Source: an uncultured Candidatus Saccharibacteria bacterium (GTDB lineage Bacteria > Patescibacteriota > Minisyncoccia > UBA6257 > 1-14-0-10-44-23). Taken from it: a stretch of 64,000 nucleotides of DNA. Of this stretch, positions 1 to 64,000 are shown piece by piece; the first letter of the stretch is position 1, and the number at the start of each line of letters is the position of its first letter. Made by a program: the position numbers and the translations under genes. The notes under the pieces are model-generated. The model was not told the origin of the DNA. It did not search any database and saw only the letters and a program-made list of their open reading frames with translations. The stretch lies in NCBI GenBank assembly GCA_964549935.1, contig CAZJVT010000001.1, positions 27,922 through 91,921 on the forward strand, given 5' to 3'.

Positions 1-228
1 AAGATTGACCACAACCTTTCGGTTTTCCTGACTCGGAGCTTTGACGCCGACGTTTTTAAGCGCTGCATTAAGACGTTCTTTTGATTCAGCTAACGCTTTG
101 TCGGCAAGTCCGACGATAGTAAATGAATGTAGACCAGTGTGTACGTCTGTTTCGACTTCAATGAGCCGCGCTTCAATACCGTCTAACTCTGCGGAGTAGA
201 CTTTAGATAATGAACGTTTTGTAGCCAT
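1..228 (-). CDS. comM: ComM/YifB-family Mg-chelatase-like ATPase, N-terminal part (gene continues beyond window start)
   Basis: Reverse translation from the ATG at 226-228 gives MATKRSLSKVYSAELDGIEARLIEVETDVHTGLHSFTIVGLADKALAESKERLNAALKNVG. This matches the ComM/YifB N-terminal (SSV/GL.SFTIVGL.D.AV.ES.ER) pattern. The ORF is open to position 1. Confidence 0.55.
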   Translation of the reverse strand, partial: MATKRSLSKVYSAELDGIEARLIEVETDVHTGLHSFTIVGLADKALAESKERLNAALKNVGVKAPSQENRKVVVNL

Positions 229-239
229 ACGAGCTAGGC

Positions 240-575
240 TTAACGCATCGCTGCTTTGCAGGCCTTGCAGTAGCGGCTCTCCGGGTCAACTTTCAAAAGC
301 TCAACTTCAATCTCTTTTTTGCACTTCTCGCAAAAACCATATTTGCCCTGTTCCATCTTTTGCAGTGCATCATCAACGCGATGCGCACGACGCTTGAGCG
401 TCTCCACCATTCCGGCTTGCGCAGCCATTTCAGTTGCTTCATCTGCCTCTTCTTCGAAAGAATCAATATCGTCACCCATATCAACCGGCTTGCGCAGCTT
501 CGTGATTTGGCCCATAAGCATTGTTTTGAGAGAAACGAGCTGCTTCTTGAAGTATCCGACAAGTTTTATATCCAT
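240..575 (-). CDS. DksA/TraR-family C4 zinc-finger protein
   Basis: 111 aa with a coiled-coil N-terminus and C-terminal CEKC...(17)...CKAC four-Cys zinc finger. Confidence 0.6.
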   Translation of the reverse strand: MDIKLVGYFKKQLVSLKTMLMGQITKLRKPVDMGDDIDSFEEEADEATEMAAQAGMVETLKRRAHRVDDALQKMEQGKYGFCEKCKKEIEVELLKVDPESRYCKACKAAMR

Positions 576-601
576 ATGTGTAAGTTTACCTCACAGAGCT
601 A

Positions 602-1717
602 TTAGGCCGCAAGCCTGCGTCTTTTCTGCTCTTCGTCTTTCTTTTTCTGTCGCGCAAGATAATCAGCCGCAGAGATAACCTTGCCGCCAAATCTATTCTC
701 GCCGGAACCATTCTCGCCCGAGCTACTAATCGGACCTTCCGTCATCTCCTCCGGCAGATCTGCGTAAGGACTATCTAGCTCTGCGCGTCGCGCAACCTCG
801 GCCTCAATATCTCCACTTTCATCACCGCCGCCCTCTCCGCCTTGCGGAGCTTGCGCTTTAACCGGAGACGTCTTTTTCTCGGTAGCAATTTTACCCACAC
901 CATACTGCTCACCAACGCCAGTGGCTTTGTTGGTGCCGCCTGCTGCTTCAGCTTCGCCGGGTAAGCCTCCTCCCTCAATCCCTCCAGCTAAATTTTGGAT
1001 ACCTTCTGTGGCGCCTGCCGCTCCAGCCTGACTGATTGATTCGCCCCGTTGAAGCCCTTCGGCGGTCCTCGCAACGCCACCGGCGGCGCCTTCTACCACT
1101 GCAGCTTCTGGGACGGCGTACTTAGCAACTCCGGCAACTTTTTGGACACCTCGTGCCACCGGCGCGACTGTAGCTAATGCTTTCTTCCCGCTATGAATAA
1201 CGTAAGCAGTTACCAGGATAGCGGTGCACTGCGGCAACGAAGAGATAAAAGGGAAGAAGCCGGAGAAACCTAGAATGTTTGCTATTTTATTAAACTTCTT
1301 AAGCGCCTCTTCGTCTCCCTTACCGACTCCGGCGGCCTTAAGAATTAACTTAAAAAGAAATACGGCCGGCGGCTTAATCAAAGAATCGAGGATGAAACCG
1401 GCGCCAAGCAAAAAATCGAGCGCGATACATATCGCATCAATAAAAACTGCGGGTATCGCCAACAAAACCCAAATTGCTGTTGACGGACCTTCGCCTGCAC
1501 TGGCTTGCTGAGACCCCTCACTATCCGTGCCCCCATTCTCTTCTGGGCCCATTTCTCCGTCGCCTCCAACGCCGCCCGGCATTTGATCTCTATACATTGC
1601 ACCATCAGCACCGACGCCATTAGGCATAGTCTCTGTGGGATATTTCGGCCGAGTGGACCCAGAGGATAGTTGAGAGGTTTTTGGGGCGGCACTTTTAACC
1701 GCTGTGTCTAAAGCCAT
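602..1717 (-). CDS. hypothetical Gly/Ala-rich membrane protein
   Basis: 371-aa ORF with 2-3 hydrophobic helices flanked by low-complexity G/A/E-rich regions. No recognisable domain. Confidence 0.35.
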   Translation of the reverse strand: MALDTAVKSAAPKTSQLSSGSTRPKYPTETMPNGVGADGAMYRDQMPGGVGGDGEMGPEENGGTDSEGSQQASAGEGPSTAIWVLLAIPAVFIDAICIALDFLLGAGFILDSLIKPPAVFLFKLILKAAGVGKGDEEALKKFNKIANILGFSGFFPFISSLPQCTAILVTAYVIHSGKKALATVAPVARGVQKVAGVAKYAVPEAAVVEGAAGGVARTAEGLQRGESISQAGAAGATEGIQNLAGGIEGGGLPGEAEAAGGTNKATGVGEQYGVGKIATEKKTSPVKAQAPQGGEGGGDESGDIEAEVARRAELDSPYADLPEEMTEGPISSSGENGSGENRFGGKVISAADYLARQKKKDEEQKRRRLAA

Positions 1718-1818
1718 GCTTACAGTATAACGTAAAAACGCTACGAAATACGAAAGGTGCCTTACGAAAGTACGAACGGGTCTTTATTTCGTAAAAGTTC
1801 GTATTTCGAAGTAACCCA

Positions 1819-2697
1819 TTACTCCCAAGTTCGTATCTCGAAGTGCACGTGCGGACCCGTAGAGTGACCAGTTGAACCGCTAAGACCAATAACTTGCCCC
1901 TTCTTAACCTTGTCACCCGGAACGACTAGCAAATCGCTTAAGTGCGCATAAAGCGTCTGGATGGCAAAGCCGGAGTCCATCACGAAATCAGGGTGCTCGA
2001 TAACAACATAGTTACCATAACCGCCATTCCAGCCGTTAAAAGCTTTTAAGACTATACCGTCTGCGGAGGCAGCAACCGGAGTTCCTACCGGAACCGGTAA
2101 GTCGTGGGCGGTCTGCCAATACTTACCATCGCCGTGCGCCGGCCCGACCGGAGCCTGCACAGGATATTTAAATGCCTTGGGCATATCGCCGTTAAAGGCA
2201 ATTTTTGATGCAGGACGAGCTTGATCTAGCGTTGGGAGCGGCAAAAGTAGCTGATCGCCAACGATGAGCGGACCATCCGCAAGCTTATTCAGCTTAATTA
2301 GTTCTTTTTCATTGACATGATTCTTCTGCGCGACGGAAAAAGTTGTGTCGCCTGGGCCAACGCTATAAATGAGACTGCCGGATTGCGTCACCTTTGTGCC
2401 ATTAAACAAAAGGGCGCCCTCGCCTCCGGCGGCCCCGCTTGAAACCTGGGCGACTGGCAGGAGAGTGGCGCTATCATCAATTCCTTCATCAAAAACGCCC
2501 GTAGCAGCATAGGCGACTCCTTGCTCGAAGAGAGCATGCTGGCTTTCTTCCCTCCGAGCCTCTGGACCACCGTAAATGAGCTCCGTCGAAGGCTTCGGTG
2601 AGACTGAAAAGGCGACCTCCGCAAAGAGGGCGATAAAGGCGAAAACGAGAGCAACCCCAACAGTCCTCGGCAACACCGAGGTTAGTCGCTTGCTCAT
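1819..2697 (-). CDS. M23/LytM-family peptidase with LysM domain and N-terminal transmembrane anchor
   Basis: C-terminal HxxxD...GYGNYVVIEH...GSTGHSTGPHVHFE M23 motifs and a LysM-like segment (GDTTFSVAQKNHV...LIKLNKL). Start chosen at MSKRLTSVLPRTVG directly before the transmembrane helix; the ORF track extends to 2838. Confidence 0.7.
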   Translation of the reverse strand: MSKRLTSVLPRTVGVALVFAFIALFAEVAFSVSPKPSTELIYGGPEARREESQHALFEQGVAYAATGVFDEGIDDSATLLPVAQVSSGAAGGEGALLFNGTKVTQSGSLIYSVGPGDTTFSVAQKNHVNEKELIKLNKLADGPLIVGDQLLLPLPTLDQARPASKIAFNGDMPKAFKYPVQAPVGPAHGDGKYWQTAHDLPVPVGTPVAASADGIVLKAFNGWNGGYGNYVVIEHPDFVMDSGFAIQTLYAHLSDLLVVPGDKVKKGQVIGLSGSTGHSTGPHVHFEIRTWE

Positions 2698-2975
2698 AGC
2701 AAGAGAAGCCTTTAACGTATATTTTGTGCGGGTTGCCGCCGCTTGCAGCCAGATACCGCTCATCAATTTTTCTTTCATATTTTTGTTGCCCAGCTCTGTC
2801 ATATTCACCGCCGATTGGCAATGTTTCGCTCTGGGCAATAAGGTCTAATACTACCAGAAATCGAACAGTCTGTCGAGCTAGACAGACGGCGAAAAAACGA
2901 GTAGAAACTATCACGAAAATTACCCAGAAATGACCTCCTTTTTAAGAACCTATGCTAGAATTGCTGAACTAATTT

Positions 2976-4823
2976 ATGACCTCACTCAACCCAGACCAAG
3001 ATCGTGCCGTAAACCATCCAGGAGGCCCACTTTTGATGGCGGCTGGTGCCGGATCGGGCAAAACCAGGGCTTTGACGAGCCGTTTAAAGGCGCTTATTGC
3101 CCGGGGAATACCGCCGCACGAAATCGTGTCGATTACCTTCACTAACAAAGCCGCCAAAGAGATGCGCGAGCGCGTTTTTGGTAAAGAGCGAGCCGAGATG
3201 AAGTGGACGCCTTATTTTCCTGTTTACGGGGAACCTTTCATCGGTACCTTCCACTCGTTTGGCGCCAAACTTCTTAAGAATGAGGCTGCGCTGCTCGGAC
3301 GAACGCCGGCTTTTTCGATTTTTGATGATGATGACTCGGCGGGCATCATCAAACAAATTCTCAAGGCGATGGATTTGAGCAAAGAGCTCTTTAAGCCAAA
3401 AGTGCTGGCTGGCCGCATCAGCTCGCTAAAGAGCGAACTCAAGGGCATCTCCGAACTCTACGAGTCCCCGGACAACCGTGACCAAATTTTCGCCGAGATT
3501 TTTACGCGTTACGAACAGGCTCTTAAAGCAAATAATGCCTTCGACTTCGATGACCTGATCGCCAAACCGGTGACGCTGTTTCACTCGCACCCGGAGATAC
3601 TGCAAAAATATCAAAAGCTTTTTAGCCACATCCTGGTCGACGAGTACCAGGACATCAACACCTCGCAGTACCAACTCGTGCGACTCCTCGCGCGTGAGCA
3701 TAAAAATATCAGCGTGGTCGGCGATGACTTCCAATCAATCTATGCATTTCGCGGTGCCGACTTCCGTAACTTTTTAAATTTTACGAAGGACTGGCCAAAT
3801 GCCACGCTCATTAAGCTCGAGCAGAACTACCGCTCAAGCGCCAATATCATCGAGGCCGCCAATGCCGTCATTAAAAACAACACCGTCCAGACACCAAAAG
3901 ATTTGTGGACCGAGAATCCGGCGGGGGACAAGGTTCGCATTGTAGCAGCAAACGACGGCGATTCAGAAGCCGCCTGGATAGCGGGTGAGATTTGGAATCT
4001 GCGCCGACAAAACCCGGATGCCGAGATCGCAATTTTATATCGCACTAATGCGCAGTCGCGCGCGATTGAGCAATCGCTGCTTTCGGCCAATCTTCCTTAC
4101 AAAATCTTTGGCGGGCTAAAGTTTTACGACCGCAAAGAAATCAAAGACGTCCTCGCCGGACTTCGTTTGGCCAACAACCCGCTCGATACTATGAGCGCCG
4201 AGCGACTCCAGGCCTCACTCGGCAAACGCGCGAGCGCACCGGTTATCACCGCCATGCAAGCGGCAGGAGACAGGGGCCAGGAGACAGGAGACAGCGCAGA
4301 GAAAAAAGGGATCGCCGTGATCATCGATACCTTTATGCGCTCTGCCAACTACTTATCATTTTTGGAAGAAAAGTTTACCAACGCCCAGGAACGCACAGAA
4401 AACATCATGGAGCTTGTGCGTTTTGCCGGGGAGTTCGAGAGCCTCGCGGAGTTTCTGGAACGTGCCTCGCTGCTACAATCCGCTGATACACCCAGCGATG
4501 CGCAGGGAAGTAATGCAAACCCGGTTAACCTGATGACGATTCATATCGCCAAAGGTCTGGAGTTTGACTACGTCTTCATCATCGGCGTTAATGAAGGTAT
4601 GCTGCCGCATGAGCGCTCGATGGATAAGCTCGACCAGGTAGAGGAGGAGCGCCGCTTGATGTACGTCGCGATGACTCGAGCCCGCAAGCGGCTCTACGTG
4701 CTCTTTCACGCCTTTGCCAGCCGTTTCGTGTATGAAATCCCGCGAGATATTTGCGAATTCATCAGCTGCGATGGCTTAAGCGACAAGCTGCGAGATGAGG
4801 ATGAGATGTGGATCGAAAACTAA
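2976..4823 (+). CDS. UvrD/PcrA/Rep superfamily-I DNA helicase
   Basis: N-terminal LNPDQDRAV...AGAGSGKTRALTSR Walker A and helicase motifs throughout, plus a C-terminal VAMTRARKRL motif. Confidence 0.8.
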   Translation: MTSLNPDQDRAVNHPGGPLLMAAGAGSGKTRALTSRLKALIARGIPPHEIVSITFTNKAAKEMRERVFGKERAEMKWTPYFPVYGEPFIGTFHSFGAKLLKNEAALLGRTPAFSIFDDDDSAGIIKQILKAMDLSKELFKPKVLAGRISSLKSELKGISELYESPDNRDQIFAEIFTRYEQALKANNAFDFDDLIAKPVTLFHSHPEILQKYQKLFSHILVDEYQDINTSQYQLVRLLAREHKNISVVGDDFQSIYAFRGADFRNFLNFTKDWPNATLIKLEQNYRSSANIIEAANAVIKNNTVQTPKDLWTENPAGDKVRIVAANDGDSEAAWIAGEIWNLRRQNPDAEIAILYRTNAQSRAIEQSLLSANLPYKIFGGLKFYDRKEIKDVLAGLRLANNPLDTMSAERLQASLGKRASAPVITAMQAAGDRGQETGDSAEKKGIAVIIDTFMRSANYLSFLEEKFTNAQERTENIMELVRFAGEFESLAEFLERASLLQSADTPSDAQGSNANPVNLMTIHIAKGLEFDYVFIIGVNEGMLPHERSMDKLDQVEEERRLMYVAMTRARKRLYVLFHAFASRFVYEIPRDICEFISCDGLSDKLRDEDEMWIEN

Positions 4824-5620
4824 TTATTGCTATGGGAGAAAAGCTTGGCCAACATTTTTTAATTAACACTGGGGCGATAACAAAAATTATTGCTGGACTC
4901 CAACTGCAAAAAGGGGAGGGCGTTATTGAAATTGGCCCAGGCGCGGGAGCACTCACGAAGCCGCTCGCCGAACTCTGCGCTCAATTAAACTGTAAACTGC
5001 AGTGTATCGAAAAAGATCCTGAATTAGTTAATTCGTTAGCTAGTGAATTTGTTAGTTCGCAAAACGTAGAAATAATCAGCGGAGATGCTCTTATTGAACT
5101 TCCGAAGCTAACTAACCAACTAACCAAGCAACTAGCTAACTATAAAGTAGTCGGCAATATCCCGTACTACATCACCGGGCACTTGCTGCGCACGATAGGG
5201 GAGCTCGAGCACAAGCCGGCGGTTACAGTGCTCATGATCCAAAAAGAAGTGGCGGAGCGCCTTACCGCAGAAGCTGGAGCAAACAATCTGCTCGCCGCTG
5301 CGACCCAGATTTGGGCAGATGCAGAACTCCTTTTTAAATTGCCACCGAAAGACTTCGACCCGCCGCCGCAGGTTTGGTCTGCGGTTATTAGACTCACGCA
5401 AAAAAAATCTCAACCGACACTGGAGGCAGCGAAAAAGTATTATGACGCGCTGCATGTCATTTTTAAGCAACCGAGAAAAACGCTCCTGAACAATTTGAGC
5501 GAAAAAGTCAGCAGGGAAGAGGCTTGCGAGCTCCTCGAATCTCTCAAATTACCCGAAAAAACTCGCCCTCAAGACCTCTCTCTTGAGCAGATTCAGAGAC
5601 TGGCGGCTACGCTCGCCTAG
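4808..5620 (+). CDS. rsmA: 16S rRNA (adenine1518/1519-N6)-dimethyltransferase RsmA/KsgA
   Basis: LGQHFL motif, GPGAGALT SAM-binding motif, 270 aa. Overlaps the helicase 3' end by 16 nt. Confidence 0.8.
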   Translation: MDRKLIIAMGEKLGQHFLINTGAITKIIAGLQLQKGEGVIEIGPGAGALTKPLAELCAQLNCKLQCIEKDPELVNSLASEFVSSQNVEIISGDALIELPKLTNQLTKQLANYKVVGNIPYYITGHLLRTIGELEHKPAVTVLMIQKEVAERLTAEAGANNLLAAATQIWADAELLFKLPPKDFDPPPQVWSAVIRLTQKKSQPTLEAAKKYYDALHVIFKQPRKTLLNNLSEKVSREEACELLESLKLPEKTRPQDLSLEQIQRLAATLA

Positions 5621-5713
5621 GCTCGGTTAATTTTACGCAGATTAACAGCTTATTCACACCTTATCCCGTGGTATACTTTTTGTAGGACTCGTCTATCTCG
5701 GGTCTACCTGACG

Positions 5714-6460
5714 ATGAACTATAAAATCGTATCAGTTGGCGTCCTTTTGCTTGCATCTACAGTGGCAGGGTTAGTTTTATTTACGAAAAACTCCGAACAA
5801 GTATTTAAAGCCCCGGAAGGGGCTATCGCGAAACAAGATATTTTGAAGGCCCCTGACCCTCAAACGATCCGAGCGACTCTGCCGACAGTGACCAACCAAG
5901 TTGCCCAATCTATCGCGCAAGACATTCTTAACCGCAATCCACAGGGCCCGCAACCGTCCAAAAACCTAGCCGGGGTAAGCAGCATAACCGCTCTTGACCC
6001 TAAACTCGTCGCAAGCAAAATTCTTGAAGAAGACGTACAGAAAGCGACGACTGCTATTTTTGCGGGGGCGCCGAAATCAGAAGAAATAAATCAAAGTTCT
6101 TCGGCTTCACCGGCCGAATACTTAAAGAACAGGGGCGAAATTATAAAAGCGGCTCAGTTACGACTAGCTCCTTATCAAGGTAAAAAATTTACAGACGCAA
6201 CCCTGACAGTAATGCGCGACACAATCCGATCAACGCTGGGAGCAATGAACGCATTGCAGGTTCCACCAAGCCTCATCTCAATCCACAGCGAGCAGGTGCG
6301 TCTTTTGAAGGCTCAATTCGCTATTTTCGACAACATTCTGAACCGCGACACTGACCCCGTCGCCGCCTCTGTTTCAATCTCTCTCATACAAAAGGTTAAC
6401 GAAGACCTTGCAACGCTAAGCCGAACAATTAAGGCTTATATAGCACAGCACTCTTCTTAA
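5714..6460 (+). CDS. hypothetical protein with N-terminal transmembrane/signal segment (first gene of T4SS-like operon)
   Basis: MNYKIVSVGVLLLASTVAGLVLF hydrophobic N-terminus. Co-directional and contiguous with downstream genes. Confidence 0.4.
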   Translation: MNYKIVSVGVLLLASTVAGLVLFTKNSEQVFKAPEGAIAKQDILKAPDPQTIRATLPTVTNQVAQSIAQDILNRNPQGPQPSKNLAGVSSITALDPKLVASKILEEDVQKATTAIFAGAPKSEEINQSSSASPAEYLKNRGEIIKAAQLRLAPYQGKKFTDATLTVMRDTIRSTLGAMNALQVPPSLISIHSEQVRLLKAQFAIFDNILNRDTDPVAASVSISLIQKVNEDLATLSRTIKAYIAQHSS

Positions 6461-6463
6461 AAT

Positions 6464-8473
6464 ATGCGAAGCTGGTTCTCAAAAACTATAACAAGCGTCG
6501 TGCTTCTCACAATAATTGGGAGCATGATTGTGTTTCCACAGCCGGCATCGGCAGTTATACCAGTCACAGAAGACAACCCGCTGGTCCTTGTGCCAGAAGC
6601 GGAAACTTCTATCGCAACCAACGCAACTGCGATAACGTCCGCTGAAACTTCCATCGCAGTCGGTCTTGATGCATCAGCGAACATCGCGAACCTTGGGCAA
6701 AAACTTTTTGAGTGGGCCCAAACGACCCTTATCCAGAGCATCAAAAAAGCCCTGCTTGATTACTTAGTAAACCGAGTCATCAATTACATAAAGGGCGCAA
6801 AAGATGGTGGTTTTATTGGTGATTGGCAGTCGTACCTTTCGGGCGTAGTCGCGACGCAACTACAGATTTTCGGTCAACGAGTGGTAGGCGTAGATATTTG
6901 CGCTCCATTCAGCGCTCAACTCAAATTAGCTTTCAATCTTCCGCCAGTGCAAGAATTTGGTGACAAAATAACTTGTACCTTCGACCAAATCGGCGAGAAT
7001 ATTCAAGACTTCCAAAGCGACTTTCAACACGGGAAATGGCTGGCATATAGTAAATCGTGGGAGTCAAACAATAACGGTTATGGAGTTTTCTTGACTGCCT
7101 CGCTCGCCCAATCAGCTGATGTCATTGCCGCCAAAGAAACTTCGCTTAGCGAGGCTGTTTCCGGGCAGGGCTTCTTGAGCAAAAAAGTCTGCACAGGTAA
7201 GCTACCGGAGCCAGATTCATCGAAAGGGGAGTTGCCCGGCCCGGATATCGACGGAGAAAATGGGCCGAATGATGACCCCGCGACCTGCTCTATTGTAACA
7301 CCGGGAGCCGTTGTAAGTGGCGCAGTGACCCAGGCGATGGGGGCTGATTATGGCTACATTAATAGTCTGACTGGGACTGACATTGGTCCTTATATCGCTG
7401 CGATTGCCAATGCCATGGTCGGCCGCATCTTGGATGAAGGTCTCGGCTTGGTAGCCAAGGCGGCAAGCTCAGACCCGCCAGACATCAACAGTTATGTCAA
7501 TGTTGCGAGCGTCACTCGTTCAGCCGCGCAACGCTTCCGTAATGAGAGTCAGCGAATGAAGGTCTCTGTGCGGGACTCAATCCAGGACCGCCTTACGGCG
7601 CAGGCCTTCGTCACAAGTGCCTCAACCACGTGGCTAAAGTTTACTCATAATCCAGATGACATAATCCAGGACGCGATTGACCAAATATCTACAGCGCGCC
7701 AGGTTCTTACCTACACCTATAATGAGCTAAGCAAGGTAATCAAGCGGTCGCAAATAAAAACCTGGCCTAATGGAGTGCCGAGCCTCTGTTCGCCAGTTAA
7801 AAATTTGGCCTCTATCGACAACACCGCACTGCCGGGTATCCAAAAACGAATCGCTTTAGCAAGCGAAGCTCTTGATACTCTTGCGATTGCCCACGATGAC
7901 TACCCGGAACTTGACCCAGAATTTGTTGTTATCGCTACGACGACTAGATTTTCTACCGGGAATGACAACGATGCTTTCTTGGAGCAAATCGCGGATGCTT
8001 CTGTAGACAGCCTCGGACTTGGCCCAGCAGATGTCGATCCTTCGGAAGAACACAACATTGATCAGCTAGCAATATTAAAAGAGGTGCAGTATGAATTAGA
8101 TTATCAACTTCTCGAGAACACCACGAGTACTCAAGCTCGCCTCGGGGACTTGAACAACGTACTTGGAGACAGCGCAGTCAATAATGCGCGCCAATTCAAA
8201 AATGCGATGCAAAAAATCGACAACGACATCGAGAAGGTCTTTAAAGTTGCAACCGCCTACGCGGATCGTCTCTCGAAGTGCTTGAAGCCTCGCGACGAAA
8301 ATGATCTCGATAATGGAGTTGTGGTTGGATGGACGGCGAACGACCCAGGAGATGAATCAATCGGGAAGCCGGCACGAAACCCCGGCTTCCCCTGGGAAAC
8401 CGACGCTGACATACAAAATCAAACCGAAACGATTGATAATGCAACGTCCTCGGACGACTACGCGCCACAATAA
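6464..8473 (+). CDS. large secreted hypothetical protein (669 aa) in T4SS-like operon
   Basis: Signal peptide (VVLLTIIGSMIVFPQPASA), no internal stops. Starts 4 nt after the upstream stop. Confidence 0.45.
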   Translation: MRSWFSKTITSVVLLTIIGSMIVFPQPASAVIPVTEDNPLVLVPEAETSIATNATAITSAETSIAVGLDASANIANLGQKLFEWAQTTLIQSIKKALLDYLVNRVINYIKGAKDGGFIGDWQSYLSGVVATQLQIFGQRVVGVDICAPFSAQLKLAFNLPPVQEFGDKITCTFDQIGENIQDFQSDFQHGKWLAYSKSWESNNNGYGVFLTASLAQSADVIAAKETSLSEAVSGQGFLSKKVCTGKLPEPDSSKGELPGPDIDGENGPNDDPATCSIVTPGAVVSGAVTQAMGADYGYINSLTGTDIGPYIAAIANAMVGRILDEGLGLVAKAASSDPPDINSYVNVASVTRSAAQRFRNESQRMKVSVRDSIQDRLTAQAFVTSASTTWLKFTHNPDDIIQDAIDQISTARQVLTYTYNELSKVIKRSQIKTWPNGVPSLCSPVKNLASIDNTALPGIQKRIALASEALDTLAIAHDDYPELDPEFVVIATTTRFSTGNDNDAFLEQIADASVDSLGLGPADVDPSEEHNIDQLAILKEVQYELDYQLLENTTSTQARLGDLNNVLGDSAVNNARQFKNAMQKIDNDIEKVFKVATAYADRLSKCLKPRDENDLDNGVVVGWTANDPGDESIGKPARNPGFPWETDADIQNQTETIDNATSSDDYAPQ

Positions 8474-8479
8474 ACTCTT

Positions 8480-10879
8480 ATGGCTGCATTTCTTAAAAAG
8501 ACAAAGTTGCTAAAATGGCTCATCTGTAGCGGCTTTGTATTGACAATAGCTGCAGTGGTGCTTTTGCTACCTTCCCACTCGGCAAATGCTGCTTGGTACA
8601 ACCCAATCGACTGGGTTACGGGTAGCTTTTCAATGTTCATCAATGCCGCGCTGCTTGGAATTCCTTACATTTTCGGCTTAGTTGGCGGCTCGATCCTTAC
8701 ATTGGCGAGCCTCTTAACCAGCTATTTCTTTACCCTCAACACCGAGATACTGCCCGACAAGTTCCATATGATAGAAAATGGGTTTCGCATTTGCTTGGGC
8801 ATCGCAAACCTCATCTTTGTCATCGCACTCATCATTATTGCTTTTGCAACCATCTTGAATGTCCAGGAATATTCTGCGAAAAAGCTTCTTGGAAAACTCA
8901 TCGTAACTGCAGTCCTCGTTAACTTCAGCTATTTAATTGTCGGCGTCTTTCTTGATATGAGCCACGTACTCACGATGTTCTTTATATCCGGTGGGGGAGT
9001 GGCTAATGTCGGGGCAAAGTTCGGCGAAAGCATCGGCGCTATCTTGCAGCCACAGAAATTCTTGGTGACGCCAGACATCGCGAACCTATCAACTACGGTC
9101 TTTTCCTCTGAATGGTTACAAATGGTGCTTGGAGCAGTTATGGGCTCTATTTTTACCTGGATTGCCGCTATCGTCATGCTTTCAATCGCCATAATGTTCC
9201 TCGTCCGATATATCTACTTAGCGGTACTCATCATCCTAATGCCTCTTGCCTGGTCTCTACCTCTGATCCCGGGGATGAGCGAAATGAGCAGTAAATGGTG
9301 GAGCAAGTTTACACAGCAGGTTCTTTACTTGCCCGCCGCCACGTTCTTTATATACCTTTCGATGAGATTAGCGCTTTCCCTGCAGTCATCACATGACGGA
9401 TTCTCAACCGACCTCGCAAACACAACCACTTCCTACAGCAACCTTCCGTTCGCTCCCCAGCTTATCATGCAGATGATCATCCCAACAGGCTTCCTGGTCG
9501 CATCACTGATAGTCGCCAGCAAACTGGGAGGGGCGGGAACTGGATTCGGCCTTAAAATGGCGAATAAAGTAGCTGGCTTTGCGGAAAAATATGCAAGAGG
9601 TGTCGGCAGCAAAGTTTACAGCTACCAGAGAAATGGCAAGAGCATCGAGGCTGGGGTTAAAAAGCTAGCTGGCGCCGGAAGCAATGCTTTAACATGGCAG
9701 GGGCCTCAGGGTGATGGCAAACTTAAGAAAGGCCTCCGCGGCTTAATTCAAGGTGGTCGCGCAGTAGCTACCGGTGGAGCATCGAAGCAAATTGCAGGTC
9801 AACTAACTGAATTTAGCAAAGACAGGGAAAGCGCTCTGGAGGCCGCCAAAGCTTCACTGCACGACCTTGGAGAAGATCAACTTAACGACATGTATCATGA
9901 CGCGAAACATGCTCCGAAAGATGATACTGAATTCTATGCTGCAGTGGAGCATGCCGTCGAAGAAGGCGATATTGACCACCTGGACGCCTGGATGAGCGAT
10001 GACGCAACTCGCGCACGTATCGTCGCAACGGCAAAGATGTTTGATCCGAAGGCCGCTAAAGACCTCACGAAGAGCAAAACTCTTAAGGCCCTTGCGCAGT
10101 ATGACCCTCCGCATGCCGCCCTTATCACGGGACAGACCACCGAAGCCGTTCTTGGCGGTATGGATGCCAAGGCCTTACAGTCTATGAAAAAAGATGCTCT
10201 CTCGGATGAGAAGGTTATTAATGGCCTAACCCCAAGCCAGCTGGCAACTGCGGCTAGGGGCTCTGGCGAGCGTGAGCAGCTCATTAGCGATGGGCTCAAC
10301 GCCGTTGCCGCAAAAGAGATGGCTGCCCTTAATGACACAAGCCCTGAGGTAGTGGCGCTGAAAAACGAGGTGGCTGCAAAAAAACTTGAAATGGCTGCGG
10401 CAGTGACTGCAGGAAATAAAGAGCTCGAGAAAGAACTTCAAAGAGAAATCAATAAAATTGAACGTAGCATCAATAATATTCCGAAAATCAAATCGGCTGG
10501 AGCCGAACTTGCAGCTCTGGCTGGCAGTCTAGGATCAGCTAAAGATAAAACGGGCTACTACGGCTCCCTTGAAGATGCGAAAGAAGAACTTAAGGCTGCT
10601 CTAGCGCGTGGCGATACGGTGGTTGCTAAAAAATTTGCAAACTCGATGGATATTATTCAAAAACAAATCAGCGACGCTCGCGATAAACAGAGCAGGATCA
10701 TCTCTGACATGGACCTTAACGACCCGGTGATGAAAACGAACACCGCCCTGCGCGATTCACTTAAGGGCATCGACAGTTTGGCGAATAATATCGGCTCCGT
10801 TGTTTCGCAAGAGAAGAAACCGAAAAAGGAGCATGCTCATGCTAAAAACTATTTTGGCGGGGGCGGAGGTGGCCATTAA
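8480..10879 (+). CDS. VirB6/TrbL-like polytopic membrane protein with long C-terminal coiled-coil extension
   Basis: Signal/anchor followed by ~7 hydrophobic helices in the first ~350 aa. A ~450-aa hydrophilic A/K/E-rich tail ends in GGGGGGH. Confidence 0.5.
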   Translation: MAAFLKKTKLLKWLICSGFVLTIAAVVLLLPSHSANAAWYNPIDWVTGSFSMFINAALLGIPYIFGLVGGSILTLASLLTSYFFTLNTEILPDKFHMIENGFRICLGIANLIFVIALIIIAFATILNVQEYSAKKLLGKLIVTAVLVNFSYLIVGVFLDMSHVLTMFFISGGGVANVGAKFGESIGAILQPQKFLVTPDIANLSTTVFSSEWLQMVLGAVMGSIFTWIAAIVMLSIAIMFLVRYIYLAVLIILMPLAWSLPLIPGMSEMSSKWWSKFTQQVLYLPAATFFIYLSMRLALSLQSSHDGFSTDLANTTTSYSNLPFAPQLIMQMIIPTGFLVASLIVASKLGGAGTGFGLKMANKVAGFAEKYARGVGSKVYSYQRNGKSIEAGVKKLAGAGSNALTWQGPQGDGKLKKGLRGLIQGGRAVATGGASKQIAGQLTEFSKDRESALEAAKASLHDLGEDQLNDMYHDAKHAPKDDTEFYAAVEHAVEEGDIDHLDAWMSDDATRARIVATAKMFDPKAAKDLTKSKTLKALAQYDPPHAALITGQTTEAVLGGMDAKALQSMKKDALSDEKVINGLTPSQLATAARGSGEREQLISDGLNAVAAKEMAALNDTSPEVVALKNEVAAKKLEMAAAVTAGNKELEKELQREINKIERSINNIPKIKSAGAELAALAGSLGSAKDKTGYYGSLEDAKEELKAALARGDTVVAKKFANSMDIIQKQISDARDKQSRIISDMDLNDPVMKTNTALRDSLKGIDSLANNIGSVVSQEKKPKKEHAHAKNYFGGGGGGH

Positions 10880-10896
10880 TCTACTAGCTAATTATT

Positions 10897-11622
10897 ATGG
10901 CTGATGAAATAAAATATCCTTTCGAGTTACTGCCCGCTGAAATCAAAAAGTGGCTCATCTCCGATGATGCCACTGAATTGGTCAGCAGGATTAACCGCGA
11001 ATGCATGCTTGAAGGAGGAAAAGCTCGTGCTGTGGCAACGCTCATCACGTGGATCGCTATCGACGCAGTCGCGCCGGAAGACACAGCTAATGAATTAATA
11101 GCAAGCTTTGGTTTAGAGCCCGCGCAGGCGCAGATCGTCGCCAAAGAAATACAACAAAAGATTTTTCTGCCTATAAAGCCGCTCATGCGCGCCAAATTAG
11201 GTATAGATATCGAAAAAATAACGACGGGCCCTCTTGCAGCTCCGGTCGCCGGTCCAGCCGCCCAGATCACTAAACTCGCCAAACCATTTGTAGCCGACAT
11301 TCGCAAGCCGGAGCAGGTCGCGAAACCGCAAGCAGCGATGCCACAGGCAAAACCAGTGGCGCCGACAAATACTGCGAAAAAGGGGGAAATCAATACACAA
11401 TTTGGCTTTGTCGAAGTAATGCCGACTCCGCCTCCAGGCTTCAAAGAGGAGTCGCTCGCTCCACCGGCAACCGCGATGCAGACAGCGAAGCCGCCTGCGC
11501 AGCCAGCACAACATCAGGCTGCGCAACCCTCCGTGGCGCAACAAGCTCCCGGACAGCCGGAGCAAGCGCCGAACGATGTCGTGCCATACAAAGACGAGCA
11601 TCCCTTGGACCCGAAGAGTTAG
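10897..11622 (+). CDS. hypothetical protein with Pro/Ala/Gln-rich C-terminus
   Basis: 241-aa ORF. Its stop codon is the first TAG of a TAG-rich array. Confidence 0.4.
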   Translation: MADEIKYPFELLPAEIKKWLISDDATELVSRINRECMLEGGKARAVATLITWIAIDAVAPEDTANELIASFGLEPAQAQIVAKEIQQKIFLPIKPLMRAKLGIDIEKITTGPLAAPVAGPAAQITKLAKPFVADIRKPEQVAKPQAAMPQAKPVAPTNTAKKGEINTQFGFVEVMPTPPPGFKEESLAPPATAMQTAKPPAQPAQHQAAQPSVAQQAPGQPEQAPNDVVPYKDEHPLDPKS

Positions 11623-11651
11623 CTAGTTAGCTGGTCGTTGGTTAGTTAGCC
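11619..11651. repeat. TAG-rich (GTTAGNN)n array; left arm of imperfect inverted repeat flanking the four-helix-bundle gene
   Basis: Sequence ttagctagttagctggtcgttggttagttagcc ends 1 nt before the ATG at 11653. It shares CGTTGGTTAGTT / GTTAGTTAG cores, in inverted orientation, with 12004-12038. Confidence 0.5.
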
Positions 11652-11652
11652 T

Positions 11653-12015
11653 ATGGCTGAAAACTTTAAAAGTCTGAAGATATGGCAGCAGGCGGAGTCT
11701 CTGACTGTTACAGTTTATGAGTTAACGAAGAAGTTTCCAAAAGAAGAAACATTCTCTCTCATTGACCAAACTCGTAGAGCAGCTAATTCGGTCGGTGCCA
11801 ATATTGCTGAGGCCTCTGGCAGATGGGGAACAAAGGACAAAATACAATTCCTTATGTTTGCGCGTGGCTCGATTATGGAAGCACGTAGCCACCTCTCGCT
11901 AGCCCATAGACTAAAATACCTCTCAACAATAGACTATACTAAGTTAGAGGGTGAATACGACCTTTTGGCGCGCAGTCTTAACGCGTTTATCAAAAGCATC
12001 AAGCCAACTAACTAA
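11653..12015 (+). CDS. four-helix-bundle protein (23S rRNA intervening-sequence protein / Avd-like family)
   Basis: 120 aa. WQQAESLTVTVYELTKKFPKEE...ANSVGANIAEASGR...ARGSIMEARSHL matches the family signature from memory. Confidence 0.65.
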   Translation: MAENFKSLKIWQQAESLTVTVYELTKKFPKEETFSLIDQTRRAANSVGANIAEASGRWGTKDKIQFLMFARGSIMEARSHLSLAHRLKYLSTIDYTKLEGEYDLLARSLNAFIKSIKPTN

Positions 12016-12038
12016 CGACGAACTAACCAACGGCTACT
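12004..12038. repeat. TAA/CTAA-rich array; right arm of inverted repeat flanking four-helix-bundle gene
   Basis: Sequence ccaactaactaacgacgaactaaccaacggctact contains the gene's stop and ends at the ATG of the next gene (12039). Confidence 0.5.
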
Positions 12039-12401
12039 ATGCAGTTCCAAGTCCCTCAATTCTTAGATGTCCAAGACACTATCTTTGGCCCGCTTACGCT
12101 TAAGCAGTTTCTTTACTTTGCCGGCGCAGGCGGCTTAAGCTTCATACTTTTTTTTGCGCTACAGACTTGGCTCTGGGCGGCGATAACATTCTTAATGGCT
12201 CTTTTGGCAACCGCGCTTGCATTCGGCAAATTTAATGGCCGCCCGATTATCTATATGCTTCTTTCGGCGCTTAAGTTTGCCTGGCAACCGAAACTTTACC
12301 TGTGGCAGTATTCTTCGCCGGCACAGCAAATGCCGGTCCTGCACGGTAGCGAGCAGATGGAGAGGGGATCGGCGCTCAAAAATTTGCTTGCAAAGCTGTA
12401 A
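12039..12401 (+). CDS. PrgI/VirB3-like small membrane protein
   Basis: VPQFLDVQDTIFGPLTLKQFLYFAGAGGLSFILFF resembles the PrgI-family N-terminus (K.ED.IffGLT.RQ...) followed by two transmembrane helices. Sits directly upstream of VirB4. Confidence 0.5.
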   Translation: MQFQVPQFLDVQDTIFGPLTLKQFLYFAGAGGLSFILFFALQTWLWAAITFLMALLATALAFGKFNGRPIIYMLLSALKFAWQPKLYLWQYSSPAQQMPVLHGSEQMERGSALKNLLAKL

Positions 12402-12419
12402 CAAAAATCGCGCCGGTGA

Positions 12420-13121
12420 GTGCGTGATATACTAAAAGATATGGCGCGTAAAGATGAAGCACTGCCGACGCAGCAATTTGTTGACGTTGACGCTGTCGAA
12501 AACGGCGTGCTTATTCTTCGCGGCGGAAGCCTCCGCCAGCTCATCGCAGTGAGCGGCCTCAACTTTGATCTTAAAACCGAAGACGAGCAAAATGCCATCA
12601 CCTTTGCTTACCAAAACTTCATAAATTCGCTTAATTTCACGCTGCAAATCTTCGTCCATTCGCGCAAAGTAAACATCGACCAATACGTTGAAGGGCTTAA
12701 GGGCGTAGAGGCGGCCGAAACTAATCCGCTCCTCAAAGCGCAGGTAGGCGAGTACCGCGAATTTATTAAGTCTTTTGTCGCAGAAAACGCCATCATGCAC
12801 AAGTCTTTCTACGTCGTCGTGCCTTACGATGTCGTAGAAATCGGCGGACACTCTTCGGCCAATGGGCTCTTCGGATTTTTAAAGAAGAAGGATGCAAACG
12901 CGGAGCTTGCCAAAGCTGAGGAGAGCGAAGACCGAGCGCGGACGATGGGCCAGCTCGCGCAGCGCGTCGACCAGGTAATCTCTGGACTTAGGCAGATCGG
13001 CCTTAAGGCGCTGCCTCTTGGCGACCAGGAGGCGATTGACTTGCTCTACAATCTTTACAACCCGGGGACAGCTGAGCGCAAGGGCCTGGAATTGTCACAA
13101 ACGCCGCAACAACCGCGCTAA
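12420..13121 (+). CDS. VirB4/TrbE/TraC conjugal-transfer ATPase, N-terminal domain (separate ORF, frame 0)
   Basis: QQFVDVDAVENGVLILRGGSLRQLIAVSGLNFDLKTEDEQ...FINSLN...LQIFVHSRKV resembles the VirB4 N-domain (vDDGVvl.kDGSLl..yef.G.Dl.s.tdEE...mLHVDAiRr). Ends with TAA overlapping the next ATG (TAATATG). Confidence 0.55.
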   Translation: MRDILKDMARKDEALPTQQFVDVDAVENGVLILRGGSLRQLIAVSGLNFDLKTEDEQNAITFAYQNFINSLNFTLQIFVHSRKVNIDQYVEGLKGVEAAETNPLLKAQVGEYREFIKSFVAENAIMHKSFYVVVPYDVVEIGGHSSANGLFGFLKKKDANAELAKAEESEDRARTMGQLAQRVDQVISGLRQIGLKALPLGDQEAIDLLYNLYNPGTAERKGLELSQTPQQPR

Positions 13122-13122
13122 T

Positions 13123-14826
13123 ATGAATGATCAGATTAAAAATATCATCGCCCCGGCCGGCGTCGAAATCTCGCAGAACAACATTAAAATTGGCGAGAAG
13201 TTCGCTCGCACGCTCTTCATTTTTACCTACCCTCGCTACCTTTCGACAGGCTGGTTCTCGCCAATTGTAAACTGCCCCGAACTTTTAGATATTAGCATTT
13301 TCATCAACCCGATTGATTCTGCGATGGCACTTAAGCAGCTACGACGAAAGGCGACGCAAATCGAAGCGCAGCTCATCGACAAGCAAGAAAAGGGGATTAT
13401 CCGCGATCCAATCCTAGAAACCGCGCAGCAAGACATCGAATCGCTGCGCGATGGATTGCAACAGGCCCGGGAAAACATCTTTGCAGTCGGCCTTTACATC
13501 ACAATGTACGCCGACTCGCTTGAAAACCTCGAGAAACTTGAGGCGAAGATCACAAACATGCTGGAGACACGCCTCATCTACGCAAAGCCAACGACCTTCC
13601 AGCAAATGGAGGCAATTAACTCTGTCTTCCCGATTGGTCGCGACAAAATCAACGTTACAACCCAGCTCAACTCCGGGCCGGTTTCATCCTTCTTCCCATT
13701 CATCAGCCTGAATATGACCTCAGACAGCGGTATTTTGTATGGTATTAACCGCCACAACAACACGCTCATTATCTTCGACCGCTTCAGCCTGGAGAATGCC
13801 AATATGGTCATCTTCGCTAAATCCGGTTCCGGAAAATCGTATGCCGCAAAACTTGAAGCACTGCGTCTTTTGATGACCGGCACCGACGTCATGATCATCG
13901 ACCCGGAAAACGAGTACGAAAAGCTTTCGACGGCAGTTGGCGGTAGCTACTTTAAAATCAGCCTCGCCTCTGAATATCACATTAATCCTTTTGAAATTCC
14001 GATTATTCCGAAGGACGAGGACCCAGGCGAGGTGCTGCGTAGCCACATTGTCACGCTGACCGGCCTCATCAAATTAATGGTGGGAGAGACTAACCCCGAG
14101 GAGGATACGGTCATCGACCGTGCACTCAATGAAACCTACGCCTCTCGCGAAATCATCCCGGGCAAAGACTTTTCAAATGCTACAGCTCCCGTCCTCAAAG
14201 ACCTGGAGACTGTCTTGCGCAATATGGAAGGTGGCGCCTCGCTCGCCGAGCGCCTGTACCGCTTCACCGAGGGCAGCTTCTCCGGCTTTACCAACAAGCC
14301 GACCAACATCGACCTCCGTAACCGCTTAATCGTCTTCTCAATCCGCGACCTTGAAGAGGAGCTTCGGCCGATTGCGATGTACATCGTGCTAAACTTCATC
14401 TGGAGCCTTATCCGCGGCAACTTTAAAAAGCGAGTCGTGATGATCGATGAGGCCTGGATTCTGATGAAAAACCGCGACAGCGCCACGTTTTTATTCGGCC
14501 TGGTTAAGCGTGCCCGTAAATATTTCCTCGGTATCACTACTATTACCCAGGACGTTGAAGACTTCCTTCTTTCTCCGTACGGTCGCCCGATTTTGACCAA
14601 CTCCAGCCTGCAGCTCTTGCTCAAGCAGGCCCCCGCAATGATGGACACCATCTCAAAGACCTTTAATCTCTCTGAAGGGGAGCGCCAGCTACTCATTGAA
14701 GCGGATGTCGGTCAGGGGCTCTTCTTTGCAGGCGCCAATCACGTTGCCATCCAAATCGTAGCCAGCTACCCGGAAAACCAACTGATTACGACCAACCCCG
14801 AAGAACTTCTTGCACAAGAGAAGTAG
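13123..14826 (+). CDS. VirB4/TrbE/TraC-family conjugal-transfer ATPase, C-terminal ATPase portion (frame +1 relative to the N-domain ORF)
   Basis: FARTLFIFTYPR motif, Walker A FAKSGSGKSYAAK and Walker B-region MIDEAWILMKN...GITTITQDVEDF. Confidence 0.75.
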   Translation: MNDQIKNIIAPAGVEISQNNIKIGEKFARTLFIFTYPRYLSTGWFSPIVNCPELLDISIFINPIDSAMALKQLRRKATQIEAQLIDKQEKGIIRDPILETAQQDIESLRDGLQQARENIFAVGLYITMYADSLENLEKLEAKITNMLETRLIYAKPTTFQQMEAINSVFPIGRDKINVTTQLNSGPVSSFFPFISLNMTSDSGILYGINRHNNTLIIFDRFSLENANMVIFAKSGSGKSYAAKLEALRLLMTGTDVMIIDPENEYEKLSTAVGGSYFKISLASEYHINPFEIPIIPKDEDPGEVLRSHIVTLTGLIKLMVGETNPEEDTVIDRALNETYASREIIPGKDFSNATAPVLKDLETVLRNMEGGASLAERLYRFTEGSFSGFTNKPTNIDLRNRLIVFSIRDLEEELRPIAMYIVLNFIWSLIRGNFKKRVVMIDEAWILMKNRDSATFLFGLVKRARKYFLGITTITQDVEDFLLSPYGRPILTNSSLQLLLKQAPAMMDTISKTFNLSEGERQLLIEADVGQGLFFAGANHVAIQIVASYPENQLITTNPEELLAQEK

Positions 14827-14872
14827 GTTCACTACCAAAAGGCATATTAATAATGCGGTATACTAAGAGGGT

Positions 14873-15583
14873 ATGATTACGGCTCGACGCTTATTAGCCC
14901 TCATCATCCTTAGCAGCACTCTTGCTACGGTCTCTTTCGCTTACGGCGCAGATCTGAGTACAGGGCTTGCAGGAAAAAAACCAGAAAAACAATTCGACCT
15001 TCTAATAACCTGGCGGTCAGAAAGCCAGGTGCCAACCTGGTACCAGGGGAGAGTTTTGCCAACAAAAAACAGCAAAATATATCTTTCCGCTCAAGGACTC
15101 CTGAACGGCAAGAATGTTGATCTGAGCAGTCATACAATAGCCTGGTTTATCGATGGCACCCAGCAAATGAGCGCTGTAGGTAAAACCGCCTTCTCTTTCA
15201 TAGCAGGCAAATATGCTGCCGCCAAATACACGGTGACCGCAAAAGTAGTAGAGAATGCTATCGAAGTCGCCAGCGGAAATACGTTGATACCTATAGCCCC
15301 ACCAAAGCTCGTTATCAATATTCCTTACGCAGACAGGACGCTTCCTCGGAATGACGCAATCCTTGAAGCTCTGATGTACTTTTTTAGTACTATAGATACT
15401 GCCCCTTCAACTTTCGCTTGGTCAATTAACGATATTAAAATGCCGCAATCGCAAATTTTTGGTCCGCTATTAAGCGCCTCTTTCGATGCCGCGGCATTAG
15501 ATGTCCCTGTCGCAGTGCGGATGCAAATAAAGGGCGCCTCAACCGCCTCTTTCGATGCCATTACTCATATCTCCATCAACTAG
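14873..15583 (+). CDS. secreted hypothetical protein
   Basis: Signal peptide LLALIILSSTLATVSFAYGA. 236 aa. Confidence 0.4.
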   Translation: MITARRLLALIILSSTLATVSFAYGADLSTGLAGKKPEKQFDLLITWRSESQVPTWYQGRVLPTKNSKIYLSAQGLLNGKNVDLSSHTIAWFIDGTQQMSAVGKTAFSFIAGKYAAAKYTVTAKVVENAIEVASGNTLIPIAPPKLVINIPYADRTLPRNDAILEALMYFFSTIDTAPSTFAWSINDIKMPQSQIFGPLLSASFDAAALDVPVAVRMQIKGASTASFDAITHISIN

Positions 15584-15584
15584 C

Positions 15585-16526
15585 ATGGGAAAAAGTAAAT
15601 TAAAGTGCTTCCTGGCCCTTGCTATTTTGGCGGTATCCTTTATGCTCCCGCAGCCAGCTGCTTTCGCGCGAGACGAGGCCCTTTTAGATAAAGATTTCAT
15701 AGTTCCGATAGCAGGCATGACAAAAATTGATATTTCTCCTGGTGAATATGTCAAAGCTGTTTATACTTGGGGAATAGGCATCGCGGCCCTTCTGGCTGTG
15801 CTAATGCTAGTGTTTGGAGGTGCGCAATATGTCCTTGCGGCGGGCTCCTTCGCAGAAGACTCAGCGGCTAAAGAGCGGATAAAGTCGGCAATTCTGGGTT
15901 TACTTGTCCTAGTTGGAGCAACGGTTATCCTTTCCGTTGTGAACCCCAACCTAACTGATCTAACATTAAATCCGCCGGATATCCTCACGGAAGGTGATCT
16001 CAAAAACCTTCAGGCAGAGTTTTCTTCTTTAAGCAAAAGTTTTAACACAAAGGATGCTTATGGCGATTACCAAGTTCAGCTCGATGATGAAACTGTCGCC
16101 AGTAGTATCGGCGCAAAACTCGCCGCTTCCGAAAAAGCAGCGAAGGCCGACCCTCTCCTGCAAACCGACCAGTACAATCAAAATATCGCAGAAATCAATA
16201 AATATTTTGACACATATTATAGTGACCCTGCATACGCCCAAAAAATTAAAACGGCGATGACCGCGCTAAGAACCAAGAGCGGCTTCCCGCCACCGACTGA
16301 CCGGGAGGTTTTAGATGAAGTCGCCCGTCGGAAGGCTACTGCGTATAGCAAAGTCACCGATGCGCTCAGCAACCAGGATGTTCCGGCGATTAAGGCCCAA
16401 AAACTGAAGTCTGAGACGGATTGGAATGCTAGAGCAGGCATAAAAGATGAAAAACTCCCGCAGACCCCGCCATCCGGGAATAGCAATGGTAATCATAGTG
16501 ACGGGCAGATGCAAGCTTCATTCTAA
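15585..16526 (+). CDS. candidate VirB2/TrbC-like pilin with long C-terminal extension
   Basis: Signal peptide (MGKSKLKCFLALAILAVSFMLPQPAAFA) followed by two adjacent hydrophobic helices (VYTWGIGIAALLAVLMLVFGG / ILGLLVLVGATVILSVV), the architecture of T4SS pilins. The 313-aa length is atypical. Confidence 0.3.
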   Translation: MGKSKLKCFLALAILAVSFMLPQPAAFARDEALLDKDFIVPIAGMTKIDISPGEYVKAVYTWGIGIAALLAVLMLVFGGAQYVLAAGSFAEDSAAKERIKSAILGLLVLVGATVILSVVNPNLTDLTLNPPDILTEGDLKNLQAEFSSLSKSFNTKDAYGDYQVQLDDETVASSIGAKLAASEKAAKADPLLQTDQYNQNIAEINKYFDTYYSDPAYAQKIKTAMTALRTKSGFPPPTDREVLDEVARRKATAYSKVTDALSNQDVPAIKAQKLKSETDWNARAGIKDEKLPQTPPSGNSNGNHSDGQMQASF

Positions 16527-16531
16527 AAACT

Positions 16532-17677
16532 ATGAATACGAAAAAGGGGTTAAAATTTATAATTCCTATCTCCCTCCTCGTGCTTGTTAGTGGGGGTATC
16601 TGGCTTTGGTACTCCTCGGAGAAAACTGTAAGTCCGCCTCCTGCTGCCGACACTACGGACTCACAAAATCCTTCTGTCTATCTTCCTGACGCGAATACTT
16701 CTGGAGGTACAACGAAGACGGATACTGCTTCTGGCGCAATGCTCCAGCGGGTCTCGGAAGGTTTTGTCGCTTTCTACTGGCTTGACCCGTCTGACCTAAG
16801 CCTATTTACCATTTCAAGCGCCGGGGCCATCACTGAAGCTCCATATCAGGGGACAGAAGAGGTCGTCTATGAAGGGGATGGCAAGCCGTTTGTCTCCGCG
16901 GTACCTTCGGCGAAAGGAGATGAGGTAATTCTAATAACCGGCTCTCCATCAAACCCCACCTTGGCAGTTATCAATGTGATCACGCGCAAACGGACTTTTC
17001 TGCCGTTCACTGCCCGGAGCGCAACCTGGCACCCGAATGGACGCGATATTGTTTTTTTGCGTGACTCTGACGCAAAGAACCCTGCCGGGCTTTACCTTTT
17101 TAATCTTGCGAAAGGCACCTCTTCGCTGCTAGGGGCTCTCTCGCTTGGCGACGTGAAACTATTTACGCAAAATCAAAACTCGATTGCCTTAGTGGAGCCG
17201 CCAAGCCTGCTCGCCCCAAGCTCCGCCTGGAGTTTTGACCTCACTAAGAAAACTCTTTCGCTAATCACTACACCACAGGCTGGTTTTATGGCCAGTTGGA
17301 GTAGTTTTGCTCCTTTTGACGCCCTGGCTTATGTTCCGACGGTAGGCGTTCGTGCTATCAGCGCAAAAGGAACAGCGATAACGCTCACATCCGCAAGCCT
17401 GCCGGACAAGTGCGCCTTCGGTAAATATGAAGCAGCCTATTATTGCGCTGTCATGAGAACCGTCCCAAAAGGCATGCCGGACAGCTACTTACAGAAAGCT
17501 GCCTACTCGATAGACTCACTTGTCGCATTCTCGCGCTCCGGCGAAAGTAAATTACTATGGGACAGCCAGGCGAAAGGTGAGCCTTTTGATGCAACTAATC
17601 TAAAACAAATAGGAGATACTCTTTATTTCATCAATAGATACGACAACAGGCTTTACTCGTTCGGCCCGATCAAGTAA
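16532..17677 (+). CDS. secreted/anchored protein, possible TolB-like beta-propeller
   Basis: N-terminal transmembrane helix plus a WHPNGRDIVFLRDSDAKNPAGLYLF-type repeat. Last gene of the operon, followed by a terminator. Confidence 0.35.
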   Translation: MNTKKGLKFIIPISLLVLVSGGIWLWYSSEKTVSPPPAADTTDSQNPSVYLPDANTSGGTTKTDTASGAMLQRVSEGFVAFYWLDPSDLSLFTISSAGAITEAPYQGTEEVVYEGDGKPFVSAVPSAKGDEVILITGSPSNPTLAVINVITRKRTFLPFTARSATWHPNGRDIVFLRDSDAKNPAGLYLFNLAKGTSSLLGALSLGDVKLFTQNQNSIALVEPPSLLAPSSAWSFDLTKKTLSLITTPQAGFMASWSSFAPFDALAYVPTVGVRAISAKGTAITLTSASLPDKCAFGKYEAAYYCAVMRTVPKGMPDSYLQKAAYSIDSLVAFSRSGESKLLWDSQAKGEPFDATNLKQIGDTLYFINRYDNRLYSFGPIK

Positions 17678-17685
17678 GCAAAACA

Positions 17686-17716
17686 TAAAACCGCCTTCCG
17701 GCGGTTTTATGTTTTT
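17686..17716. terminator. bidirectional rho-independent terminator
   Basis: aaaaccgccTTCCggcggtttt hairpin flanked by A and T runs, between convergent genes. Confidence 0.6.
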
Positions 17717-18146
17717 AAATCGGTTTGATGACGACGCAGCGGTCTTTGCCTTCACCGGCGCTCTCGGTCTTCACGTCTGGGCGCATCGAGAGCTCGGTGT
17801 GCACTAAACGGCGCTCGTAAGCATTCATGGCCGGCAGGCGAACCTCTGCCTTGGTTGCAATGACCTTCTGGGCGGCTGCTCGAGCAATCTCGAGGATCAG
17901 CTTTTCGCGCTCTTTGCGGTAGTTGTTGATGTCGATGACATACATCGGCTCATCAGTCTTACGGGCAAGGATTGAGGAGAGGTACTTCAAGTCCTTCACG
18001 AGGTCGGGGACGAGCTTGGCGAACCACTCGTCTTCGTCGGCGGTTACGCTCATGCGGCGGCCGGCCTCATCAATCTCAACGACGGCGTTGCGGAGGCCGA
18101 GGTAGCCGACTATTTTCTTAAGTTTCTCCGGAAGGGTTTCTGACAT
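17715..18146 (-). CDS. jag: Jag/KhpB RNA-binding protein (KH + R3H)
   Basis: R3H motif LPAMNAYERRLVHTEL. Position downstream of yidC. Confidence 0.7.
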   Translation of the reverse strand: MSETLPEKLKKIVGYLGLRNAVVEIDEAGRRMSVTADEDEWFAKLVPDLVKDLKYLSSILARKTDEPMYVIDINNYRKEREKLILEIARAAAQKVIATKAEVRLPAMNAYERRLVHTELSMRPDVKTESAGEGKDRCVVIKPI

Positions 18147-18147
18147 A

Positions 18148-18852
18148 TTAGGAAGTTGTTTTATTTGCGGCGAACTGCTTGGTAATGCTCATCTGTTGGA
18201 AGATAGAGAAAATCGCGGTTGTCGTCAAGTACAACCCGATAGCCGCAGGCAGCTTGAACTGAAACATCACGTACGCGGTCATCACGGGGGCCAGGTAGGC
18301 CATATACTTCGTACTGGCATTTTGCTTGCCGCCGCGCGAACTCGTCTGCTTCACCATCATGTAGCTCTGGAGAAAGCTAAAAATAACGGTGATTGCGATA
18401 ATCACATAGTTCATTTTAGTAACATCGACGAGGCCAAGGAACATCGGGTTGATGGTCGCTGGGGGAGTGATGAACGAGTAAAGGTCTACAAGCGCCGCTG
18501 CGGTGATGCCTGTTAAGAAAATCCTGTACACCGCGAAAAGGATTGGCAGCTGCGCGAAGTTAAAGAAAATGGAAGAGAACGGGTTTGTCCCGTACTTCTT
18601 ATACATCGCCATCATCATCTCCGCCTGCTTGGCCTTGTCATCTTTATAGTCCTTTTGGATGCGCTGCATCTCCGGCTGCATCTGCTGCATCAACATCTGG
18701 CTCTTGAGTCCTTTATAAAAAATTGGATACAGGATGAAACGAATCGCAAGCGTCAGGGCGATAATTGCGATTCCAAGATCGCCGAAGCTAACATACTTAT
18801 AAGAAAGAACGAGGAGATTAAACAGCGGCTGGGTGATGAGTGTATGGAACAT
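18148..18852 (-). CDS. yidC: membrane protein insertase YidC (short form)
   Basis: 234 aa with five hydrophobic helices, a KGLKSQMLMQQMQPEMQRIQKDYKDD region, and rnpA-yidC-jag synteny. Confidence 0.8.
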   Translation of the reverse strand: MFHTLITQPLFNLLVLSYKYVSFGDLGIAIIALTLAIRFILYPIFYKGLKSQMLMQQMQPEMQRIQKDYKDDKAKQAEMMMAMYKKYGTNPFSSIFFNFAQLPILFAVYRIFLTGITAAALVDLYSFITPPATINPMFLGLVDVTKMNYVIIAITVIFSFLQSYMMVKQTSSRGGKQNASTKYMAYLAPVMTAYVMFQFKLPAAIGLYLTTTAIFSIFQQMSITKQFAANKTTS

Positions 18853-18855
18853 ATA

Positions 18856-19176
18856 TTAGGAGGGGATGCGTAAAAGGGAGCGTAATTCCTCAAGGATACC
18901 ATGAGCGGCTGCGTCGCGCGCAGCCCCTTGAACCGTAATAACAACATCAACTGCAGGTTGGGTTAGAATACGCTGTTTGAGGGCCGTATACAAGAGGCGG
19001 CGTAGCGCGTTGCGCTTGGTGGCAAGCTTGATAGCGGAGGCTCCAATAACGACCGCAAACCGGCTATATGAGTACTTCGCCGGTAAAACTTTGATAGTAA
19101 AATACCGGCCTCGCATCAGCGTGCCCCTTACTCGCAGCACTGACTGAACGTTAAGCCGGTATTTCTTTGCAAGCAT
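18856..19176 (-). CDS. rnpA: RNase P protein component
   Basis: 106 aa basic protein (KKYRL...RNALRR) positioned between rpmH and yidC. Confidence 0.7.
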   Translation of the reverse strand: MLAKKYRLNVQSVLRVRGTLMRGRYFTIKVLPAKYSYSRFAVVIGASAIKLATKRNALRRLLYTALKQRILTQPAVDVVITVQGAARDAAAHGILEELRSLLRIPS

Positions 19177-19191
19177 GTGATAAATCGCAGA

Positions 19192-19326
19192 CTAGACGGT
19201 AAGCTTCTTGCGACCCTTACGGCGGCGAGCCTTGAGAACGCGCTTTCCATAGATCGTACGACTGCGCTTTAAGAAGCCATGGGTTCGTGCGCGCTTCTTC
19301 TTTTTAGGCTGGTAGGTTTTACTCAT
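19192..19326 (-). CDS. rpmH: 50S ribosomal protein L34
   Basis: [44 protein letters not shown]. Start placed at the internal Met of the longer track ORF. Confidence 0.85.
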
Positions 19327-19403
19327 ATATTTGTTTCGTTCTATGGTACAAGAAAAAAAATAAAATTGCAAGGGCTTGTTATAAAAAAACAACTCGACTA
19401 TAG

Positions 19404-19412
19404 TTATGCACA
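19404..19412. promoter_or_regulatory. DnaA-box-like 9-mer TTATGCACA upstream of dnaA
   Basis: Matches TTATNCACA in the AT-rich region between rpmH and dnaA. Confidence 0.4.
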
Positions 19413-19503
19413 CCTCGTCCACAGATTATGCAAGAAAGGGAGTTTGACGGGACCCGCAGTGCAACTAGAATTAAGTTTAAATAAATTCGCTCCTCTATTT
19501 CTT

Positions 19504-20928
19504 ATGAATTACAACGACGACGCACTCGTACAAGCAACTGTTTCTTCGCACAACGAAGAACCGATGGACGATGCATCGCTCGAACGCTTGTGGCTGTCGG
19601 CTCTTGGAGAGATTGAGATTCAGGTTTCACGACCCAACTTTGTAACCTGGTTTAAAAACAGCCGCTTCCTGCAGAAAAAGGGGAACCTGGCTTGCGTCGG
19701 ACTACCGAACACCTTTGCGAAAGAATGGATTGAAAACAAGTATTCGAAAGTAGTCCTTGGGGCTTTGCGCAACCTGGAGCAGAGCATTATGAAGGTTGAG
19801 TTCGTCGTCGTCGGAAGCAAGGGGGCGCCGGTTAAGGCCCGCCCGGCTATGCCGCGCGCAGAGGAGAGCCAGATGGCCTTCCCGGAGTTCCGTATCGACC
19901 CGGAAACGGGACTTAACCCGCGCTACTCATTTAAATCCTACGTCGTCGGCAAATCCAACGAGCTCGCCTACGCTGCAGCAACGGCCATCGTCGAAGACAT
20001 CGGCAAGAAATACAATCCGCTCTTTATTTATGGCGGCGTCGGCCTCGGCAAGACCCACTTGATGCAGGCGCTCGGTAACGAAATCGCTGCGAAGTACAAC
20101 AACAAGGTCCGTGTGAAGTACACCCCGGCGGAAAAGTTCACCAACGACGTCATCTGGGCAATTAAAAACAAGCGGATGGACACGATTAAGGAGAAGTACC
20201 GCCTTATCGACGTGTTGATTCTCGATGATATCCAGTTCATCGCCGGCAAACAGGCGACCGAAGAGGAGTTCTTCCACACGTTTAACGCGCTGCACGAAAA
20301 CAACAAGCAAATCATCATCTCGTCAGACCGCCCGCCGAAATTTATGCCGGATCTGACCGAGCGCCTACGCTCCCGCTTCGAAGGGGGCATGATTGTGGAT
20401 ATTAGTTATCCAGACTACGAACTCCGCTACGCGGTTCTCAAGACCAAGGCCCAGGAGCGCAACTTGAACCTCCCGGACAACGTCTTCGACCTGCTCGCCA
20501 ACAAGATTCAGCGCAGCCTGCGCGAACTAGAGGGCATCTTAAACAAGATCCAATTCCACCAGCGGGTGAAACAGGTTGAGATAAACCCTGCTGTTGTCGA
20601 AGAGATCCTGGCTGAGATCCTCCAGGAGCCTGTCCGCAGCATCAACCCGAACGTTGTCATCAAGGCCGTAGCGGACTCGTTCGAAATCTCAATCGTCGAA
20701 ATAACCGGCGCTTCCCGCAAGCGGGAATTAGTTGGTCCGCGCCAGATTGCGATGTTTTTGCTCCGCGACATGCTGGATCTTTCATACCCAAATATCGGTG
20801 ACCGCATGGGTAAACGCGACCACACCACGGCTTTGTACGCCTACGAAAAGATTGCGCAGGAGATAAATAAGAACCAAGCGCTCAACCAAAAGATATTAAC
20901 AATCAAGGAGTTAATAACTAAAGAATAA
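19504..20928 (+). CDS. dnaA: chromosomal replication initiator DnaA
   Basis: GGVGLGKTHLMQA Walker A, LILDDIQF box, and C-terminal DNA-binding domain (RQIAMFLLRDM...DHTT). Start at MNYNDD. Confidence 0.9.
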   Translation: MNYNDDALVQATVSSHNEEPMDDASLERLWLSALGEIEIQVSRPNFVTWFKNSRFLQKKGNLACVGLPNTFAKEWIENKYSKVVLGALRNLEQSIMKVEFVVVGSKGAPVKARPAMPRAEESQMAFPEFRIDPETGLNPRYSFKSYVVGKSNELAYAAATAIVEDIGKKYNPLFIYGGVGLGKTHLMQALGNEIAAKYNNKVRVKYTPAEKFTNDVIWAIKNKRMDTIKEKYRLIDVLILDDIQFIAGKQATEEEFFHTFNALHENNKQIIISSDRPPKFMPDLTERLRSRFEGGMIVDISYPDYELRYAVLKTKAQERNLNLPDNVFDLLANKIQRSLRELEGILNKIQFHQRVKQVEINPAVVEEILAEILQEPVRSINPNVVIKAVADSFEISIVEITGASRKRELVGPRQIAMFLLRDMLDLSYPNIGDRMGKRDHTTALYAYEKIAQEINKNQALNQKILTIKELITKE

Positions 20929-21144
20929 GTGTTAATAAGTAGGTCTCGCCTGTGGATAGAAAAGGGGAGTAAAAAGAAAAGTAGAATTCATCCACATTAT
21001 TACTCACGTAGTTCACTTCTCTCTCCACAGAAAATTTCCCTTGTGAGAATCCTAAGAAGCGCCGTATAATCAAGTAAGAAGAACTCTCAGTAAAACTTAT
21101 CCACCAATTCCACAGCCTCTTCTATTACTACTGTTTCTTTATTT
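20929..21144. promoter_or_regulatory. probable oriC (dnaA-dnaN intergenic) with clustered DnaA-box-like 9-mers
   Basis: TGTGGATAG (20951-59, reverse), TCATCCACA (20988-96), CTCTCCACA (21021-29) and TTATCCACC (21097-105), each within 1-2 mismatches of TTATCCACA, plus an AT-rich tail before dnaN. Confidence 0.5.
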
Positions 21145-22257
21145 ATGAAATTAATAATACTTAGGAGCAACCTGAAAGAAGTACTCTCGTCTGTGGAAAG
21201 AGTGGCTACCGACAACCCGACACTACCGGTTTTAAAGCATGTTGTTTTACGAGTTGATACTCGACTGACGATTCAGGCGACGAACTTAGAGATTGGGATT
21301 ACGGCGGTCACAAGTGCAAAAATTACTGAACAGGGTAGCTTGTCGGTGCCGTTTGCGCCGCTCTATAGCATTATTACTAACAGCACGAGCGATCGTATCG
21401 TGCTCGAATCAACCGAAAACACGCTCACTGTCGCGACGGATAACTATCAGGCGAAGATTCAGGGGATGTCTGCGGATGAGTTTCCGATCATTCCGAAGCT
21501 TCAAGACGAGTCTAATAGTATCGAGGTTTCAACTGATTCATTTAAGACTGCACTGATGCAGATTATTAGTGCCGCCGCCACCAACGACTTCAAGCCAGAG
21601 CTAAATGCGGTTCTTTTACATCTTTCTGCCGGTGTTTTAAAGCTTGTAGCGACTGACGGATTCCGCCTAGCCGAGAAGACATTTTCGACTAATGCTTTCG
21701 GCACGACAATCCACGACGAAGTGAAGGCACTTATCCCTCTTAAAACGGTCCAGGAGGTGATGAGAATCTTCCCAGCGGGCGAACAGCTCTCAATCGCGTT
21801 CGACGCGAACCAGGTCCTTTTAAAGGCCAAAGACACCGCCCTTATCAGCCGCCTCATCGACGGCAACTATCCGGAGTACGCCGCGATTATTCCGAAGACG
21901 CTCACAACCGAACTTTCTATCGAGCGCGACCAACTTGCCAATGCGATTAAGCTCGTGAGTAACTTTTCCGGCAAAACGAGCGACATCGTCGCCAAGATTA
22001 ATGACGAAGCTAAGTCACTGGAGATTTTTGCCTCCAGCCAACTACTCGGCGAAAACGCCTACCAGGTTCCTATTAAGAAAAAGAAGCTTGAGGGTATTAG
22101 CAAGGCGACGTTTAACTGGAAGTATCTACTCGACGCCGTTAAGGCGATGCCGGATCCGACCATTACCATTGGTATGACAGGGGAGACCCGCCCGGTAGTG
22201 ATTAAGTCCGGCGGCGACGATTCGATTTTCTACGTGGTGATGCCGATACAAGCTTAA
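21145..22257 (+). CDS. dnaN: DNA polymerase III beta sliding clamp
   Basis: 370 aa following dnaA. N-terminus MKLIILRSNLKEVLSSVERVATDNPTLPVLKHVVLRV is typical. Confidence 0.85.
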   Translation: MKLIILRSNLKEVLSSVERVATDNPTLPVLKHVVLRVDTRLTIQATNLEIGITAVTSAKITEQGSLSVPFAPLYSIITNSTSDRIVLESTENTLTVATDNYQAKIQGMSADEFPIIPKLQDESNSIEVSTDSFKTALMQIISAAATNDFKPELNAVLLHLSAGVLKLVATDGFRLAEKTFSTNAFGTTIHDEVKALIPLKTVQEVMRIFPAGEQLSIAFDANQVLLKAKDTALISRLIDGNYPEYAAIIPKTLTTELSIERDQLANAIKLVSNFSGKTSDIVAKINDEAKSLEIFASSQLLGENAYQVPIKKKKLEGISKATFNWKYLLDAVKAMPDPTITIGMTGETRPVVIKSGGDDSIFYVVMPIQA

Positions 22258-22261
22258 GGGC

Positions 22262-24739
22262 TTAGCGGTACATAATCACCTCGCTTTGGATGAGGCCACC
22301 GGTCGTTTCCGTGGCGACGAGCCTTACGGTGTTTTGTGGCTGCGCATTGCTGACTGCGAGAGAGGCCTGATAGTGGTAGGAGTTGCCGAGAGTGCCGACG
22401 CGCGTGTCGATGAGGGCGTTATTAAAGTACACTTCGAGTTTCGCAACGCCGCGGTCAGAGGAGAGGATGGCGTCGATAGGAAGCTGCGAGCCGCGCAGGA
22501 AGTCGCCAGCTTTTGGCGCGGAGATAACAATGATGCCGCTACCGATCTGGCCGTTTGGCGTTGAGGTTGCGTCGGTAAGCTGCGTGGTGTCGACAAGCGT
22601 GGCGCCCGGCGGGATAGGAGCGTTAGCGGTAACGCCAGGCTGGAAACCCGGAATCGAAGAAGCTGCCCACGCCAGCACGCCCGTTTCCCAGTTGTTAAAC
22701 TGTGGGTCATTTTCCGGATGCGCGGGGAGCGGGCCAAGCGGGTTGCGTTTGTCGACGTAGTACAAAATATCGTGGAGCTGGGGGTAGAGCTGCGAGCCAA
22801 GCTGGTAGAAGGCGAGGTGGTTCCCGTTAAGCATCGGCTTACTGACCACGACCGGCGCCGGCGGGTTAAAGCTCTCGCTCGGGCGAAGCGGCAGAGCATC
22901 GCGCAGGAAGGCGCTTAAAATTGGCACAGCGGCCAAGATACTGCCACCTTTGCGCTCCATCGGCACATTGTCGTTGTTGCCCGCCCAGACACCGGCGACG
23001 AGGTTCGGAGTGTAGCCGATGGACCAGGCGTCACGGTAGTCATTAGTCGTACCGGTTTTGAGCGCGACGTCGTAGCCTTCGAAGGTCGTTAAATTGAGAC
23101 TGGCCTGGAAGAGCGGAGAACGGGCCTTGGCGTCAGCGAGAATGTCGTTGATGGTGCGGACGGGCTCTGAGTCGACTATCGGCTCGGCCTTGTCCTGGTA
23201 ACTTTCGAGTACCCGGCCCTTTTGGTCGGTCACCGAAAGGATTGTTTGCGCCTCGTGTTTCACGCCGTCCTGCGCCAAAATACTGTAGGCACCGACGAGC
23301 TCGTCGAGGTGGACCTCGCCACCTCCGAGGACGAGCGAGAGACCAAAGCGGCTGCGGTCATTCAGCGTGGTGATACCGTAGGACTGGAGTTGGTCTAAGA
23401 AGTTGTTGATGCCGACGAGGTAGAGCGTCTTAACGGCCGAGATGTTGATTGACTGAGCGAGCGAGTCACGGAAATTAATCGGTCCGTTAAATGAGCCCTC
23501 GTAGTCCTGCGGGCGGTAGCTCTTAGTCGGGTCGTTGGTTGTGTTGAACTCCGTATCAACGTCAAAAAGTACGGTTGACTCTGGATAGCCAAGCTCGAGG
23601 GCGGCGAGGTAGACGAAGGGCTTGAGGGCTGAACCCGGTTGACGAGCGCCCTGCGTCGCGACGTTAAACTGACCGTCAATTTGTTTGTCGAAGTAGTTGC
23701 GACTGCCAACCATCGCCAGGATTTGTCCAGTCTTTGGGTCCTCGACGACCATCGCGGCGTTAGTACCTTTGTAGAGTTCCGTGTTGCGCGCAGCTCCGGC
23801 AGCGACGGCTTTTTCTGCCGCAGTCTGCAGGTCGACGTCGAGCGTGGTGATTACCTTAAGTCCGGCACGGCGGACAAAGTCCTCGCCGTAGGTCGCCTCG
23901 AGTTGATCTTTGATGCCGAAAACAAAGTGCGGGGCGATGCCGAGGTTGCTAAGCTGCGTGAACTGTAGCTTAGCTTTCTGGGCCGTCTGCATCTGTTCGA
24001 GCGTGATGTAGCCCTGCTGCTCCATGCGCGTGAGCGCCAGGTCTTTGCGTGCCAGCAGCTCCTTCACATGGTTGCCAAACGGGGAGTAGTAGCTCGGTGC
24101 GTTTGGGACTGCCGCAAGAAGGGCGGACTCGGCGAGGGTTAAATCTTTGGCGGATTTCTGAAAGTAGGTTTGCGCGGCTGATTCAATGCCGTAGGCGTTG
24201 CTGCCATAAGGGATTTGGTTAAGATACAGCTCGAGGATCTGGTCCTTCGTAAAGGCCTGCTCAAGCTTGTAGGCGATCAAAAGTTCTTTTAGTTTGCGGG
24301 TGAAGGTGCGCTCGTCCGACAAGAAAGCTTTCTTGGCGAGCTGCTGGGTAATGGTCGAACCGCCCTGTGAGAGGCTGCCGCTTCTTAGGTTGATAAGGAC
24401 GGCGCGCAGCAGCGCATTAAAGTCGAGCGCGGAGTGTTTATAAAACTCACCGTCTTCAAGGGCGATAGTGGCCTGCTTGACGCTGGCCGGGATTTCTTCA
24501 AATGGTACGACGGTGCGCTTTTCTTCTCCGTAGATTTCGTACAGCAACTTAGTCCCGGTGCGGTCGTAGATCTTGGTCGACTGGCTGACCTCTCGGTTTT
24601 GGAGTAGCGTGAGCGAGGGGAGCTGCGAAAAGGCGCTGGCGACAAAAAGCGCCCCGGCTATTGCGCAAAGGACGGCTGCGGCGAAAAGGGTCCAGAAAAT
24701 GTGCTTAAAACGAAGGCGTTTGAGGCGGTGCATAATCAC
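22262..24739 (-). CDS. class A penicillin-binding protein (transglycosylase + transpeptidase)
   Basis: GT51 motifs (EDGEFYKH, GGSTITQQLAKK), transpeptidase motifs, and an N-terminal anchor. Confidence 0.8.
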   Translation of the reverse strand: MIMHRLKRLRFKHIFWTLFAAAVLCAIAGALFVASAFSQLPSLTLLQNREVSQSTKIYDRTGTKLLYEIYGEEKRTVVPFEEIPASVKQATIALEDGEFYKHSALDFNALLRAVLINLRSGSLSQGGSTITQQLAKKAFLSDERTFTRKLKELLIAYKLEQAFTKDQILELYLNQIPYGSNAYGIESAAQTYFQKSAKDLTLAESALLAAVPNAPSYYSPFGNHVKELLARKDLALTRMEQQGYITLEQMQTAQKAKLQFTQLSNLGIAPHFVFGIKDQLEATYGEDFVRRAGLKVITTLDVDLQTAAEKAVAAGAARNTELYKGTNAAMVVEDPKTGQILAMVGSRNYFDKQIDGQFNVATQGARQPGSALKPFVYLAALELGYPESTVLFDVDTEFNTTNDPTKSYRPQDYEGSFNGPINFRDSLAQSINISAVKTLYLVGINNFLDQLQSYGITTLNDRSRFGLSLVLGGGEVHLDELVGAYSILAQDGVKHEAQTILSVTDQKGRVLESYQDKAEPIVDSEPVRTINDILADAKARSPLFQASLNLTTFEGYDVALKTGTTNDYRDAWSIGYTPNLVAGVWAGNNDNVPMERKGGSILAAVPILSAFLRDALPLRPSESFNPPAPVVVSKPMLNGNHLAFYQLGSQLYPQLHDILYYVDKRNPLGPLPAHPENDPQFNNWETGVLAWAASSIPGFQPGVTANAPIPPGATLVDTTQLTDATSTPNGQIGSGIIVISAPKAGDFLRGSQLPIDAILSSDRGVAKLEVYFNNALIDTRVGTLGNSYHYQASLAVSNAQPQNTVRLVATETTGGLIQSEVIMYR

Positions 24740-24767
24740 CGTATTCTACAACAAAACCGGCAAATTA

Positions 24768-24789
24768 TAAAGCCCCTCGGTAGGGGCTT
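24768..24789 (-). terminator. rho-independent terminator after acidic-protein gene
   Basis: aaagcccctCGGTaggggcttt hairpin with a T-run on the minus strand. Confidence 0.55.
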
Positions 24790-24809
24790 TATATGAGGCT
24801 CTAAAGAGT

Positions 24810-25013
24810 TTACTCTGACTCGACTTCGCTATCGTCGTCACTCAATTTGTCGTCTTCGTCATCGTCATCATCACCCTCAATACTGAAGCCATCCAAGTCC
24901 TCCGAATCGTCATCATCGTCGACGAGGTCATCCTCATCGTCATCGTTATTGCCGGCTGCTACTGCGAGGTTGGCTTTCTTGATGAGGTCTAAGTCAGCTG
25001 CTAATGCTTTCAT
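24810..25013 (-). CDS. small highly acidic protein (67 aa)
   Basis: MKALAADLDLIKKANLAVAAGNNDDDEDDLVDDDDD... Start chosen downstream of the consensus promoter. Confidence 0.4.
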   Translation of the reverse strand: MKALAADLDLIKKANLAVAAGNNDDDEDDLVDDDDDSEDLDGFSIEGDDDDDEDDKLSDDDSEVESE

Positions 25014-25047
25014 AGTCTTTTTGATAATAGTGAATTTGAATACCACC

Positions 25048-25075
25048 ATTATAGTAATCAAGACCCATGTGTCAA
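25048..25075 (-). promoter_or_regulatory. consensus sigma70-type promoter (TTGACA-16-TATAAT)
   Basis: Minus-strand TTGACA at 25075-25070 and TATAAT at 25053-25048. Confidence 0.45.
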
Positions 25076-25113
25076 CCCACGAAAGGCGATGGGCGTGTGG
25101 AAAACTATTTTAA

Positions 25114-25599
25114 CTATCTCCCAAGGCCGGCAAGTTTGACCTGGTTTGAGGTCGTTATCGCAATCGCCAGAGCGTCGACGGCGTTGTCGTCACCATCAAT
25201 ATCGCTGAGGTTGAGTAGGCGCAGCACCATTTTGCGGATCATTTCTTTGTCGGCCGCGCCGTAGTTGGTAATCGCAACTTTGACCTCCGCCGGAGTGAAC
25301 TCCATGATGGGAAGTCTCTGTTCGAGCAGGGTTACGATGATGACGCCGCGGGCCTGAGCGACCTCAAGCGCCGTTTTTTTGTTCGCCGCAAAAAATAATT
25401 TCTCCACGCCGCAGAGATCCGGTTTGTACTTTTTGACAATGGCCTGCGTTTCTTTTTGAATGAGAGCTAATTTGCCCAGCAGGTCCTTGGCTTTGATTTT
25501 TGTCGTGCCGTAGATGATCGATTTGAGTGAGCTACCCTCCGCTTCAATAACCGCGTAGCCCATCGAGGTCGAGCCGGGATCAATTCCTAAAATGCGCAT
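25114..25599 (-). CDS. ruvC: Holliday junction resolvase RuvC
   Basis: MRILGIDPGSTSMGYAVIE... with catalytic acidic residues. 161 aa. Confidence 0.85.
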   Translation of the reverse strand: MRILGIDPGSTSMGYAVIEAEGSSLKSIIYGTTKIKAKDLLGKLALIQKETQAIVKKYKPDLCGVEKLFFAANKKTALEVAQARGVIIVTLLEQRLPIMEFTPAEVKVAITNYGAADKEMIRKMVLRLLNLSDIDGDDNAVDALAIAITTSNQVKLAGLGR

Positions 25600-25602
25600 A
25601 CG

Positions 25603-26151
25603 TTAGAGCGCGTTAGTCGCGACACGTTGGACGTCGTCGTGTTCTTCGAGGCCGGCGATGATGGTTGCGAGCAGTTCTTTTGCCTCCGCAGAAATTTCTT
25701 GCGGGAACTTCGGCTTGTAGTGGCGAGTTGGTACACCATTGATTGGACCTTCGACAAACTCAAATCCCCAAAGCGTGCTGCCCGGGTCCGCCGACTTCGC
25801 GCCGAGCTCCTCGGCGAGGGTGCGCATCTGCTGCAGCGTGCGGTTGCTACTGTCAGTGATACCCTCGACGATCATCAGCGAGCCCTCCGGGCCGATACAC
25901 TCGAATACAAATTCTTTTAAATCTTTTTGTTCTTTGGCGCGGCTGATGGCGCGCTGGATATTTTCATTCGGGACCGAAGAGGCCTTGGCGGTTTCAATCA
26001 GCGTGCGCAGGCGGGGATTGGTTTCGGGACTCGGGTCGGCCTTGGCGGCGATAGAAATTGCGCCAAGAACTTTCGTAAAAATCGCGCTCTTTTTAGCGTC
26101 TTTGGCTCCTTTTTGATGTTTTATTTGACTCCACTTATTATGCCCGCTCAT
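25603..26151 (-). CDS. YebC/PmpR-family transcriptional regulator (compact, 182 aa)
   Basis: MSGHNKWSQIKHQKGAKDAKKSAIFTKV... with a C-terminal EEHDDVQRV motif. Confidence 0.8.
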   Translation of the reverse strand: MSGHNKWSQIKHQKGAKDAKKSAIFTKVLGAISIAAKADPSPETNPRLRTLIETAKASSVPNENIQRAISRAKEQKDLKEFVFECIGPEGSLMIVEGITDSSNRTLQQMRTLAEELGAKSADPGSTLWGFEFVEGPINGVPTRHYKPKFPQEISAEAKELLATIIAGLEEHDDVQRVATNAL

Positions 26152-26621
26152 GAGGTTGTAAATAAAACTATCTTTTTGTGGGGGACAAGCTCCTTGCCGT
26201 CGCGATAACAGACCTCTATGACGTACGCAGCGAGTGAGTGCGAGCCAACGGTGATCGCTTCTGCGAGAGGAGCGAGGCGACGGACGCGGATGAGGCCGTC
26301 CGGCAGCGTATCCATTCGAAGCTTGAGTTGGTCCACCTTGTCTAAAATACTTTCTGCCGCTTCGTCGTAAAGATACTCTGGCGCGCTGCTGCTTCGTTCC
26401 GGTGCGACGACTCCGAGCGCAGCGTACATTTCATGAAGCGGGACAGAGACTGAGCTTGGGCCGTTTTTAAAGGTCAGTGTCTCAGGCTCGCCGGCATCAG
26501 TTCTTGAAATGGCAAAGCCTGCGGACTTGCCCTCCCGCAACTTCAGAAGAATCTTTGTCTTAATAACTTCCGCCACGCCGCTGACGCGCTCAGGTTTGCG
26601 GAACTCTCTTTCGATTGCCAT
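26148..26621 (-). CDS. hypothetical protein (157 aa) co-operonic with yebC-ruvC
   Basis: ORF overlaps the yebC start by 4 nt. No recognisable motif. Confidence 0.4.
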   Translation of the reverse strand: MAIEREFRKPERVSGVAEVIKTKILLKLREGKSAGFAISRTDAGEPETLTFKNGPSSVSVPLHEMYAALGVVAPERSSSAPEYLYDEAAESILDKVDQLKLRMDTLPDGLIRVRRLAPLAEAITVGSHSLAAYVIEVCYRDGKELVPHKKIVLFTTS

Positions 26622-26692
26622 AGGTTCATTATTTCGTAGCTGGGGCCAAAGTCAATGATGCTGAGTTTCTCTGCTATTATTAGAGTAATCAG

Positions 26693-28380
<1,688 letters not shown>

Positions 28381-28384
<4 letters not shown>

Positions 28385-28410
28385 TTAGTAGACAGTAGAT
28401 AGTAGACAGC
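28381..28410. repeat. heptamer array (GTAGNNA)x4 + GC at the pilB stop
   Basis: gtagttagtagacagtagatagtagacagc. The first TAG is the pilB stop codon. Confidence 0.55.
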
Positions 28411-28819
28411 ATGGGGCGGGGGCAAGCTGATAAAAAGCAGGAGAGTTTTTGTAATGAAATAAAAGGTAGCTCGGCTTTTTTCCTAGGGAGTAGCGAAAGA
28501 TGCCTCCAGGCGTCGAGTCTGGTGCTCTTCTGATGTTCTATGAAGCCCTGAAGACCGGAGCGGGAGCTCCGCAGTTCAGAGAGCTAGAATTTTTTAATAG
28601 AATATAAAAAGCCGCGCGGATTAACCTCTGTGCGGCCTCCCTACAAATAGAAACAACAATTAGGAGTTAGGAGGCAGGAGAAGTAGCAGCAAGGCAAAGG
28701 CATTTCGGGCGCTCTATAAGCTATCCACAGGTTATCCAGTGTGGTGCTTTGACATATTTTCCGCGTGATATACTAATTTCACGTTTTGATGACCTCTACC
28801 ATTATAGAGGTAGGGGGGC

Positions 28820-28848
28820 TTGACAAATAGGTAGATTGGTGCTATACT
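28820..28848 (+). promoter_or_regulatory. consensus sigma70-type promoter TTGACA-17-TATACT
   Basis: TTGACA at 28820-25, a 17-nt spacer, and TATACT at 28843-48. Confidence 0.45.
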
Positions 28849-28895
28849 GTATCTTAGAAGGGGTGCGCTACGTACCCTTACTACTTTGTTCTTTT

Positions 28896-29064
28896 AAAAC
28901 CGCATAGTAGTGGGCAAAATGGAATGACCCGTTGAATTGGACGACTTGGCTCCGGCTGGGGCGCTCCTCAACTTTATTCTTGGTTTCTTTTTAGATTTTC
29001 TAAGAAAGAACTTTTTATCAGTTTCCTCCCCAGGTGCTGATTTTGCCCACTACTATGCGGTTTT
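28896..29064. repeat. 169-bp element bounded by perfect 25-bp inverted repeats (MITE-like or long closing helix of a structured RNA)
   Basis: AAAACCGCATAGTAGTGGGCAAAAT (28896-28920) is the exact reverse complement of 29040-29064. The interior holds further palindromes. Confidence 0.55.
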
Positions 29065-29227
29065 GCATTTGCGAGGGCCTTCGCAGAGATGCTCGAATTT
29101 CTCAAGAACGGCAGGGGAACCTTTTACTGCCGTCTATGAGAAATTCGGGCATCTTCGATTTTTGCGCAAATGCAAAACCGAAGTCGTAGCGGTTCTGCGA
29201 TTGCGCTATCGGCGCAGCGCGGAAGGT

Positions 29228-29252
29228 AGCCGCCTTTGGCGGCTTTTTATAT
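29228..29252 (+). terminator. rho-independent terminator
   Basis: agccgccTTTggcggct hairpin followed by TTTTTAT. Confidence 0.5.
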
Positions 29253-29294
29253 TTGGTGCTTTTGGGAGAGAAGCTATATACTCAAGTTACGAAT

Positions 29295-30314
29295 ATGGCT
29301 GAAAAGAAGCTTAAGCAAGACAACGGGGAGCCCATTGATGACCGCGCCATAGACGTTATTTTGCGCCCAAGTAGCTGGGACGAGTACGTCGGGCAGGAGA
29401 AGGTCAAAAAGAACCTGCGCGTCATTTTGCAGGCTGCTATGCAGCGCGGTGAGAGCTGCGACCATCTGTTGTTTTTTGGTCAGGCCGGACTTGGCAAAAC
29501 GACGCTGGCCAACTTGGTCGCGCGCGAACTTGGCGCAAATTTAAAAACGACCTCCGGTCCGGCGATTGAAAAAATGGGTGACCTCGCCGCTGTGCTGACC
29601 AACCTTTCGAAAGGGGACGTATTATTTATCGACGAGATCCACCGCCTGAACCGACTCATCGAAGAGGTTTTGTATCCGGCGATGGAGAGTCGTAAACTCC
29701 ACCTGATTGTTGGTAAGGGCCCAGGCGCGCGGACAGTCACGCTCGACCTGCCACCGTTTACTTTAATTGCGGCGACGACACGGCCAAACTTAATTTCTGC
29801 GCCGCTACGTTCGCGTTTTGGCGCGACCTTTAAACTTGATTATTACGAGCAGCCGGACATCGAGCTCATCGTAAAACGCAGCGCGAAGATGTTTGATTTA
29901 AATATTAGCCCGGAGGCACTTCAGATTATCGCCGAGGCCTCGCGCTTCACGCCGCGTACGGCCAACAGATTGCTGCGCCGCGTGCGCGACTACGCGCAGG
30001 TACATTACAAGGAGTTGATTGACGCTGATGCTGCGCAGAAGACGCTCGAGATGTTGGAGATTGATAACCTGGGGCTTGAGCCGCACGACCGCAGAATTTT
30101 AGAAGTACTCATCGACAAGTTCCACGGTGGACCGGTCGGGCTCTCGACGCTGGCCGCGGCATTTAACGAGGACAAGGGGACTATTGAGGATGTGTACGAG
30201 CCGTACCTGATGAGCATCGGACTCCTCGTTCGCACACCGTCAGGACGACGCGCAACCGAGAAGGCCTATGACCACCTGGGTAAGTTAGATGGCAATCAAC
30301 CAAAGCTTAGCTAG
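29295..30314 (+). CDS. ruvB: Holliday junction branch-migration helicase RuvB
   Basis: LRPSSWDEYVGQEKVKKNL, Walker A GQAGLGKTTLA, Walker B DEIHRL, and a C-terminal winged helix. Confidence 0.9.
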   Translation: MAEKKLKQDNGEPIDDRAIDVILRPSSWDEYVGQEKVKKNLRVILQAAMQRGESCDHLLFFGQAGLGKTTLANLVARELGANLKTTSGPAIEKMGDLAAVLTNLSKGDVLFIDEIHRLNRLIEEVLYPAMESRKLHLIVGKGPGARTVTLDLPPFTLIAATTRPNLISAPLRSRFGATFKLDYYEQPDIELIVKRSAKMFDLNISPEALQIIAEASRFTPRTANRLLRRVRDYAQVHYKELIDADAAQKTLEMLEIDNLGLEPHDRRILEVLIDKFHGGPVGLSTLAAAFNEDKGTIEDVYEPYLMSIGLLVRTPSGRRATEKAYDHLGKLDGNQPKLS

Positions 30315-30316
30315 CC

Positions 30317-30859
30317 ATGCTTAAGATTTCTGAAGTTCTTGCCAACCCAAGTGGCACCGATAAAAATGCGGAGTACGTTGTGATTCGTAATACTGAGGCT
30401 GCGCCGATTACCGTCTCGGGTTACAGTATTAAGACGGCCGGCGGCAAGGCGATTAAAGTCACCGGCGTTGTGCCGGCGGGCGGGGAGCTGAAGGTGATGA
30501 CCGGCAGCGTCGCGCTTAAAAACACCGGCGACACATTGAGTTTAGTTGGGCCAGCCGGGCAGGTAGTTGATTCGTTTACCTATACAACTGCGGCTGATGG
30601 GCAGGCGCTTCAGCCGGCAGCGTTTTTGACGCCGGAGCTAAAGTCGCAGCTTTTCGATGAGATTGCGACGACTTCACCCTCCCAAATTTCTGAAGGAAAT
30701 TTAGGAGGGCAAGCCACTCCCGCCACTTCGACGCTCTTGCTCGGGATTGCCTGTGCTGTTATCCTAGCCGGGCTTTCGGTGTATGTTTTAAAACAGGTGC
30801 GCTATGACGAAATCATAAGGAATCCTTTCGCAAAGCAAAAGGATTCCAGTAGTCAGTAG
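30317..30859 (+). CDS. lamin-tail-domain (LTD) protein with C-terminal transmembrane helix
   Basis: SEVLANPSGTDKNAEYVVIRNT...SGYSIK motif typical of the LTD. Hydrophobic C-terminus. Confidence 0.45.
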   Translation: MLKISEVLANPSGTDKNAEYVVIRNTEAAPITVSGYSIKTAGGKAIKVTGVVPAGGELKVMTGSVALKNTGDTLSLVGPAGQVVDSFTYTTAADGQALQPAAFLTPELKSQLFDEIATTSPSQISEGNLGGQATPATSTLLLGIACAVILAGLSVYVLKQVRYDEIIRNPFAKQKDSSSQ

Positions 30860-30878
30860 CTAGTAGGCAGTAGTTAGC
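30848..30878. repeat. heptamer array (AGTAGNN)x4 + AGC spanning stop of LTD gene and ending at tsaE ATG
   Basis: agtagtcagtagctagtaggcagtagttagc, followed immediately by ATG at 30879. Confidence 0.55.
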
Positions 30879-31361
30879 ATGAAACAAAAAACAATGAAGG
30901 GCGGGAAGAAAATTCAAATCAAAAATGCAGTCGCGATGCAGAAGTTCGCGGCGGAAATGGCGCGTGAACTTATCGCGCAGCCGCTTGGCAAACATGCGAA
31001 GGTGATTTCTCTTACCGGCAATCTGGGTGCCGGTAAGACGACCTTTACGCAGGGATTTTTGCGTGAGCTCGGTGTCCGTCGCCGCATCATCTCTCCGACA
31101 TTTTTAATAATTCGACCTTACGATTTGAAGGCCGATGAGTACGCCCGTGCGTTTCATATCGATTGCTACCGGCTACAAAAACCGCAGGAGTTGGCCGCTT
31201 TGGGTTTTAAAGAAATTTTAGAAAATCCGGCGAATATTGTTTTGATTGAGTGGCCGGAGATTGTCAGTGAGTTGCTGCCAAGAGAGATTGTTCGAATTGC
31301 GATTGAGCACCCGGAGAGTGGGAGTACCCGCAAAGTGCAAATCGCAAATAGCAAAGCGTAG
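30879..31361 (+). CDS. tsaE: tRNA threonylcarbamoyladenosine biosynthesis ATPase TsaE
   Basis: LTGNLGAGKTTFTQGF P-loop. 160 aa. Confidence 0.7.
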   Translation: MKQKTMKGGKKIQIKNAVAMQKFAAEMARELIAQPLGKHAKVISLTGNLGAGKTTFTQGFLRELGVRRRIISPTFLIIRPYDLKADEYARAFHIDCYRLQKPQELAALGFKEILENPANIVLIEWPEIVSELLPREIVRIAIEHPESGSTRKVQIANSKA

Positions 31362-31444
31362 GGCAGGGAGAGGGGGAGCAAAAACGAGAGAGGTCCGCGG
31401 GCGACCTCCTCGTGGGCGGTCGGCGGACCTCAGATTGCGGCGCC

Positions 31445-31648
31445 CTACATGTAGGGCTGGTAGTGCTCGATGATCGCACCGCCTCCGCGTACCCTGACGA
31501 GCGCGGCCTCCTTGATCGTGGAGTCAGAGTGGTAGCGCTTCCGGAACTTCTCGCTCGCGTCGTTGTCGGACGCGGCCAGGAATCCTTGAGGTGTCGCCAC
31601 TTTGCCGCCGCCTGCTTCGTGATACATGTCGGCTCGGTACCTGTGCAT
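31445..31648 (-). CDS. small hypothetical protein (67 aa) on a GC-rich islet with strong SD
   Basis: AGGAGGT sits 6 nt upstream of the ATG. GC3-rich codons contrast with neighbours. The stop lies in the palindrome CCCTACATGTAGGG. Confidence 0.35.
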   Translation of the reverse strand: MHRYRADMYHEAGGGKVATPQGFLAASDNDASEKFRKRYHSDSTIKEAALVRVRGGGAIIEHYQPYM

Positions 31649-31755
31649 CGGTGTACCTCCTGTAGCCCTTTTTATACTCCTGGCGTAGAATAAAGGCAAG
31701 CAAAATCCCTCCCCGCCGCAGGCGGTACTCCCTTTAGGAAAAGGAGAATAAAACA

Positions 31756-32631
31756 ATGAAAAAGCTCCTACTCATCGACAGCCACGCCCTCATCCACCGT
31801 ATGTATCACGCGATGGCACCACTTACGACGCCAGATGGGGAGCCGATTGGTGCCATCTACGGCTTGTCGCAGCTTTTGATGCGCATGATTACCGAAACGG
31901 TAAAGCCAGATTATGTTGCCGCCTGTTTCGATCGTCCGGAGCCGACGTTTCGTAAAGAGATGTTTGCGGAGTATAAGGCACATCGCGAGGCGACGCCGAG
32001 CGATTTGATTTCGCAAATTATCAAAGCCCGCGAGGTGTTTGCGCAATTTAAAATAAAAATGTTTGAGCTACCGGGATTCGAGGCGGACGATTTGATTGCG
32101 ACGCTCGCGACGAAACTTCATAACGAAAAAGATTTACAAGTTTCGATTTTAACCGGCGACCGCGATTTGCTGCAGCTGGTGCACGCTGATCACGTCGTCG
32201 TTGAGCTGTTTAAAAACGGGGGAGGTGAGACGATACATATGAACGAGGCGGCGGTCATTGAGAAGTACGGCCTCAATCCGCTGCAAATTGTCGACCTGAA
32301 GGGCCTCATCGGTGACCCCTCCGACAATATTCCGGGAATTCACGGCGTCGGCGAGAAAACGGCTACGCCGCTACTCAAAGAGTTCGGAACCGTCGAGGGG
32401 GTGTTTGAAAATCTCGTGATTGTGCCGGAGAAGGTGGCCAAAAAGTTCCGGGGGCACGAGGAGATCGCGCTGAAGTGTAAAAAGCTCGCCACGCTGGAGC
32501 GTAACGTGCCGATTTTCTTGGACTCACTCGAGGACTTAAAAGCATTGCCGCTCGACCGACCGGAGCTGATTTCGTATTTTGAAAAGCTTGGGTTTGTCTC
32601 GCTGATTCGGCGGCTGCGCGGAGAAAGCTAG
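31756..32631 (+). CDS. stand-alone 5'-3' exonuclease (Pol I N-terminal / FEN-like)
   Basis: LLLIDSHALIHRMYHA...GFEADDLIATLA...HhH motif. 291 aa with no polymerase domain. Confidence 0.75.
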   Translation: MKKLLLIDSHALIHRMYHAMAPLTTPDGEPIGAIYGLSQLLMRMITETVKPDYVAACFDRPEPTFRKEMFAEYKAHREATPSDLISQIIKAREVFAQFKIKMFELPGFEADDLIATLATKLHNEKDLQVSILTGDRDLLQLVHADHVVVELFKNGGGETIHMNEAAVIEKYGLNPLQIVDLKGLIGDPSDNIPGIHGVGEKTATPLLKEFGTVEGVFENLVIVPEKVAKKFRGHEEIALKCKKLATLERNVPIFLDSLEDLKALPLDRPELISYFEKLGFVSLIRRLRGES

Positions 32632-32666
32632 AGTTTCTGGCGAAATTCTGGTGGTATACTAATTCT

Positions 32667-33572
32667 ATGAATGCTCGCGCATCCTCGCGCCTTGTTGGTT
32701 TACTAAAAAAGCCGGAGGTGCAATTTTTCTTGATTTCGCTTATCCCGCTAATTGCGGTTTTTATTGTTACCAGAATCTATATTCCGGTAGAGCAGCAGCC
32801 CTTTATGGATGTCGTTTTGCTCGGCATGTTCGGGATTATTACGTATCAGATGATTTATTCGGTCTATATGCACGCAAAGCTGGCGGAACGGGAGCGGGCC
32901 TTTTTGAGCGTTTCGGCACACCAAATGCGTTCGCCGCTGACTGCGGTTAAATGGATTTTGTCGGAGATGGGTAAGAATGACAACAAGCCCGAGGAGCGCA
33001 AAGATTTAGCTCGGGTCGGGGATGTCGCGGTTACAAAGCTCAACAACATTATTGATGCGTTTTCGGCCATGGCTCGCGTTGATGAGGGTGCGACCGAGGA
33101 GCGCATGGCGAATATTGATATGTGCGAAGAGATCGAGAAGTCTGTTGAGGCTGCAGAGCCTGTCGGAAAGCAGTACGGCGTTGCCGTCCACTTTGAAGGG
33201 CCGTGCGAGGAGCTTTGGGTGCGTGCCAATCCGGTAAATCTGGAGATGGTTTTTTCGAATCTGATTAACAATGCGATTAAGTACAATCACCGAGGAGGAA
33301 TGGTCGCAGTTGGTGCACGCAAGGTTCACGGCGGGAGTCAGATTGAGGTGATGGTACGCGACACCGGTATGGGCATCCCGCCAAACGAACAGGGGAGGAT
33401 TTTTGAGCGATACTTCCGTGGTGCACAGGCGCAGCGGGTTAACGAGGCCGGTTCCGGACTCGGACTCCACTTAACCAAAACGATTATCGAGCAGCACGGC
33501 GGGACGATCTGGCTCGAATCAATCCATGGCAAAGGAACGACGTTTCACTTTACGCTTCCCACGACGAGGTAG
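32667..33572 (+). CDS. sensor histidine kinase (HisKA + HATPase_c)
   Basis: H-box SAHQMRSPLTAV, N-box NLINNAIKYN, G-boxes DTGMGIP / GSGLGL, and two N-terminal transmembrane helices. Confidence 0.75.
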   Translation: MNARASSRLVGLLKKPEVQFFLISLIPLIAVFIVTRIYIPVEQQPFMDVVLLGMFGIITYQMIYSVYMHAKLAERERAFLSVSAHQMRSPLTAVKWILSEMGKNDNKPEERKDLARVGDVAVTKLNNIIDAFSAMARVDEGATEERMANIDMCEEIEKSVEAAEPVGKQYGVAVHFEGPCEELWVRANPVNLEMVFSNLINNAIKYNHRGGMVAVGARKVHGGSQIEVMVRDTGMGIPPNEQGRIFERYFRGAQAQRVNEAGSGLGLHLTKTIIEQHGGTIWLESIHGKGTTFHFTLPTTR

Positions 33573-33601
33573 TAGATAGGGGGGCGGGGTTTGAATTTTT
33601 G

Positions 33602-33632
33602 CTGACTACTGTCTACTATCTACTGACTACTC
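33602..33632. repeat. heptamer array in inverted orientation (CTGACTACT...) before mutM, paired with partial forward copy GTAGTAGATAGG at 33569-33580
   Basis: The reverse complement reads AGTAGTCAGTAGATAGTAGACAGTAGTCAG. It forms a hairpin with the upstream copy across a GGGGGGCGGGG spacer. Confidence 0.5.
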
Positions 33633-33638
33633 TTTGCC

Positions 33639-34550
33639 ATGCCTGAATTACCTGAAGTAGAAACAGTCGTCAGAGACCTACAGAAGAAGGTCGCCGGCCG
33701 CACTATCACTGCGGTCTGGTTTGATTGGCCGAAACTGATTAAGGATTACGAGGCGCAGAGCCGGCTTACGGTTTCGACAAAAGCCGTCGCGCATTTTAAA
33801 AAACATATTGTCGGTAAAAAGATTGAGCGCGTGGCTCGGCGAGCAAAAAATATTTTAATTTATTTATCAGGCGGACACTTGATGCTGGTGCATCAAAAAA
33901 TGACGGGGCATTTTCTGCTTGGGCAGTGGAAGATGGGGCCAAAGGGGAGCGTCGCCGTTGCGCCGCGCGAGATCATCGAGGATTCCTACAATGGATACGT
34001 GCATTTAATTTTTACACTTGATGACGGCCGGCAGCTGGGGCTTTCGGACGTGCGTAAATTCGCCAAGGTTATTTTTGGCACTGCCAAGCAGATTGAAGCG
34101 CTACCGGAGCTCGCGCACCTTGGGCCGGATGCGCTTGACGAGCGGCTCGACTCGCGTACATTCGCGGCGATTATGAGCCGCGAGAAAAGGCCAATCAAGC
34201 AGGTATTAATGGATCCTTTCGTCATTGCCGGAATCGGCAATATTTATTCTGATGATATTTTGTGGCGGGCGCAGGCGCATCCGAAAGTGAGCGCCGCCAA
34301 GCTGTCGCCGGTGGAACTGCGGGCGATTTATAAGGCTATGCGGGAGGTTTTGACGCTCGCCGTGAAGTTGCGGGGGACCTCGACGAGTGATTTTCGCGAT
34401 ACGGCCGGCAAAGAGGGCGGTTACACCGGACACCGACTGGTTTATCAGCGCACAGGCGAGCCCTGCGGCCGTTGCAAGACGCCGATTGAGCGAATGGTCA
34501 TTGGCGGACGCAGCGCGCACTTTTGTCCGGCTTGTCAGAAGTTGCGCTAA
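33639..34550 (+). CDS. mutM: formamidopyrimidine-DNA glycosylase
   Basis: N-terminal MPELPEVE with catalytic Pro2/Glu3 and a C-terminal zinc finger CGRC...CPAC. Confidence 0.8.
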   Translation: MPELPEVETVVRDLQKKVAGRTITAVWFDWPKLIKDYEAQSRLTVSTKAVAHFKKHIVGKKIERVARRAKNILIYLSGGHLMLVHQKMTGHFLLGQWKMGPKGSVAVAPREIIEDSYNGYVHLIFTLDDGRQLGLSDVRKFAKVIFGTAKQIEALPELAHLGPDALDERLDSRTFAAIMSREKRPIKQVLMDPFVIAGIGNIYSDDILWRAQAHPKVSAAKLSPVELRAIYKAMREVLTLAVKLRGTSTSDFRDTAGKEGGYTGHRLVYQRTGEPCGRCKTPIERMVIGGRSAHFCPACQKLR

Positions 34551-34627
34551 TTCGCGCTCGGTAGTATTCTGAATCCGTTGGCTATTAATTGTTTTTGATT
34601 TTTTGTTTATCGTTTTTTATCACTGCT

Positions 34628-36271
34628 ATGTTCGGCTCAAAAAAGGAAACTAAATATATTTTCGTTGCTGGCGGTGTAATGTCTGCGATTGGCAAAGGCA
34701 TCACCGCCTCTTCTATTGCCAAAATTATGCAGGCGCGCGGACTTAAAGTCACCGCGCTTAAAATTGATCCGTATGTAAACGTAGACGCGGGCACGATGAC
34801 ACCGACAGAGCACGGCGAGGTCTTCGTCCTTGCTGACGGTATGGAGTGTGACCAGGACATGGGTAACTACGAACGCTTTCTAGACACCGACCTGACGAGG
34901 CTCAACTACATGACGACCGGCAGCGTCTATCTTTCTGTCATTACGAAGGAGCGCAATTTAGAGTACGGCGGCAAGAATGTCGAGGTGGTTCCGCACATTC
35001 CGAATGAGGTTATCGACAAAATTGATGCGGCCGTGGCGGCAACCGGCAGCGACGTTGCAGTTGTTGAGGTTGGTGGCACTGTGGGTGAGTATCAAAATAT
35101 CTTGTTCCTGGAGGCGTACCGTATTTTGAAGTTCCGCCACCCGGAGGACTGCGCTTTTGTTTTAGTTAGTTATTTGCCGGTTTTAAATGGCGAGATAAAG
35201 AGCAAGCCGACGCAGTATGCGGTCCGTTCGGTTAACGCGACCGGCATTCAGCCGGACGTCATCATCGCTCGTTCTGAGAGTCCGATTGATGACAAGCGCA
35301 AAGAAAAGATTGCCTTTAATTGTAGTTTGCATATCGAAGAAATTATTTCCGCACCGAACGCGAAGAGTATTTACGAAGTGCCGGTAACGTTTGAAGACCA
35401 GGGTCTCGGCGAACTGCTCGCCAAGAAGCTCGGCGTGGGCGGGCGCGACCGCGATATGAAGGAGTGGCGCGGACTCGTTGATAAAATCCGCAGCGCGACT
35501 AAGCCGGTTAAGATTGCTATCGCCGGTAAGTACTTCGCGACAGGTGAGTTTGTGCTAACTGATTCGTATATCTCGGTTATTCAGGCTATCGGTCACGCCG
35601 CATACCAGGCCGGGCACAAGCCGGACATCGAGTGGGTTAACGTTGAGGACTTCGAAAAGGACCCGAGCCAGCTTAAGCGCCTTGATCAGTACGGTGGCGT
35701 CATCGTCCCGGGCGGATTTGGTGATCGCGGCGTAGAAGGTAAAATCGCTGTCATCAAGTACTGCCGCGAGAACAAGATCCCGTACCTCGGCCTTTGCTAC
35801 GGTATGCAGCTGATGGTGGTTGAGCATGCGCGTAACATCGGTGGACTGCAGGGTGCACACACGACGGAGGTTGATCCGAACACTAAGTACCCGGTCATCG
35901 ATATTTTGCCGGAGCAGAAGGAGCTGCTCGCCAAAAAACAGTACGGCGCCTCGATGCGTCTTGGTAACTACCCGGCCACACTCAAGAAGGGAACGATCGT
36001 TTACGACGCCTACGGCAAGGAGGAGGTTATTGAGCGCCACCGCCACCGCTTTGAGGTCAACCCGGAGTACATCGAGCAAATTGAAAAGATGGGCCTCGTA
36101 TTCTCCGGCACCTCGCCAAGCCGTAAGTTGATGGAATTTGCTGAACTGCCGAAGGACAAGCACCCGTACTTTGTCGGTACCCAGGCGCACCCGGAACTTA
36201 TCTCGCGCCCACTTCGCCCGCACCCGCTCTTTGCTGGTCTCGTCAAAGCGGCGATTGACAGGAAGCTTTAA
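34628..36271 (+). CDS. pyrG: CTP synthase
   Basis: KYIFVAGGVMSAIGKGI N-terminus, a glutamine amidotransferase domain with GLCYGMQ, 547 aa. Confidence 0.9.
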   Translation: MFGSKKETKYIFVAGGVMSAIGKGITASSIAKIMQARGLKVTALKIDPYVNVDAGTMTPTEHGEVFVLADGMECDQDMGNYERFLDTDLTRLNYMTTGSVYLSVITKERNLEYGGKNVEVVPHIPNEVIDKIDAAVAATGSDVAVVEVGGTVGEYQNILFLEAYRILKFRHPEDCAFVLVSYLPVLNGEIKSKPTQYAVRSVNATGIQPDVIIARSESPIDDKRKEKIAFNCSLHIEEIISAPNAKSIYEVPVTFEDQGLGELLAKKLGVGGRDRDMKEWRGLVDKIRSATKPVKIAIAGKYFATGEFVLTDSYISVIQAIGHAAYQAGHKPDIEWVNVEDFEKDPSQLKRLDQYGGVIVPGGFGDRGVEGKIAVIKYCRENKIPYLGLCYGMQLMVVEHARNIGGLQGAHTTEVDPNTKYPVIDILPEQKELLAKKQYGASMRLGNYPATLKKGTIVYDAYGKEEVIERHRHRFEVNPEYIEQIEKMGLVFSGTSPSRKLMEFAELPKDKHPYFVGTQAHPELISRPLRPHPLFAGLVKAAIDRKL

Positions 36272-36360
36272 ATATTGTAGTCTATTTTTGTAAGTTAAGG
36301 TTCGCAATACTCGGAAACACCTGAGTGTTTCAGGTTTCGCCGGGATGCGGGGAGGGTCCG

Positions 36361-36882
36361 ATGAAAGGAAAGAAGGCTTTCGTGAAGCGTGCCGGCGGGC
36401 GCCTGCCCGACGTGACCAAGCTGGAGCTGCACAGGCTCAGCGAATCAGTCGGACGGCGAATCGACGTCGCTCTCAGTGAGCTGGGTCAGCCGACGCGGCA
36501 TCGCATGGTGGACGCGCGGGAACTCAAGCGGCTCACCGCAGCGGTCCTCGGCGGAGCTCTGCCGCCCAACCAGAAGGAGGTGGTGGATGGCTGGGCGAAG
36601 CTTCGTGCCCGCATCATCGGCCGCGGCAATTACCGATGCCTTCAGATCGGGGGCACGGTGATCAAGACGATGGAGTTCGACCACGGCGACAAGGGTGCTT
36701 GGTTTCGTGGAGGGTCGTGGGTCGGCAACGATGTGACGATCAACGACTACGTCCTCCTGCGCAAGCGGCCCTGCCGCTGCAAGAAGTGCCGGCCGGAGCA
36801 CAAGAAGGGCTTGGCTCCTCACCATCGCGAGCGAACGGGCAAGGAGGTGGACCAGTTCGGCATGCCGGCGGAGTTCTGCTAG
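36361..36882 (+). CDS. hypothetical Cys-rich protein on GC-rich islet (likely horizontally acquired)
   Basis: GGGGAGGG SD 4 nt before the ATG. Very high GC3 (gtg aag cgt gcc ggc ggg...). C-terminal CRCKKCRPEH motif. Followed by a strong terminator. Confidence 0.45.
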   Translation: MKGKKAFVKRAGGRLPDVTKLELHRLSESVGRRIDVALSELGQPTRHRMVDARELKRLTAAVLGGALPPNQKEVVDGWAKLRARIIGRGNYRCLQIGGTVIKTMEFDHGDKGAWFRGGSWVGNDVTINDYVLLRKRPCRCKKCRPEHKKGLAPHHRERTGKEVDQFGMPAEFC

Positions 36883-36901
36883 CGTTCGTATCGGCTCCCG
36901 G

Positions 36902-36935
36902 GCGGCTCCCGCCTTCGGGAGCCGCTTTGTTTTTA
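36902..36935 (+). terminator. rho-independent terminator
   Basis: gcggctcccgCCTTcgggagccgc hairpin followed by TTTGTTTTTA. Confidence 0.6.
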
Positions 36936-36961
36936 TGATGTAAAACTGCTACGATTTTGTT

Positions 36962-37648
36962 ATGGCTAAACCAGAAGAATCTTTCGGAGCTCCAGCGCAA
37001 CCAGAGGCGGCCAAGAAAAATCCCGAGCAGATGGATTTTGGCGCGATGGTTGAGCCAAGCGATGCATACAAAGAATCATTTCTTGCTGCCTTGCGCAGTT
37101 TGCGCGTGCCGTATCTTAAAAAAGGGGAACAGAAAATTGACCGCGCGTGGGTAAATAAGATAACGCTTGATGGCGTTGAGCTTGACGCAAACGATCCAGA
37201 CCAGCTAGAAGCCCACTTTAGCGCATTCGTTGATTCTCTGAAGGCTAAGGTTGACGATGAAGGCAGAAAGGTTATCTTTTGGGCGGTTGATCAGGAAGGC
37301 AAGTATATTGGTTATGTAAATGTTTGGGGTAAGCTCACTGATGCTCGACGAAAGGCAGGAGGGCAGTTGAGTATTGAGGTGCGGCCGGAAGCGAGAGGCG
37401 GCAAAAATCAGGCGAAGTGGACGGATTTACCGGTTATTAAAATGACCGAATGGTCCCTTGCGAAGCTAAAAGAGTATGGGAATGATGAGATTATGTATAG
37501 CTGCAGCGAGGAAAATGCTAGAGGGGAAAGCGCAGGGCTACGGCGACTTGGCTATGCGGTTCGGGACGGCGGGACATTTTTGAATGAATTTCAGAAGAAA
37601 ATGAAGCAAATTTTTTGGGTTGCAACTACTAAGCAAGAGCGAGTCTAA
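36962..37648 (+). CDS. hypothetical protein (228 aa)
   Basis: Clean ORF with no recognisable motif. Confidence 0.4.
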   Translation: MAKPEESFGAPAQPEAAKKNPEQMDFGAMVEPSDAYKESFLAALRSLRVPYLKKGEQKIDRAWVNKITLDGVELDANDPDQLEAHFSAFVDSLKAKVDDEGRKVIFWAVDQEGKYIGYVNVWGKLTDARRKAGGQLSIEVRPEARGGKNQAKWTDLPVIKMTEWSLAKLKEYGNDEIMYSCSEENARGESAGLRRLGYAVRDGGTFLNEFQKKMKQIFWVATTKQERV

Positions 37649-37650
37649 TT

Positions 37651-38412
37651 ATGTTTGCCTACCTCTACGGACCAGACACGTATCGCCGGGGTCGGTATCT
37701 GCGCGAGCAGCTTCTGGCTCCGTATCACAAGAAGTACCCGGACGGGAGCGTCGGCGTTTTTGATTTGCTCGAGGAGGATGCGGTCGCAAAGCTGCAGAGT
37801 TTTAGTGGCGGCACCGGACTTTTTGCGAAAACAGCGCTGGCCGTTGTGTATCATCCCGAGGAGGGGGAGAAGGAGTTTGTAAAATTTTTGAAAGAGGTCG
37901 GGGAGTCTACGGCAACGACGGTTATTGTCGTGGCCGACAAAAAACTGACGAAGGAGTTTGCATTTTTGATGAATGGTAAAGAAAAAGAGTTCGAGCCGCT
38001 CTCCGGTTTGGATTTTCTTAAGTTTATTAAAGCGGAGGCAAAGACGCTCGAACTCGCTGTGACGGACGTGCAGCTTAAGGCGATAGGCGAGGCTTACGAC
38101 GGCGATACCTGGGCGGCGATGACCGAGATTGAGCGAGTGGCCGCCGGCGGCGCTATCGAGCAGCACACCATCGTCGTGGACTTCATGGGCCTCCTGCGCA
38201 CACTCTCGGCGGGCAGAAATTTGCCGGCCTTGCTGCGGGCGCTCACGCTCCTGACTGACTACGATGAGCCGGCTAAAGTTTTTAATCTCCTGGGCGCATT
38301 CGTTTACGGTAGCGCGAAGATAAAAATGGCCGACTACGACCTGGCGGTTAAAACAGGGAAGCTGGAATACCCCGAAGTCCTACTGGACTTTGTATTAGGA
38401 GCTAGTAGTTAG
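37651..38412 (+). CDS. possible DNA polymerase III delta subunit (HolA-like)
   Basis: MFAYLYGPDTYRR... N-terminus and overall helical pattern resemble short HolA proteins. Weak call. Confidence 0.3.
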   Translation: MFAYLYGPDTYRRGRYLREQLLAPYHKKYPDGSVGVFDLLEEDAVAKLQSFSGGTGLFAKTALAVVYHPEEGEKEFVKFLKEVGESTATTVIVVADKKLTKEFAFLMNGKEKEFEPLSGLDFLKFIKAEAKTLELAVTDVQLKAIGEAYDGDTWAAMTEIERVAAGGAIEQHTIVVDFMGLLRTLSAGRNLPALLRALTLLTDYDEPAKVFNLLGAFVYGSAKIKMADYDLAVKTGKLEYPEVLLDFVLGASS

Positions 38413-38427
38413 GAGTCAGGAGTTAGC
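38401..38427. repeat. heptamer array (AGTAGTT AGGAGTC AGGAGTT AGC) spanning stop of upstream gene
   Basis: gctagtagttaggagtcaggagttagc. The TAG at 38410-12 is the stop codon. Confidence 0.5.
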
Positions 38428-38444
38428 TAAGAGAAGGCATACGC

Positions 38445-38468
38445 AAAAAGACCCTTTCGGGTCTTTTT
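38445..38468. terminator. bidirectional rho-independent terminator
   Basis: aaaaagacccTTTCgggtcttttt. Confidence 0.6.
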
Positions 38469-38493
38469 GCTGCTAGCTTCGGACTACTGTCTC

Positions 38494-38754
38494 CTAGCTA
38501 CTTTTCACTTTGACTGCGAGACGGCCCTTGAGGCGGTTGGCGGTGTTCTTTTTGATGACGCCCACCTTGGCGGCTTTGTCGAGTTTTTGGTAGACGAGCG
38601 CGAGTTCCTTCTTGGCCTCTTCAATCTTCTTACCCTCGACGAGCTTCTTGTAGGACTTGATGACCTTCTTAAGCTCCACCTTTTGAGCGGCGTTTTTCTC
38701 GTAGCGGCGGCGGTTTTGACGAAGCGCCTTTTTGGCTGTACGTGTAACTGGCAT
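38494..38754 (-). CDS. rpsT: 30S ribosomal protein S20
   Basis: MPVTRTAKKALRQNRRRYEKN... Confidence 0.85.
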   Translation of the reverse strand: MPVTRTAKKALRQNRRRYEKNAAQKVELKKVIKSYKKLVEGKKIEEAKKELALVYQKLDKAAKVGVIKKNTANRLKGRLAVKVKSS

Positions 38755-38897
38755 GAATTCAGTAATTTACGATTTGTAATCCTTAATTTCCAAGTAGAGG
38801 CTAGGAAAGTTAGTGGGTGTAGATTACCAGTTCTTGACAGAAAATGCAAGAGAGCAGCCCTTTGTGCTTACTGCCTGCGGGCTTTATACTGAAGGTA

Positions 38898-39473
38898 ATG
38901 ATTTACTCCCTTTCCGGCATTTTAAAACGTAAGCAGGACACCTGGGCGGTCGTCGAGGTCGCCGGAATTGGCTACAAGGTGACACTGCCGCTGTTTGTGA
39001 TGTCCCGCCTGCCCGCGACCGGTGAGCCGGTTTCGCTCGTCACGCACCACCACGTGCGCGAGGACGCCAATGACTTATACGGCTTCTTAAAAGATGAGGA
39101 GCTTTCGCTTTTTCAGTCGCTCATTTCAGTTAATGGTATCGGGCCGAAGTCGGCGATGGGCATTATGGGTGTGGCACCGGTTAACGAGCTTATCGCGGCA
39201 ATTAACGAGGGCCGCGTCGATCTTTTGTCTAAGGCCTCCGGGGTAGGCAAGAAGACGGCCGAGCGGGCTATTTTAGATTTGAAGGGCAAGCTCTCGTTTG
39301 GCGACAATACTGCGACAATCGGTAAGATGGAGTCAGACAGCGAGCTCGAGGAGACGCTGGTCGGGCTTGGCTACAGTAAGGCGCAGGCGAAAACAGCGAT
39401 TGCAAAGCTTGACCCAAAACTTACCGACTTCCACGAGCGACTGCGGGCAATCTTAAAGGAGTATAAAAAATAA
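38898..39473 (+). CDS. ruvA: Holliday junction DNA helicase RuvA
   Basis: MIYSLSGIL...GIGYKV OB domain plus HhH motifs (VNGIGPKSA, ASGVGKKTAER). Confidence 0.8.
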   Translation: MIYSLSGILKRKQDTWAVVEVAGIGYKVTLPLFVMSRLPATGEPVSLVTHHHVREDANDLYGFLKDEELSLFQSLISVNGIGPKSAMGIMGVAPVNELIAAINEGRVDLLSKASGVGKKTAERAILDLKGKLSFGDNTATIGKMESDSELEETLVGLGYSKAQAKTAIAKLDPKLTDFHERLRAILKEYKK

Positions 39474-41014
39474 TGATCACGAAGCTTAAAAATATCTACC
39501 ACCTTTTTCTAGCGTGGTTGGGTGCAGTTATCTATCGCAATCCATCGCGCGAGCTTATCGTTATCGGTATTACCGGGACAAAAGGAAAGACGACCAGCGT
39601 CGAGCTTCTCCGGGCAGTTTTACAAGCCTCCGGACGGAAAACAGCGATGCTTTCTTCGGCCAATATCGCCTTTGACAATGAGTCGCAAAGCCGTACCGGC
39701 AACACGATGCCGGGCAGATTTTTTATCCAGAAGTTTATGCGTCAGGCCGTCAGCAAGGGGTGCGAATACGCGGTGTTTGAGGTAACGAGCCAGGGCGTGG
39801 TGCAGCACCGCCACCGCTTTATTGATTTTAATGTGGCGGCGGTGACCTGTTTGCATCCGGAGCACATCGAGAGCCATGGAGGATATGAGCAGTACCGGGA
39901 AGCCAAGGCAACCTTTTTTCGCGACACCGCGCGTCTAAGTAGAAAGCAAGACAAAAAGTTTTTTATTAACTCCGAGATGACGGGCGGAGGCGATGCGCAA
40001 TTTTTCGAAGATGCAGTGCGACATCCAACCCACCTTCGCCAAGGCTTCGGCGGGCAAGCAGGGAAGGGGCATTTCGGTACGGTTACGTACTACAATAAAG
40101 CCGATTTTGTGCGCAATGAATTACAGGGCGACACAAGCCGACCCCACACCCGCCTCGCCTCCGCCCCGCGACAGCAGCCAGATTTGTCTAATACACGAAG
40201 TGACGGCGAGACAGCAGCTCGGCTGCGGCTCGACGGAAGCGACAAAGTAGTAGGCAAATCTGGTGCTGTCCCTTCGGGTTCGGACTCATCTGCTCAGCTG
40301 CGTCGTTACGCCTCGGAGCCTATGACTAGTCATATGGTCTCCTCGGCAAGCCTAGCATCTGGAGCAGATGAGTCTCGAACGCGGGGCGGAGGCGAGGCGG
40401 GTGTGGGGTCTGTCAGTAGCTGGCTGCAGAGTGATTTTAATTTAGAAAATGCGGCGATGGTCTTTGCAATCGCCAGGGCACTTGGGCTGACCAAGGAGTC
40501 AATTCTGGCGACCTTTAAAGAGTTCGCCGGCGTGGCAGGGCGGCTCGAGTTTATCCGTGGCGCAGGGCGCACAGCGGTTATTGATTACGCGCTTACGCCG
40601 GGGTCGCTAAAAGTTCTGTATGCCTATTTAAAAACTCTCGTGCAACCGGGAGGGAAGTTGATTGCGGTCTTCGGCAGCGCTGGTGGAGGCCGTGACACCT
40701 GGAAGCGTCCGGAGCTTGGTAAGCTAGCCGATGAGTTTTGCGACAAAATCTATCTGACCACGGACGACTCCTACGACGAGAACACAGAACATATCATAAA
40801 TGATATAAAAAAGGGCATCTCGAGCGCGGAGAAGTGTGAGGTGATCATTAACCGTGCCGAGGCGATTAGTGAGGCGCTGCGAGGGGCAGGAGAGAAGGAC
40901 ATCGTGGCTATTACCGGCATGGGCAGCCAGTCGTATACGTATGGCCCGGGAGGCAAAAAATTGCCGTGGAGCGATAAGGCAGCTGTCGAAAAAACACTGC
41001 GTACCTTACAATAA
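39473..41014 (+). CDS. Mur ligase family protein (MurE-like) carrying an in-frame ~90-aa low-complexity insertion
   Basis: IGITGTKGKTTS P-loop, central domain and C-terminal GRLE...DYAxxP motifs. Insertion GDTSRPHTRLASAPRQ...GGEAGVGSVSS is encoded by the IR-bounded element at 40140-40410. Confidence 0.7.
   Translation: MITKLKNIYHLFLAWLGAVIYRNPSRELIVIGITGTKGKTTSVELLRAVLQASGRKTAMLSSANIAFDNESQSRTGNTMPGRFFIQKFMRQAVSKGCEYAVFEVTSQGVVQHRHRFIDFNVAAVTCLHPEHIESHGGYEQYREAKATFFRDTARLSRKQDKKFFINSEMTGGGDAQFFEDAVRHPTHLRQGFGGQAGKGHFGTVTYYNKADFVRNELQGDTSRPHTRLASAPRQQPDLSNTRSDGETAARLRLDGSDKVVGKSGAVPSGSDSSAQLRRYASEPMTSHMVSSASLASGADESRTRGGGEAGVGSVSSWLQSDFNLENAAMVFAIARALGLTKESILATFKEFAGVAGRLEFIRGAGRTAVIDYALTPGSLKVLYAYLKTLVQPGGKLIAVFGSAGGGRDTWKRPELGKLADEFCDKIYLTTDDSYDENTEHIINDIKKGISSAEKCEVIINRAEAISEALRGAGEKDIVAITGMGSQSYTYGPGGKKLPWSDKAAVEKTLRTLQ
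40140..40410. repeat. 271-bp GC-rich element with perfect 31-bp terminal inverted repeats embedded in-frame in the Mur ligase CDS
   Basis: GACCCCACACCCGCCTCGCCTCCGCCCCGCG (40140-40170) is the exact reverse complement of 40380-40410. The interior has a 14-bp palindrome TATGACTAGTCATA. Confidence 0.6.
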
Positions 41015-41018
41015 ATGT

Positions 41019-42383
41019 ATGAAACTAACCTTTTACGGCGGAGCGGGAGTGGTCACCGGGGCAAACTATCTTTTAGAGGTTGAGGACAAAAAACATCCGC
41101 GCGGGATCGTGCGGATTCTAGTGGACTGCGGACTTGCACAAGGGAGTCACTTTGTGGAGCGGCACAACTACGATATTTTCCCTTACAAGGCCAGCGAGAT
41201 TGACGCGGTTTTTGTGACGCATGCGCACATCGACCACACGGGCAGGCTTCCAAAGTTAATGAAAGAGGGATTTGAGGGGACGGTCTACTCAACGCCGCCG
41301 ACGCACGACTGTGCCGAGCTGTTGCTGCTCGACTCGCAGCACATTTTGGAACAGGAGGGGCAGAAGATTGGCGAGGGTGCTCTTTACGAGATTGATGATA
41401 TCAACCGACTGATGGGGCACTGGCGGAGTGTTCGGTATCACGATCCTATTATGGTCGGCGCCGTTAAGGCGACACTGTATAGCGCCGGGCACATTCTGGG
41501 TTCGGCTAGTATTCTAATCGAAGCGGAAGGTAAGAAAATTCTGTTTTCCGGCGATCTCGGTAACCAGCCAGCACCGCTTATCGGTCCAGCCGAGTGCCCG
41601 ACGGATGCGGATTACTGCTTGATTGAGTCGGCGTATGGCGACCGTATCCATGAAGATTTGCAGAATCGCTATACAAAACTCGAACGTGTCATCTTAGACA
41701 CGGTTCATAACGGCGGCGCGCTGATGATTCCGGCTTTTGCGCTTGAGCGCACGCAAATTTTGTTGCTTGAGTTGCACGAGATGCTTGAGAAACACCAGAT
41801 TCCGCAGGTGCCGGTGTTTGTTGACAGTCCGCTGGCGATTAAGCTGACCTCGGTGTACGCGCTGTATCGGGATTATTTGCGCCCGGAGGTGGTACATCAT
41901 TTCGACGGTGGAGATATGTTTCGATTACCGGGGCTACGTATGACACCGACAACAGAGGACAGCAAGTCTATTAACAATGTTCACAACCCAAAGATTATTA
42001 TCGCCGGGAGCGGTATGAGCCATGCGGGGCGTATTTTGCATCACGAACTTCGATATTTATCCGACCCAAAGAGCACGCTACTCATCTTCGGGTATCAGGT
42101 AGAGGGCTCGCTCGGACGCCGATTGCTCGACGGTGCGCAGCACGTGTCTATCATGGGCAGCGACATTCATGTCCGGGCGAAAGTTAAGGCGATTGGGGCT
42201 TATTCTGCGCACGCTGACCAGCGACAGCTTATGAGTTGGATTAAGCCGCTTACAGGCAAGGTGAAAAAAGTTTTCGTCGTGCAGGGAGAGGGGCAGGCGT
42301 CTAATGTCTTAGCGGCAAAGTTACGCAGCGAGCTGCATATGGAGGCGGTTGTCCCGTCGGCGGGGGAGAGTGTCGTGCTATAA
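41019..42383 (+). CDS. beta-CASP metallo-beta-lactamase-fold ribonuclease (RNase J-like)
   Basis: HAHIDHTGRLP motif, beta-CASP motifs, and a C-terminal RNA-specificity region. Start ATG sits inside TAAATGTATG overlapping the Mur ligase stop. Confidence 0.7.
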   Translation: MKLTFYGGAGVVTGANYLLEVEDKKHPRGIVRILVDCGLAQGSHFVERHNYDIFPYKASEIDAVFVTHAHIDHTGRLPKLMKEGFEGTVYSTPPTHDCAELLLLDSQHILEQEGQKIGEGALYEIDDINRLMGHWRSVRYHDPIMVGAVKATLYSAGHILGSASILIEAEGKKILFSGDLGNQPAPLIGPAECPTDADYCLIESAYGDRIHEDLQNRYTKLERVILDTVHNGGALMIPAFALERTQILLLELHEMLEKHQIPQVPVFVDSPLAIKLTSVYALYRDYLRPEVVHHFDGGDMFRLPGLRMTPTTEDSKSINNVHNPKIIIAGSGMSHAGRILHHELRYLSDPKSTLLIFGYQVEGSLGRRLLDGAQHVSIMGSDIHVRAKVKAIGAYSAHADQRQLMSWIKPLTGKVKKVFVVQGEGQASNVLAAKLRSELHMEAVVPSAGESVVL

Positions 42384-42397
42384 TTACGGTAATACGT

Positions 42398-43054
42398 ATG
42401 CAAAAGCGAGCGGCAAAAAAAGGAGTTAATAAAAACCTTGCCTCTCTAAGCCCGCGCCATCACCTTCGGAGGAGTATTTGCGTTTCCGGAGCCGCGGAGA
42501 CCGGCCACTGCAGCACCGACACAATCGCTAAGGCAGAGGAGGTCGGGCGACTGATTGCTGAAGCTGGAATGATCCTCATAACTGGCGCAACGAGCGGAGT
42601 GCCTTATTGGGCAGCCAAAGGAGCGAAAGAGGCGGGCGGGTTTGTCGTTGGCTTTTCTCCGGCGGCTTCCGAAGCCGCGCACCTTAAAACCTACCATCTG
42701 CCGGTTGATTATCACGACATTATTATCTATACCGGTTTTGATTACGCCGGCCGCGACCTGCTTGTGACCCGTGCTTCAGACGGCGTCATCACGATTTGCG
42801 GTCGTATCGGTTCTTTGCACGAGTTTACAACAACATTTGAAGACAAGAAGCCTTCAGGAGTGCTTGAGGGCAGCGGCGGCGCCGCAGATATGATTCGCGA
42901 GATTTTGATTAAAGGGAAGCGCGGATTAGGTAAGACGGTTTTTGATACCAAGCCAAAGGAGCTCGTCAATAAAGTTCTCGATATGATCGAGCAGACGGAG
43001 ATGGAGAACCACTACGGCCACGGACGTGTTCCGACGCGGTTACACGACGAGTAG
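42398..43054 (+). CDS. LOG/TIGR00725-family Rossmann-fold protein
   Basis: ICVSGAAETG...GRLIAEAGMILITGATSGVPYWAAKGAKEAGG pattern. Confidence 0.5.
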   Translation: MQKRAAKKGVNKNLASLSPRHHLRRSICVSGAAETGHCSTDTIAKAEEVGRLIAEAGMILITGATSGVPYWAAKGAKEAGGFVVGFSPAASEAAHLKTYHLPVDYHDIIIYTGFDYAGRDLLVTRASDGVITICGRIGSLHEFTTTFEDKKPSGVLEGSGGAADMIREILIKGKRGLGKTVFDTKPKELVNKVLDMIEQTEMENHYGHGRVPTRLHDE

Positions 43055-43100
43055 GGGGCGTAGAACATAAAACGTTTAACGTAGAACGAGCAAGAAAGAA

Positions 43101-43439
43101 ATGACAAAGAAACCCGTCAAAAAGAAAAAAGTAGTTGCGAAAAGGAAAGCTGCTAAAAAAGCAGTAAAAAAGGCTGCGGTTAAAAAAGTTGCCGCGCCAA
43201 AGCCCGTCGGCGTGGTCACGCACTACTTCGCGAAAATCAAAGTTGCGATTATTAAATTCAAGCAGCCAGTCAAAGTCGGCACCGAAGTTGCCTTGCGTGG
43301 TGCGACGACGGATTTTAATCACAAAATTGCCTCGATGCAATTTGATCACAAGCCGATTTCTGTTGCCAAGAAGGGCCAGGAAGTAGGGATCAAGGTAGGG
43401 AAGCGCGTTCGGGAGGGCGACGAAATATTTTTACCGTGA
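43101..43439 (+). CDS. small basic protein with histone-H1-like Lys/Ala-rich N-terminus
   Basis: KKPVKKKKVVAKRKAAKKAVKKAAVKK tail followed by a ~70-aa beta-rich domain. Confidence 0.35.
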   Translation: MTKKPVKKKKVVAKRKAAKKAVKKAAVKKVAAPKPVGVVTHYFAKIKVAIIKFKQPVKVGTEVALRGATTDFNHKIASMQFDHKPISVAKKGQEVGIKVGKRVREGDEIFLP

Positions 43440-43442
43440 ACT

Positions 43443-43913
43443 ATGAGCTTTGAAGCAATTTTAAGTTCGCAGAATTTGGAAGTTTTTGGCCAGCTTGGCT
43501 TAGCCGTTCTTTTAGCCAGCCTACTGGGCATCGAACGAAGCCTTGCTCGAAGACTTGCAGGTTTTCGGACCTTTGCGATGGTTGCGCTTGGCTCCTGTCT
43601 TTTTGTAGTTATTTCAAATATCACCTTCGATATGCTTGGTGGTATCGGCGGGTTTGATCCTTCGCGGATTGCGAGCCAGATTGTTGTCGGTATCGGGTTT
43701 TTAGCCGGCGGGTCTATTATTTTCAATAAGGAGCATTTGCAGGGGTTAACGACGGCCGCCGGTTTGTGGGTTGCTGCGGGCATTGGCATGGCGGTCGGCT
43801 TCAAACTCTATGCGATTGCGGTTTTTGTGACGATACTTTCGCTTATGATTTTCGAGGTGTTTTGGCGGGTGGAGCGGAAGCTGTTGAATTTAGAAGGGGA
43901 GAAAAAGCCGTAG
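43443..43913 (+). CDS. MgtC/SapB-family membrane protein
   Basis: LAVLLASLLGIERSLARRLAGFRTFAMVALGS family signature and four transmembrane helices. Confidence 0.7.
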   Translation: MSFEAILSSQNLEVFGQLGLAVLLASLLGIERSLARRLAGFRTFAMVALGSCLFVVISNITFDMLGGIGGFDPSRIASQIVVGIGFLAGGSIIFNKEHLQGLTTAAGLWVAAGIGMAVGFKLYAIAVFVTILSLMIFEVFWRVERKLLNLEGEKKP

Positions 43914-43938
43914 TTCTGTTTTGCGGTATTATTAAGAC

Positions 43939-45351
43939 ATGCCAATCCTGTTGTATCTTTTAGTTTTCCTTTTGCCGCTTGGCACGAGGCATCTGCTCGG
44001 CGGGGTAACGCCGGGTTTTCATGAGTATGAAGCATTCTTTTTCTATGGAACAGATTTTTTTGTCATCATTTTTTCGATCTGGAGCGTGCTGACTAAGCCG
44101 TCCTGGCTGCGGGTTGTGGCAAGCCGAGGAGTGGGGGCGCTACTCGGCGCTTTTCTGCTCGCTACGCTAGCCTCGCTTTTTACGGCCCCCTCTTTTGCTC
44201 TTGGTGCCTACGTTTTCGCCCGGCTCGTTGTTCTCGCCTTATTTGCTGTCTACTTGGCGAGGTTTGCCGAGTCGAAAAAGATCGTGCAAACGATTTTCGC
44301 GATTATTGCTGTCGCAGCGGTAGTACAAAGTGTCATTGGTTTTTCTCAAGTTGCAAAACAGGGGAGCATCGGGCTTTCTATGTTTGGCGAACCTATGCTT
44401 ACCAGCTATAGCGGTGCGGCGAGCACGATTAAAGCCGAGAGTGGTAGATTCTTGCGCGCCTATGGAACGTTCCCGCACCCTAATGTTTTAGGCGCCTTTC
44501 TTGTGATAGGACTGCTCACTTTGGCATACTGGTATACCGAGACGGAGCGCAAGCTCGCTAATGCAGTTTTTCCCGAGCAGTGGCGGAAAGTCGATTCTAT
44601 GAAAAAGGCTTGGGCGAAAAGAGGCGAGTGGACGAGAGCGCAGTTTGTAAGTGCCGGGAGAAAGTATTTCAGCCATAAACTTTTTGTGCAGCGGATGCTG
44701 ATTGCTGCCGCAACATTTGTTGTCGTATTGGGATTGGCGCTGACCTTTTCCAGGGCGGCCTGGGCAGCGGCAGTTATTGGGCTGGCGATATTTTTAGTTT
44801 GGGCGCTCCACCAATCCTTTGGCGCCGGCGTCCGACTGCTTGGGCTGCTCCTGGTTGCGGGCGCGGCAACGTATTTAGTCTTGGCCCCGGTTATTTTGCC
44901 TCGAGCCGAGGTCTCCGTTACCGAACCCGCAGTAACCGATCGGCTCGCGTACACAGAAATAGGTATACAGCTGCTCGGAAGCCACCCGTACGGCGTTGGG
45001 GCAGGTAACCAGGTCTTGTCGGCAGTTCGTGGCGGGTTATATGTCGATCACGGGATGACGAAGGTGTGGGACTGGGAACCGGTTCATAATCTCTACTTGC
45101 TTGTCGCTACCGAGCTTGGTTGGCTTGGTTTGTTGAGTTTTCTGGCCTTTTTGGGTATCGTATGCTGGCAGCTGATCAGGTCGGGGCCGCATCTTGAAAC
45201 GGGGCTCATTACGGCAATCCTGCTCGGGCTTTTGATCGCCGGGATGTTTGACCACTATTTGTGGGACTTGCAGCCGGGCAGACTGCTGTTCTGGTTTGTG
45301 GTTGGCTTAGCGCTCTCGCGTATCTTGCCGCGCGAAAAAGTGCAAAGTTAA
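43939..45351 (+). CDS. O-antigen ligase (Wzy_C) family polytopic membrane protein
   Basis: ~11 transmembrane helices, with a TFSRAAWAAAVIGLAIF segment and a periplasmic loop. Confidence 0.55.
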   Translation: MPILLYLLVFLLPLGTRHLLGGVTPGFHEYEAFFFYGTDFFVIIFSIWSVLTKPSWLRVVASRGVGALLGAFLLATLASLFTAPSFALGAYVFARLVVLALFAVYLARFAESKKIVQTIFAIIAVAAVVQSVIGFSQVAKQGSIGLSMFGEPMLTSYSGAASTIKAESGRFLRAYGTFPHPNVLGAFLVIGLLTLAYWYTETERKLANAVFPEQWRKVDSMKKAWAKRGEWTRAQFVSAGRKYFSHKLFVQRMLIAAATFVVVLGLALTFSRAAWAAAVIGLAIFLVWALHQSFGAGVRLLGLLLVAGAATYLVLAPVILPRAEVSVTEPAVTDRLAYTEIGIQLLGSHPYGVGAGNQVLSAVRGGLYVDHGMTKVWDWEPVHNLYLLVATELGWLGLLSFLAFLGIVCWQLIRSGPHLETGLITAILLGLLIAGMFDHYLWDLQPGRLLFWFVVGLALSRILPREKVQS

Positions 45352-45371
45352 AAGTAGCGGTTTGGTTGTTA

Positions 45372-45443
45372 GTCTCCGTAGTTCAACGGATAGAATATCT
45401 CCCTCCGAAGGAGATGATTGTGGTTCGATTCCACACGGGGACA
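45372..45443 (+). tRNA. tRNA-Arg (anticodon CCG)
   Basis: Manual cloverleaf fold: 7-bp acceptor stem with one G·U, D-arm, anticodon stem-loop with loop CTCCGAA, T-arm GTGG-TTCGATT-CCAC, discriminator A. CCA is not encoded. Confidence 0.75.
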
Positions 45444-45466
45444 CAGCGTGGTATTATTGCGAAACT

Positions 45467-46180
45467 ATGGCAAACAACCTTTCTTTAGGCGTTTCGTTTG
45501 TTGCAGGGCTTGTTTCGTTCCTTTCGCCATGTGTTTTGCCTATTATCCCGGGTTTTTTGGCCTACTTGGCCGGCTCCTCGCTGGCGGAGAGTGAGGGGAA
45601 GAAGCGATGGGATGTTTTCGTAAACAGTATCTACTTCGTAATCGGCTTTTCCCTTGTTTTTGCAGTTTTAGGCGTTTTGCTTAATACAATCCTCAGTAGT
45701 TCAGCGGCAGGAACGCAGCTTTGGCTGTCACGTATCGGCGGCATCGTTATCATTTTCTTCGGCTTGTACCTTACCAAGCTCATCAAGATTCCATTCCTTG
45801 AGAGGGAGTATAAGTTCTCGATGAAATTAAAGTTACAGTCTCGGCATCTTACTTCGCTGCTTTTTGGCGCTGCATTTGCTGCGGGGTGGACGCCTTGTGT
45901 CGGTGCTGTTTTAGGCGGCATATTAGGTCTTGCGGCCACACAACCGGGGAGCGCCTTCTATCTACTATTTACCTACGCCGTCGGGCTTGGGATTCCATTT
46001 TTAGTTGTTGGTTTTTTTGCCGCTCATGCCAGCGCTTTTATCAATCGCTACGCGAACGCATTGCAATATATCAGCATCGTTTTCGGCTACCTGCTCATCG
46101 CGCTTGGAGTTCTCGTTTTCACGCAGCAACTTTCTTTGATCGCTAATTTCGGTTTTCTAAATAATCTTCTCTTAAAGTAA
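45467..46180 (+). CDS. ccdA: cytochrome c-type biogenesis / thiol-disulfide transporter CcdA (DsbD-like)
   Basis: LSPCVLPIIPGF and a second Cys in GWTPCVGAVL. Six transmembrane helices. Confidence 0.75.
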   Translation: MANNLSLGVSFVAGLVSFLSPCVLPIIPGFLAYLAGSSLAESEGKKRWDVFVNSIYFVIGFSLVFAVLGVLLNTILSSSAAGTQLWLSRIGGIVIIFFGLYLTKLIKIPFLEREYKFSMKLKLQSRHLTSLLFGAAFAAGWTPCVGAVLGGILGLAATQPGSAFYLLFTYAVGLGIPFLVVGFFAAHASAFINRYANALQYISIVFGYLLIALGVLVFTQQLSLIANFGFLNNLLLK

Positions 46181-46181
46181 C

Positions 46182-47378
46182 ATGAAGAAAAACCTAGTCC
46201 TCGGGGTCGTTATCGTATTAGTCATCGGCTCGATACTTTGGCTGCAGTCGCTTAAGCCTAAGCCTGCCCTGACGAGCGGACCAAAACAGACCATTGTTGC
46301 TACCTCGACTGACACCATTGCTACCTCGCCGGTTAAGCCAATTAAGTCTTCTATGCAGTATCTTACTGCTGCTCAAAAGGCGAAGAAGTATCAGCCAGGG
46401 ATAGAGCTTGCGGGAATTAGTAGCTATCACAATCTTTCGCCTGATAAAAAAACGCTAACTCTTAAGGATTTAGTGGGCAAGAAAGTGATTTTAGTTGATT
46501 TCTGGACTTACAGCTGCATTAATTGCCAGCGCACGTTACCGTATCTTACTGATTGGTATAAGAAGTATAAAGATCAGGGGCTCGAGATTATCGGAGTCCA
46601 CACACCGGAATTTGATTTCGAAAAAGATCCGACTAACGTCGACATGGCGATAGCAAAATATGGCATTAGATATCCCGTGGTTCAGGACAACGACTATGGC
46701 ACATGGAATGCGTATGGCAACCGCTACTGGCCACATCACTATCTTATTGATATCGATGGATATATCGTCGACGACCATATAGGCGAGGGAGGGTATGCTG
46801 AAACAGAAATGAAAATCCAAGAGCTACTCGCGGAAAGAAGCGATAGGCTGAATATAGTGGCGGATGTTCAAAAGGATCTATCCAAGCCGGTCGTGGAAGC
46901 GGCACCGACATATGCGGTTAGTCCGGAGACATATTTTGGTAGCAGCCGCAATGAGTATCTCGGGAATGGTGTGCCCGGGCAAACAGGGACGCTTGATTTT
47001 ACTTCTTGGCCGTCGGCTGAGTCTGGCGATCTGAAAGAGAACAAGCTTTATTTAAGCGGGACCTGGATGTTGAACGCCGAGAATGCAGTCAGTAAGAGCC
47101 GAGGCGGTATTATGTATGCGTACCATGGCCAGCGGGTGTATTTTGTGGCTCGAGCAGGGCAGCCCCTTACCGTGGAGCTTCTCCGCGATCTTAAGCCGCT
47201 CACTGCGGATGAAGCAGGAGAAGATGTGATTATCGGCGCTGACGGCAAGAGTCGAGTCACTATTAATGAGGCGCGCCTATATAAACTCGTTAAAGAGCGA
47301 GCAGGTGATCCTGGTCATGTGCTCAACATTATTGTTCCGGAGGCGGGTCTCGAGGCCTTCACCTTTACGTTCGGTTAG
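46182..47378 (+). CDS. TlpA/ResA-like thioredoxin-fold thiol:disulfide oxidoreductase with C-terminal extension
   Basis: Signal anchor and a VILVDFWTYSCINCQ CxxC motif. Confidence 0.7.
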   Translation: MKKNLVLGVVIVLVIGSILWLQSLKPKPALTSGPKQTIVATSTDTIATSPVKPIKSSMQYLTAAQKAKKYQPGIELAGISSYHNLSPDKKTLTLKDLVGKKVILVDFWTYSCINCQRTLPYLTDWYKKYKDQGLEIIGVHTPEFDFEKDPTNVDMAIAKYGIRYPVVQDNDYGTWNAYGNRYWPHHYLIDIDGYIVDDHIGEGGYAETEMKIQELLAERSDRLNIVADVQKDLSKPVVEAAPTYAVSPETYFGSSRNEYLGNGVPGQTGTLDFTSWPSAESGDLKENKLYLSGTWMLNAENAVSKSRGGIMYAYHGQRVYFVARAGQPLTVELLRDLKPLTADEAGEDVIIGADGKSRVTINEARLYKLVKERAGDPGHVLNIIVPEAGLEAFTFTFG

Positions 47379-47405
47379 GCGTAGCAGTACTCTCTCGAGC
47401 TGCGG

Positions 47406-48086
47406 TTATCGCCAATCAATTTCTTTCTGGCTGTGCTTTTTCAGGTAATCGTTTGTTTTACTGAAGTGCTTATTCCCTATAAATCCGTTGTAGGCTGAAA
47501 GCGGGGAGGGGTGGGCAGATTCAAGAACGAGATGCTTTGAGCGGTCAATCTGTGCGCCTTTTTTGCGCGCATAGTTGCCCCAGAGAAGAAAGACAAGCTG
47601 CCGCTCCTGCTGTGAGAGGCGTTTGATGACGGCATCCGTAAACTGTTCCCATCCTTTATTTTGATGCGAGCCTGCAGTATGAGCGCGTACCGTCAGTGTT
47701 GCGTTTAAAAGAAGTACGCCTTGCTTAGCCCAGCGGGTGAGGTCACCGCTTGCAATCGGCTCTATACCCAAATCACTTTTAATTTCTTTAAAAATATTTT
47801 GCAGTGACGGTGGCAGCTCTACGTTATCTGGAACTGCAAAACAGAGGCCGTTGGCTTGGCCGGGGCCATGGTAGGGATCCTGGCCGATAATGACTACTTG
47901 GACCTTTTCAAAAGGGCAGACATCAAAGGCGCGGAAAATATTTTTGGGTGCAGGAAAGACAGCAGTTTGTTTGTATTCATTGCGCACAAACTCAGTGAGC
48001 TGTTTAAAGTACGCGGTTTCAAATTCATCCCTTAAGACGGCTTCCCAGGAGGGCTCGATCGCTATTTTCTTGCCTTTGGTGTCCAT
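47406..48086 (-). CDS. ung: uracil-DNA glycosylase
   Basis: VVIIGQDPYHGPGQANGLCF and HPSPLSA motifs. Confidence 0.85.
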   Translation of the reverse strand: MDTKGKKIAIEPSWEAVLRDEFETAYFKQLTEFVRNEYKQTAVFPAPKNIFRAFDVCPFEKVQVVIIGQDPYHGPGQANGLCFAVPDNVELPPSLQNIFKEIKSDLGIEPIASGDLTRWAKQGVLLLNATLTVRAHTAGSHQNKGWEQFTDAVIKRLSQQERQLVFLLWGNYARKKGAQIDRSKHLVLESAHPSPLSAYNGFIGNKHFSKTNDYLKKHSQKEIDWR

Positions 48087-48173
48087 GGTCTTGTCATACT
48101 AAGGCAGAGATGCGGTATCTGCAAATAGCGAGGGTCTGTAATAAAAGGCGTCCTTTATGGTAGTATATAGATA

Positions 48174-48725
48174 ATGCAGTTACAACCTAATATTAACGCC
48201 CCAGCTGATGCTGGGACGCAAAAAATTATTTCCGCAGGGATTATTGTATTTCGGAAGACGCAGGAGGGCGTTAAGTTTTTGGTGCTCTACCACGGCGGTG
48301 ATTACTGGAACTTCCCGAAGGGGAAGCTTGAGGTGGCCGAGCGTAGTTGGCAGGCGGCTTTTCGCGAGGTTCGAGAGGAGACCGGGCTCAAGCAAAATGA
48401 GCTTAAGCTTGTTGGAGACTTCAAGGCTTATGAGAAGTTTTACTTCAAGCGCGGCGCCGATAAGATTTTCAAAGTCGTTATTTTGTATCTGGCCGAGACA
48501 AAACAATCCCGCATTACGCTGAGTGAGGAGCACGAAGGGTACGGCTGGTTCACGTTTTCTCAGGCGAAAAAGATTTTGGCGCGGCACAAAGACAATTTGC
48601 GTATTTTAAACCAGGCTTACGCGTATTTAACGCGCGGGCCGCAGGCGATGCCTGTCCAACCAGCTGCCACTGTAGCTGCTGGCGCTGCGCATCCACAACG
48701 TCGACCACCGCATCCGCGGCACTAA
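48174..48725 (+). CDS. NUDIX hydrolase
   Basis: NUDIX box GKLEVAERSWQAAFREVREETGL. Confidence 0.7.
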   Translation: MQLQPNINAPADAGTQKIISAGIIVFRKTQEGVKFLVLYHGGDYWNFPKGKLEVAERSWQAAFREVREETGLKQNELKLVGDFKAYEKFYFKRGADKIFKVVILYLAETKQSRITLSEEHEGYGWFTFSQAKKILARHKDNLRILNQAYAYLTRGPQAMPVQPAATVAAGAAHPQRRPPHPRH

Positions 48726-49405
48726 CGTTTAAACTGTTTGACGACACCAAGAGGGAATCGCTGATTGGAGAGAGCATCTTCGGCGAGTTGGCGGGCAACC
48801 CAGTTGCGGAAAGCTCCATCCTGGATGAGCTTTTGCAATTCTTCACGGGAGACCCAGGCGAGCGAGACGGTTTCTTTGGTAGGGCGCTGGATTTGGTTAA
48901 CGTCTTTTAAGATGCCAGAGAAGTTAAAGCGCACGGTGATACGGTCTTTTTTGCGGTCGTTGCTGTTGTTTTTAGTACGGTAGTAATAAACACTGACGAC
49001 GTGCTTAAGTTCGGCCTCATAACCGGTTTCTTCGACGACCTCACGGCGGGCGGTCTGTTCGATCATTTCGTCCAGGTGTGCTTTACCGGAAGGGAAGTTA
49101 TAGGAGGCCTTGCCGTCAGTGAGCTCTTTGATGACTAAAAACTCGGTCTTCTGTCCCGGGCCGGTTTCGCCACTTTGCCCCGCCTTCTGGGCTGCACCTT
49201 GTCGCACAGATTCACCAGGCCCTACGGGCCTTGCTGAATCTGCTTGACTTCGGTTCGCCGCAGAATGCGAGTCAAATTGATCAAAAGCGCCCGAGGCAGA
49301 AGGCCGTTCGCGCTCCAAAACGACTCCGGCGCTGATGTTAACGACGTTGGCATGGGCTAAGATTGAGGCTTTGTCGGTTGCTCCGCGCATATGGTAAGTA
49401 TACAA
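48722..49405 (-). CDS. NUDIX hydrolase with ~50-aa GC-rich low-complexity insertion
   Basis: NUDIX box SGKAHLDEMIEQTARREVVEETG. Stop codons of the two convergent NUDIX genes overlap (CTAA). Confidence 0.65.
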   Translation of the reverse strand: MYTYHMRGATDKASILAHANVVNISAGVVLERERPSASGAFDQFDSHSAANRSQADSARPVGPGESVRQGAAQKAGQSGETGPGQKTEFLVIKELTDGKASYNFPSGKAHLDEMIEQTARREVVEETGYEAELKHVVSVYYYRTKNNSNDRKKDRITVRFNFSGILKDVNQIQRPTKETVSLAWVSREELQKLIQDGAFRNWVARQLAEDALSNQRFPLGVVKQFKR

Positions 49406-49407
49406 GC

Positions 49408-49436
49408 AAAAAGCCCTTATGGGGCTTTTTGCATTT
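49408..49436 (-). terminator. rho-independent terminator after rplT
   Basis: aaaaagcccTTATggggcttttt. Confidence 0.6.
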
Positions 49437-49439
49437 TAA

Positions 49440-49784
49440 CTATTTAACTTTGGCGATAATCTGGTTGAAGATTGCTGGCTGGTGCTCGGCGAGGTCAGCG
49501 AGAATCTTGCGGTCGAGCTTTACATTGGCCTTACTAAGCGCGTGGATGAGCTTGCTGTAGCTGATACCCTGTTCCTTAGAGGCGATACCTATTTTGGTGT
49601 TGTACAAAGCACGGAAGTCGCGCTTTTTCTCTTTGCGACCGGTGAAGGCGTTGGTCCAGGCGTGGAGAAGAGCTTCTTTGGCTGCGCGCTCTTTGTTTTT
49701 GCGGCCCCACTTAAAACCCTTGGTGTATTTAAGGATTTTTTTACGCTTCTGGGTTGCGCTTGAGCCTCGTTTTACGCGTGACAT
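49440..49784 (-). CDS. rplT: 50S ribosomal protein L20
   Basis: MSRVKRGSSATQKRKKIL... Confidence 0.9.
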   Translation of the reverse strand: MSRVKRGSSATQKRKKILKYTKGFKWGRKNKERAAKEALLHAWTNAFTGRKEKKRDFRALYNTKIGIASKEQGISYSKLIHALSKANVKLDRKILADLAEHQPAIFNQIIAKVK

Positions 49785-49790
49785 AGTAGT

Positions 49791-50012
49791 TTAGTTAGCT
49801 TTGTTAGGGCGAGCTGCCTTGTTGAGGTGCAGCGTGCGGAACATTTCCTGGGTAATCAAACGGACGTCGGCTTTATGAATAACACCGTCGTGACCGATGC
49901 GGCGCTGCTGATTGGAACCCTTACGAGTACCATTGTGGCCCGATCCCATGTGACGGCGGACAATTTTGCCGTTTTTGGTGATTCGGAGGCGTTTTGTGAC
50001 TGACTTTTTCAT
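49791..50012 (-). CDS. rpmI: 50S ribosomal protein L35
   Basis: Small basic protein lying between infC and rplT. Confidence 0.8.
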   Translation of the reverse strand: MKKSVTKRLRITKNGKIVRRHMGSGHNGTRKGSNQQRRIGHDGVIHKADVRLITQEMFRTLHLNKAARPNKAN

Positions 50013-50075
50013 ATGAAACGAATGGGTACTATTCTAGCAGAAGCGTAAAAAAAGCGCAAATGCTATGAGTAGCGG

Positions 50076-50588
50076 TTACTTTTTTGCGATTACAATCATC
50101 AGTCCGCCACGGCCGCCCGGGCCGATAGGACCCATCGGCTTGTAGGGGACGGTGATCATACCTAAAAACTCGTTGAGCTTGCCGCGCGCAAATTGCATGT
50201 TGCCTTTTTCGCGTCCGCGCAGCTGCATTAAAATTTCAACGGGGTGACCCTCACCGAGAAAGTCGACGATGCGGCCGATTTTCATTTGCAAGTCGTTTTT
50301 CTGTTCGCGCACACTGATTTGGATCTGCTTACTGCCACCAACTGCGCGTTGGGCGGCACGGCGCTTTTTTTCCATTTTCTCCTGCTGGTAGCGGAACTTG
50401 TCGTAGGCGATGATTTTGGTGATCGGCGGCACAGCCACTTCGTTGATAGCGACTAGGTCCATTCCTTTTTCCTTTGCAAGCTTGAGAGCGTCGCCGAGCT
50501 TCATTACGCCCAGATTTTCATCGAGTTCGTCAATGACGCGTACCTCCGGCGCGGTGATTTGGTGATTGATTTTGTGGGCGGGAATCAT
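50076..50588 (-). CDS. infC: translation initiation factor IF-3
   Basis: INHQITAPEVRVIDE...MDLVAI...KYQQ motifs and infC-rpmI-rplT operon order. Confidence 0.85.
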   Translation of the reverse strand: MIPAHKINHQITAPEVRVIDELDENLGVMKLGDALKLAKEKGMDLVAINEVAVPPITKIIAYDKFRYQQEKMEKKRRAAQRAVGGSKQIQISVREQKNDLQMKIGRIVDFLGEGHPVEILMQLRGREKGNMQFARGKLNEFLGMITVPYKPMGPIGPGGRGGLMIVIAKK

Positions 50589-50711
50589 TTAATGAAGAGT
50601 TTAGCAGGAAATTCGCCTTAAATCAATTGTTTGTGATAAAAAACAGAGAGCCGCCACACCGTAGTGTGAGCGCGTGGCGCTCTCCGGTGTAGCGGCGGTG
50701 TGCGAGAAGTG

Positions 50712-51176
50712 TCACACGGGGATCAGTCGCGCGATCATCCCGATGGTGACCGTGCCGGGTTGGATGACGCGGCAGGTGACACCGGCCCGCCAGTCGGGCC
50801 GCAGTGCCTTGAGCAAGCCAGGTACCTGTTCTTCCATCCGATCGCATGGCTTGGTCTCGCCGGTGATTTCGAGTACCACCCTAGACCCGATTTCGAGATG
50901 ACGACCGACGTGGGCCGGGCCGAAGGTGATGTTGCGCACCAGGAGATTGGCTCGGCGGGTCATCCAGCTCAGGTCGTGGTGGCCGATTTCTCGGCACGCC
51001 TGCTGCCAGCTCTCTTCCGAGAGGACAGTCACTTGGCGACTGGTCCTGAGGGTCCGGGCCCGATGATCACCTTCGAGGCCATGCGCATCGATGGCGACGC
51101 TGTTGAGCGCAATCATCGGGCCACGCTTCTCTCGGTGAGTTCCGATGCCGACCAGCGTCAGAGTTGCGATAGCCAT
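50712..51176 (-). CDS. MOSC-domain protein on GC-rich islet immediately downstream of tmRNA
   Basis: GDHRARTL...ETKPCDRM... MOSC-like motifs with a conserved Cys. GAGGT sits 8 nt before the ATG. The alternative start at 51200 cannot extend past the tmRNA 3' end at 51280. Confidence 0.5.
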   Translation of the reverse strand: MAIATLTLVGIGTHREKRGPMIALNSVAIDAHGLEGDHRARTLRTSRQVTVLSEESWQQACREIGHHDLSWMTRRANLLVRNITFGPAHVGRHLEIGSRVVLEITGETKPCDRMEEQVPGLLKALRPDWRAGVTCRVIQPGTVTIGMIARLIPV

Positions 51177-51279
51177 GTGTAGACCTCGAGTATGTGACAT
51201 TGCTTGCGAGTCGCTTGTCGAAGCGGTCGCAGCTGTAAAGAGCATTTCGCAAAGCTCCTTGCAGCTGCGACCTATTTGA

Positions 51280-51607
51280 GGTGGAGTTGGGGATATCGAA
51301 ATCCCGTCCAAAAGTTTCTGCAATAACAGTCTACAAGCTTAGGATCGAAACAAGTTCGAAGCGAATGAACTCTAAGTTTTAGTGATGCGCGTAGAGTTCA
51401 ATCGGCGCATCCTTATTCCCAGATATAACACCAGTATTCCGACTATGGGAAGTTATCGGACTGATGGCTTACGCTAGGCGTAGGCTAAAGCAAAATTGCT
51501 CTGACGAGTAAAGTTGGCAGTTTATGATTTTTGGATCAGATTTACGAGTTAATCCTGCTCGGCTTGCATGTTATTACAAAGAACGATTGTCGAAGCCTGG
51601 CAACCCC
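51280..51607 (-). ncRNA. ssrA: tmRNA (ssrA)
   Basis: Minus-strand 5' GGGGTTGCCAGGCTTCGACAATCG... and 3' ...GGACGGGATTTCGATATCCCCAACTCCACC. G3·U70 acceptor pair, T-arm GGATTTCGATATCC. Tag reading frame GCC AAC TTT ACT CGT CAG AGC AAT TTT GCT TTA GCC TAC GCC TAG at 51518-51474. Immediately downstream of smpB. Confidence 0.7.
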
Positions 51608-51608
51608 G

Positions 51609-52070
51609 TTAGCGCTCACCGCGCATCTCCCGGACATCCGCTTTCTTTTTAAGAACTTCGCGTTTGTCCGACTTCTTGCGGCGGCGGGCGATACCGAACA
51701 ATATCTTAATTCGGCTGCCTTTATTATAAACTTTTATAGGCACTATTGTCAACTTTTGGTGCAGGCCGTCTAAAATCTTCTCAATCTCGTTTTTATGCAG
51801 CAGGAGCTGTCGAGGGCGGTTTTGGTCGTAATCGGGCTGATTAGCGGGCTGGTAGGGCGGGATATCGGCTCCTACGAGGTAGGCAGAGCCACCACGGACC
51901 AGGATTTGGCTGCCGGCAATCGTGATGCGGCCGTTTTGGATAGACTTAACTTCCGGTCCGAGCAGCGCTAAACCGGCCTCGAAGGTGTCCATCATCTCGA
52001 AGTCAAAATTGGCGCGGCGATTTTCCGCGAAGGTCCCGGTTTTGAGTTGCTTCTTTTCCATATCCTTCAT
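51609..52070 (-). CDS. smpB: SsrA-binding protein SmpB
   Basis: ENRRANFDF...GSEVKSI...KLLLHK motifs. 153 aa. Confidence 0.85.
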   Translation of the reverse strand: MKDMEKKQLKTGTFAENRRANFDFEMMDTFEAGLALLGPEVKSIQNGRITIAGSQILVRGGSAYLVGADIPPYQPANQPDYDQNRPRQLLLHKNEIEKILDGLHQKLTIVPIKVYNKGSRIKILFGIARRRKKSDKREVLKKKADVREMRGER

Positions 52071-52107
52071 ATTATACGTGGATACTATAAAACGCTATAC
52101 TTGATAC

Positions 52108-53814
52108 ATGCAGGAGTTACTCCAAAAGAAAATTGCTGAAACGCTTGGCGTGCCGCTTGAGCAGGTGAGTATCACCGTGCCGGAGATCGCCGAGTTCGGG
52201 CACTACTCGACTAACGTCGCGATGCGCTTAGCCAAAGATGCTAAAAAGCCGCCGCTTGTTTTAGCCGAGGAGTTTGCGCAAAAGCTGAAGGCTTCAGCTC
52301 CGGAGATGTTCGCAGATGTAAAAGCCGTGAAGCCGGGTTTTATTAATTTTTGGATTTCAGAAAAGTTTTTGCAGGAGCAGTTCGAAAAAACGCTTCACGC
52401 TTCACGCTCAACGCTACACGCGGGAGAGAAAGTCATCGTCGAGTACGCCTCGTGCAACATCGCTAAGCCGATGCACGTCGGCCATCTGCGTTCGACCATT
52501 ATCGGCGACGCCCTTGCGAATATTCACGCCTACCTGGGTTACGACGTTATCCGCTGGAACTACATCGGCGACTGGGGGACGCAGTTTGGAAAGTTAATAA
52601 CGGCTTACAAGCTCTGGGGTAAAAAAGAAGATATCGAAAAAGATCCGATTGGCGCAATGCTGGAGCTCTATGTCCGTGTCAGCGCAGAGGCGAAGGAGAA
52701 TCCTGCCTTAGACGAGCAGGCGCGAGCCGAGTTTAAAAAGCTGGAGGAGGGCGACGCCGAAAACCGCAAGCTGCTGGAGTGGTTTAAGGCCGAGTCGCTG
52801 GTTGCGTTTAACACACTCTTTGCCCGTCTGGGCGTGAAGTTTGATATTGAGTACGGAGAGGCGTTTTACGAAAAGGCCCTAGCCGGTGTTAATGCCGAAC
52901 TTGCAGAGAAGAAGCTTTCGGAGCAGAGCGAAGGAGCGGTCATCGTGAACTTAGACAAGTTTAAATTGCCGCCGGCGCTCGTCCAGAAAGGGGACGGAGC
53001 CAGTTTGTATCTCACGCGTGACATCGCCAATCTTGAGTATCGCTTAAAGGAATACAAGCCGGCCAAGATTTTACTCGTCGTCGCTAATCAGCAGGCACTT
53101 CACTTCGAACAGCTCTTTGCCGTCGCGCAGCTGCTTGGACTCACAGGCTCTGAATTGCAGCACGTGAAGTTTGGTATGGTGCTTGGCCCGGACGGTAAGA
53201 AGTTTGCGACTCGCGAAGGGAAGTTGATTAAGCTCGAGGAGCTGCTTGATGAGGTCACGGCGAAGGCGATGGCGGTTGTGTCGCGCAACAACGTGGAGAT
53301 GCCCGCTGATCAGGCCAAGGCTATCGCAGAGATGGTTGGCATCGGCGCGCTCAAATACAATGACTTAAAAGAAAATCGTAACTCGGACATCACTTTCAAC
53401 TGGGAGGCGATGCTGGATTTGCATGGCGACTCTGCACCGTATTTGCAGTATGCCGCGGTGCGGTTTATGAGTATCGTTAAAAAAGTTGAAGAAAAGTGGG
53501 GAGCATCTCAAGGCGGAAAGCAAGCAATTTGGTTTGAGTGGTTAGATGATGACCTAAAATTTGGGTTGATGAAAAAAATCCTGGATTTCAATGACGTCGT
53601 CGTGTTGAGCGCATCAACTTATTACACAAGTCATCTTGCGAAGTATCTGTTTGAGCTCGCGAAACTCGGTAATCAGTATTATGAGAAATACCGAATTCTT
53701 GAAGATCAAGAGCAGGGTCGTCGTGGAGGCCGAGTTGAGCTTCTTAGGTCAGTAGCCAAGACGATTGAAACCGGCTTGAACCTGTTGGGGATTAAGGTGC
53801 CGGAGCGGATTTGA
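52108..53814 (+). CDS. argS: arginine--tRNA ligase
   Basis: Class I HIGH variant SCNIAKPMHVGHLRSTIIGD and a C-terminal DALR anticodon-binding region. 568 aa. Confidence 0.85.
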   Translation: MQELLQKKIAETLGVPLEQVSITVPEIAEFGHYSTNVAMRLAKDAKKPPLVLAEEFAQKLKASAPEMFADVKAVKPGFINFWISEKFLQEQFEKTLHASRSTLHAGEKVIVEYASCNIAKPMHVGHLRSTIIGDALANIHAYLGYDVIRWNYIGDWGTQFGKLITAYKLWGKKEDIEKDPIGAMLELYVRVSAEAKENPALDEQARAEFKKLEEGDAENRKLLEWFKAESLVAFNTLFARLGVKFDIEYGEAFYEKALAGVNAELAEKKLSEQSEGAVIVNLDKFKLPPALVQKGDGASLYLTRDIANLEYRLKEYKPAKILLVVANQQALHFEQLFAVAQLLGLTGSELQHVKFGMVLGPDGKKFATREGKLIKLEELLDEVTAKAMAVVSRNNVEMPADQAKAIAEMVGIGALKYNDLKENRNSDITFNWEAMLDLHGDSAPYLQYAAVRFMSIVKKVEEKWGASQGGKQAIWFEWLDDDLKFGLMKKILDFNDVVVLSASTYYTSHLAKYLFELAKLGNQYYEKYRILEDQEQGRRGGRVELLRSVAKTIETGLNLLGIKVPERI

Positions 53815-53899
53815 TTCCTGTTCGGTTTTTTGCTATAGTCTCTTTATATATAACGGTCACGCTGTCTGATATACAGCTAGCCGGCTACTCTTTGGAGAT

Positions 53900-53932
53900 G
53901 CCGCCAGCTGATTGGGCGGCAATTTTATTTCT
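53900..53932 (+). terminator. hairpin + U-run between argS and ileS (terminator/attenuator-like)
   Basis: gccgccAGCTGATTGggcggc followed by aattttatttct directly before the ileS ATG. Confidence 0.35.
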
Positions 53933-56900
53933 ATGTTAAAAAATCTAAAGGAGTTCAAGTTGCCGGAGATAGAGGAGCAGGTGCTTAAGTTTTGGCAGGA
54001 GCACTCGATTTTTAAGCAGACGCTCGCGAAGAATAAAGGTAAAAAGAAGTACGTTTTCTTTGAGGGCCCGCCGACGGCTAACGGTATGCCGGGCATCCAC
54101 CACCAGCTCGCGCGTAGTTTTAAGGACATCATGCCGCGCTTTAAGGCGATGCAGGGTTACGACGTGCCGCGTAAGGCCGGTTGGGACACGCACGGTCTGC
54201 CGGTGGAGCTGCAGGCCGAGAAGGAGCTTGGGTTTAAAGGTAAGCAGGATATCGAAAAGTTTGGTATCGCCGAGTTTAATGCAAAGTGTAAGGAGCTTGT
54301 TTGGAAGTACCGCAGCGAGTTTGAAGGGGCGACGAATCGCCTCGGTTTTTGGCTCGACCTCGAGCACCCGTACGTAACTTACGAAAACAGCTTCATCGAG
54401 TCACTTTGGTGGGTCTACGCCCGCATCAACAAGCAGGGCTACTTAAAGAAGATGCACAAGATCCTGCCGTGGTGCACCCGCTGCGGTACTGCCTTGTCCT
54501 CGCACGAGTTGGCGCAGGGTTATAAAGAGGTGGAAGACGCTTCGGTGTATGTGAAGTTTAAAGTAAAGAAGGGACAGAAAATAGGTTCGTTTAAAGCGGA
54601 CGACAAAACATACATCTTAAGCTGGACGACCACGCCGTGGACATTACCGGGCAACTTGGCGCTCGCGGTTGGGGAGAAGATCGAATACGGCGCCGTTGAG
54701 GTTTCCGGCGAGCTCTTGATTCTCGCATCCGCTCGTTTCCCTAGCGTATTTCCCGATCCGGCGCTCTACGTTCTACGCTCTACGCTTAACGGATCCGACC
54801 TCGTCGGTCTCGAGTACGCTTCGCTCTTTGACGTGAAGTCGCTTAAGAGTAAGAAGTCTTACCACGTCTACCCGGCTGATTTCGTTACGACGACGGACGG
54901 TACCGGCGTGGTGCACACCGCCGTCATGTACGGTGAAGATGACTACGCACTGGGCAAAAAGATCGGCCTGCCGCAACACCACACCGTCGCTGAAACCGGA
55001 CACTTTACCAAAGAGGTGAAAGGCCTCGCCGGGGCGTACGCAAAATCCAAGACGACTGAAGAAAAGATTTTCGAACACCTTAAGGCTAAAAACTTCCTGC
55101 TGCGCACGGAGCCTTACAAGCACGAGTACCCGCACTGTTGGCGCTGCGGTACGCCCGTACTTTACTACGCGCGTGACTCTTGGTTTATCGAGATGAGTAA
55201 GCTGCGCAGCCAGCTGCTTAAGAACAACGACACGATTAACTGGACACCGTCGCACATTAAAGAGGGGAGATTCGGTGAGTGGCTCCGCGAGGTTAAGGAC
55301 TGGTCCATTAGCCGTGACCGCTACTGGGGCACCCCGCTGCCTATCTGGCAGAGTAAGGACGGCAAGCAGACGATGGTTGTTTCGAGTTTGGCGGACTTTA
55401 AAAAGTACGGGCACCACAGCGGCAACCGTTACTTCGGCATGCGCCACGGAGAGGCGACGCACAATTTGGTTAAGAAAAACGCCGGCGGCAAAGAAACTGC
55501 CGCGCTCCGTTCAGAGCTAACACCGAAGGGGATTATGGAGGCGCAGGCAGCGGCAAAGGCACTGAAGAAAAACAAGATCGACGTCATCATTGCCTCGCCG
55601 TATTACCGCACGCAGCAAACAGCGGCAATCGTTGCCAAGGAACTCAAAAAGAAAGTTGTATACGACAAGCGTCTTGGCGAGATTAATACCGGCATCTTTA
55701 ACTGGCAATCAATGGAGGCTTACTACGCCTGGTTCCCTAATAAGAAAGATCGCTGGGCGACTGCTCCGGAGAAGGCTGAAAATTGGAATGCAGTTCGTGC
55801 TCGTGTCGTTGAGGCGATGCGGAGCTTCGACAAGAAGTATAAGAATAAAAACATTCTCATCATTAGCCATGGAGATCCGCTCTGGATTTTAGATGGAGCG
55901 ATGCGCGGCTTTGCCGACCATGAGTACGTCGAAGAGGCATTTTACCCGGAGATCGCGACTCCCTTTGAGCTCGAACCGCCAGTATTGCCGTTTGATGATG
56001 GAGGGAGGATGGACCTGCACCGGCCGTATGTCGACCGCATTGTTTTGCGCGATCCGAAGACGAAAAAAGAGCTGCACCGCGTTAAAGACGTCGGCGATGT
56101 TTGGTTTGACTCGGGCGCGATGCCGTATGCTTCGCACAACTTCCCGTTTGCCCAGGGAGTAAAGCGTGAGGACGCGCAGAACGACAAGGCGGTCGCCGAG
56201 GCCTTTAAAAAGATTGATTTTCCGGCGGATTATATCGCGGAAGGCGTAGACCAGACCCGCGGTTGGTTTTACACCCTGCTGGCTATCTCGACCACGCTCG
56301 GACTGCCGGCCGCTTACAAAAATGTCATCTCTGTCGGCATCATTGGCGACAAGAACGGGCAGAAGATGAGTAAGAGTAAAGGTAACATTGTCGATCCGAT
56401 GATGATTATGAATAAGTACGGCGCCGATGTGCTGCGTTGGTACTTCTACACGGTCAACGACGCCGGTGATGCGAAAAACTTCGACGAGGCCGACCTCGGC
56501 AAAGTTACGCGTCGCTTCGTCATGATTCTATATAACTCTTTCTTGTTCTGGAGCTCGTATGCAAAGGGAGGCACCGCTAAAGACGCTTACAAGTCCGAAA
56601 ACGTTTTGGACAAGTGGATTTTGGCGCGGCTGCACGAGGTCATCGCCGAGGTGACGCGCATGCTCAACCGTTACGAGATTGGCAAGGCGGCGCTCCTGAT
56701 TGAGCAGTTTACCGATGACATGAGCCGTTGGTACATCCGCCGCAGCCGCGACCGATTCCAGAGCAACGCCCGCGGGGGAGACAACGAGGCGGACTTCTTG
56801 TCGGGCAGCGCGACGCTCCACGAGGTCCTAATGCAGCTTTCCAAGCTCTTGGCGCCCTTTATGCCGTTTTTCAGCGACGCGCTGTATAAGTCACTTGGCG

Positions 56901-57463
56901 GGCAGCAGGATTCAGTACACCTAGAGGAGTTTCCGGTGGGCGACGCGACGGTGGCAAACGCCGATCTGATCAGCGGTATGGCCAAGGTGCGCGCCGCTGC
57001 AGGAGCTGCTTTAGCTGCTCGTACCGAAGTCGGTATTAAGGTCAGGCAGCCATTGCTCAGCTGGAAAATGAAAGACATTAGTTTGCAGGGGCAGGAGCAA
57101 CTTATAGCTATTCTAAAAGACGAAATCAACGTTAAAGAGATATTATTTGATTCTTCTCTTGCTGTGGACAATGAGCTCAACGCGACAATTACGCAGCAGC
57201 TTAAAGAGGAGGGCACTGTGCGTGAGTTAGTTCGTGCGATTCAAGGTCTGCGCGCGGAAGCCGGGTACGCGATGGGCGACAGCATTGTACTGATGCTTGC
57301 CGGCAGTCAGGAGTTTAGTGATCTTATCCAGCGCCACTCGGTGAACTTAAAAAAGTCAGTGAATGCTAAGACGATTGAATTAAAGAAAGGGGAGAAGGTG
57401 GACGTGCAGCTGGATACAAAAGTTGAGGAGTCTCCGGTTTGGATTGGTTTGCGGAAGATTTAA
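53933..57463 (+). CDS. ileS: isoleucine--tRNA ligase (type 2) with inserted histidine-phosphatase (PGAM-like) domain
   Basis: PPTANGMPGIHH (HIGH), KMSKSKGN, editing domain and a DVWFDSGAMPYAS motif. A ~200-aa RHGE...ISHGD histidine-phosphatase domain is inserted at ~55411-56012, between WQSKDGK and DLHRPYVD. Confidence 0.85.
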   Translation: MLKNLKEFKLPEIEEQVLKFWQEHSIFKQTLAKNKGKKKYVFFEGPPTANGMPGIHHQLARSFKDIMPRFKAMQGYDVPRKAGWDTHGLPVELQAEKELGFKGKQDIEKFGIAEFNAKCKELVWKYRSEFEGATNRLGFWLDLEHPYVTYENSFIESLWWVYARINKQGYLKKMHKILPWCTRCGTALSSHELAQGYKEVEDASVYVKFKVKKGQKIGSFKADDKTYILSWTTTPWTLPGNLALAVGEKIEYGAVEVSGELLILASARFPSVFPDPALYVLRSTLNGSDLVGLEYASLFDVKSLKSKKSYHVYPADFVTTTDGTGVVHTAVMYGEDDYALGKKIGLPQHHTVAETGHFTKEVKGLAGAYAKSKTTEEKIFEHLKAKNFLLRTEPYKHEYPHCWRCGTPVLYYARDSWFIEMSKLRSQLLKNNDTINWTPSHIKEGRFGEWLREVKDWSISRDRYWGTPLPIWQSKDGKQTMVVSSLADFKKYGHHSGNRYFGMRHGEATHNLVKKNAGGKETAALRSELTPKGIMEAQAAAKALKKNKIDVIIASPYYRTQQTAAIVAKELKKKVVYDKRLGEINTGIFNWQSMEAYYAWFPNKKDRWATAPEKAENWNAVRARVVEAMRSFDKKYKNKNILIISHGDPLWILDGAMRGFADHEYVEEAFYPEIATPFELEPPVLPFDDGGRMDLHRPYVDRIVLRDPKTKKELHRVKDVGDVWFDSGAMPYASHNFPFAQGVKREDAQNDKAVAEAFKKIDFPADYIAEGVDQTRGWFYTLLAISTTLGLPAAYKNVISVGIIGDKNGQKMSKSKGNIVDPMMIMNKYGADVLRWYFYTVNDAGDAKNFDEADLGKVTRRFVMILYNSFLFWSSYAKGGTAKDAYKSENVLDKWILARLHEVIAEVTRMLNRYEIGKAALLIEQFTDDMSRWYIRRSRDRFQSNARGGDNEADFLSGSATLHEVLMQLSKLLAPFMPFFSDALYKSLGGQQDSVHLEEFPVGDATVANADLISGMAKVRAAAGAALAARTEVGIKVRQPLLSWKMKDISLQGQEQLIAILKDEINVKEILFDSSLAVDNELNATITQQLKEEGTVRELVRAIQGLRAEAGYAMGDSIVLMLAGSQEFSDLIQRHSVNLKKSVNAKTIELKKGEKVDVQLDTKVEESPVWIGLRKI

Positions 57464-57500
57464 AAAGGTGAGACCCCGGCCGGAGCCAGGGTCTCGTACC
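57464..57500. terminator. bidirectional terminator
   Basis: gagaccc-cggccggagcca-gggtctc hairpin, with an A-run on the plus side and a T-run on the minus side. Confidence 0.5.
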
Positions 57501-57534
57501 TCTGGTCGGCGCGGGGTCGGCGCTAGGGGAAGCC

Positions 57535-57717
57535 TTAGCCGCCCGGCTTCTTCTTCGGCGGGGGCGGAAGGGGTTCGAAGTACCGGTCCTTGTGCGGCGT
57601 CCCCGTGGGAGTCGTGGAGAGATCGCCGAGATCGAGCCCAGCCGTCTTGATCGGCTTCTTGCTCTCCGCAGGCCAGGGGACTCCTGCGCCGTCTTCGGGG
57701 GAATTCGTGTGACCCAT
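57535..57717 (-). CDS. small hypothetical protein (60 aa) on GC-rich islet with strong SD
   Basis: AGGAGG sits 9 nt before the ATG. Sequence MGHTNSPEDGAGVPWPAE...PPPPKKKPGG. Very high GC3. Confidence 0.3.
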   Translation of the reverse strand: MGHTNSPEDGAGVPWPAESKKPIKTAGLDLGDLSTTPTGTPHKDRYFEPLPPPPKKKPGG

Positions 57718-57837
57718 GCTTCGATGCCTCCTGTCAGATTTGCTCCCTCCCCGAAACACTTCGGGGCACCAAAACAATTTGCCATAGCTATGCAAAATGT
57801 CAAACCCCGCAAAAGCGGGGTTTGAAGTTGAGGTCAG

Positions 57838-58839
57838 TTAATTATGTACGCAGTATTTACCTCGACTATCAAGATTCGCGCAGAGGGTGTAGACGAAAGC
57901 GTCCCTTTTCTCGTCGTAGCGAAGCACATACTCATATTCTTTACCGGTTATCGGGTCGAGTGTGTCTTCTGTTTCACCGCCGCCCCATAGATTTTTTAGA
58001 GCAGCGAGTTGTGCAACCGGCTTGCTTCGGTTGAGCATCATTTGTAAAGCATTTAAATCGAACATCCGGACGTAGTCTATCGGTGGTACGCCATGTAGTC
58101 GTGCTTCTTCGAGGGTCAGTTGAGTAACGGCTTTCGCGCTCATAAAATCTTTATATCGCTCAGGTAGCTGGCGTTTCAATTCGTCCAACATGTTTTCATT
58201 GACGCGCTGCTTGTATTTCTCCGTTGCTTTAGCCTGTTCTGACTTGCTGGGGGCAATTACCCATGCGAATGGTTGGCTATATTCTCCATTATAAAAACCG
58301 CCAAGCCGACGACGAATTATTCCCCATTTAACTACGTCGGTATGCGATGGCCCGTGTGTCCAGCAACCGAGACCAAGCGGGCCACATTCTAAAAAGGTTT
58401 GAACGCCTCTTTCTAGCTTGTATCCACTCGGAGAGGGCTGTTTCTGTCTGGCATCGCTTACTGTAAAGTTCTGTGCTTCTGTCCAGGAGATCGGCTCAAA
58501 GGTATTCGAGCGCATATTATAAAGTAATAGCCGCGGGTTTCTCATTAACGTCGCGCTTAGTACTTTTGATTCGTCGCGGGTTATCTTGTTATTTTCGATG
58601 GTGTACGTTGCGCCACCGTAGGCGTCATTATTTAGAGAATAAATAATACTCTCCGGGAAGGCAAAGAGACTGAAAGGGCGAATGTCGGTAGTGAAGGTTA
58701 AAAAACATAGTGCTAATACTAATAAAATACGTATAACCCCTTTTAGGCTTGATTTTGGCTTAGCACTTAGGGCTTTGTCGGTGCCAGTTTCCGCTTTTGG
58801 CTCAATGGTGTCGGCGAGATTTTTGGCAGGCTCTAACAT
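57838..58839 (-). CDS. hypothetical membrane-anchored protein (333 aa)
   Basis: N-terminal transmembrane helix (IRILLVLALCFLTF). No recognisable domain. Confidence 0.45.
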   Translation of the reverse strand: MLEPAKNLADTIEPKAETGTDKALSAKPKSSLKGVIRILLVLALCFLTFTTDIRPFSLFAFPESIIYSLNNDAYGGATYTIENNKITRDESKVLSATLMRNPRLLLYNMRSNTFEPISWTEAQNFTVSDARQKQPSPSGYKLERGVQTFLECGPLGLGCWTHGPSHTDVVKWGIIRRRLGGFYNGEYSQPFAWVIAPSKSEQAKATEKYKQRVNENMLDELKRQLPERYKDFMSAKAVTQLTLEEARLHGVPPIDYVRMFDLNALQMMLNRSKPVAQLAALKNLWGGGETEDTLDPITGKEYEYVLRYDEKRDAFVYTLCANLDSRGKYCVHN

Positions 58840-58840
58840 A

Positions 58841-59821
58841 TTAGGCGATTAGCCCGACTTTCTGGTAGGCCTCTTTGAGTTTAGCGCTGGCAACCTTGTT
58901 GGCCTTTTTGGCGCCGGAGGCGAAGACTTTCAGGGCCTTTTTCGGGTCTTTCACTAGCTCCATTTTCTTTTTACGAAACGGGGCTAGAGCGTTAACGATG
59001 ACCTCGGCGACCGCAGCTTTGAACTGGCCGTAGTTTTTGCCGGCAAACTCTGTTTCAAGAGCGGCGACGGTCTTGCCCGAGAGGGTGCTGGTAATCAAGA
59101 GGAGGTTGCTGATGCCGGGTTTGTTTGCCTCATCAAACTTAATTTCGCTGCCGGAGTCGGTAACGGCGCTCATAATTTTCTTTTTAATCATCTCCGGTTC
59201 GTCGTCTAAAAACAGGCAGCCGCTCGGTTGTGACTTGCTCATCTTCTTCATCGGGTCGGCGAGTGACATCACGCGGGGGAGCTCGGTGTGCTTTGCCTTT
59301 GGTTCGACGAAGGTTTCACCAAAACGGCCATTAAACTTTCGAGCGATGGTGCGCGTGAGTTCGAGGTGTTGGTCCTGGTCATTACCAACTGGCACAAAAG
59401 CGGCGCCGTAGAGAAGAATGTCGGCGGCCATTAGGACGGGGTAGGTAAAGAGACCCGCGTTAGTCTCCATATGGTCAGATTTGTCTTTGTATTGAGTCAT
59501 TCGCTCAAGTTCTCCCATGGGTGTGATCGTGTTAAAAATCCAAGCAAGCTCGCTGTGTGCCGGAATGGCGGATTGGATAAAGAGGGTAGACTTGCGCGGG
59601 TTGAGTCCGGCGGCGAGGTAGCTGGCGGCTAGGTCAGCAATTTGCGCGCGCTTTTCCTCCGGCGTGTAGCCTTCGGTAAGCGAGTGTAGGTCGGCAATGA
59701 AAAAGTACGGCTCGTATTCGCCGCTGTTTTGCAAATCAACAAAGTTTTTGAGAGCTCCGAGGTAGTTGCCGATGTGGAGTCGTCCTGACGGCTGGATACC
59801 GGAGATAATGACGGGTTTCAT
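58841..59821 (-). CDS. trpS: tryptophan--tRNA ligase
   Basis: ISGIQPSGRLHIGNYLGA (HIGH) and KMSKS motifs. 326 aa. Confidence 0.85.
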   Translation of the reverse strand: MKPVIISGIQPSGRLHIGNYLGALKNFVDLQNSGEYEPYFFIADLHSLTEGYTPEEKRAQIADLAASYLAAGLNPRKSTLFIQSAIPAHSELAWIFNTITPMGELERMTQYKDKSDHMETNAGLFTYPVLMAADILLYGAAFVPVGNDQDQHLELTRTIARKFNGRFGETFVEPKAKHTELPRVMSLADPMKKMSKSQPSGCLFLDDEPEMIKKKIMSAVTDSGSEIKFDEANKPGISNLLLITSTLSGKTVAALETEFAGKNYGQFKAAVAEVIVNALAPFRKKKMELVKDPKKALKVFASGAKKANKVASAKLKEAYQKVGLIA

Positions 59822-59858
59822 AGGGATAGTAGTTAGTAGACAGTAGCTAGTAGTTAGC
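59822..59858. repeat. heptamer array (AGTAGNN)x4 + AGC directly upstream of trpS start (antisense to trpS)
   Basis: agggatagtagttagtagacagtagctagtagttagc. Confidence 0.55.
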
Positions 59859-59903
59859 TATACGGATTCTAGCGTAAAAAGCTTATAAATTCTAGGGATA
59901 AGG

Positions 59904-59925
59904 AATATATCATATATGATATATT
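59904..59925. promoter_or_regulatory. perfect 22-bp AT-rich palindrome (candidate operator) in trpS promoter region
   Basis: AATATATCATATATGATATATT equals its own reverse complement. It overlaps candidate -10/-35 hexamers for the minus-strand trpS. Confidence 0.4.
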
Positions 59926-59943
59926 TTTTGTCATTTGGCGAGG

Positions 59944-59987
59944 CCCTTAAAAGGACAAACCGCCGGAACCTTGTGGGTACCGGCGGC
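59944..59987 (-). terminator. rho-independent terminator after desaturase gene
   Basis: Minus strand reads GCCGCCGGTACCCACAAGGTTCCGGCGG followed by TTTGTCCTTTT. Confidence 0.5.
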
Positions 59988-60010
59988 ACGACTCGTTGCT
60001 TGCTCCTTGG

Positions 60011-60979
60011 TTAGTTTTTTCTTGGTTTGCCCTTGAGGTTCCACGTCAGACCGACGAAAGACATCAGCCAGATGATGAGTCCGGTCGGGTCGATCGTCAG
60101 CGGGCGGCACCGGTACTGGCTAGGGTACGTGTGGTGTTCGCCGTGGTCGTGATTTTCGCCAAAGGCAATCACAGCGACTCCGGCGAGAATGAGCTGCACC
60201 CCGACGAAACCCATGCCGTAGACGAAGATGAGTACGAGCCCCGTCAACATCACCAGCATCACGAGCCAGTTCAGAACCGGCAGATTGCGCGCCGGGCCGT
60301 TCCAGTGGGCGAAGCTGTTGGTGCTAAACACCAGGTGCAGGAAGGGCGGGAGGCGGATGAAGAAAATCGGGAAGACCGCCCAAGCGTCGCCCCAGCCCCA
60401 ATAGGCGATGCCGCAGGGCAGGAGGATCGCCGAGCAGAACGCCAGGGGCAGGTAGTACTTCTCCTGCGCCCTGAAGACCCACTTCTTTTTCAGGTCAGCA
60501 ACATTCTTCGTGTTGCCCTCCACCTTGCCGATGCGACAGGGCAGCTCCCAGTGGGCGAAATAGAGCCCGATGAGCCCCGCTCCTTCTATGAAGGGATAGG
60601 CGTCGAGCTCGGTGTTCGGGTGCTTGTGGTGGTATCGGTGCTTTGCTGTCCAGCCGATGGCCGGGCCCAGCATTGCCGCGGCGCCGAAGAACAGGAAGAG
60701 TGAGAGGAACAATGGCCTTGTCTCGTACGAGCAGTGCGAGATCAGCCGGTGGTATCCACCGGTAATCGAGAATCCGCTCGCGAAGAACATGAACCAGGCC
60801 AGCCAGACTGTCTCCCGGGGGAGTTCCAGCCGGTGAGTTGCGTAGAGCCAGACCCCTAGGGCACCCATGAGATGGATGCCGTAGAGGAAGGACGTGCTCG
60901 TCCAGTTGCGCGGCAACTTCTTCAGGTCTTCGAGGGTCACCTCCCGCAACGTTTGCGCGGAGGTAGCGATGTCGCTCAT
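60011..60979 (-). CDS. membrane fatty-acid (acyl-lipid/acyl-CoA) desaturase, GC-rich, SD-bearing
   Basis: His boxes HRLISH and HRYHHKH plus transmembrane helices. GGAGAGGAGC SD sits 7 nt before the ATG. High GC3. Confidence 0.6.
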   Translation of the reverse strand: MSDIATSAQTLREVTLEDLKKLPRNWTSTSFLYGIHLMGALGVWLYATHRLELPRETVWLAWFMFFASGFSITGGYHRLISHCSYETRPLFLSLFLFFGAAAMLGPAIGWTAKHRYHHKHPNTELDAYPFIEGAGLIGLYFAHWELPCRIGKVEGNTKNVADLKKKWVFRAQEKYYLPLAFCSAILLPCGIAYWGWGDAWAVFPIFFIRLPPFLHLVFSTNSFAHWNGPARNLPVLNWLVMLVMLTGLVLIFVYGMGFVGVQLILAGVAVIAFGENHDHGEHHTYPSQYRCRPLTIDPTGLIIWLMSFVGLTWNLKGKPRKN

Positions 60980-61200
60980 CGGTAGAGCTCCTCTCCGCGT
61001 GTAGGCGGTGGTTGGGATTGATGGGAAAGAACACAAGAGAGCCTCTTTATTTTACCGCCTTTCGGTTTCAATAGATATGCTATTCTAAGCACATGGAATC
61101 CCGTTAGAAATGGGGATGTACTATCGGGTATTGCATGTTGATTAGATTACAGATTTTATGAAGCACCAAAACAGGATTAACATTTTTTATTTCTAACGGG

Positions 61201-61545
61201 ATGGAACTTACGAAAATGAAATGCATCCCGTGTGAGGTTGGCGGGACACCGCTCGTGCCGCTCGAGATTGCTAAATACGAGGCCTCGCTTAACGACTCCG
61301 AGTGGAAGATTTTATTCGATAAGCCGGAGGCGGGGAGGCTGGTTCGCTACTATGAGTTTGATGATTTTGCCGCGGCGACGGCGTTCGTCAACAAAGTTGC
61401 TGATCTGGCGGAGGAAAATGGGCATCACCCGAATATTCGGATTTACGATTGGAATAAAGTTGAGCTGGAGCTCTTTACGCACAAGATAAGCGGGCTTTCC
61501 GAGGCGGATTTTGTAATGGCGGCAAAGATTGCTATGCTTAAATAA
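61201..61545 (+). CDS. pterin-4a-carbinolamine dehydratase (PCD/DCoH)
   Basis: EENGHHPNI motif. 114 aa. Confidence 0.75.
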   Translation: MELTKMKCIPCEVGGTPLVPLEIAKYEASLNDSEWKILFDKPEAGRLVRYYEFDDFAAATAFVNKVADLAEENGHHPNIRIYDWNKVELELFTHKISGLSEADFVMAAKIAMLK

Positions 61546-61553
61546 CTACTTTA

Positions 61554-62093
61554 ATGCAACGCATCGTAGCAGCTCTGCGGTTTAACTCTTTCCTAACGCT
61601 TCTTTCTTTGTGGCTGGCGGGCACGCTGGCCCTCGGCGCTTTTTCGTACTACGACCACAGTGGAGCGACGACGATGTTTCTTTCGCCGTGGTACGCGATG
61701 GTTTACTCACTCCTGCTACTTTGCTCGACTATCTCGCTCGCGCATCAGCGCACGTTGCCGGTTGGGGGATACACAGCGATGATGGCGGTACACGGTATCC
61801 TCATCGCCAGCACATTCAATGATTTCTTATTGTTCGGTGGCGCGGTCTTCGCCGGTATCTTTCTCGACTTACTCTATGCGCGTATTTTTATGCGCCACAC
61901 CGCGTGGACATTTAAAGTTCGTATTTTTTCCGCAGCCACTCCTGCGATTCTATGGGTTGGCTACTTGGCGATGCTAATCATGCTCAAGCTGCCGGCTTGG
62001 ACACCGCTTTTCTGGATAGGATCAACGATCATCGCTGGCGCAGTTGGGTACCTTATCAGTTTCTTGATAACCCCGCCGCAAAAGAACGCCTAA
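61554..62093 (+). CDS. hypothetical polytopic membrane protein
   Basis: 179 aa with ~5 hydrophobic helices. Confidence 0.4.
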   Translation: MQRIVAALRFNSFLTLLSLWLAGTLALGAFSYYDHSGATTMFLSPWYAMVYSLLLLCSTISLAHQRTLPVGGYTAMMAVHGILIASTFNDFLLFGGAVFAGIFLDLLYARIFMRHTAWTFKVRIFSAATPAILWVGYLAMLIMLKLPAWTPLFWIGSTIIAGAVGYLISFLITPPQKNA

Positions 62094-62125
62094 ATCAAAA
62101 AGCCCCTTACGGGGCTTTTTGATTG

Positions 62126-62974
62126 TTACTCGACTATCGTTATCGTTCCGGTGTTGGCCGTGTTGTAGTTGTCGCGATACGAGTATTTCCCAGTGCTTAA
62201 TTTATTAGTATCGAGAATGTACGAGGCGCCGAGCGAGAGGACGTGCTCGCCGCCGAATGCGGCACTGTAAATTGCATGACTAATGATATCGTCGTTTGTA
62301 AATATTACAGGGCTACCTTTCGGAATCGTGATTGCATTTGGCGTAAACATTCCGCCTTTCATAGTAATCGTGTAGCTTTGGCCAAAGCTGACCGGGACGT
62401 TGGCTTCAAAGCGGACGGCGAACATAGCCCCTTGCGCATCTTTGAGCGGTTGGTCGCTGCCGGTATTTAATATCTTATTGCTGTCTGTATCCGCATAAAG
62501 AGTCGCATAGTAGATGCCGGCGGGTGAGAGCGGAATATTAATAACAACATTTTTGTGCGCACCGCGGGTCAGAATCGGGCTGTAGGCAACAACTGAACCC
62601 GGGATCTCCTTCGCTCCGTCATGAGCGACTGCGCGGATTGCAACGAACCCTGCTTTCTCAAGATTAGCGACCGCTACCGTCATCTTTGTCCCAGGTTTTT
62701 GATTCGTGACCTCCAGAGCATTCTTGACAGTTGGTGCAGTGTTCACCGGCTTAGGAACCGGCGGGAATGGAGCAGTTGACGTACTCACTGTCGGCGCAGG
62801 AGGCAGGCCCGATGCGGGCTCTTGCGGCGTACTGCTTGGACGCATTGCGAAAATAATAATGATGACAAGCGCGGCAACCAGCACACCCCAAACTAGATTT
62901 TTATTTTTCATAATAGTAATTTGTTCTTTTAGTAAGTATACGGCATAAAATGGGAGGGGCCGGTAGCCTCCCAA
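62126..62974 (-). CDS. secreted hypothetical protein, possible cupredoxin-like C-terminal domain lacking Cu ligands
   Basis: Signal anchor, a Pro-rich linker, and C-terminal ITIPKGSPVIFTNDD...HAIY. Confidence 0.35.
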   Translation of the reverse strand: MGGYRPLPFYAVYLLKEQITIMKNKNLVWGVLVAALVIIIIFAMRPSSTPQEPASGLPPAPTVSTSTAPFPPVPKPVNTAPTVKNALEVTNQKPGTKMTVAVANLEKAGFVAIRAVAHDGAKEIPGSVVAYSPILTRGAHKNVVINIPLSPAGIYYATLYADTDSNKILNTGSDQPLKDAQGAMFAVRFEANVPVSFGQSYTITMKGGMFTPNAITIPKGSPVIFTNDDIISHAIYSAAFGGEHVLSLGASYILDTNKLSTGKYSYRDNYNTANTGTITIVE

Positions 62975-63018
62975 GGAAGTGCTATCCGGCCCTTGTCGTG
63001 TTGCGGGAAGCGGGCTCG

Positions 63019-63792
63019 CTAGACGACGGCGAGGGCCTCCTTCCGAGGTGCCAGTTCGGCTCGCAGTCGCTCGAGCACCTGACCGTGGATCTGGCAGACT
63101 CGGCTCTCGGAAAGGCGAAGGGCCTTTCCGATTTCCTTCATCGTGAGGCTCTCGAAGTAGTAGAGTTCGAGGACATCACGTTCCTTGTCGAGCAGCGTGC
63201 CGAGCACGATGCTTACGGCTTCGTACTTCTGCATCTGCGCGAGAGCGTCCGGGTGGCGTTGGTCCACGAGCGAGAGGAAGCGGACGTTCTCGCGTCCGCC
63301 ATCCTCCTCGTCAACCCTCGTCGTCTCACTCAAGGAGTAGATCGCGAGACGCGCCACGTCGCGCTGAAGCGCCTCGTACTCCTCCTCCGTGATTGCGAGG
63401 TGGTCCATGATCTCGCCGGCGGTCGGGACCCGCCCGAGTCTGGCCTGCAGCTTGCGAACAGCAGTTCCGAACTTCTGCGCCCGGCTACGCACCAGGCGCG
63501 GCACCCAGTCCTTGCTGCGGAGTTCATCGATGATGCTGCCGCGGATACGGATCGAGCAGTACGTCTCGAACTTGATGTTGCGCGTGAGGTCGAACCCCTC
63601 AACCGCGTCCATCAGGCCGACTACGCCCGCGCTTCGCACCTCTTCGAGGTCCACGCACCGCGGCAGGCGTTCCGCGATTCGCTCGGCGAGGTAGTCGACG
63701 AGCGGCAGATACGCCTCGATGAGGCGGTTGCGCAAGTCGACCTCTTCGGTGCGCTTGTACTCCACCCACATCGCTTCGAGCTCCAGCGTCTT
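63019..63792 (-). CDS. FliA/WhiG-type (group 3) sigma-70 family sigma factor, GC-rich, SD-bearing
   Basis: Region 2 YLPLVDYLAERIA...GLMDAVEGFD, region 3, and region 4 LTMKEIGKALRLSESRVCQIHG. GGAAGGAGGG SD 4 nt before the ATG. Set in AT-rich noncoding flanks. Confidence 0.6.
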   Translation of the reverse strand, partial: KTLELEAMWVEYKRTEEVDLRNRLIEAYLPLVDYLAERIAERLPRCVDLEEVRSAGVVGLMDAVEGFDLTRNIKFETYCSIRIRGSIIDELRSKDWVPRLVRSRAQKFGTAVRKLQARLGRVPTAGEIMDHLAITEEEYEALQRDVARLAIYSLSETTRVDEEDGGRENVRFLSLVDQRHPDALAQMQKYEAVSIVLGTLLDKERDVLELYYFESLTMKEIGKALRLSESRVCQIHGQVLERLRAELAPRKEALAVV

Positions 63793-64000
63793 CTGCATCT
63801 CGCCCTCCTTCCGGGGTTTCCCCCTCGGCCAAGATTCCTTTTTTAGCGTACTCCTTTTTTGCGAAAGTGAAAGTTGAAAAGTCTTTGTATTTTTTGGCGA
63901 ATCATTTTTTAAAATACAAGAAAGGTTTTCAAAAATAAAAAAGTTATTCACTCTTTTTGTCAAAGTGCTCTTGTGTTGTGCGCTAGTGATGTCATTATGA

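Follow-up and report, generated by a model that had tools for sequence, protein, structure and literature searches.

Gene layout and chromosomal setting

We analysed a 64-kb stretch of DNA, referred to here as the window. ORF analysis of the window revealed eleven co-directional genes on the plus strand, numbered g1 to g11, which fill positions 5714-17677 and are separated by gaps of at most 46 nt. This agrees with the earlier note, which had placed eleven co-directional genes at 5714-17716. All eleven ORFs are intact. From g1 to g11 their products are 248, 669, 799, 241, 120, 120, 233, 567, 236, 323 and 381 aa long, and the distances between neighboring genes are 3, 6, 17, 30, 23, 18, 1, 46, -29 and 5 nt. 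Promoter-like and terminator-like sites in the cluster are not enriched compared to shuffled sequences. Because of the short intergenic distances and this lack of enrichment, the layout is compatible with one operon.

The upstream boundary of the cluster is ksgA/rsmA (4808-5620, plus strand; RrnaAD PF00398, E 1e-50), which is also the upstream neighbor in related loci. The downstream boundary is formed by jag (17715-18146, minus strand; Pfam R3H), yidC (18148-18852, minus strand; 60KD_IMP), dnaA (19279-20928, plus strand; Bac_DnaA) and dnaN (21145-22257, plus strand; DNA_pol3_beta), and the same four neighbors are found beside the cluster in relatives. The minimum of the cumulative GC skew falls around 16-22 kb of the window. 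The jag-yidC-dnaA-dnaN stretch is the replication-origin neighborhood, and the cluster is located directly beside the origin. The GC3 of the cluster is 0.53, lower than the 0.625 of ten housekeeping genes. Every window ORF of at least 500 aa is either a housekeeping gene or a cluster member. An M23/LysM peptidase is encoded 3 kb upstream of the cluster on the opposite strand.

Core components of the secretion system

Sequence and profile matches identify five cluster products as parts of a type IV secretion system (T4SS): an extended VirB6-like protein, PrgI/VirB3, a TrsD-like protein, the VirB4 ATPase and a VirB2-like pilin. VirB4, PrgI and the pilin score above curated thresholds, in keeping with the minimal Gram-positive/CPR-style T4SS-like apparatus that the earlier note had proposed.

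The product of g3 (8480-10879, 799 aa) is a VirB6/TrbL-like polytopic protein. It contains at least seven hydrophobic segments between residues 14 and 346. Beyond the polytopic membrane part, residues ~1-348, the protein continues as a hydrophilic tail of ~450 aa that is rich in Ala, Lys and Glu and that we infer from the positive-inside rule to be probably cytoplasmic. Weak Rad50/SMC-type matches are found in the tail at residues 613-767. The window protein does not directly match Pfam TrbL or any other TrbL/VirB6 model. Among 28 homologues, seven match TrbL (PF04610) with a best E of 1.3e-6. The homologues P0171 and P0172 score 25.0 and 19.4 bits against TrbL; one of the two carries the NCBI name T4SS protein. 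Comparison of the family profile by hhalign gave matches to R388 TrwI/VirB6 (P=0.001) and pCF10 PrgH (P=0.035), both of which align on the invariant g3 motif R243...P255...W273. The assignment of g3 as an extended VirB6-like protein is therefore transitive and profile-based, since the window protein itself reaches no TrbL/VirB6 model. The VirB6/TrbL-like protein with a 450-aa tail described earlier thus stands on topology and on homologue and profile matches, but not on a direct Pfam TrbL match.

The small membrane protein encoded by g6 (12039-12401, 120 aa) matches PrgI (PF12666) with 37.1 bits (gathering score 27), and also weakly matches TcpE. A hydrophobic hairpin is located at residues 23-53. 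In 44 of 80 related loci, a PrgI gene was found on the upstream side of TrsD/VirB4.

VirB4 is divided between two genes. The product of g7 (12420-13121, 233 aa) aligns with the N-terminal part of VirB4 profiles, over ~120-180 positions (positions 18-184 of TIGR00929, E 2e-6; positions 2-118 of CD1110), and also matches TrsD (NF041427, E 1e-5). It is the counterpart of the VirB4 N-terminal domain, encoded as its own gene. Its TAA stop is at 13119-13121 and the next ATG, that of g8, is in a different frame. The g8 product (13123-14826, 567 aa) is a VirB4 ATPase of the CD1110 / MPF-FATA type. Its match to NF045971 scores 395.4 bits (cut-off 325; E 4.9e-118) and spans positions 186-734 of 752; the protein also matches P-loop_TraG (PF19044, E 4.6e-25). 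The Walker A motif AKSGSGKS (residues 232-239, nt 13816) and the Walker B motif VVMIDE (residues 438-443, nt 14434) are both present, and g8 is the predicted motor of the system. Jointly, the two proteins tile the CD1110 VirB4 profile, TrsD at positions 2-118 and VirB4 at 186-734. The VirB4 ATPase of the earlier note is confirmed by profile and motifs, but the region is two ORFs and not one. The split is not a frameshift, because TrsD has an ORF of its own in 70 of 80 related loci and another gene sometimes separates the two, a four-helix-bundle gene in loci L001 and L005. The same two-gene architecture has been published (PMC12102498).

The pilin is encoded by g10 (15555-16526, 323 aa, or 313 aa from the ATG at 15585). 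It matches T4SS_pilin (PF18895) at 34.1 bits against a gathering score of 26.6, and the Mbov_0395 pilin-like family (NF045849, E 2e-4). C-terminal to the pilin domain, residues 68-129, lies an extension of ~190 aa that is variable. A signal-like segment and two TM helices, residues 69-87 and 111-129, were found, and homologues range from 145 to 437 aa. The PrgI/VirB3-like and pilin-like proteins of the earlier note are both upheld by these matches.

The VirB6-VirB3-VirB4 order in the cluster is that of prgH-prgI-prgJ in pCF10. No VirB8-like or VirB1-like protein was recognized in the cluster. Relaxase, T4CP (VirD4) and integrase families are absent from the 40 scanned ORFs of the window, as the earlier note had stated, and no second VirB4-like ATPase is found among the other window ORFs. 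The T4CP and relaxase search covers the 64-kb window, and in these genomes VirD4-like genes are often far from virB4 (PMC12102498).

Accessory proteins and an inserted cassette

The remaining genes are not all of one kind. The g5 cassette (11626-12032) consists of an ORF of 120 aa (11653-12015) encoding a four-helix-bundle '23S rRNA intervening-sequence protein' (PF05635, E 1.9e-34; TIGR02436, E 7e-33) within an inverted repeat. The arms occupy 11626-11650 and 12003-12027. A perfect 12-mer is found at 11636-47 and 12021-32, and the flank duplex has a dG of -61.8 kcal/mol (z -5.9). The gene is missing in most relatives and occupies other intergenic positions in L001, L005 and L009. Most likely the cassette is an insertion that does not belong to the T4SS. 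The cassette had gone unmentioned when all eleven genes were taken as parts of the apparatus, a claim that does not hold.

The other five genes, g1, g2, g4, g9 and g11, encode accessory proteins. The g1 product (5714-6460, 248 aa) contains a single hydrophobic segment at residues 5-23, an N-terminal anchor or signal, and the remainder appears alpha-helical in an alignment judged by eye. It has no Pfam, NCBIfam or PDB sequence match, and hhalign found no similarity to PrgL, VirB8 or VirB5. A profile located g1 in 15 loci, each time with g2 directly downstream.

The g2 product (6464-8473, 669 aa) is secreted or membrane-anchored, with a hydrophobic N-terminus at residues 5-23. Its conserved core, residues ~100-330, contains Cys and Trp, and the invariant or near-invariant residues include C146, C171, C243, C275, W192, N203 and TPG 279-281. 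The protein is mostly alpha-helical and founds a very large unannotated family: 5,255 representative clusters are found at E<=1e-3 and 2,069 at E<=1e-30, and no consistent Pfam family is present in any of 86 members. The AF2 model is all-helical (pLDDT 71.8), and Foldseek found no match to it in PDB or BFVD at E<0.03. The VirB6-like gene directly follows g2 in all of the 16 loci, as well as in L084.

No TM segment is found in the g4 product (10897-11622, 241 aa). A conserved N-terminal domain of ~110 aa precedes a low-complexity tail that is variable and rich in Pro, Ala and Gln. The protein is 12.9% Pro, contains no hydrophobic segment and has no Pfam, NCBIfam or PDB match. Across 12 loci conservation is limited to the N-terminal domain, and in 15 loci g4 is located between the VirB6-like gene and PrgI.

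The g9 product (14873-15583, 236 aa) begins with a hydrophobic segment, residues 7-25, a signal or anchor. The beta-rich remainder is tentatively interpreted as two Ig-like/beta-sandwich repeats. PDB matches are weak and of Ig type only (E 0.02). The window protein has no Pfam match, one homologue matches BiPBP_C (E 0.003), and there is no similarity to PrgL or VirB8. The gene is directly 3' of virB4 in 21 loci.

The g11 product (16532-17677, 381 aa) alone has no Pfam match. A profile of 18 homologues matches the WD40 protein 2ymu (E 2.3e-11) and TolB structures (E 3e-10 to 4e-7), and one homologue shows sporadic beta-propeller Pfam matches. The protein is predicted to be a TolB/PD40/WD40-type beta-propeller anchored at its N-terminus, where a TM segment occupies residues 7-25. 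In 18 loci, g11 is the final gene before jag. Five proteins, of 248, 669, 241, 236 and 381 aa, had been described as lacking recognizable domains; the 381-aa protein is the exception.

Because each has an N-terminal anchor or signal segment, g1, g2, g9 and g11 are predicted to be extracytoplasmic. Roles for all five proteins would be drawn from conserved position and predicted location only. Conservation of g1, g2, g4 and g9 is confined to the Paceibacteria-type cluster, and all five are absent from the T4SS neighborhoods of Saccharimonadia, Microgenomatia and Gracilibacteria. This absence, together with the lack of similarity to PrgL, PrgK, VirB8 and VirB5, would be expected if the machine consisted of the VirB6-like protein, PrgI, TrsD, VirB4 and pilin only, and the five were unrelated envelope genes sharing an origin-proximal operon. 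TolB-like propellers and Ig-like proteins are indeed common in the envelope. We consider this rather unlikely. The five genes do not flank the core genes but are interleaved with them: g4 separates VirB6 from PrgI, and g9 separates VirB4 from the pilin. The gaps are also short. Their order is invariant where VirB4 identity is only 60-87%, and also in L084, and g2 adjoins the VirB6-like gene in every case seen.

Inheritance, relation to the published system and proposed function

The order ksgA-g1...g11-jag-yidC-dnaA-dnaN is collinear in ~20 Paceibacteria-type genomes and L084, so the synteny expected in relatives was found. The g8 VirB4 is 43-87% identical to the VirB4 of 80 Patescibacteria genomes. 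Its closest relatives are all Patescibacteria, the best a Ca. Harrisonbacteria MAG (87%). VirB4 identity follows DnaA identity with a Pearson correlation of 0.97 (n=39), and the correlations with DnaN, YidC and KsgA identity are 0.90-0.94. The distance between virB4 and dnaA is less than 10 kb in 44 of 80 loci. The conserved gene order and the co-divergence of VirB4 with DnaA indicate that the cluster is a vertically inherited chromosomal system and not a mobile element.

The genome is Harrisonbacteria-like, and the cluster is very probably the chromosomal origin-proximal T4SS already described for ultrasmall Patescibacteria, or CPR (Wang 2023 Cell; Quinonero-Coronel 2025 Microb Genom). The published set comprises TrsD, PrgI, VirB4, VirB6 and a VirB2-like pilin, has no relaxase and adjoins dnaA/ksgA, and the T4SS is essential in S. 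epibionticum (PMC12102498, PMC10633639, PMC12857230). The match to this system also supports the earlier view that the cluster is not a conventional conjugative element. In Southlakia epibionticum, the one Saccharimonadia species for which essentiality is known, epibiotic growth requires the homologous cluster, but the five accessory genes of the window cluster are absent.

An improbable reading is that the cluster is a competence-type T4SS, akin to Helicobacter ComB and the archaeal Ced system, importing host or environmental DNA for nucleotides together with nearby type IV pilus genes. ComB also lacks a relaxase and T4CP, and import of DNA or other macromolecules has been hypothesized (PMC12102498). 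However, the ComB-type VirB7, VirB9 and VirB10 parts are absent. The g8 VirB4 weakly matches the DNA-import ATPases CedB (E 4e-10) and CedD (8e-6), but the CedB score of 39 bits is below the cut-off of 700, and the common P-loop fold alone accounts for it. The window also contains pilB (26693-28384), an LTD protein (30317-30859), a 5'-3' exonuclease (31756-32631) and RuvABC. The earlier note had linked pilB, comM, the LTD protein and the exonuclease to the cluster. The link is weak: comM is not among the scanned ORFs, and the others are located at least 9 kb away, past dnaA/dnaN, amid RuvABC, a PBP and unrelated housekeeping genes. In S. epibionticum, comEC-dependent uptake is dispensable whereas the T4SS is essential, and Wang et al. 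prefer protein export or another role (PMC10633639, PMC12857230).

A further reading is that the cluster is the remnant of an integrative conjugative element which lost its relaxase, T4CP and integrase and whose VirB4 is a pseudogene split by a frameshift. This is highly improbable and largely refuted. In its favor, the CD1110 family occurs on Gram-positive conjugative elements, the VirB4 region spans two frames and the cluster GC3 is below that of housekeeping genes. Against it, the TrsD/VirB4 split is conserved, all ORFs are intact, the chromosomal site is constant with co-divergence of VirB4 and DnaA, no integrase is present in the window and its single tRNA gene is ~28 kb from the cluster.

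The Patescibacteria T4SS is thus real but already known, and the new ground is limited to the lineage-specific accessory genes. These had been put forward as novel components; they are real and conserved, but belong to a described system. Its lineage derives from monoderm MPF-FATA conjugation machinery, the window cluster representing the Paceibacteria-type arrangement. As in known T4SSs, a VirB4 hexamer on the VirB6 channel, anchored at the membrane via PrgI/VirB3 and TrsD, would provide the power both to build a VirB2-like pilus or conduit and to move a macromolecule through the single membrane and the cell wall. The accessory proteins that carry an anchor are probably the wall-spanning or host-contacting part, and may stand in for the missing VirB8, VirB1 and adhesin components. 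Our guess is that the cargo would be a protein or other macromolecule, exported or exchanged, with import of DNA or nucleotides a minority chance. By analogy with Southlakia epibionticum, the machine would serve interaction with the host cell and not conjugation.

Operon layout and chromosomal setting

The T4SS cluster consists of eleven + strand genes (g1 to g11) at positions 5714-17677. In this order, the ORFs encode proteins of 248, 669, 799, 241, 120, 120, 233, 567, 236, 323 and 381 aa. They are separated by 3, 6, 17, 30, 23, 18, 1, 46, -29 and 5 nt, and sites resembling consensus promoters and terminators are no commoner in the cluster than in shuffled sequence. The layout is therefore compatible with a single operon.

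The 5' side of the cluster encodes an M23/LysM peptidase (- strand), UvrD and KsgA, with ksgA immediately upstream of g1. On the 3' side, Jag and YidC (- strand) are followed by DnaA, DnaN and a class A PBP. The cumulative GC skew reaches its minimum at ~16-22 kb of the window. The cluster is therefore chromosomal and located directly beside the replication origin.

The cluster is conserved in this location. A search for VirB4 relatives retrieved 80 species-level genomes, every one of them from Patescibacteria, and Ca. Harrisonbacteria MAGs came closest with up to 87% identity. The gene order ksgA-g1-g2-g3-g4-g6-g7-g8-g9-g10-g11-jag-yidC-dnaA-dnaN is collinear in ~20 Paceibacteria-type loci (L001-L021 and L026 among the related VirB4 loci compared), and an identical arrangement surrounds a distant g2 homologue on an ENA contig. 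VirB4 identity to the window follows DnaA identity closely (Pearson 0.97, n=39); its correlation with DnaN, YidC and KsgA identity is 0.90-0.94. In 44 of the 80 loci, dnaA and virB4 are no more than 10 kb apart. Collinearity and the co-divergence of VirB4 with DnaA indicate vertical inheritance of a chromosomal system rather than carriage on a mobile element. None of the 40 ORFs scanned in the 64-kb window encodes a T4CP, a relaxase or an integrase, and the window contains no second VirB4-like ATPase.

The base composition of the T4SS genes (5714-17677) differs from that of housekeeping genes. GC3 is 0.53 in the former and 0.625 in ten + strand housekeeping genes, and overall GC is 0.493 and 0.52, respectively. 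The lower GC3 coexists with clear vertical co-divergence with DnaA.

The M23 peptidase with a LysM domain (1819-2838, - strand) is located 3 kb upstream of the cluster, past uvrD and ksgA and outside the operon. A related locus, L014, has an M23/LysM peptidase in the same place. A 2025 survey counted M23/LysM proteins among the VirB1-like candidates in Paceibacteria (PMC12102498). The peptidase could be a cell-wall-opening partner of the T4SS.

The remainder of the window is taken up by housekeeping genes. They encode recombination and repair proteins (RuvA, RuvB, RuvC, Fpg, UDG and a 5'-3' exonuclease), translation components (ArgRS, IleRS, a class Ib Trp/Tyr-type tRNA synthetase, tmRNA and one tRNA), PilB, CTP synthase, a Mur ligase and RNase J. 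The IleRS-like ORF (53912-57463, + strand, 1,183 aa) contains a histidine-phosphatase domain (His_Phos_1) at aa 510-660, within the class I synthetase catalytic domain. tRNA-Arg(CCG) (45372-45444) overlaps the listed TTG start of a DsbD_TM ORF (45362-46180), and the true start of this gene is therefore farther downstream. The ORF is followed by a thioredoxin-like protein (46182-47378), consistent with disulfide handling outside the cytoplasm. A SLOG cluster-4 family protein is encoded at 42398-43054 (+ strand, E 4.5e-34), and the stop-to-stop ORF enclosing it has a P-loop-like motif, GKRGLGKT.

Core components of the secretion system

Sequence comparison identifies g8 (13123-14826) as a VirB4 ATPase of a lineage related to MPF-FATA. 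Its score against NF045971, the CD1110-family model, was 395 bits (cut-off 325, E 4.9e-118), and it also matched P-loop_TraG (E 4.6e-25). Its nucleotide-binding motifs are intact, with Walker A (AKSGSGKS) at nt 13816 and Walker B (VVMIDE) at nt 14434.

g8 spans positions 186-734 of the CD1110 model. In several VirB4 profiles, the preceding g7 (12420-13121) aligns with the first ~120-180 positions, and it matches the TrsD model NF041427 at E 1e-5, under that model's cut-off. Together, g7 and g8 tile a full-length VirB4. The TAA stop of g7 is located at 13119-13121, and the VirB4 ATG is one base further in a different frame. A frameshifted VirB4 pseudogene was ruled out, because 70 of the 80 related loci encode the VirB4 N-terminal domain in an ORF of its own, of 190-490 aa, and in L001 and L005 another gene is placed between the TrsD-like ORF and virB4. 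The g7 homologue in L084, the locus around the distant g2 homologue, carries PF26593 (TraC-like). This N-terminal-domain protein has been named TrsD and is reported to be the most abundant T4SS component in Patescibacteria (PMC12102498).

Two further components were also recognized. g6 (12039-12401), a small PrgI/VirB3-like membrane protein, scored 37.1 bits against PF12666 PrgI (gathering score 27) and contains a hydrophobic hairpin. g10 (15555-16526) scored 34.1 bits against PF18895 T4SS_pilin (gathering score 26.6) at aa 68-129 and is the sole pilin copy in the cluster. Its two-helix pilin domain is followed by a C-terminal extension of ~190 aa. The above-threshold VirB4, PrgI and pilin matches bear out the recognition of a T4SS cluster in the earlier note.

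The g10 homologues in L001-L026 have total lengths of 145-437 aa, and their C-terminal extensions are poorly conserved and highly variable in length. If the pilin polymerizes, the extension probably decorates the filament surface.

The assignment of g3 (8480-10879) is less direct. The protein has at least seven hydrophobic segments at aa 14-346, followed by a hydrophilic tail of ~450 aa. The tail is predicted to be cytoplasmic because it starts with a Lys/Arg-rich stretch. g3 itself matched no TrbL/VirB6 model in Pfam and NCBIfam searches, and a sequence-profile search of the PDB returned coiled-coil noise only. Pfam TrbL was matched by 7 of 28 g3 homologues from related loci (best E 1.3e-6). 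Of two database homologues, P0171 scored 25.0 bits against TrbL (gathering score 25.9) and the other 19.4 bits; one of the two is annotated as a T4SS protein. A tblastn search with the TrbL-positive P0171 against plasmids gave no match. In hhalign comparisons, the g3 family profile aligned with R388 TrwI/VirB6 (P=0.001) and pCF10 PrgH (P=0.035), both on a stretch with invariant R243, L250, P255, P264 and W273. In addition, the VirB6-VirB3-VirB4 gene order in the cluster is the prgH-prgI-prgJ order of pCF10. These observations make g3 a probable, not a proven, VirB6-like protein.

Accessory proteins and a probable hairpin-bounded cassette

Five additional genes, g1 (5714-6460), g2 (6464-8473), g4 (10897-11622), g9 (14873-15583) and g11 (16532-17677), were detected only in the Paceibacteria-type loci (L001-L021 and L026) and in the arrangement around the ENA g2 homologue. 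Loci from Saccharimonadia, Microgenomatia and Gracilibacteria have only the core T4SS genes in common with the window cluster. g1, g2, g9 and g11 each have one N-terminal hydrophobic segment and are therefore predicted to be secreted or membrane-anchored. g4 has no hydrophobic segment and contains 13% proline.

The 381-aa g11 had been described in the earlier note as having no recognisable domain, which the profile searches correct. In the PDB, a profile built from 18 homologues matched a WD40 protein at E 2.3e-11 and beta-propellers of TolB at E 3e-10 to 4e-7, and g11 is therefore a TolB-like propeller. g9 gave only weak Ig-type signals (E 0.02) and one BiPBP_C match, and is tentatively assigned as a beta-sandwich. 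The g1 and g4 profiles had no match below E 0.03 among PDB sequences.

The family of g2 is very large. In an exhaustive HMMER search, its representative clusters numbered 5,255 at E<=1e-3, of which 2,069 reached E<=1e-30, and no recurring Pfam family was found in 86 members. An AlphaFold2 model of g2, based on the alignment from this search, is mostly helical (pLDDT 71.8); Foldseek returned no significant match to it in the PDB and BFVD. Conserved cysteines at positions 146, 171, 243 and 275 (C146, C171, C243 and C275) fit an extracytoplasmic protein.

VirB8, VirB5 and VirB1 were considered as identities for g1, g9 and g2 and rejected. Sequence-profile comparisons by hhalign gave no signal against pCF10 PrgL and PrgK or R388 VirB8 and VirB5, with P of at least 0.098 for PrgL, PrgK and R388 VirB8.

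g5 (ORF 11653-12015) encodes a PF05635 four-helix-bundle protein (‘23S rRNA intervening-sequence protein’) and is located within an inverted repeat with arms at 11626-11650 and 12003-12027. PF05635 genes within long stems were found at 11626-12032 in the window and in the related loci L001 (7435-7900 and 9612-9953), L005 (9569-9990), L046 (19326-19785) and L063 (2684-3025). Exact inverted repeats of 12-23 nt flank six of the nine PF05635 genes in the window and loci, and the repeat sequence is different in every copy. For random intervals, the mean repeat length is 7.1 nt and 2.8% reach 10 nt. The duplexes formed by the flanks have z-scores of -4.5 to -10. Its place between the genes of the T4SS operon varies from genome to genome, and L001 contains two copies. 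In these respects the gene resembles a small cassette bounded by a hairpin and recalls the intervening sequences of rRNA that RNase III cleaves. If the stem is processed, the operon mRNA could be split.

Relation to known systems and proposed function

The cluster belongs to an already described system and adds no new kind. A phylum-wide survey (Quinonero-Coronel et al., 2025; PMC12102498) reported a monophyletic VirB4 clade related to MPF-FATA, with TrsD, PrgI/VirB3, VirB6 and VirB2-like pilins widespread near virB4 across Patescibacteria and relaxases nearly always missing. In Paceibacteria and Microgenomatia, the T4SS adjoins dnaA, dnaN and ksgA (PMC12102498). In a 2025 review, the Patescibacteria system already has an established place within the T4SS superfamily (PMC12857230). 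Each feature of this clade that can be examined in sequence appears in the cluster, the VirB6 component indirectly. The core comprises VirB4, a separate TrsD, PrgI/VirB3, a probable VirB6-like protein and a VirB2-like pilin; no relaxase or T4CP was found among the 40 ORFs scanned in the 64-kb window; the genes are next to dnaA, dnaN and ksgA; and the VirB4 lineage is shared, with 43-87% identity across classes. Unlike the clade as characterized, the window operon contains the four-helix-bundle cassette and, in common with the Paceibacteria-type arrangement only, the five accessory genes.

The species studied genetically is Southlakia epibionticum, in which the T4SS cluster (SEML1_0006-0019 in strain ML1) is essential for epibiotic growth by Tn-seq (Wang et al., 2023; PMC10633639). 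Its system resembles Gram-positive conjugative systems and has pilins but no recognisable coupling or relaxase proteins (PMC10633639). Whereas S. epibionticum has an array of six pilins, the window has a single pilin with a long C-terminal extension. The window also has no peptidase/lysozyme gene directly downstream of virB4, unlike S. epibionticum.

The g3 homologues across Patescibacteria range from 500 to 1,400 aa and have poorly conserved tails. Like the extended VirB6 paralogues of Rickettsiales (PMC12857230), g3 combines a polytopic VirB6-like domain with a large hydrophilic domain. Unlike in Rickettsiales, the extension is a single ~450-aa tail at the C terminus, with a high content of Ala, Lys and Glu.

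Import of DNA seems an unlikely function of the system. The diderm systems Bordetella Ptl, Brucella VirB and Helicobacter ComB are built around core complexes of VirB7, VirB9 and VirB10, whereas Pfam and NCBIfam searches found no VirB7-, VirB9- or VirB10-like matches in the window cluster. These three systems have no dedicated coupling protein and are not conjugative (cited in PMC12102498), and the window cluster resembles them in being T4CP-less. Against the Ced importer models, g8 scored 39 bits for CedB (NF041017, cut-off 700) and 24.7 for CedD (cut-off 600). By these comparisons, the cluster appears to be neither a Ced nor a ComB importer. comM, named in the earlier note as a neighbouring gene, was not found among the ORFs scanned.

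A conjugative MPF-FATA system is not supported either. The examples compared were pCF10 prgD-pcfC, pGO1/pSK41 trs, pIP501 tra and CTn2 of C. difficile. Like these, the cluster has a CD1110-family VirB4 and the VirB6-VirB3-VirB4 order, and it is without an outer-membrane core complex; the separate TrsD-type N-terminal-domain protein is shared with pGO1. However, T4CP (PcfC/TrsK), relaxase, a VirB1-like hydrolase (PrgK/TrsG), a VirB8-like protein (PrgL/PrgD) and an adhesin were not recognized in the window cluster. Conversely, it contains a VirB2-like pilin, which is missing from Gram-positive MPF-FATA systems. In pCF10, the relaxase and the coupling protein are both located less than 12 kb from prgJ, and neither was found among the ORFs scanned in the window. 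While the MPF-FATA systems reside on mobile elements, the window cluster occupies a fixed chromosomal locus and is inherited vertically. The core set is thus present without the relaxase, T4CP and mobile context of conjugation in the 64-kb window, in support of the earlier proposal of a minimal, non-conjugative T4SS-like system.

By analogy with S. epibionticum, the purpose of the machine would be host interaction and not conjugation. In such a machine, a VirB4 hexamer would be tethered to the VirB6 channel by PrgI/VirB3 and TrsD. VirB4 would power the building of the VirB2-like filament or conduit as well as macromolecule transfer, and the anchored accessory proteins would constitute the wall-spanning or host-contact portion. 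A further, tentative proposal, to which we give rather less than even weight, is that g1 (a helical anchor protein), g2, g4 (a cytoplasmic protein), g9 and g11 genuinely belong to the structure of a distinct T4SS subtype. Together, these five proteins would make up a new module for wall spanning and host contact, replacing VirB8, VirB1 and adhesins, with the ~450-aa cytoplasmic tail of g3 standing in for the missing coupling protein.

Few machines are known to be indispensable to these ultrasmall bacteria in their epibiotic lifestyle, and the Patescibacteria T4SS is one of them. In Paceibacteria, the largest class, the operon at the origin has eleven fixed slots. Its five accessory genes are conserved, unannotated and absent from the sole genetically studied species, and one of them comes from a very large orphan family. 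These genes are concrete candidates for the envelope-spanning or host-contact parts that are missing. The remaining interest of the cluster is this conserved, Paceibacteria-specific accessory set, above all the g2 family.

Follow-up and report, generated by a model that had tools for sequence, protein, structure and literature searches.

A four-helix-bundle gene between inverted tandem-repeat arms in the T4SS operon of a CPR bacterium

Related elements in rRNA, at gene junctions, and in retroelements

The closest described systems are the intervening sequences (IVSs) of 23S rRNA that carry an S23p open reading frame (ORF), as in Leptospira and Coxiella burnetii (PMC4990558). In Coxiella, the terminal inverted repeats of the IVS make a 28-bp stem, RNase III excises the IVS, and tandem GACAGAT heptamers precede the S23p ATG (PMC4990558). 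The cassette examined here lies in a T4SS operon within a 64-kb window, the whole stretch of DNA that was analyzed. It encodes a protein of the same family and resembles these IVSs in having its ORF on the sense strand of the host transcript, terminal inverted repeats that can pair as a stem of at least about 28 bp enclosing the ORF, tandem heptamers just before the ATG (the window's own unit is 8 nt), and a sporadic distribution among relatives. However, its host transcript is a protein-coding operon, in which it sits between two protein-coding genes, and its arms are stop-codon-rich and abut a stop codon and a start codon. They also differ in selection: it is purifying on the cassette protein, whereas the ORF in Coxiella is in decay (PMC4990558). 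Terminal inverted repeats around an ORF and tandem short repeats before its ATG, the anatomy of an IVS, are both present at the window cassette; location inside a 23S or 16S rRNA helix, which defines an IVS in the strict sense, is not.

Tandem heptamers also form intergenic arrays, the cyanobacterial STRR among them. Such arrays have been described for GGGAATC in Xanthomonas and GGGGA(C/T)T in Nostoc (PMC4692102) and for TAACTGA in Beggiatoaceae (PMC4679880). Each of the three frames holds a stop in the TAACTGA arrays, which directly adjoin start codons without a Shine-Dalgarno sequence (PMC4679880). Arrays of the GGGAATC/TAACTGA class resemble the cassette arms in their tandem 7-nt units, their copy number of about four, their location at gene junctions, and their frequent arrangement as convergent inverted pairs. 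The class is recognized by tandem 7/8-nt units at junctions, and the window arms have them. At least one GGGAATC inverted pair, that of accB-4HB-accC in Xanthomonas (4HB, four-helix-bundle), consists of cassette arms. In contrast to the arms of a cassette, the published arrays mostly enclose no ORF and are treated as G-quadruplex or regulatory repeats (PMC4692102, PMC4679880); term searches of these two texts returned no mention of a four-helix-bundle gene.

The Avd proteins of diversity-generating retroelements (DGRs; PDB 4DWL, 8UB7), which form a pentameric barrel, share the four-helix-bundle fold of the cassette protein (TM 0.79 to 4DWL). Avd binds an RNA stem-loop, and the terminal avd codons base-pair with RNA further downstream (bioRxiv 10.1101/2023.10.23.563531); the cassette ORF offers a parallel, as its last codons join the stem. 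However, the cassette protein is only 11% identical to Avd. MITEs and other non-autonomous TIR elements resemble the cassette in their inverted termini and presence/absence polymorphism, and ORF-less hairpins with the cassette's arm type add to the likeness. No transposase was seen for the cassette in the 64 kb, nor was a target-site duplication, and the arms, as tandem arrays, are wholly different from one element to the next, which makes a single shared transposase unlikely. An integron gene cassette was considered and rejected, as the ORF has inverted repeats on either side in place of one attC, and no integrase was found among the scanned neighbors, several of which have no Pfam match.

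The cassette ORF and its flanking arms

The cassette ORF (11653–12015, + strand) begins with ATG and encodes 120 aa. The protein matches PF05635 (23S_rRNA_IVP) with an E value of 1.9e-34 and 118.5 bits (cut-off 33.8) and TIGR02436 (four helix bundle protein) with 113 bits (cut-off 24). Its AlphaFold model, computed as a monomer, consists of four helices (pLDDT 93.7) and aligns with 2GSC (XCC0516) at TM 0.92 and 0.9 Å rmsd and with 2RLD (BT_0352) at TM about 0.8; both structures were deposited with five chains. At the sequence level, the match to 2GSC has an E value of 2.2e-16. The initial annotation had assigned the protein to a 23S-rRNA-IVS/Avd four-helix-bundle family. The first part of this assignment stands, with both profiles matched above cut-off, whereas the likeness to Avd is confined to the fold; the protein belongs to the S23p/PF05635 family and is not Avd proper. 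Values of pN (0.16–0.27) against pS (about 0.8) show that purifying selection acts on the protein. Its gene is the only 4HB gene in the window, and a reading as a defense system was dropped, with no PADLOC match.

The left arm, the 5' half of the predicted stem (11604–11652, + strand), ends 1 nt before the cassette ATG, and its core (11617–11651, + strand) is built of the units GTTAGCTA / GTTAGCTG / GTTGGTTAGTTAG. The right arm, the 3' half (12003–12051, + strand), is rich in CTAAC and extends into the opening codons of the downstream gene. It also encodes the end of the ORF (PTN*; CCA ACT AAC TAA), that is, the last three codons and the stop. The inverted cores were quoted correctly at the outset: CGTTGGTTAGTT at 11636–11647 and AACTAACCAACG at 12021–12032 are complementary at 12 of 12 positions. 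Over longer arms (11626–11650 versus 12003–12027), 25 nt are 84% complementary. In the minimum-free-energy RNA fold, roughly 11604–11652 pairs with 12003–12051 as an imperfect stem of about 45 bp, with the whole ORF looped out. When the upstream flank is aligned locally with the downstream flank in reverse complement, the score is 32, a value never reached in 500 shuffles (mean 14.5, sd 2.3, maximum 24) and just above the 99th percentile of 359 control ORFs (31.7). The fold of the whole cassette is modestly better than that of shuffled sequences (z = −2.1). Arm mismatches (47 vs 69) show no bias toward sense-strand G.U pairs, so RNA-level selection on the stem is not demonstrated; a DNA-level hairpin, or homogenization of the arms by template switching, would fit equally well.

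The flanks are stop-codon-rich, as had been noted. TAG occurs in all three + strand frames of the left arm, counting the stop of the upstream gene (11620–11622), which falls inside the arm, and in all three − strand frames of the right arm. The description of the gene as having zero intergenic slack is loosely right, in that the spacers on either side of the ORF consist wholly of arm sequence, but these spacers measure 30 and 23 nt. No Rfam family was found in the flanks at gathering thresholds, and no promoter-like or terminator-like site was found within 11619–12038.

Filled and empty junctions, and recurrence across the family

The upstream host gene (10897–11622, + strand) encodes 241 aa with no Pfam match and follows a TrbL_3-like gene in the T4SS operon. 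The downstream host gene (12039–12401, + strand) is PrgI/VirB3-like (PF12666), and its ATG lies within the predicted stem base. This operon has been reported to be essential for the epibiotic lifestyle of CPR bacteria. A cassette at the same junction was found only in the window, in its closest relative (L003), and in L088. The host genes are directly joined in the next relatives, by TAA, 12 nt, and ATG in L004 and by TAA, 1 nt, and ATG in L005. L008, L010, L011, L013, L016, and L023 also have no cassette gene at the junction, with longer spacers of up to roughly 230 nt. At other junctions of this operon, relatives carry further small cassettes: a second 4HB gene between TraC-like and VirB4 genes in L003 and a 4HB gene there in L007, GxxExxY (TIGR04256) genes in L003, L006, and L007, and unrelated 4HB genes directly upstream of PrgI in L015, L059, and L061. 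No target-site duplication is visible between filled and empty junctions, the relatives being too diverged to place boundaries at the base level. These data support the initial proposal that the cassette is an insertion into the T4SS operon. The insertion most likely dates to the ancestor that the window organism (a Candidatus Harrisonbacteria-like CPR bacterium) shares with its nearest relative. Most orthologous T4SS operons lack the cassette, so universal conservation at this position is not seen; nor are such flanks confined to this site. As an exact sequence, the flank is not dispersed, but the arm class, inverted arrays of tandem 7/8-nt units, does recur.

This recurrence was examined across the protein family. 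The closest homologues of the window protein (56–59% identity) lie in unrelated operons, between transketolase and PfkB, between RpiB and Rpe, and after HSP20, and each carries its own inverted arms. Protein pairs of at least 60% identity have arm units in common even when their flanking DNA is unrelated (L120/L140, L134/L121, L007/L104). A PF05635 gene and its arms therefore travel together to unrelated sites. The flank inverted-repeat score has a median of 35 in 89 homologues and 15 in the 359 control ORFs; 75% of the homologues exceed the control 95th percentile, and 57% exceed the 99th. When periodicity is read from the aligned arms (fixed 45-nt windows gave weak results), the period is 7 nt in 40 of 67 cases and 8 nt in another 13; periods of 3, 6, or 9 do not occur. 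Arrays have a median of 4.25 units. Sequence flanking 4HB genes makes up 6.4% of the total yet holds 63% of the period-7/8 arrays, and 51 of 62 inverted array pairs surround a 4HB gene. The median left arm starts at −1 nt from the upstream stop codon, and the median right arm ends 11 nt before the downstream start. Inverted arms of tandem 7/8-nt units are thus a design found across the PF05635 family. Only 24 of 67 left arms carry a stop codon in each of the three frames, so stop-richness is a trait of this lineage and not of the class. Strict co-orientation is likewise not upheld, as only about 78% of cassettes share the orientation of their neighbors.

The expectation that members of this family usually reside in rRNA IVSs or beside DGRs did not hold. 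Among 80 sampled metagenome loci, one is in 23S rRNA, one lies between tRNA genes, and 78 have no rRNA match. L164, the locus in rRNA, qualifies as a true 23S rRNA IVS, and its inverted arms are likewise built of heptamers. The Xanthomonas homologue, that of 2GSC, sits between accB and accC inside inverted GGGAATC arrays. The window itself, as first described, offers neither setting: Rfam finds only a tmRNA and tRNA in it, and no reverse transcriptase lies within 10 kb of the cassette.

A proposed selfish-cassette explanation and its alternatives

We consider it likely that the locus holds a selfish gene cassette of the rRNA-IVS type whose home is an mRNA operon and not 23S rRNA. The unit would comprise a left array of 7/8-nt repeats, a PF05635 four-helix-bundle ORF, and an inverted right array. 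Having no promoter or terminator of its own, the cassette is presumably read from the operon transcript. In this RNA, the arms would fold into a stem of roughly 45 bp with the ORF looped out, which would bring the upstream stop codon beside the downstream initiation region. The stop-rich arms would terminate upstream translation in every frame, so that the operon would take no harm from the insertion. RNase III may cut the predicted stem, as the comparison with 23S rRNA IVSs suggests; a motif scan of the 64 kb revealed no RNase III gene, and no mobilizing enzyme was found for the cassette.

A broader proposal is possible, although we hold it only tentatively. PF05635 genes with inverted 7/8-nt arrays could be one widespread cross-phylum class of selfish cassettes that settles in highly transcribed polycistronic RNAs, be it at operon junctions, in tRNA clusters, or in rRNA helices. 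The heptamer arrays and hairpins found between genes in Xanthomonas, Nostoc, and CPR bacteria would then be derivatives that lack the ORF. An Avd-like pentamer might recognize its own arms with about one repeat per protomer, as arrays cluster at 4–5 units, and so drive maintenance, spread, or post-transcriptional control, while the stem might keep the split host genes translationally coupled.

One alternative, which we regard as unlikely, is that the arrays are host post-transcriptional control sites, as proposed for TAACTGA and GGGAATC, and that the 4HB protein is a trans-acting binder whose gene lies between its own sites and is not mobile. Many arrays indeed lie away from any 4HB gene, including 91 of 99 in the VirB4-selected loci and five (AGTAGNN)n arrays in the window. 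ORF-less hairpins with the cassette arm type also exist, such as that with GTTAG arms at 10347–10454 of L003, and the Avd pentamer binds its RNA stem-loop through all five protomers (bioRxiv 10.1101/2023.10.23.563531). However, the presence/absence polymorphism at the same junction speaks against this reading, and near-identical arm-plus-gene units in unrelated flanks argue for movement. Control by the arrays and a selfish cassette can coexist.

The 4HB protein could instead be a domesticated accessory or regulator of the CPR T4SS, with the flanks as ordinary operon punctuation, which we likewise consider unlikely. The concentration of 4HB cassettes in CPR T4SS operons does leave room for a T4SS-linked role. 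Among the VirB4-selected CPR loci, 4HB genes cluster within the few kb upstream of VirB4 in the window, L003 (two copies), L007, L015, L059, and L061, and elsewhere in one (L065); L088 is a further case, found through the 4HB protein itself. Purifying selection on the protein also fits such a role. However, most related T4SS operons lack the cassette, the T4SS-located copies are only 31–43% identical to one another and have unrelated arms, and the window protein's nearest homologues come from pentose-phosphate operons. The family is also found at accB/accC, between tRNA genes, and in 23S rRNA.

A degraded or distant DGR with the protein as its Avd component is a very unlikely reading. Besides the shared fold, Avd profiles give weak matches (bAvd, E 1.6e-4; NF033474, E 1.5e-7; PHROG 'Avd protein of DGR', E 3.4e-9), but all fall below curated cut-offs, with 22.6 bits for bAvd (cut-off 40) and 31.7 bits for NF033474 (cut-off 80). 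Neighboring genes within 10 kb encode T4SS proteins, KsgA, UvrD, a pilin, Jag, YidC, DnaA, or proteins with no Pfam match, and a search of the 64 kb for template/variable repeats returned no long direct near-repeat of that type. Finally, an ordinary small gene whose flanks resemble each other by chance is almost certainly the wrong reading: the arms are of low complexity and single arm 10–11-mers are expected to recur by chance in 64 kb, but neither the shuffles nor the recurrence of the arrangement in three-quarters of the homologues, with unrelated arm sequences, allows it.

The selfish-cassette explanation links four literatures that lack mutual citation on this point: 23S rRNA IVSs, the S23p family (structurally solved but functionless), Avd of DGRs, and the over-represented intergenic heptamer repeats of Xanthomonas and cyanobacteria, to which the TAACTGA repeats of Beggiatoaceae are a related case. 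If it is right, the rRNA IVS is a rare case of a common element whose normal home is the junction of two co-transcribed genes. It also suggests a candidate role for S23p proteins, the binding of their own periodic arms, and gives a handle on how a gene enters between two tightly coupled genes and leaves the operon intact. The CPR T4SS operon is marked as a recurrent landing site.

Elsewhere in the window, a GTTAG/CTAAC arm-like pair at 5022–5140 was considered as an in-frame hairpin insertion in ksgA and rejected, as the protein is colinear with B. subtilis KsgA and contains no insertion. Another pair of arms, 30848–30879 and 33600–33631, is 91% complementary and lies 2.7 kb apart. A multi-gene cassette at 30848–33631 was considered but not adopted: the genes there are housekeeping ones (tsaE-like, 5'-3' exonuclease, histidine kinase), and with five arrays of the same family in the window, the two arms are just as likely to form an inverted pair by accident.

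The cassette at the upstream gene/PrgI junction

The cassette ORF (11653-12015, plus strand) starts with ATG, encodes 120 aa and lies between two genes of the T4SS operon. The upstream gene (10897-11622) has a 241-aa product with no Pfam match, and the downstream gene (12039-12401) is PrgI/VirB3-like. A TrbL_3-like gene is located upstream of the cassette, and a TraC-like gene and the VirB4 ATPase follow further downstream of PrgI. PF05635 (E 1.9e-34) and TIGR02436 ("four helix bundle protein") both recognize its product with scores far above their curated cut-offs. Its AlphaFold model (pLDDT 93.7) contains four helices and superposes on XCC0516 of Xanthomonas campestris (2GSC) with a TM of 0.92 and an rmsd of 0.9 Å, and a sequence search recovers 2GSC at E 2.2e-16. 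The TM is about 0.8 with BT_0352 (2RLD) and 0.79 with Bordetella phage Avd (4DWL), the latter at just 11% identity. The protein is under purifying selection, because pS is saturated (about 0.8) among the orthologues compared while pN is 0.16-0.27.

The initial annotation described an Avd-like four-helix-bundle (4HB) cassette at 11619-12038 with TAG-rich inverted flanks. The flanks are confirmed. The quoted cores are complementary at 12/12 positions, exactly, and the longer arms (11626-11650 and 12003-12027) are 84% complementary; the flank-to-flank alignment scores 32, as compared to a mean of 14.5 (sd 2.3, maximum 24) in 500 shuffles. In the minimum-free-energy fold of 11600-12060, about 11604-11652 pairs with 12003-12051 and the ORF is looped out, which places the PrgI ATG in the base of the predicted stem, opposite the upstream stop region. 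The left arm carries TAG in all three frames, and the upstream gene terminates at one of them. The final codons of the ORF and its stop (CCA ACT AAC TAA) come from the right arm, whose opposite strand again has TAG in all three frames. The association with Avd and diversity-generating retroelements (DGRs) is rejected: every match to the Avd models falls below cut-off, no reverse transcriptase occurs among the neighbors within 10 kb (UvrD, KsgA, T4SS proteins, a T4SS pilin, Jag, YidC and DnaA), and the window holds no long direct near-repeat of the DGR kind. Neither rRNA nor a second gene of the 4HB family was found in the 64-kb window. The host operon is origin-proximal, because jag (R3H), yidC and dnaA follow the T4SS cluster (17715-20925), a position reported for many Patescibacteria (PMC12102498).

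The proposal that the cassette is an insertion into the operon was examined with 80 loci, each surrounding a VirB4 homologue in a reference genome; the best matches belong to Candidatus Harrisonbacteria and other Parcubacteria metagenome-assembled genomes. Mapping of the operon proteins gives an ancestral order of upstream gene, PrgI, TraC-like and VirB4. In this set, a cassette between the upstream gene and PrgI is confined to the window and its closest relative, L003 (VirB4 87% identical, cassette protein 63%). The junction is direct in L004 (VirB4 85% identical; TAA + CAAACAACTAAG + ATG) and in L005 (80%; TAA + T + ATG), and L008, L010, L011, L013, L016 and L023 have no cassette gene there but longer spacers, up to roughly 230 nt. 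The absence of the cassette from these close relatives supports insertion. Contig L088 carries a 75%-identical copy following the same upstream gene; its PrgI gene (L088 505-873) runs opposite to the other three genes there (upstream gene, cassette and TraC-like), reflecting either a real inversion beside the cassette arm or an assembly error. Further junctions of this operon hold different small cassettes. L003 and L007 each have another, unrelated 4HB gene at the TraC-like/VirB4 junction, GxxExxY (TIGR04256) genes are present in L003, L006 and, truncated, L007, and 4HB genes of just 31-43% identity lie directly upstream of PrgI in L015, L059 and L061. Small cassettes have therefore landed repeatedly at the junctions of the T4SS operon. 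In L003, the GxxExxY cassette has a left arm (4293-4400; CAGTAATCGCTAACACGCTAATACGGACGAATATGCCAATGGGG) with TAA every 7 nt, present as two tandem copies about 62 nt apart. Our comparison shows that an ORF with inverted arms, and with no promoter-like or terminator-like sites inside the cassette, fills the stop-to-start space in the operon and is missing in close relatives.

Anatomy and movement of the family

Scanning metagenome contigs with a profile yielded 80 diverse loci, which together with the other loci provided 89 non-redundant family members. For each, the 90 nt before the start was aligned to the reverse complement of the stop region. The 89 members have a median score of 35, compared with 15 in a control set of 359 ORFs taken from the same loci, and 75% of members exceed the 95th percentile of the controls (57% the 99th). 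The arms are tandem arrays; among 67 elements, their period is 7 in 40 and 8 in 13, and is never 3, 6 or 9. Arrays contain a median of 4.25 units (interquartile range 3.9-4.7) that vary by element (AGGGACT, GGGTCTG, AGTGGCT, GCGAATG and others). Stop-richness is common but not universal, because left arms have stops in all three frames in 24/67 elements and in none in 14/67. In these loci, selected for 4HB genes, 63% of period-7/8 arrays fall within the 6.4% of sequence that flanks such genes. Across all sequence compared, 50 of 62 inverted array pairs surround a detected 4HB gene and one more surrounds a divergent member (L015); most of the remainder are short ORF-less hairpins. Measured from the last base of the upstream stop codon, left arms start at a median of -1 nt (interquartile range -5 to +8), and right arms end a median of 11 nt ahead of the downstream start. 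Arms around a 4HB gene are thus the rule for the family.

The closest protein-database homologues of the cassette protein (56-59% identity) reside in unrelated operons, between transketolase and PfkB kinase (L083), between RpiB and Rpe (L087) and after HSP20 (L086), each with inverted arrays of its own, built from short units that contain stops (e.g., GTTAGTCA..., TAATCAG...). Among the 67 elements, arm 6-mers are common only to pairs whose proteins are ≥60% identical, and in several such pairs the flanking DNA shows no similarity (L120/L140, L134/L121, L007/L104). The second 4HB gene of L003 (L003b) and that of L007 share a junction and 58% identity and have wholly different arm units (GCTGCTAGAT vs TTAGCTNN), each arm pair still being complementary within its own element; complementarity is therefore kept while arm sequence drifts. 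As judged from sequence, these comparisons show gene and arms moving together, as a unit, to unrelated sites. No enzyme for this movement is evident.

Relation to intervening sequences and proposed working

When the 80 metagenome loci were searched with Rfam, exactly one, L164, was found inside a 23S rRNA gene, with arms of the same inverted heptamer type (AGGGGCG units, score 89). In L166, the cassette (1376-1732) sits between two tRNA genes (region 1231-1850), inside a tRNA transcription unit and not a protein operon. The other 78 loci have no rRNA match. The rRNA intervening sequence (IVS) of Coxiella has a 28-bp terminal inverted-repeat stem cut mid-stem by RNase III, with two or three tandem GACAGAT heptamers ahead of the S23p start (PMC4990558), and CPR rRNA insertions also carry an S23p-type ORF (PMC11270868). 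The window element is best read as an S23p cassette of the IVS type that resides in an mRNA operon. Xanthomonas orthologues of the crystallized XCC0516 lie between accB and accC, with GGGAATC GGGAGTG GAGAATC GGGAATC after the accB stop and CATTCCC CATTCTC GACTCCC TATTCCC before the accC ATG. These arms are the GGGAATC repeats studied as G-quadruplex formers, which number about 70 convergent pairs per genome (PMC4692102). The TAACTGA repeats provide three-frame stops (PMC4679880). By term search, neither paper mentions the 4HB gene family, and our literature search, of incomplete coverage and so offering absence of evidence only, found none joining this family to heptamer repeats. The 4HB-cassette anatomy accounts for at least some published heptamer inverted repeats.

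We propose that the cassette ORF is transcribed by read-through. The stem would loop the ORF out, bringing the upstream stop codon beside the downstream initiation region, while all-frame stops would terminate any upstream translation. Because the PrgI ATG is in the stem base, opposite the upstream stop region, a terminating ribosome could free it, which would replace the 1-12-nt coupling of empty junctions. By analogy with IVSs, RNase III may cut the stem. A sense-strand G·U test on the arms did not support selection at the RNA level. Arm complementarity could possibly derive instead from a DNA-level hairpin or from homogenization of the arms by template switching, of which quasi-palindrome correction is a known form.

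Within the DGR ribonucleoprotein, an 11-bp RNA stem-loop is touched by every one of the five Avd protomers, and the final codons of avd base-pair with RNA that lies downstream (bioRxiv 10.1101/2023.10.23.563531). The cassette protein, in comparison, has the same fold and is encoded within a stem of four to five repeated units. Elsewhere in its genome, L003 has an ORF-less hairpin whose arms carry the same GTTAG sequence as the cassette arms; at the corresponding position, the window has just a plain terminator. The binding of a stem-loop by Avd, together with this hairpin, suggests by analogy that the cassette protein may recognize its own periodic arms.

Other repeats in the window

An ORF-less hairpin at 38381-38502, between co-oriented genes, has TAG-rich arms (TTAGGAG / AGTAG units) and a terminator-like inner hairpin (fold -59.7 kcal/mol, z = -6.1) and is similar to the ORF-less hairpins of other loci. 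Heptamer arrays of (AGTAGNN)n occur on the plus strand at 4265-4295, 28380-28410, 30848-30878, 38404-38434 and 59828-59858 and inverted at 33600-33631, mostly at gene junctions and often spanning a stop codon to the next ATG. The stretches 30848-30879 and 33600-33631 are 91% complementary and surround three housekeeping genes (tsaE-like, 5'-3' exonuclease and histidine kinase). Within ksgA (4808-5620), GTTAG-rich and CTAAC-rich stretches at 5022-5140 are inverted as in the cassette arms and share 10-11-mers with both; they are in frame without stops. An insertion here was rejected, as the encoded protein aligns colinearly with KsgA of B. subtilis.

At 40140-40410, a Mur-ligase-like ORF (39473-41014) contains a perfect inverted repeat of 31 nt (GACCCCACACCCGCCTCGCCTCCGCCCCGCG and its complement, 209 nt between arms), and the reading frame continues through it as a low-complexity stretch. 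This region looks as if about 270 nt, flanked by the repeat, had been inserted in frame into a gene that is otherwise ordinary. A perfect 25-nt inverted repeat (28896-28920 / 29040-29064, 119 nt apart) sits upstream of ruvB, in a non-coding stretch of roughly 880 nt that by eye also contains a good sigma-70-like promoter (TTGACA-17-TATACT near 28819-28850). Direct (CGCAAAT)n heptamer arrays are located at 28039-28062 and 31329-31355; a PilB/GspE-like ORF contains one of them, and the tsaE-like ORF has the other at its end.

Follow-up and report, generated by a model that had tools for sequence, protein, structure and literature searches.

The 64-kb stretch of DNA analysed here (the window), from an uncultured Candidatus Saccharibacteria bacterium, contains at least nine short arrays of tandem heptamers. 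The AGTAG blocks amongst them are genuine 31-base modules of a fixed format, (AG[T/G]AG-N-Y)x4 followed by AGC, and we propose, with a probability of roughly 0.45, that each block is one arm of a small insertion module kept at gene boundaries. A full module would be an inverted pair with a 5'-purine arm (AGTAG), a cargo and a pyrimidine arm (CTACT)-3', an arrangement that is identical whichever strand is read; its cargo would range from almost nothing through a terminator hairpin to a PF05635 four-helix-bundle (4HB) gene, and solo arms would represent half modules bordering other inserted DNA.

Table 1. Arrays, enclosed cargo and associated short motifs in the window
Position	Strand	Feature	Context
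4264–4294	+	Stop-free array AGGAGAC AGGGGCC AGGAGAC AGGAGAC AGC	In frame; UvrD/PcrA-like helicase, shortened 2B-linker region
11617–11651	+	Left arm, GTTAG-type, period 7–8, AGC end	Contains stop of gene 10897–11622
11653–12015	+	120-aa four-helix-bundle gene, PF05635 23S_rRNA_IVP	Pfam E 1.9e-34; weak bAvd match; cassette cargo
12003–12038	-	Right arm	Overlaps 4HB stop; flush with PrgI-family ATG (12039)
28380–28410	+	Solo arm AGTAGTT AGTAGAC AGTAGAT AGTAGAC AGC	First TAG is the stop of a PilB-like (T2SSE) gene
28413–28421	+	GGGGCGGGG	Directly 3' of the 28380 arm
28662–28692	+	Degenerate array AGGAGTT AGGAGGC AGGAGA AGTAGC AGC	Within the same inserted non-coding block as the 28380 arm
30848–30878	+	Solo arm AGTAGTC AGTAGCT AGTAGGC AGTAGTT AGC	Second TAG is the stop of an LTD-domain gene
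33567–33579	+	Short left arm AGGTAGTAGATAG, 13 nt	Contains histidine-kinase gene stop; pairs with 33599–33631
33581–33589	+	GGGGCGGGG	In loop of the 33567–33631 pair
33599–33631	-	Right arm, GCT-(RNCTACT)x4 on the + strand	7 nt ahead of mutM ATG
38397–38427	+	Left arm, mixed AGGAG/AGTAG	Contains stop of gene 37651–38412
38443–38470		Cargo: perfect 12-bp bidirectional intrinsic-terminator hairpin, GCAAAAAGACCC / GGGTCTTTTTGC	
38472–38502	-	Right arm, inverted partner of 38397–38427	74% complementary to left arm over 31 nt
59828–59858	+	Solo arm, GCT-(NNCTACT)x4 on the - strand	6 nt before the ATG of a Trp/Tyr-tRNA synthetase-family gene (58841–59821, - strand)

Format of the heptamer arrays

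All seven arrays located by an earlier sequence-only reading are present. The units are tandem 7-mers (TRF gives a period of 7 and 3.3–4.4 copies), and exactly four units plus AGC are common to six arrays (28380+, 30848+, 33631-, 59828+, 38397+ and 38502-); AGC terminates all arrays in the window. Across the 24 units of these six arrays, the seven positions are occupied by A (23), G (24), T (19) or G (4), A (24), G (24), any base and a pyrimidine (24). A search with AGTAGNNAGTAGNNAGTAG allowing at most two mismatches returned 15 matches in the window compared to 0.08 expected from shuffled sequence, and none of 100 shuffles reached 15. The arrays are not CRISPR loci, as had already been argued: their units are 7 nt long and are not separated by spacers, compared to repeats of 23–47 nt alternating with unique spacers of similar length. 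The invariant five-base core, repeated at a 7-nt phase with a free linker, suggests sequence-specific recognition by some factor.

Arrays of this kind might alternatively be neutral products of replication slippage, that is period-7 long simple sequence repeats, which are intergenic because they would break genes elsewhere. According to Mrazek et al. (2007), as summarised in PMC4679880, heptamers are the commonest simple repeats of 5–11 nt in many prokaryotes, and many of the arrays in other phyla are indeed long runs of identical units. The window arrays, however, display neither slippage-type copy-number variation nor near-identical units: four non-identical units are followed by AGC, with variation confined to positions 6 and 7 and to T or G at position 3. 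Furthermore, the 30848 array, the sole array compared, is identical in Logan contigs from two sequencing runs. Together with the polarity of the inverted pairs (21:0) and the linkage with one gene family, both detailed below, these properties render slippage a very improbable origin.

Placement relative to genes and start codons

The proposal that the arrays sit at gene junctions is upheld in the window, where the stop-bearing motif AGTAG has a density of 7.5/kb outside coding sequence and 1.25/kb inside it, a 6-fold enrichment; AGGAG shows no enrichment (ratio 1.1). All the stop-bearing arrays of the window are situated outside coding sequence, and runs of two or more TAG-containing units inside genes were not found in it. 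TAG recurs every 7 nt in AGTAG arrays and provides a stop in all three forward frames, and the stop codon of the upstream gene lies within the array at 28382, 30857, 11620, 38410 and 33570, in keeping with the all-frame stops and gene-end positions described earlier. In the window, two thirds of the units give a stop on the reverse strand too. Six-frame stops were rejected as a general rule, many AGTAGNN units across phyla having no reverse-strand stop. In some 4HB arms (L216), stops are found solely in the 3' arm.

The arrays survive only where a TAG every 7 nt is harmless, flush with the 3' end of one gene and shortly ahead of the start of the next, and a TAG-less version survives in frame within a gene at 4264–4294. 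We infer that their ability to terminate translation in every frame is what keeps them at gene boundaries. Ribosomes arriving from the upstream gene would be halted at the boundary.

The sequence-only reading had several arrays ending in AGC 0–1 nt before the next ATG. The AGC end is correct, but an ATG directly follows an array only at 30879 (the tsaE gene encoding TsaE, flush with the 30848 arm) and at 28412 (a doubtful 40-codon ORF), the ATG at 11653 following after 2 nt. At these three starts a forward array is start-proximal and a Shine–Dalgarno (SD) sequence is lacking; the other arrays are reverse-facing or face no start. Arrays face start codons either as AGTAG or as CTACT, which agrees with the two orientations reported before. 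The genome, which is small and CPR-like, is effectively SD-less, with an SD-like tetramer preceding 6 of 59 starts compared to 12% of random 15-mers, and the arrays themselves are no SD sequences, as previously maintained. Pairing of AGUAG with an altered anti-SD gained no support, AGTAG not being enriched before ordinary starts. Since initiation in this genome does not rely on SD, a solo arm would leave an unfolded spacer free of SD immediately ahead of the next AUG.

Proximity to starts also invites the idea that the arrays are cis sites in the mRNA for a multimeric or cooperative RNA-binding protein that would control how the neighbouring gene is translated where SD is not used. Arrays lie 0–7 nt from the starts of tsaE, the 4HB gene, prgI, mutM and the Trp/Tyr-tRNA synthetase-family gene, SD is not used, the solo arms are unstructured, and an invariant five-base core with a variable linker would suit such a site. 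The HutP site consists of three UAG triplets spaced by four nucleotides, and the UAG-N4 spacing of the arrays equals it; the arrays are not located in leader terminators. Candidate binders include a HutP-like protein (UAG-N4-UAG-N4-UAG), a cold-shock-domain (CSD) protein with its 7-nt footprint and ribosomal protein S1, and a published parallel exists in the RNA-binding regulatory hypothesis put forward for TAACTGA arrays (PMC4679880). On the other hand, the orthologous junctions of a relative, L123, work without arrays, and the two orientations facing starts would place AGUAG in the RNA at some genes and CUACU at others. Cross-phylum arrays abut stops rather than starts, one pair surrounds a terminator between gene ends, one copy resides within coding sequence, and no HutP, CSD or similar protein was detected among the Pfam-scanned window proteins. 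We consider this explanation unlikely.

Inverted pairs and their cargo

Inverted pairs occur at three loci in the window, all with the polarity 5'-AGTAG...CTACT-3', and their cargo comprises a terminator hairpin, a short G-rich loop or the 120-aa PF05635 4HB gene. The whole 38397–38502 element folds with -52.7 kcal/mol (z -6.2). The pair described earlier as a forward/inverted hairpin at 33569–33632 does fold (33567–33631; -24.3 kcal/mol, z -2.7), but its left arm is just 13 nt long. Solo arms, unlike the strongly folding pairs, show no folding (z -0.5 to -0.8) and as such differ from the REP/BIME palindromic unit, an imperfect palindrome of ~20–40 nt. GGGGCGGGG has only two exact copies in the window, each after an arm, and a TAGAAT -10-like box lies just upstream on the - strand at the 59828–59858 arm. 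The identity of the gene enclosed at 11653–12015, the partner array at 38472–38502, the fixed polarity of the pairs and the published precedent in other phyla (PMC4679880) did not feature in the sequence-only reading.

In a transcript, paired arms would be expected to fold into an extended stem with a role in its termination, processing or stability, which can be likened to the roles of the stems of 23S rRNA intervening sequences, REP elements and Correia elements.

The arms of the cassette at 11617–11651 and 12003–12038 form a 25-nt inverted repeat that is 84% complementary. It is the sole 4HB cassette of the window, and its arms are of a variant GTTAG type rather than the AGTAG type. A 4HB HMM run against all window ORFs of at least 25 aa matched this single gene and detected no 4HB remnant at the solo arms. 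GTTAG resembles the GTTRRRY core of integron attC sites; this assignment is disfavoured, as the cores come in tandem runs of four, the pairing spans the ORF and no integrase is present in the window.

Presence and absence of arrays in relatives

The closest syntenic relative, L123, shares the gene order PilB-RuvB-TsaE...HK-MutM (RuvB 66% identical) and has plain spacers of 18, 0 and 30 nt at the positions that arrays, an 870-nt block and an additional gene occupy in the window. Its ruvB and tsaE genes are joined as TAAATG, whereas in the window an LTD gene and the 30848 arm lie between them; similarly, the 28380–28410 arm forms the left edge of a non-coding block of ~870 nt that is missing from L123. 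Rfam searches of 28380–29300 yielded nothing significant, and blastn of the block (28385–29252) against plasmids gave no match. Since the orthologous junctions of L123 are devoid of arrays, the window arrays probably came with insertions; the nearest relative is distant, so they could also have been lost in L123 instead of gained in the window. A comparable case is provided by L214, in which rpiB and rpe are separated by an arm-flanked 4HB cassette; the two genes overlap in L204. Moreover, 4HB proteins are 49–58% identical between contigs whose housekeeping proteins are 28–42% identical.

Among the three roles that the sequence-only reading had considered, the footprint of a small mobile element is consequently the best supported: the arrays are absent from the L123 junctions, as the orthologous comparison that it had suggested reveals, they bound inserted DNA and they lie on either side of a PF05635 cassette that looks mobile. 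Translational coupling or ribosome release would fit the array anatomy, but as the relative manages without arrays, it cannot account for their existence at these junctions. A binding array is a possible role, judging from the invariant five-base core and variable two-base linker.

Several observations weigh against the insertion-module reading. None of the modules has a transposase, integrase or reverse transcriptase as a visible neighbour, and target-site duplications were not detected; the solo arms show no 4HB remnant and the arms of the window cassette are GTTAG-type. The arrays around some 4HB genes (L217, L221 and L222) are direct rather than inverted. Among intergenic heptamer arrays in general, 13 of 15 have all-frame stops on one strand or both, which is only moderately more than expected for a random heptamer unit.

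Arrays in other phyla and their link to PF05635 genes

The sequence (AGTAGNN)3AGTAG was found at no fewer than 120 loci in many phyla, all chosen by the AGTAG pattern itself, a preselection that also tells against the insertion-module reading. Cross-phylum inverted pairs show the 5'-AGTAG...CTACT-3' polarity in 21 cases and the reverse in none. When an array is oriented as AGTAG, its 5' neighbour has the stop end towards it in 59 cases as opposed to 28; the upstream stop, which is mostly located within the array, usually falls -19 to +6 nt from the array start, and 3'-side distances are typically 50–600 nt. CPR bacteria, Acidobacteriota, Bacteroidota and Cyanobacteria are among the groups that share the design.

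Arrays flank the 4HB gene in the window and in L110, L069, L071, L032, L168, L204, L214 and L212, as well as all eight plasmid-borne 4HB genes of a tblastn sample. Under objective scoring, period-7/8 arrays lie within ~120 nt of 10 of 14 4HB genes, nine of these ten having arrays on both sides if the 115-nt upstream gap of L215 is allowed; the background at the same threshold is 0.047 arrays/kb in loci chosen by RuvB. In a Nostoc plasmid, 50 kb contain 7 arrays at this threshold and 6 at a stricter one, two of the latter flanking the only 4HB gene there. Genes of the uncharacterised PF05635 family are nearly always embedded in arrays of this kind. In 11 of 12 cases, the cassette points in the same direction as the gene upstream of it. 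No paper tying PF05635 genes to heptamer arrays was found in the literature searched.

The association could signify that the arrays are cis elements of a PF05635 (Avd-like) system, in which the protein binds or propagates the arrays and orphan arrays are its dispersed sites, akin to REP and RAYT. Besides the tight linkage across many phyla and the shared orientation of the cassettes, close 4HB relatives share a unit: the L215 and L217 proteins are 72% identical and both have CTAAAAG units, and those of the window, L212 and L214 are 58–75% identical and have (A)GTTAG units. The phyla rich in AGTAG arrays are also those known to be rich in the PF05635 family. Arm type nevertheless fails to track the protein in general, as AGTAG-type arms surround four very different 4HB proteins (16–39% identical), which leaves the notion that arm type is set by the 4HB subfamily unsupported for these arms. 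The arm type of the window cassette differs from that of the orphan arrays, the stand-alone family has no known biochemical activity, and linkage may reflect just safe or recombination-prone landing sites. We consider this account unlikely.

A broader and speculative version, which we likewise hold to be improbable, is that STRR-type arrays and PF05635/Avd-like 'IVS proteins' are the two components of a single system found across phyla. Its trans factor would then be the four-helix-bundle protein, which binds, protects or propagates the 5+2 heptamer arrays, and orphan boundary arrays would be its dispersed cis sites. We know of no function assigned to either since the early 1990s, and this idea, if true, would supply one for both. 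Should the link between PF05635 and the arrays be upheld in a full census, it would offer an experimental handle on the repeats and the protein family alike, with tractable examples in Nostoc PCC 7120 plasmids, Riemerella and Pseudanabaena. For genome annotation, the arrays account for gene callers seeing many genes end inside repeats in such genomes, and 120-aa 'four helix bundle protein' genes can be flagged as probable insertions.

Comparison with known systems

Intervening sequences (IVS) of 23S rRNA contain a PF05635 ORF within inverted repeats that form a long stem. The 11653–12015 cassette likewise encodes a PF05635 protein between stem-capable inverted repeats, but it resides in a type IV secretion-like operon between protein genes and its arms are made of tandem 7–8-mers; its neighbours are protein-coding rather than 23S or 16S rRNA genes, and Rfam at gathering level detected only a tRNA and a tmRNA, and no rRNA, in the window. 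Insertions in CPR rRNA have been described (bioRxiv 10.1101/2024.02.27.582315). Excision from the transcript by RNase III is a property of the 23S IVS.

REP/BIME and Correia-type elements are short dispersed repeats that follow stop codons, often as inverted pairs, with hairpins that affect termination, processing and mRNA stability; a GTAG tetranucleotide is conserved in REPs. The arrays resemble them as dispersed post-stop repeats with inverted pairs and GTAG, but differ in that the units are non-palindromic and the arms consist of tandem heptamers. No RAYT (Y1 transposase) was found among the Pfam-scanned window proteins.

The cyanobacterial STRR and the prokaryotic LSSR (long simple sequence repeats) of period 7 are dispersed, mostly non-coding tandem heptanucleotides of lineage-specific sequence, typically in longer runs of identical units and variable length. 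The window arrays share the 7-nt head-to-tail units and the dispersed, mostly non-coding copies; in contrast, they are short arrays of constant length, with imperfections at two positions of the unit.

TAACTGA direct repeats occur in marine Beggiatoaceae, some Cyanobacteria and Bacteroidetes (MacGregor 2015, PMC4679880), where 2–6 copies with three-frame stops lie at SD-poor junctions, in many cases overlapping the upstream stop and ending ~1 nt ahead of the following start. As in these arrays, tandem 7-mers lie between genes in the window, with three-frame stops, upstream-stop overlap, no SD and a scattered distribution amongst phyla; unlike them, the unit is AG[T/G]AGNY with a 5+2 core/linker structure, four copies and an AGC end. 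Inverted pairs are common here but only one was seen in the Beggiatoa genome, and a gene-family link was not reported for TAACTGA (PMC4679880). The window arrays belong to a widespread, poorly understood class of 7-base tandem repeats and are the CPR version of the intergenic heptanucleotide arrays of cyanobacteria, Bacteroidota and Beggiatoaceae, of which they provide unusually clean examples by virtue of their fixed length, 5+2 design, fixed polarity, insertion relative to L123 and stop-free in-frame copy.

Array format and members

The seven heptamer arrays that a sequence-only reading had listed at gene junctions are all present in the window; the arrays are real, but the format then proposed was looser than the aligned one, in which AGC closes a run of exactly four units. 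Fifteen matches to AGTAGNNAGTAGNNAGTAG (at most two mismatches) occur in the window as compared with 0.08 expected, and 0 of 100 shuffles reached fifteen. Over the 24 units of six aligned arrays the per-position counts are A 23, G 24, T 19 or G 4, A 24, G 24, any base, and pyrimidine 24, so that a near-invariant five-base core is followed by a two-base linker in which the variation lies. A fixed-format module thus exists, and a core that is fixed beside a linker that is free speaks for recognition of the sequence by some factor rather than for plain slippage. Additional members include a stop-free copy, located where a shortened region of a helicase stands in for most of domain 2B. Stop-free heptamer arrays of other units also lie within coding sequences.

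Coordinates of arrays in the window and of filled junctions in contig L204
Feature	Position	Strand	Basis or context
Four-unit array with AGC	28380	+	Alignment
Four-unit array with AGC	30848	+	Alignment
Four-unit array with AGC	33631	-	Alignment
Four-unit array with AGC	59828	+	Alignment
Four-unit array with AGC	38397	+	Alignment
Four-unit array with AGC	38502	-	Alignment
Additional member, inverted partner array	38472-38502	-	Same array as 38502 above; pairs with the array at 38397
Additional member, degenerate array	28662-28692		
Additional member, stop-free AGGAGAC AGGGGCC AGGAGAC AGGAGAC AGC	4264-4294		In frame, UvrD/PcrA-like helicase gene
Related GTTAG-type array	11617-11651		Period 7-8 mixed, AGC end
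Related GTTAG-type array	12003-12038		Period 7-8 mixed, AGC end
Stop-free CGCAAAT x3	28039-28062		In PilB-like gene
Stop-free CGCAAAK x4	31329-31355		Encodes TsaE C-terminal tail past its Pfam domain
Stop-free ACGCTTC array	52390-52421		In ArgRS
Stop-free CGCTCTA array	54762-54786		In Ile/Val-type synthetase
L204 filled junction	2268-2406		
L204 filled junction	3267-3334		
L204 filled junction	6137-6310		
L204 filled junction	6950-7130		
L204 filled junction	11467-11649		

Placement relative to genes

The gene map accounts for about 92.5% of the window, and the rest was counted as outside genes. On this basis AGTAG is enriched 6-fold outside the mapped genes, and the over-representation between genes that had been put forward for checking is thereby borne out within the window; the Shine–Dalgarno (SD) core AGGAG shows no such enrichment (ratio 1.1). 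Runs of two or more TAG-bearing units were not found inside genes on either strand of the window. At five sites a TAG within the array terminates the gene before it (PilB-like, LTD, 10897-11622, 37651-38412 and histidine kinase), and the start codons of tsaE, the four-helix-bundle (4HB) gene, prgI, mutM and a Trp/Tyr-tRNA synthetase-family gene lie 0-7 nt past an array. The last three of these five genes are preceded by an array that is reversed on the mRNA, in line with the earlier observation of both orientations. The module is found only where stops do no harm, or in stop-free form inside a gene. Stop codon usage in the window is TAA 36, TAG 19 and TGA 5.

The genome had also been described as SD-poor, and SD-like tetramers indeed occur at 6/59 starts as compared with 12% of random 15-mers, which is background. 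A TATACT-type -10 box precedes many window ATGs by 6-10 nt, and this proximity suggests that leaderless mRNAs may be widespread in the genome.

Two further repeats were observed near or within genes. A 10-13-bp hairpin, GGAATCCTTT...AAAGGATTCC (30819-30847), occupies the final codons of the LTD-domain gene and abuts the array at 30848; the 81-nt stretch that holds it is predicted to fold at -20.5 kcal/mol (z -5.2). A GTTAG/CTAAC-type inverted repeat (5021-5140, 23 nt, 83% complementary) lies within the rsmA (KsgA) coding sequence and resembles the arms of the 4HB cassette; rsmA is not obviously longer than E. coli KsgA.

Paired arms and their polarity

Inverted pairs of arrays, or arms, enclose cargo at three window loci. 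The GTTAG pair encloses the 4HB gene, which encodes 120 aa and matches Pfam PF05635 (‘23S rRNA-intervening sequence protein’), with a weak bAvd-like match. The pair 38397-38502 carries a perfect bidirectional terminator hairpin (predicted fold -52.7 kcal/mol, z -6.2), and the hairpin proposed near 33569-33632 is confirmed as the pair 33567-33631, the cargo of which is a G-rich loop (predicted fold -24.3 kcal/mol, z -2.7). The predicted folding of solo arms is no stronger than chance. The exact 9-mer GGGGCGGGG has only two copies in the window, both directly 3' of an AGTAG arm.

A scan for (AGTAGNN)3AGTAG, taking one genome per species, returned at least 120 loci, and the matches listed come from Bacteroidota, Cyanobacteriota, Acidobacteriota (many of them Pyrinomonadaceae), Planctomycetota, Chloroflexota, Elusimicrobiota, Gemmatimonadota, Patescibacteria and others. 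Because these loci were chosen by the AGTAG pattern, its conservation across them cannot count as separate evidence; polarity and position do not depend on the choice. Among the matches listed, 21 inverted pairs no more than 700 nt apart read 5'-AGTAG...CTACT-3' and 0 the reverse, and most pairs enclose a GC-rich hairpin. The 5' neighbour of an AGTAG-oriented array presents its stop end in 59 of these matches versus its start end in 28, with the stop mostly between -19 and +6 nt relative to where the array starts, and the distance to the 3'-side gene is typically 50-600 nt. Paired modules hence combine strong hairpins with a fixed polarity.

The 5+2 design recurs with other units, for example CTAAA+NN in L204 and TTAGG+NN in L208 (L-numbers denote comparison loci from other genomes). 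In L204, a CPR-like contig (GCA_040960375.1), five consecutive junctions within 20 kb are each filled by an inverted array pair that reaches ~170 nt at most; the heptamer or octamer units are CTAAATC/GATTTAG or ATCAGA-type.

Gain or loss at orthologous junctions

The nearest syntenic contig found, L123 (RuvB 66% identical), has the gene order PilB-RuvB-TsaE-exonuclease...HK-MutM, and no period-7 arrays were found in it. Its PilB-RuvB junction is an 18-nt spacer, whereas the window has an array and 870 nt of non-coding DNA; RuvB and TsaE are joined spacer-free as TAAATG, where the window has an additional LTD-domain gene with a terminal array flush with the tsaE ATG; and a plain AT-rich 30-nt spacer between HK and MutM corresponds to a 66-nt array pair. 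The proposed comparison of orthologous junctions thus finds arrays in the window and none at these three junctions of L123. The module has been gained or lost jointly with neighbouring DNA, the preferred reading being that insertions brought the arrays with them.

The 4HB gene has its own record of placement. L212 carries a 4HB gene 75% identical to that of the window, with the same upstream gene and the same arm type. In L214 a 58% identical 4HB gene with AGTTAGTC-type arms sits exactly between rpiB and rpe, which overlap in L204; L204 has its own 4HB copy, with a transketolase gene on one side, pfkB on the other and arms of TAATCAGA type. Between L204 and L214 the 4HB proteins are 49% identical, RpiB 42% and Rpe 28%. 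Judged from these alignments, gene and arms together are the pattern of a cassette that would travel as one. A recombinase was not found adjoining any cassette. In L212 (472-873) the PrgI-family gene beside the 4HB gene is flipped relative to the window, and the orientation of its two neighbours is unchanged.

Association with the PF05635 family

PF05635 is described as a domain of uncharacterised function that shares homology with Avd, a protein of diversity-generating retroelements, and it also occurs in rRNA insertions of CPR bacteria (bioRxiv 10.1101/2024.02.27.582315). An iterative search of all loci collected recovered eight 4HB genes, six of which are directly flanked by arrays, including that of L168 (arms GAATGCT/AGCATTC), a locus picked for RuvB only; no AGTAG array was found near those of L031 and L062. 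Eight plasmid-borne 4HB genes from tblastn served as an unbiased sample (Calothrix, two from Nostoc, Pseudanabaena, Geminocystis, Leptolyngbya, Riemerella and Gemmatirosa). Inspection by eye shows period-7/8 arrays at one end or more of all eight genes and, within about 100 nt, at both ends of seven. Four genes have inverted arrays (L216, L218, L219, L220), and in three the arrays are direct or unrelated (L217, L221, L222). An objective score detects a flanking array at 10 of 14 4HB genes, and nine of these have one on each side provided that L215 is granted an upstream gap of 115 nt; the arms of the four genes missed are visibly repetitive with an irregular period. At this threshold RuvB-chosen loci show a background of 0.047 arrays per kb, and a 50-kb stretch from a Nostoc plasmid has 7 arrays; a stricter threshold leaves 6 on that plasmid, two of them flanking its sole 4HB gene. 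The cassette points in the same direction as its upstream gene in 11/12 cases. The module is therefore physically tied to one gene family, PF05635.

The 4HB proteins of L215 and L217 are 72% identical and have the unit CTAAAAG in common, and those of the window, L212 and L214 form another related group with shared arm units. AGTAG-type arms, however, surround four 4HB proteins that are just 16-39% identical, so arm type is not simply set by the protein. The arm beside the 4HB protein WP_114080759.1 of Nostoc sp. C052 is (AGTCAGG)5. In L217 (Pseudanabaena galeata plasmid NZ_CP112875.1, 46268-46627) the 4HB gene lies between cas6 and cas4; objective scoring gives same-orientation heptamer runs of 126 nt CTAAAAG upstream and 114 nt of mostly CCAAAAG downstream.

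Other features of the window

A candidate structured non-coding RNA spans 28820-29252, with a promoter matching the consensus TTGACA-17-TGcTATACT at 11/12 positions and a second promoter, seen by eye, at about 28750-28778. For the ~400 nt after the promoters the predicted folding energy is -187 kcal/mol (z -11.7); a long-range stem would join 28897-28920 to 29044-29067, and an intrinsic terminator (29228-29250) follows. It matched no Rfam family and no plasmid, and the whole block 28385-29252 is missing from L123.

In the replication-origin neighbourhood (17715-22257), the - strand carries rnpA, yidC and jag (R3H), and the + strand carries dnaA and dnaN after them. Cumulative GC skew reaches its minimum near 16-20 kb, and the spacer between dnaA and dnaN contains TTATCCACA-like boxes. 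At 53912-57463, an Ile/Val/Leu-type synthetase of class I (aminoacyl-tRNA synthetase, 1183 aa) contains an unusual insertion, a His_Phos_1 (histidine-phosphatase) domain at residues 510-660 that splits the catalytic domain. The tmRNA adjoins smpB (51279-52070; Rfam, 105 bits) in an ordinary arrangement, and ARAGORN reports no tmRNA there.

Possible roles and comparison with known repeats

The most interesting side of the finding, partly outside the window coordinates, is that PF05635 genes are embedded in heptamer arrays across phyla; no paper joining the family with heptamer repeats was found within the searchable library. The arrays are a variant of a repeat kind that is already known yet unexplained. 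The nearest published description is that of TAACTGA direct repeats, which Beggiatoaceae, some Cyanobacteria and Bacteroidetes carry in 2-6 copies (MacGregor 2015, PMC4679880). These are mostly forward and end about 1 nt ahead of the start codon, provide stops in three frames where SD sites are rare, and have no known function or transfer route; an earlier finding summarised there is that, among prokaryotic simple repeats with units of 5-11 nt, heptamers are the most frequent (PMC4679880).

In RNA, the 5' arm may halt ribosomes in all frames at the gene boundary, and would do so from both directions because the pair has an identical reading on either strand. A solo arm could act as a spacer free of structure or SD ahead of the next AUG. 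Paired arms, by analogy, might form a terminator, processing or stability stem, and are in this respect likened to the termination, processing and stability stems of IVSs, REP elements and Correia elements.
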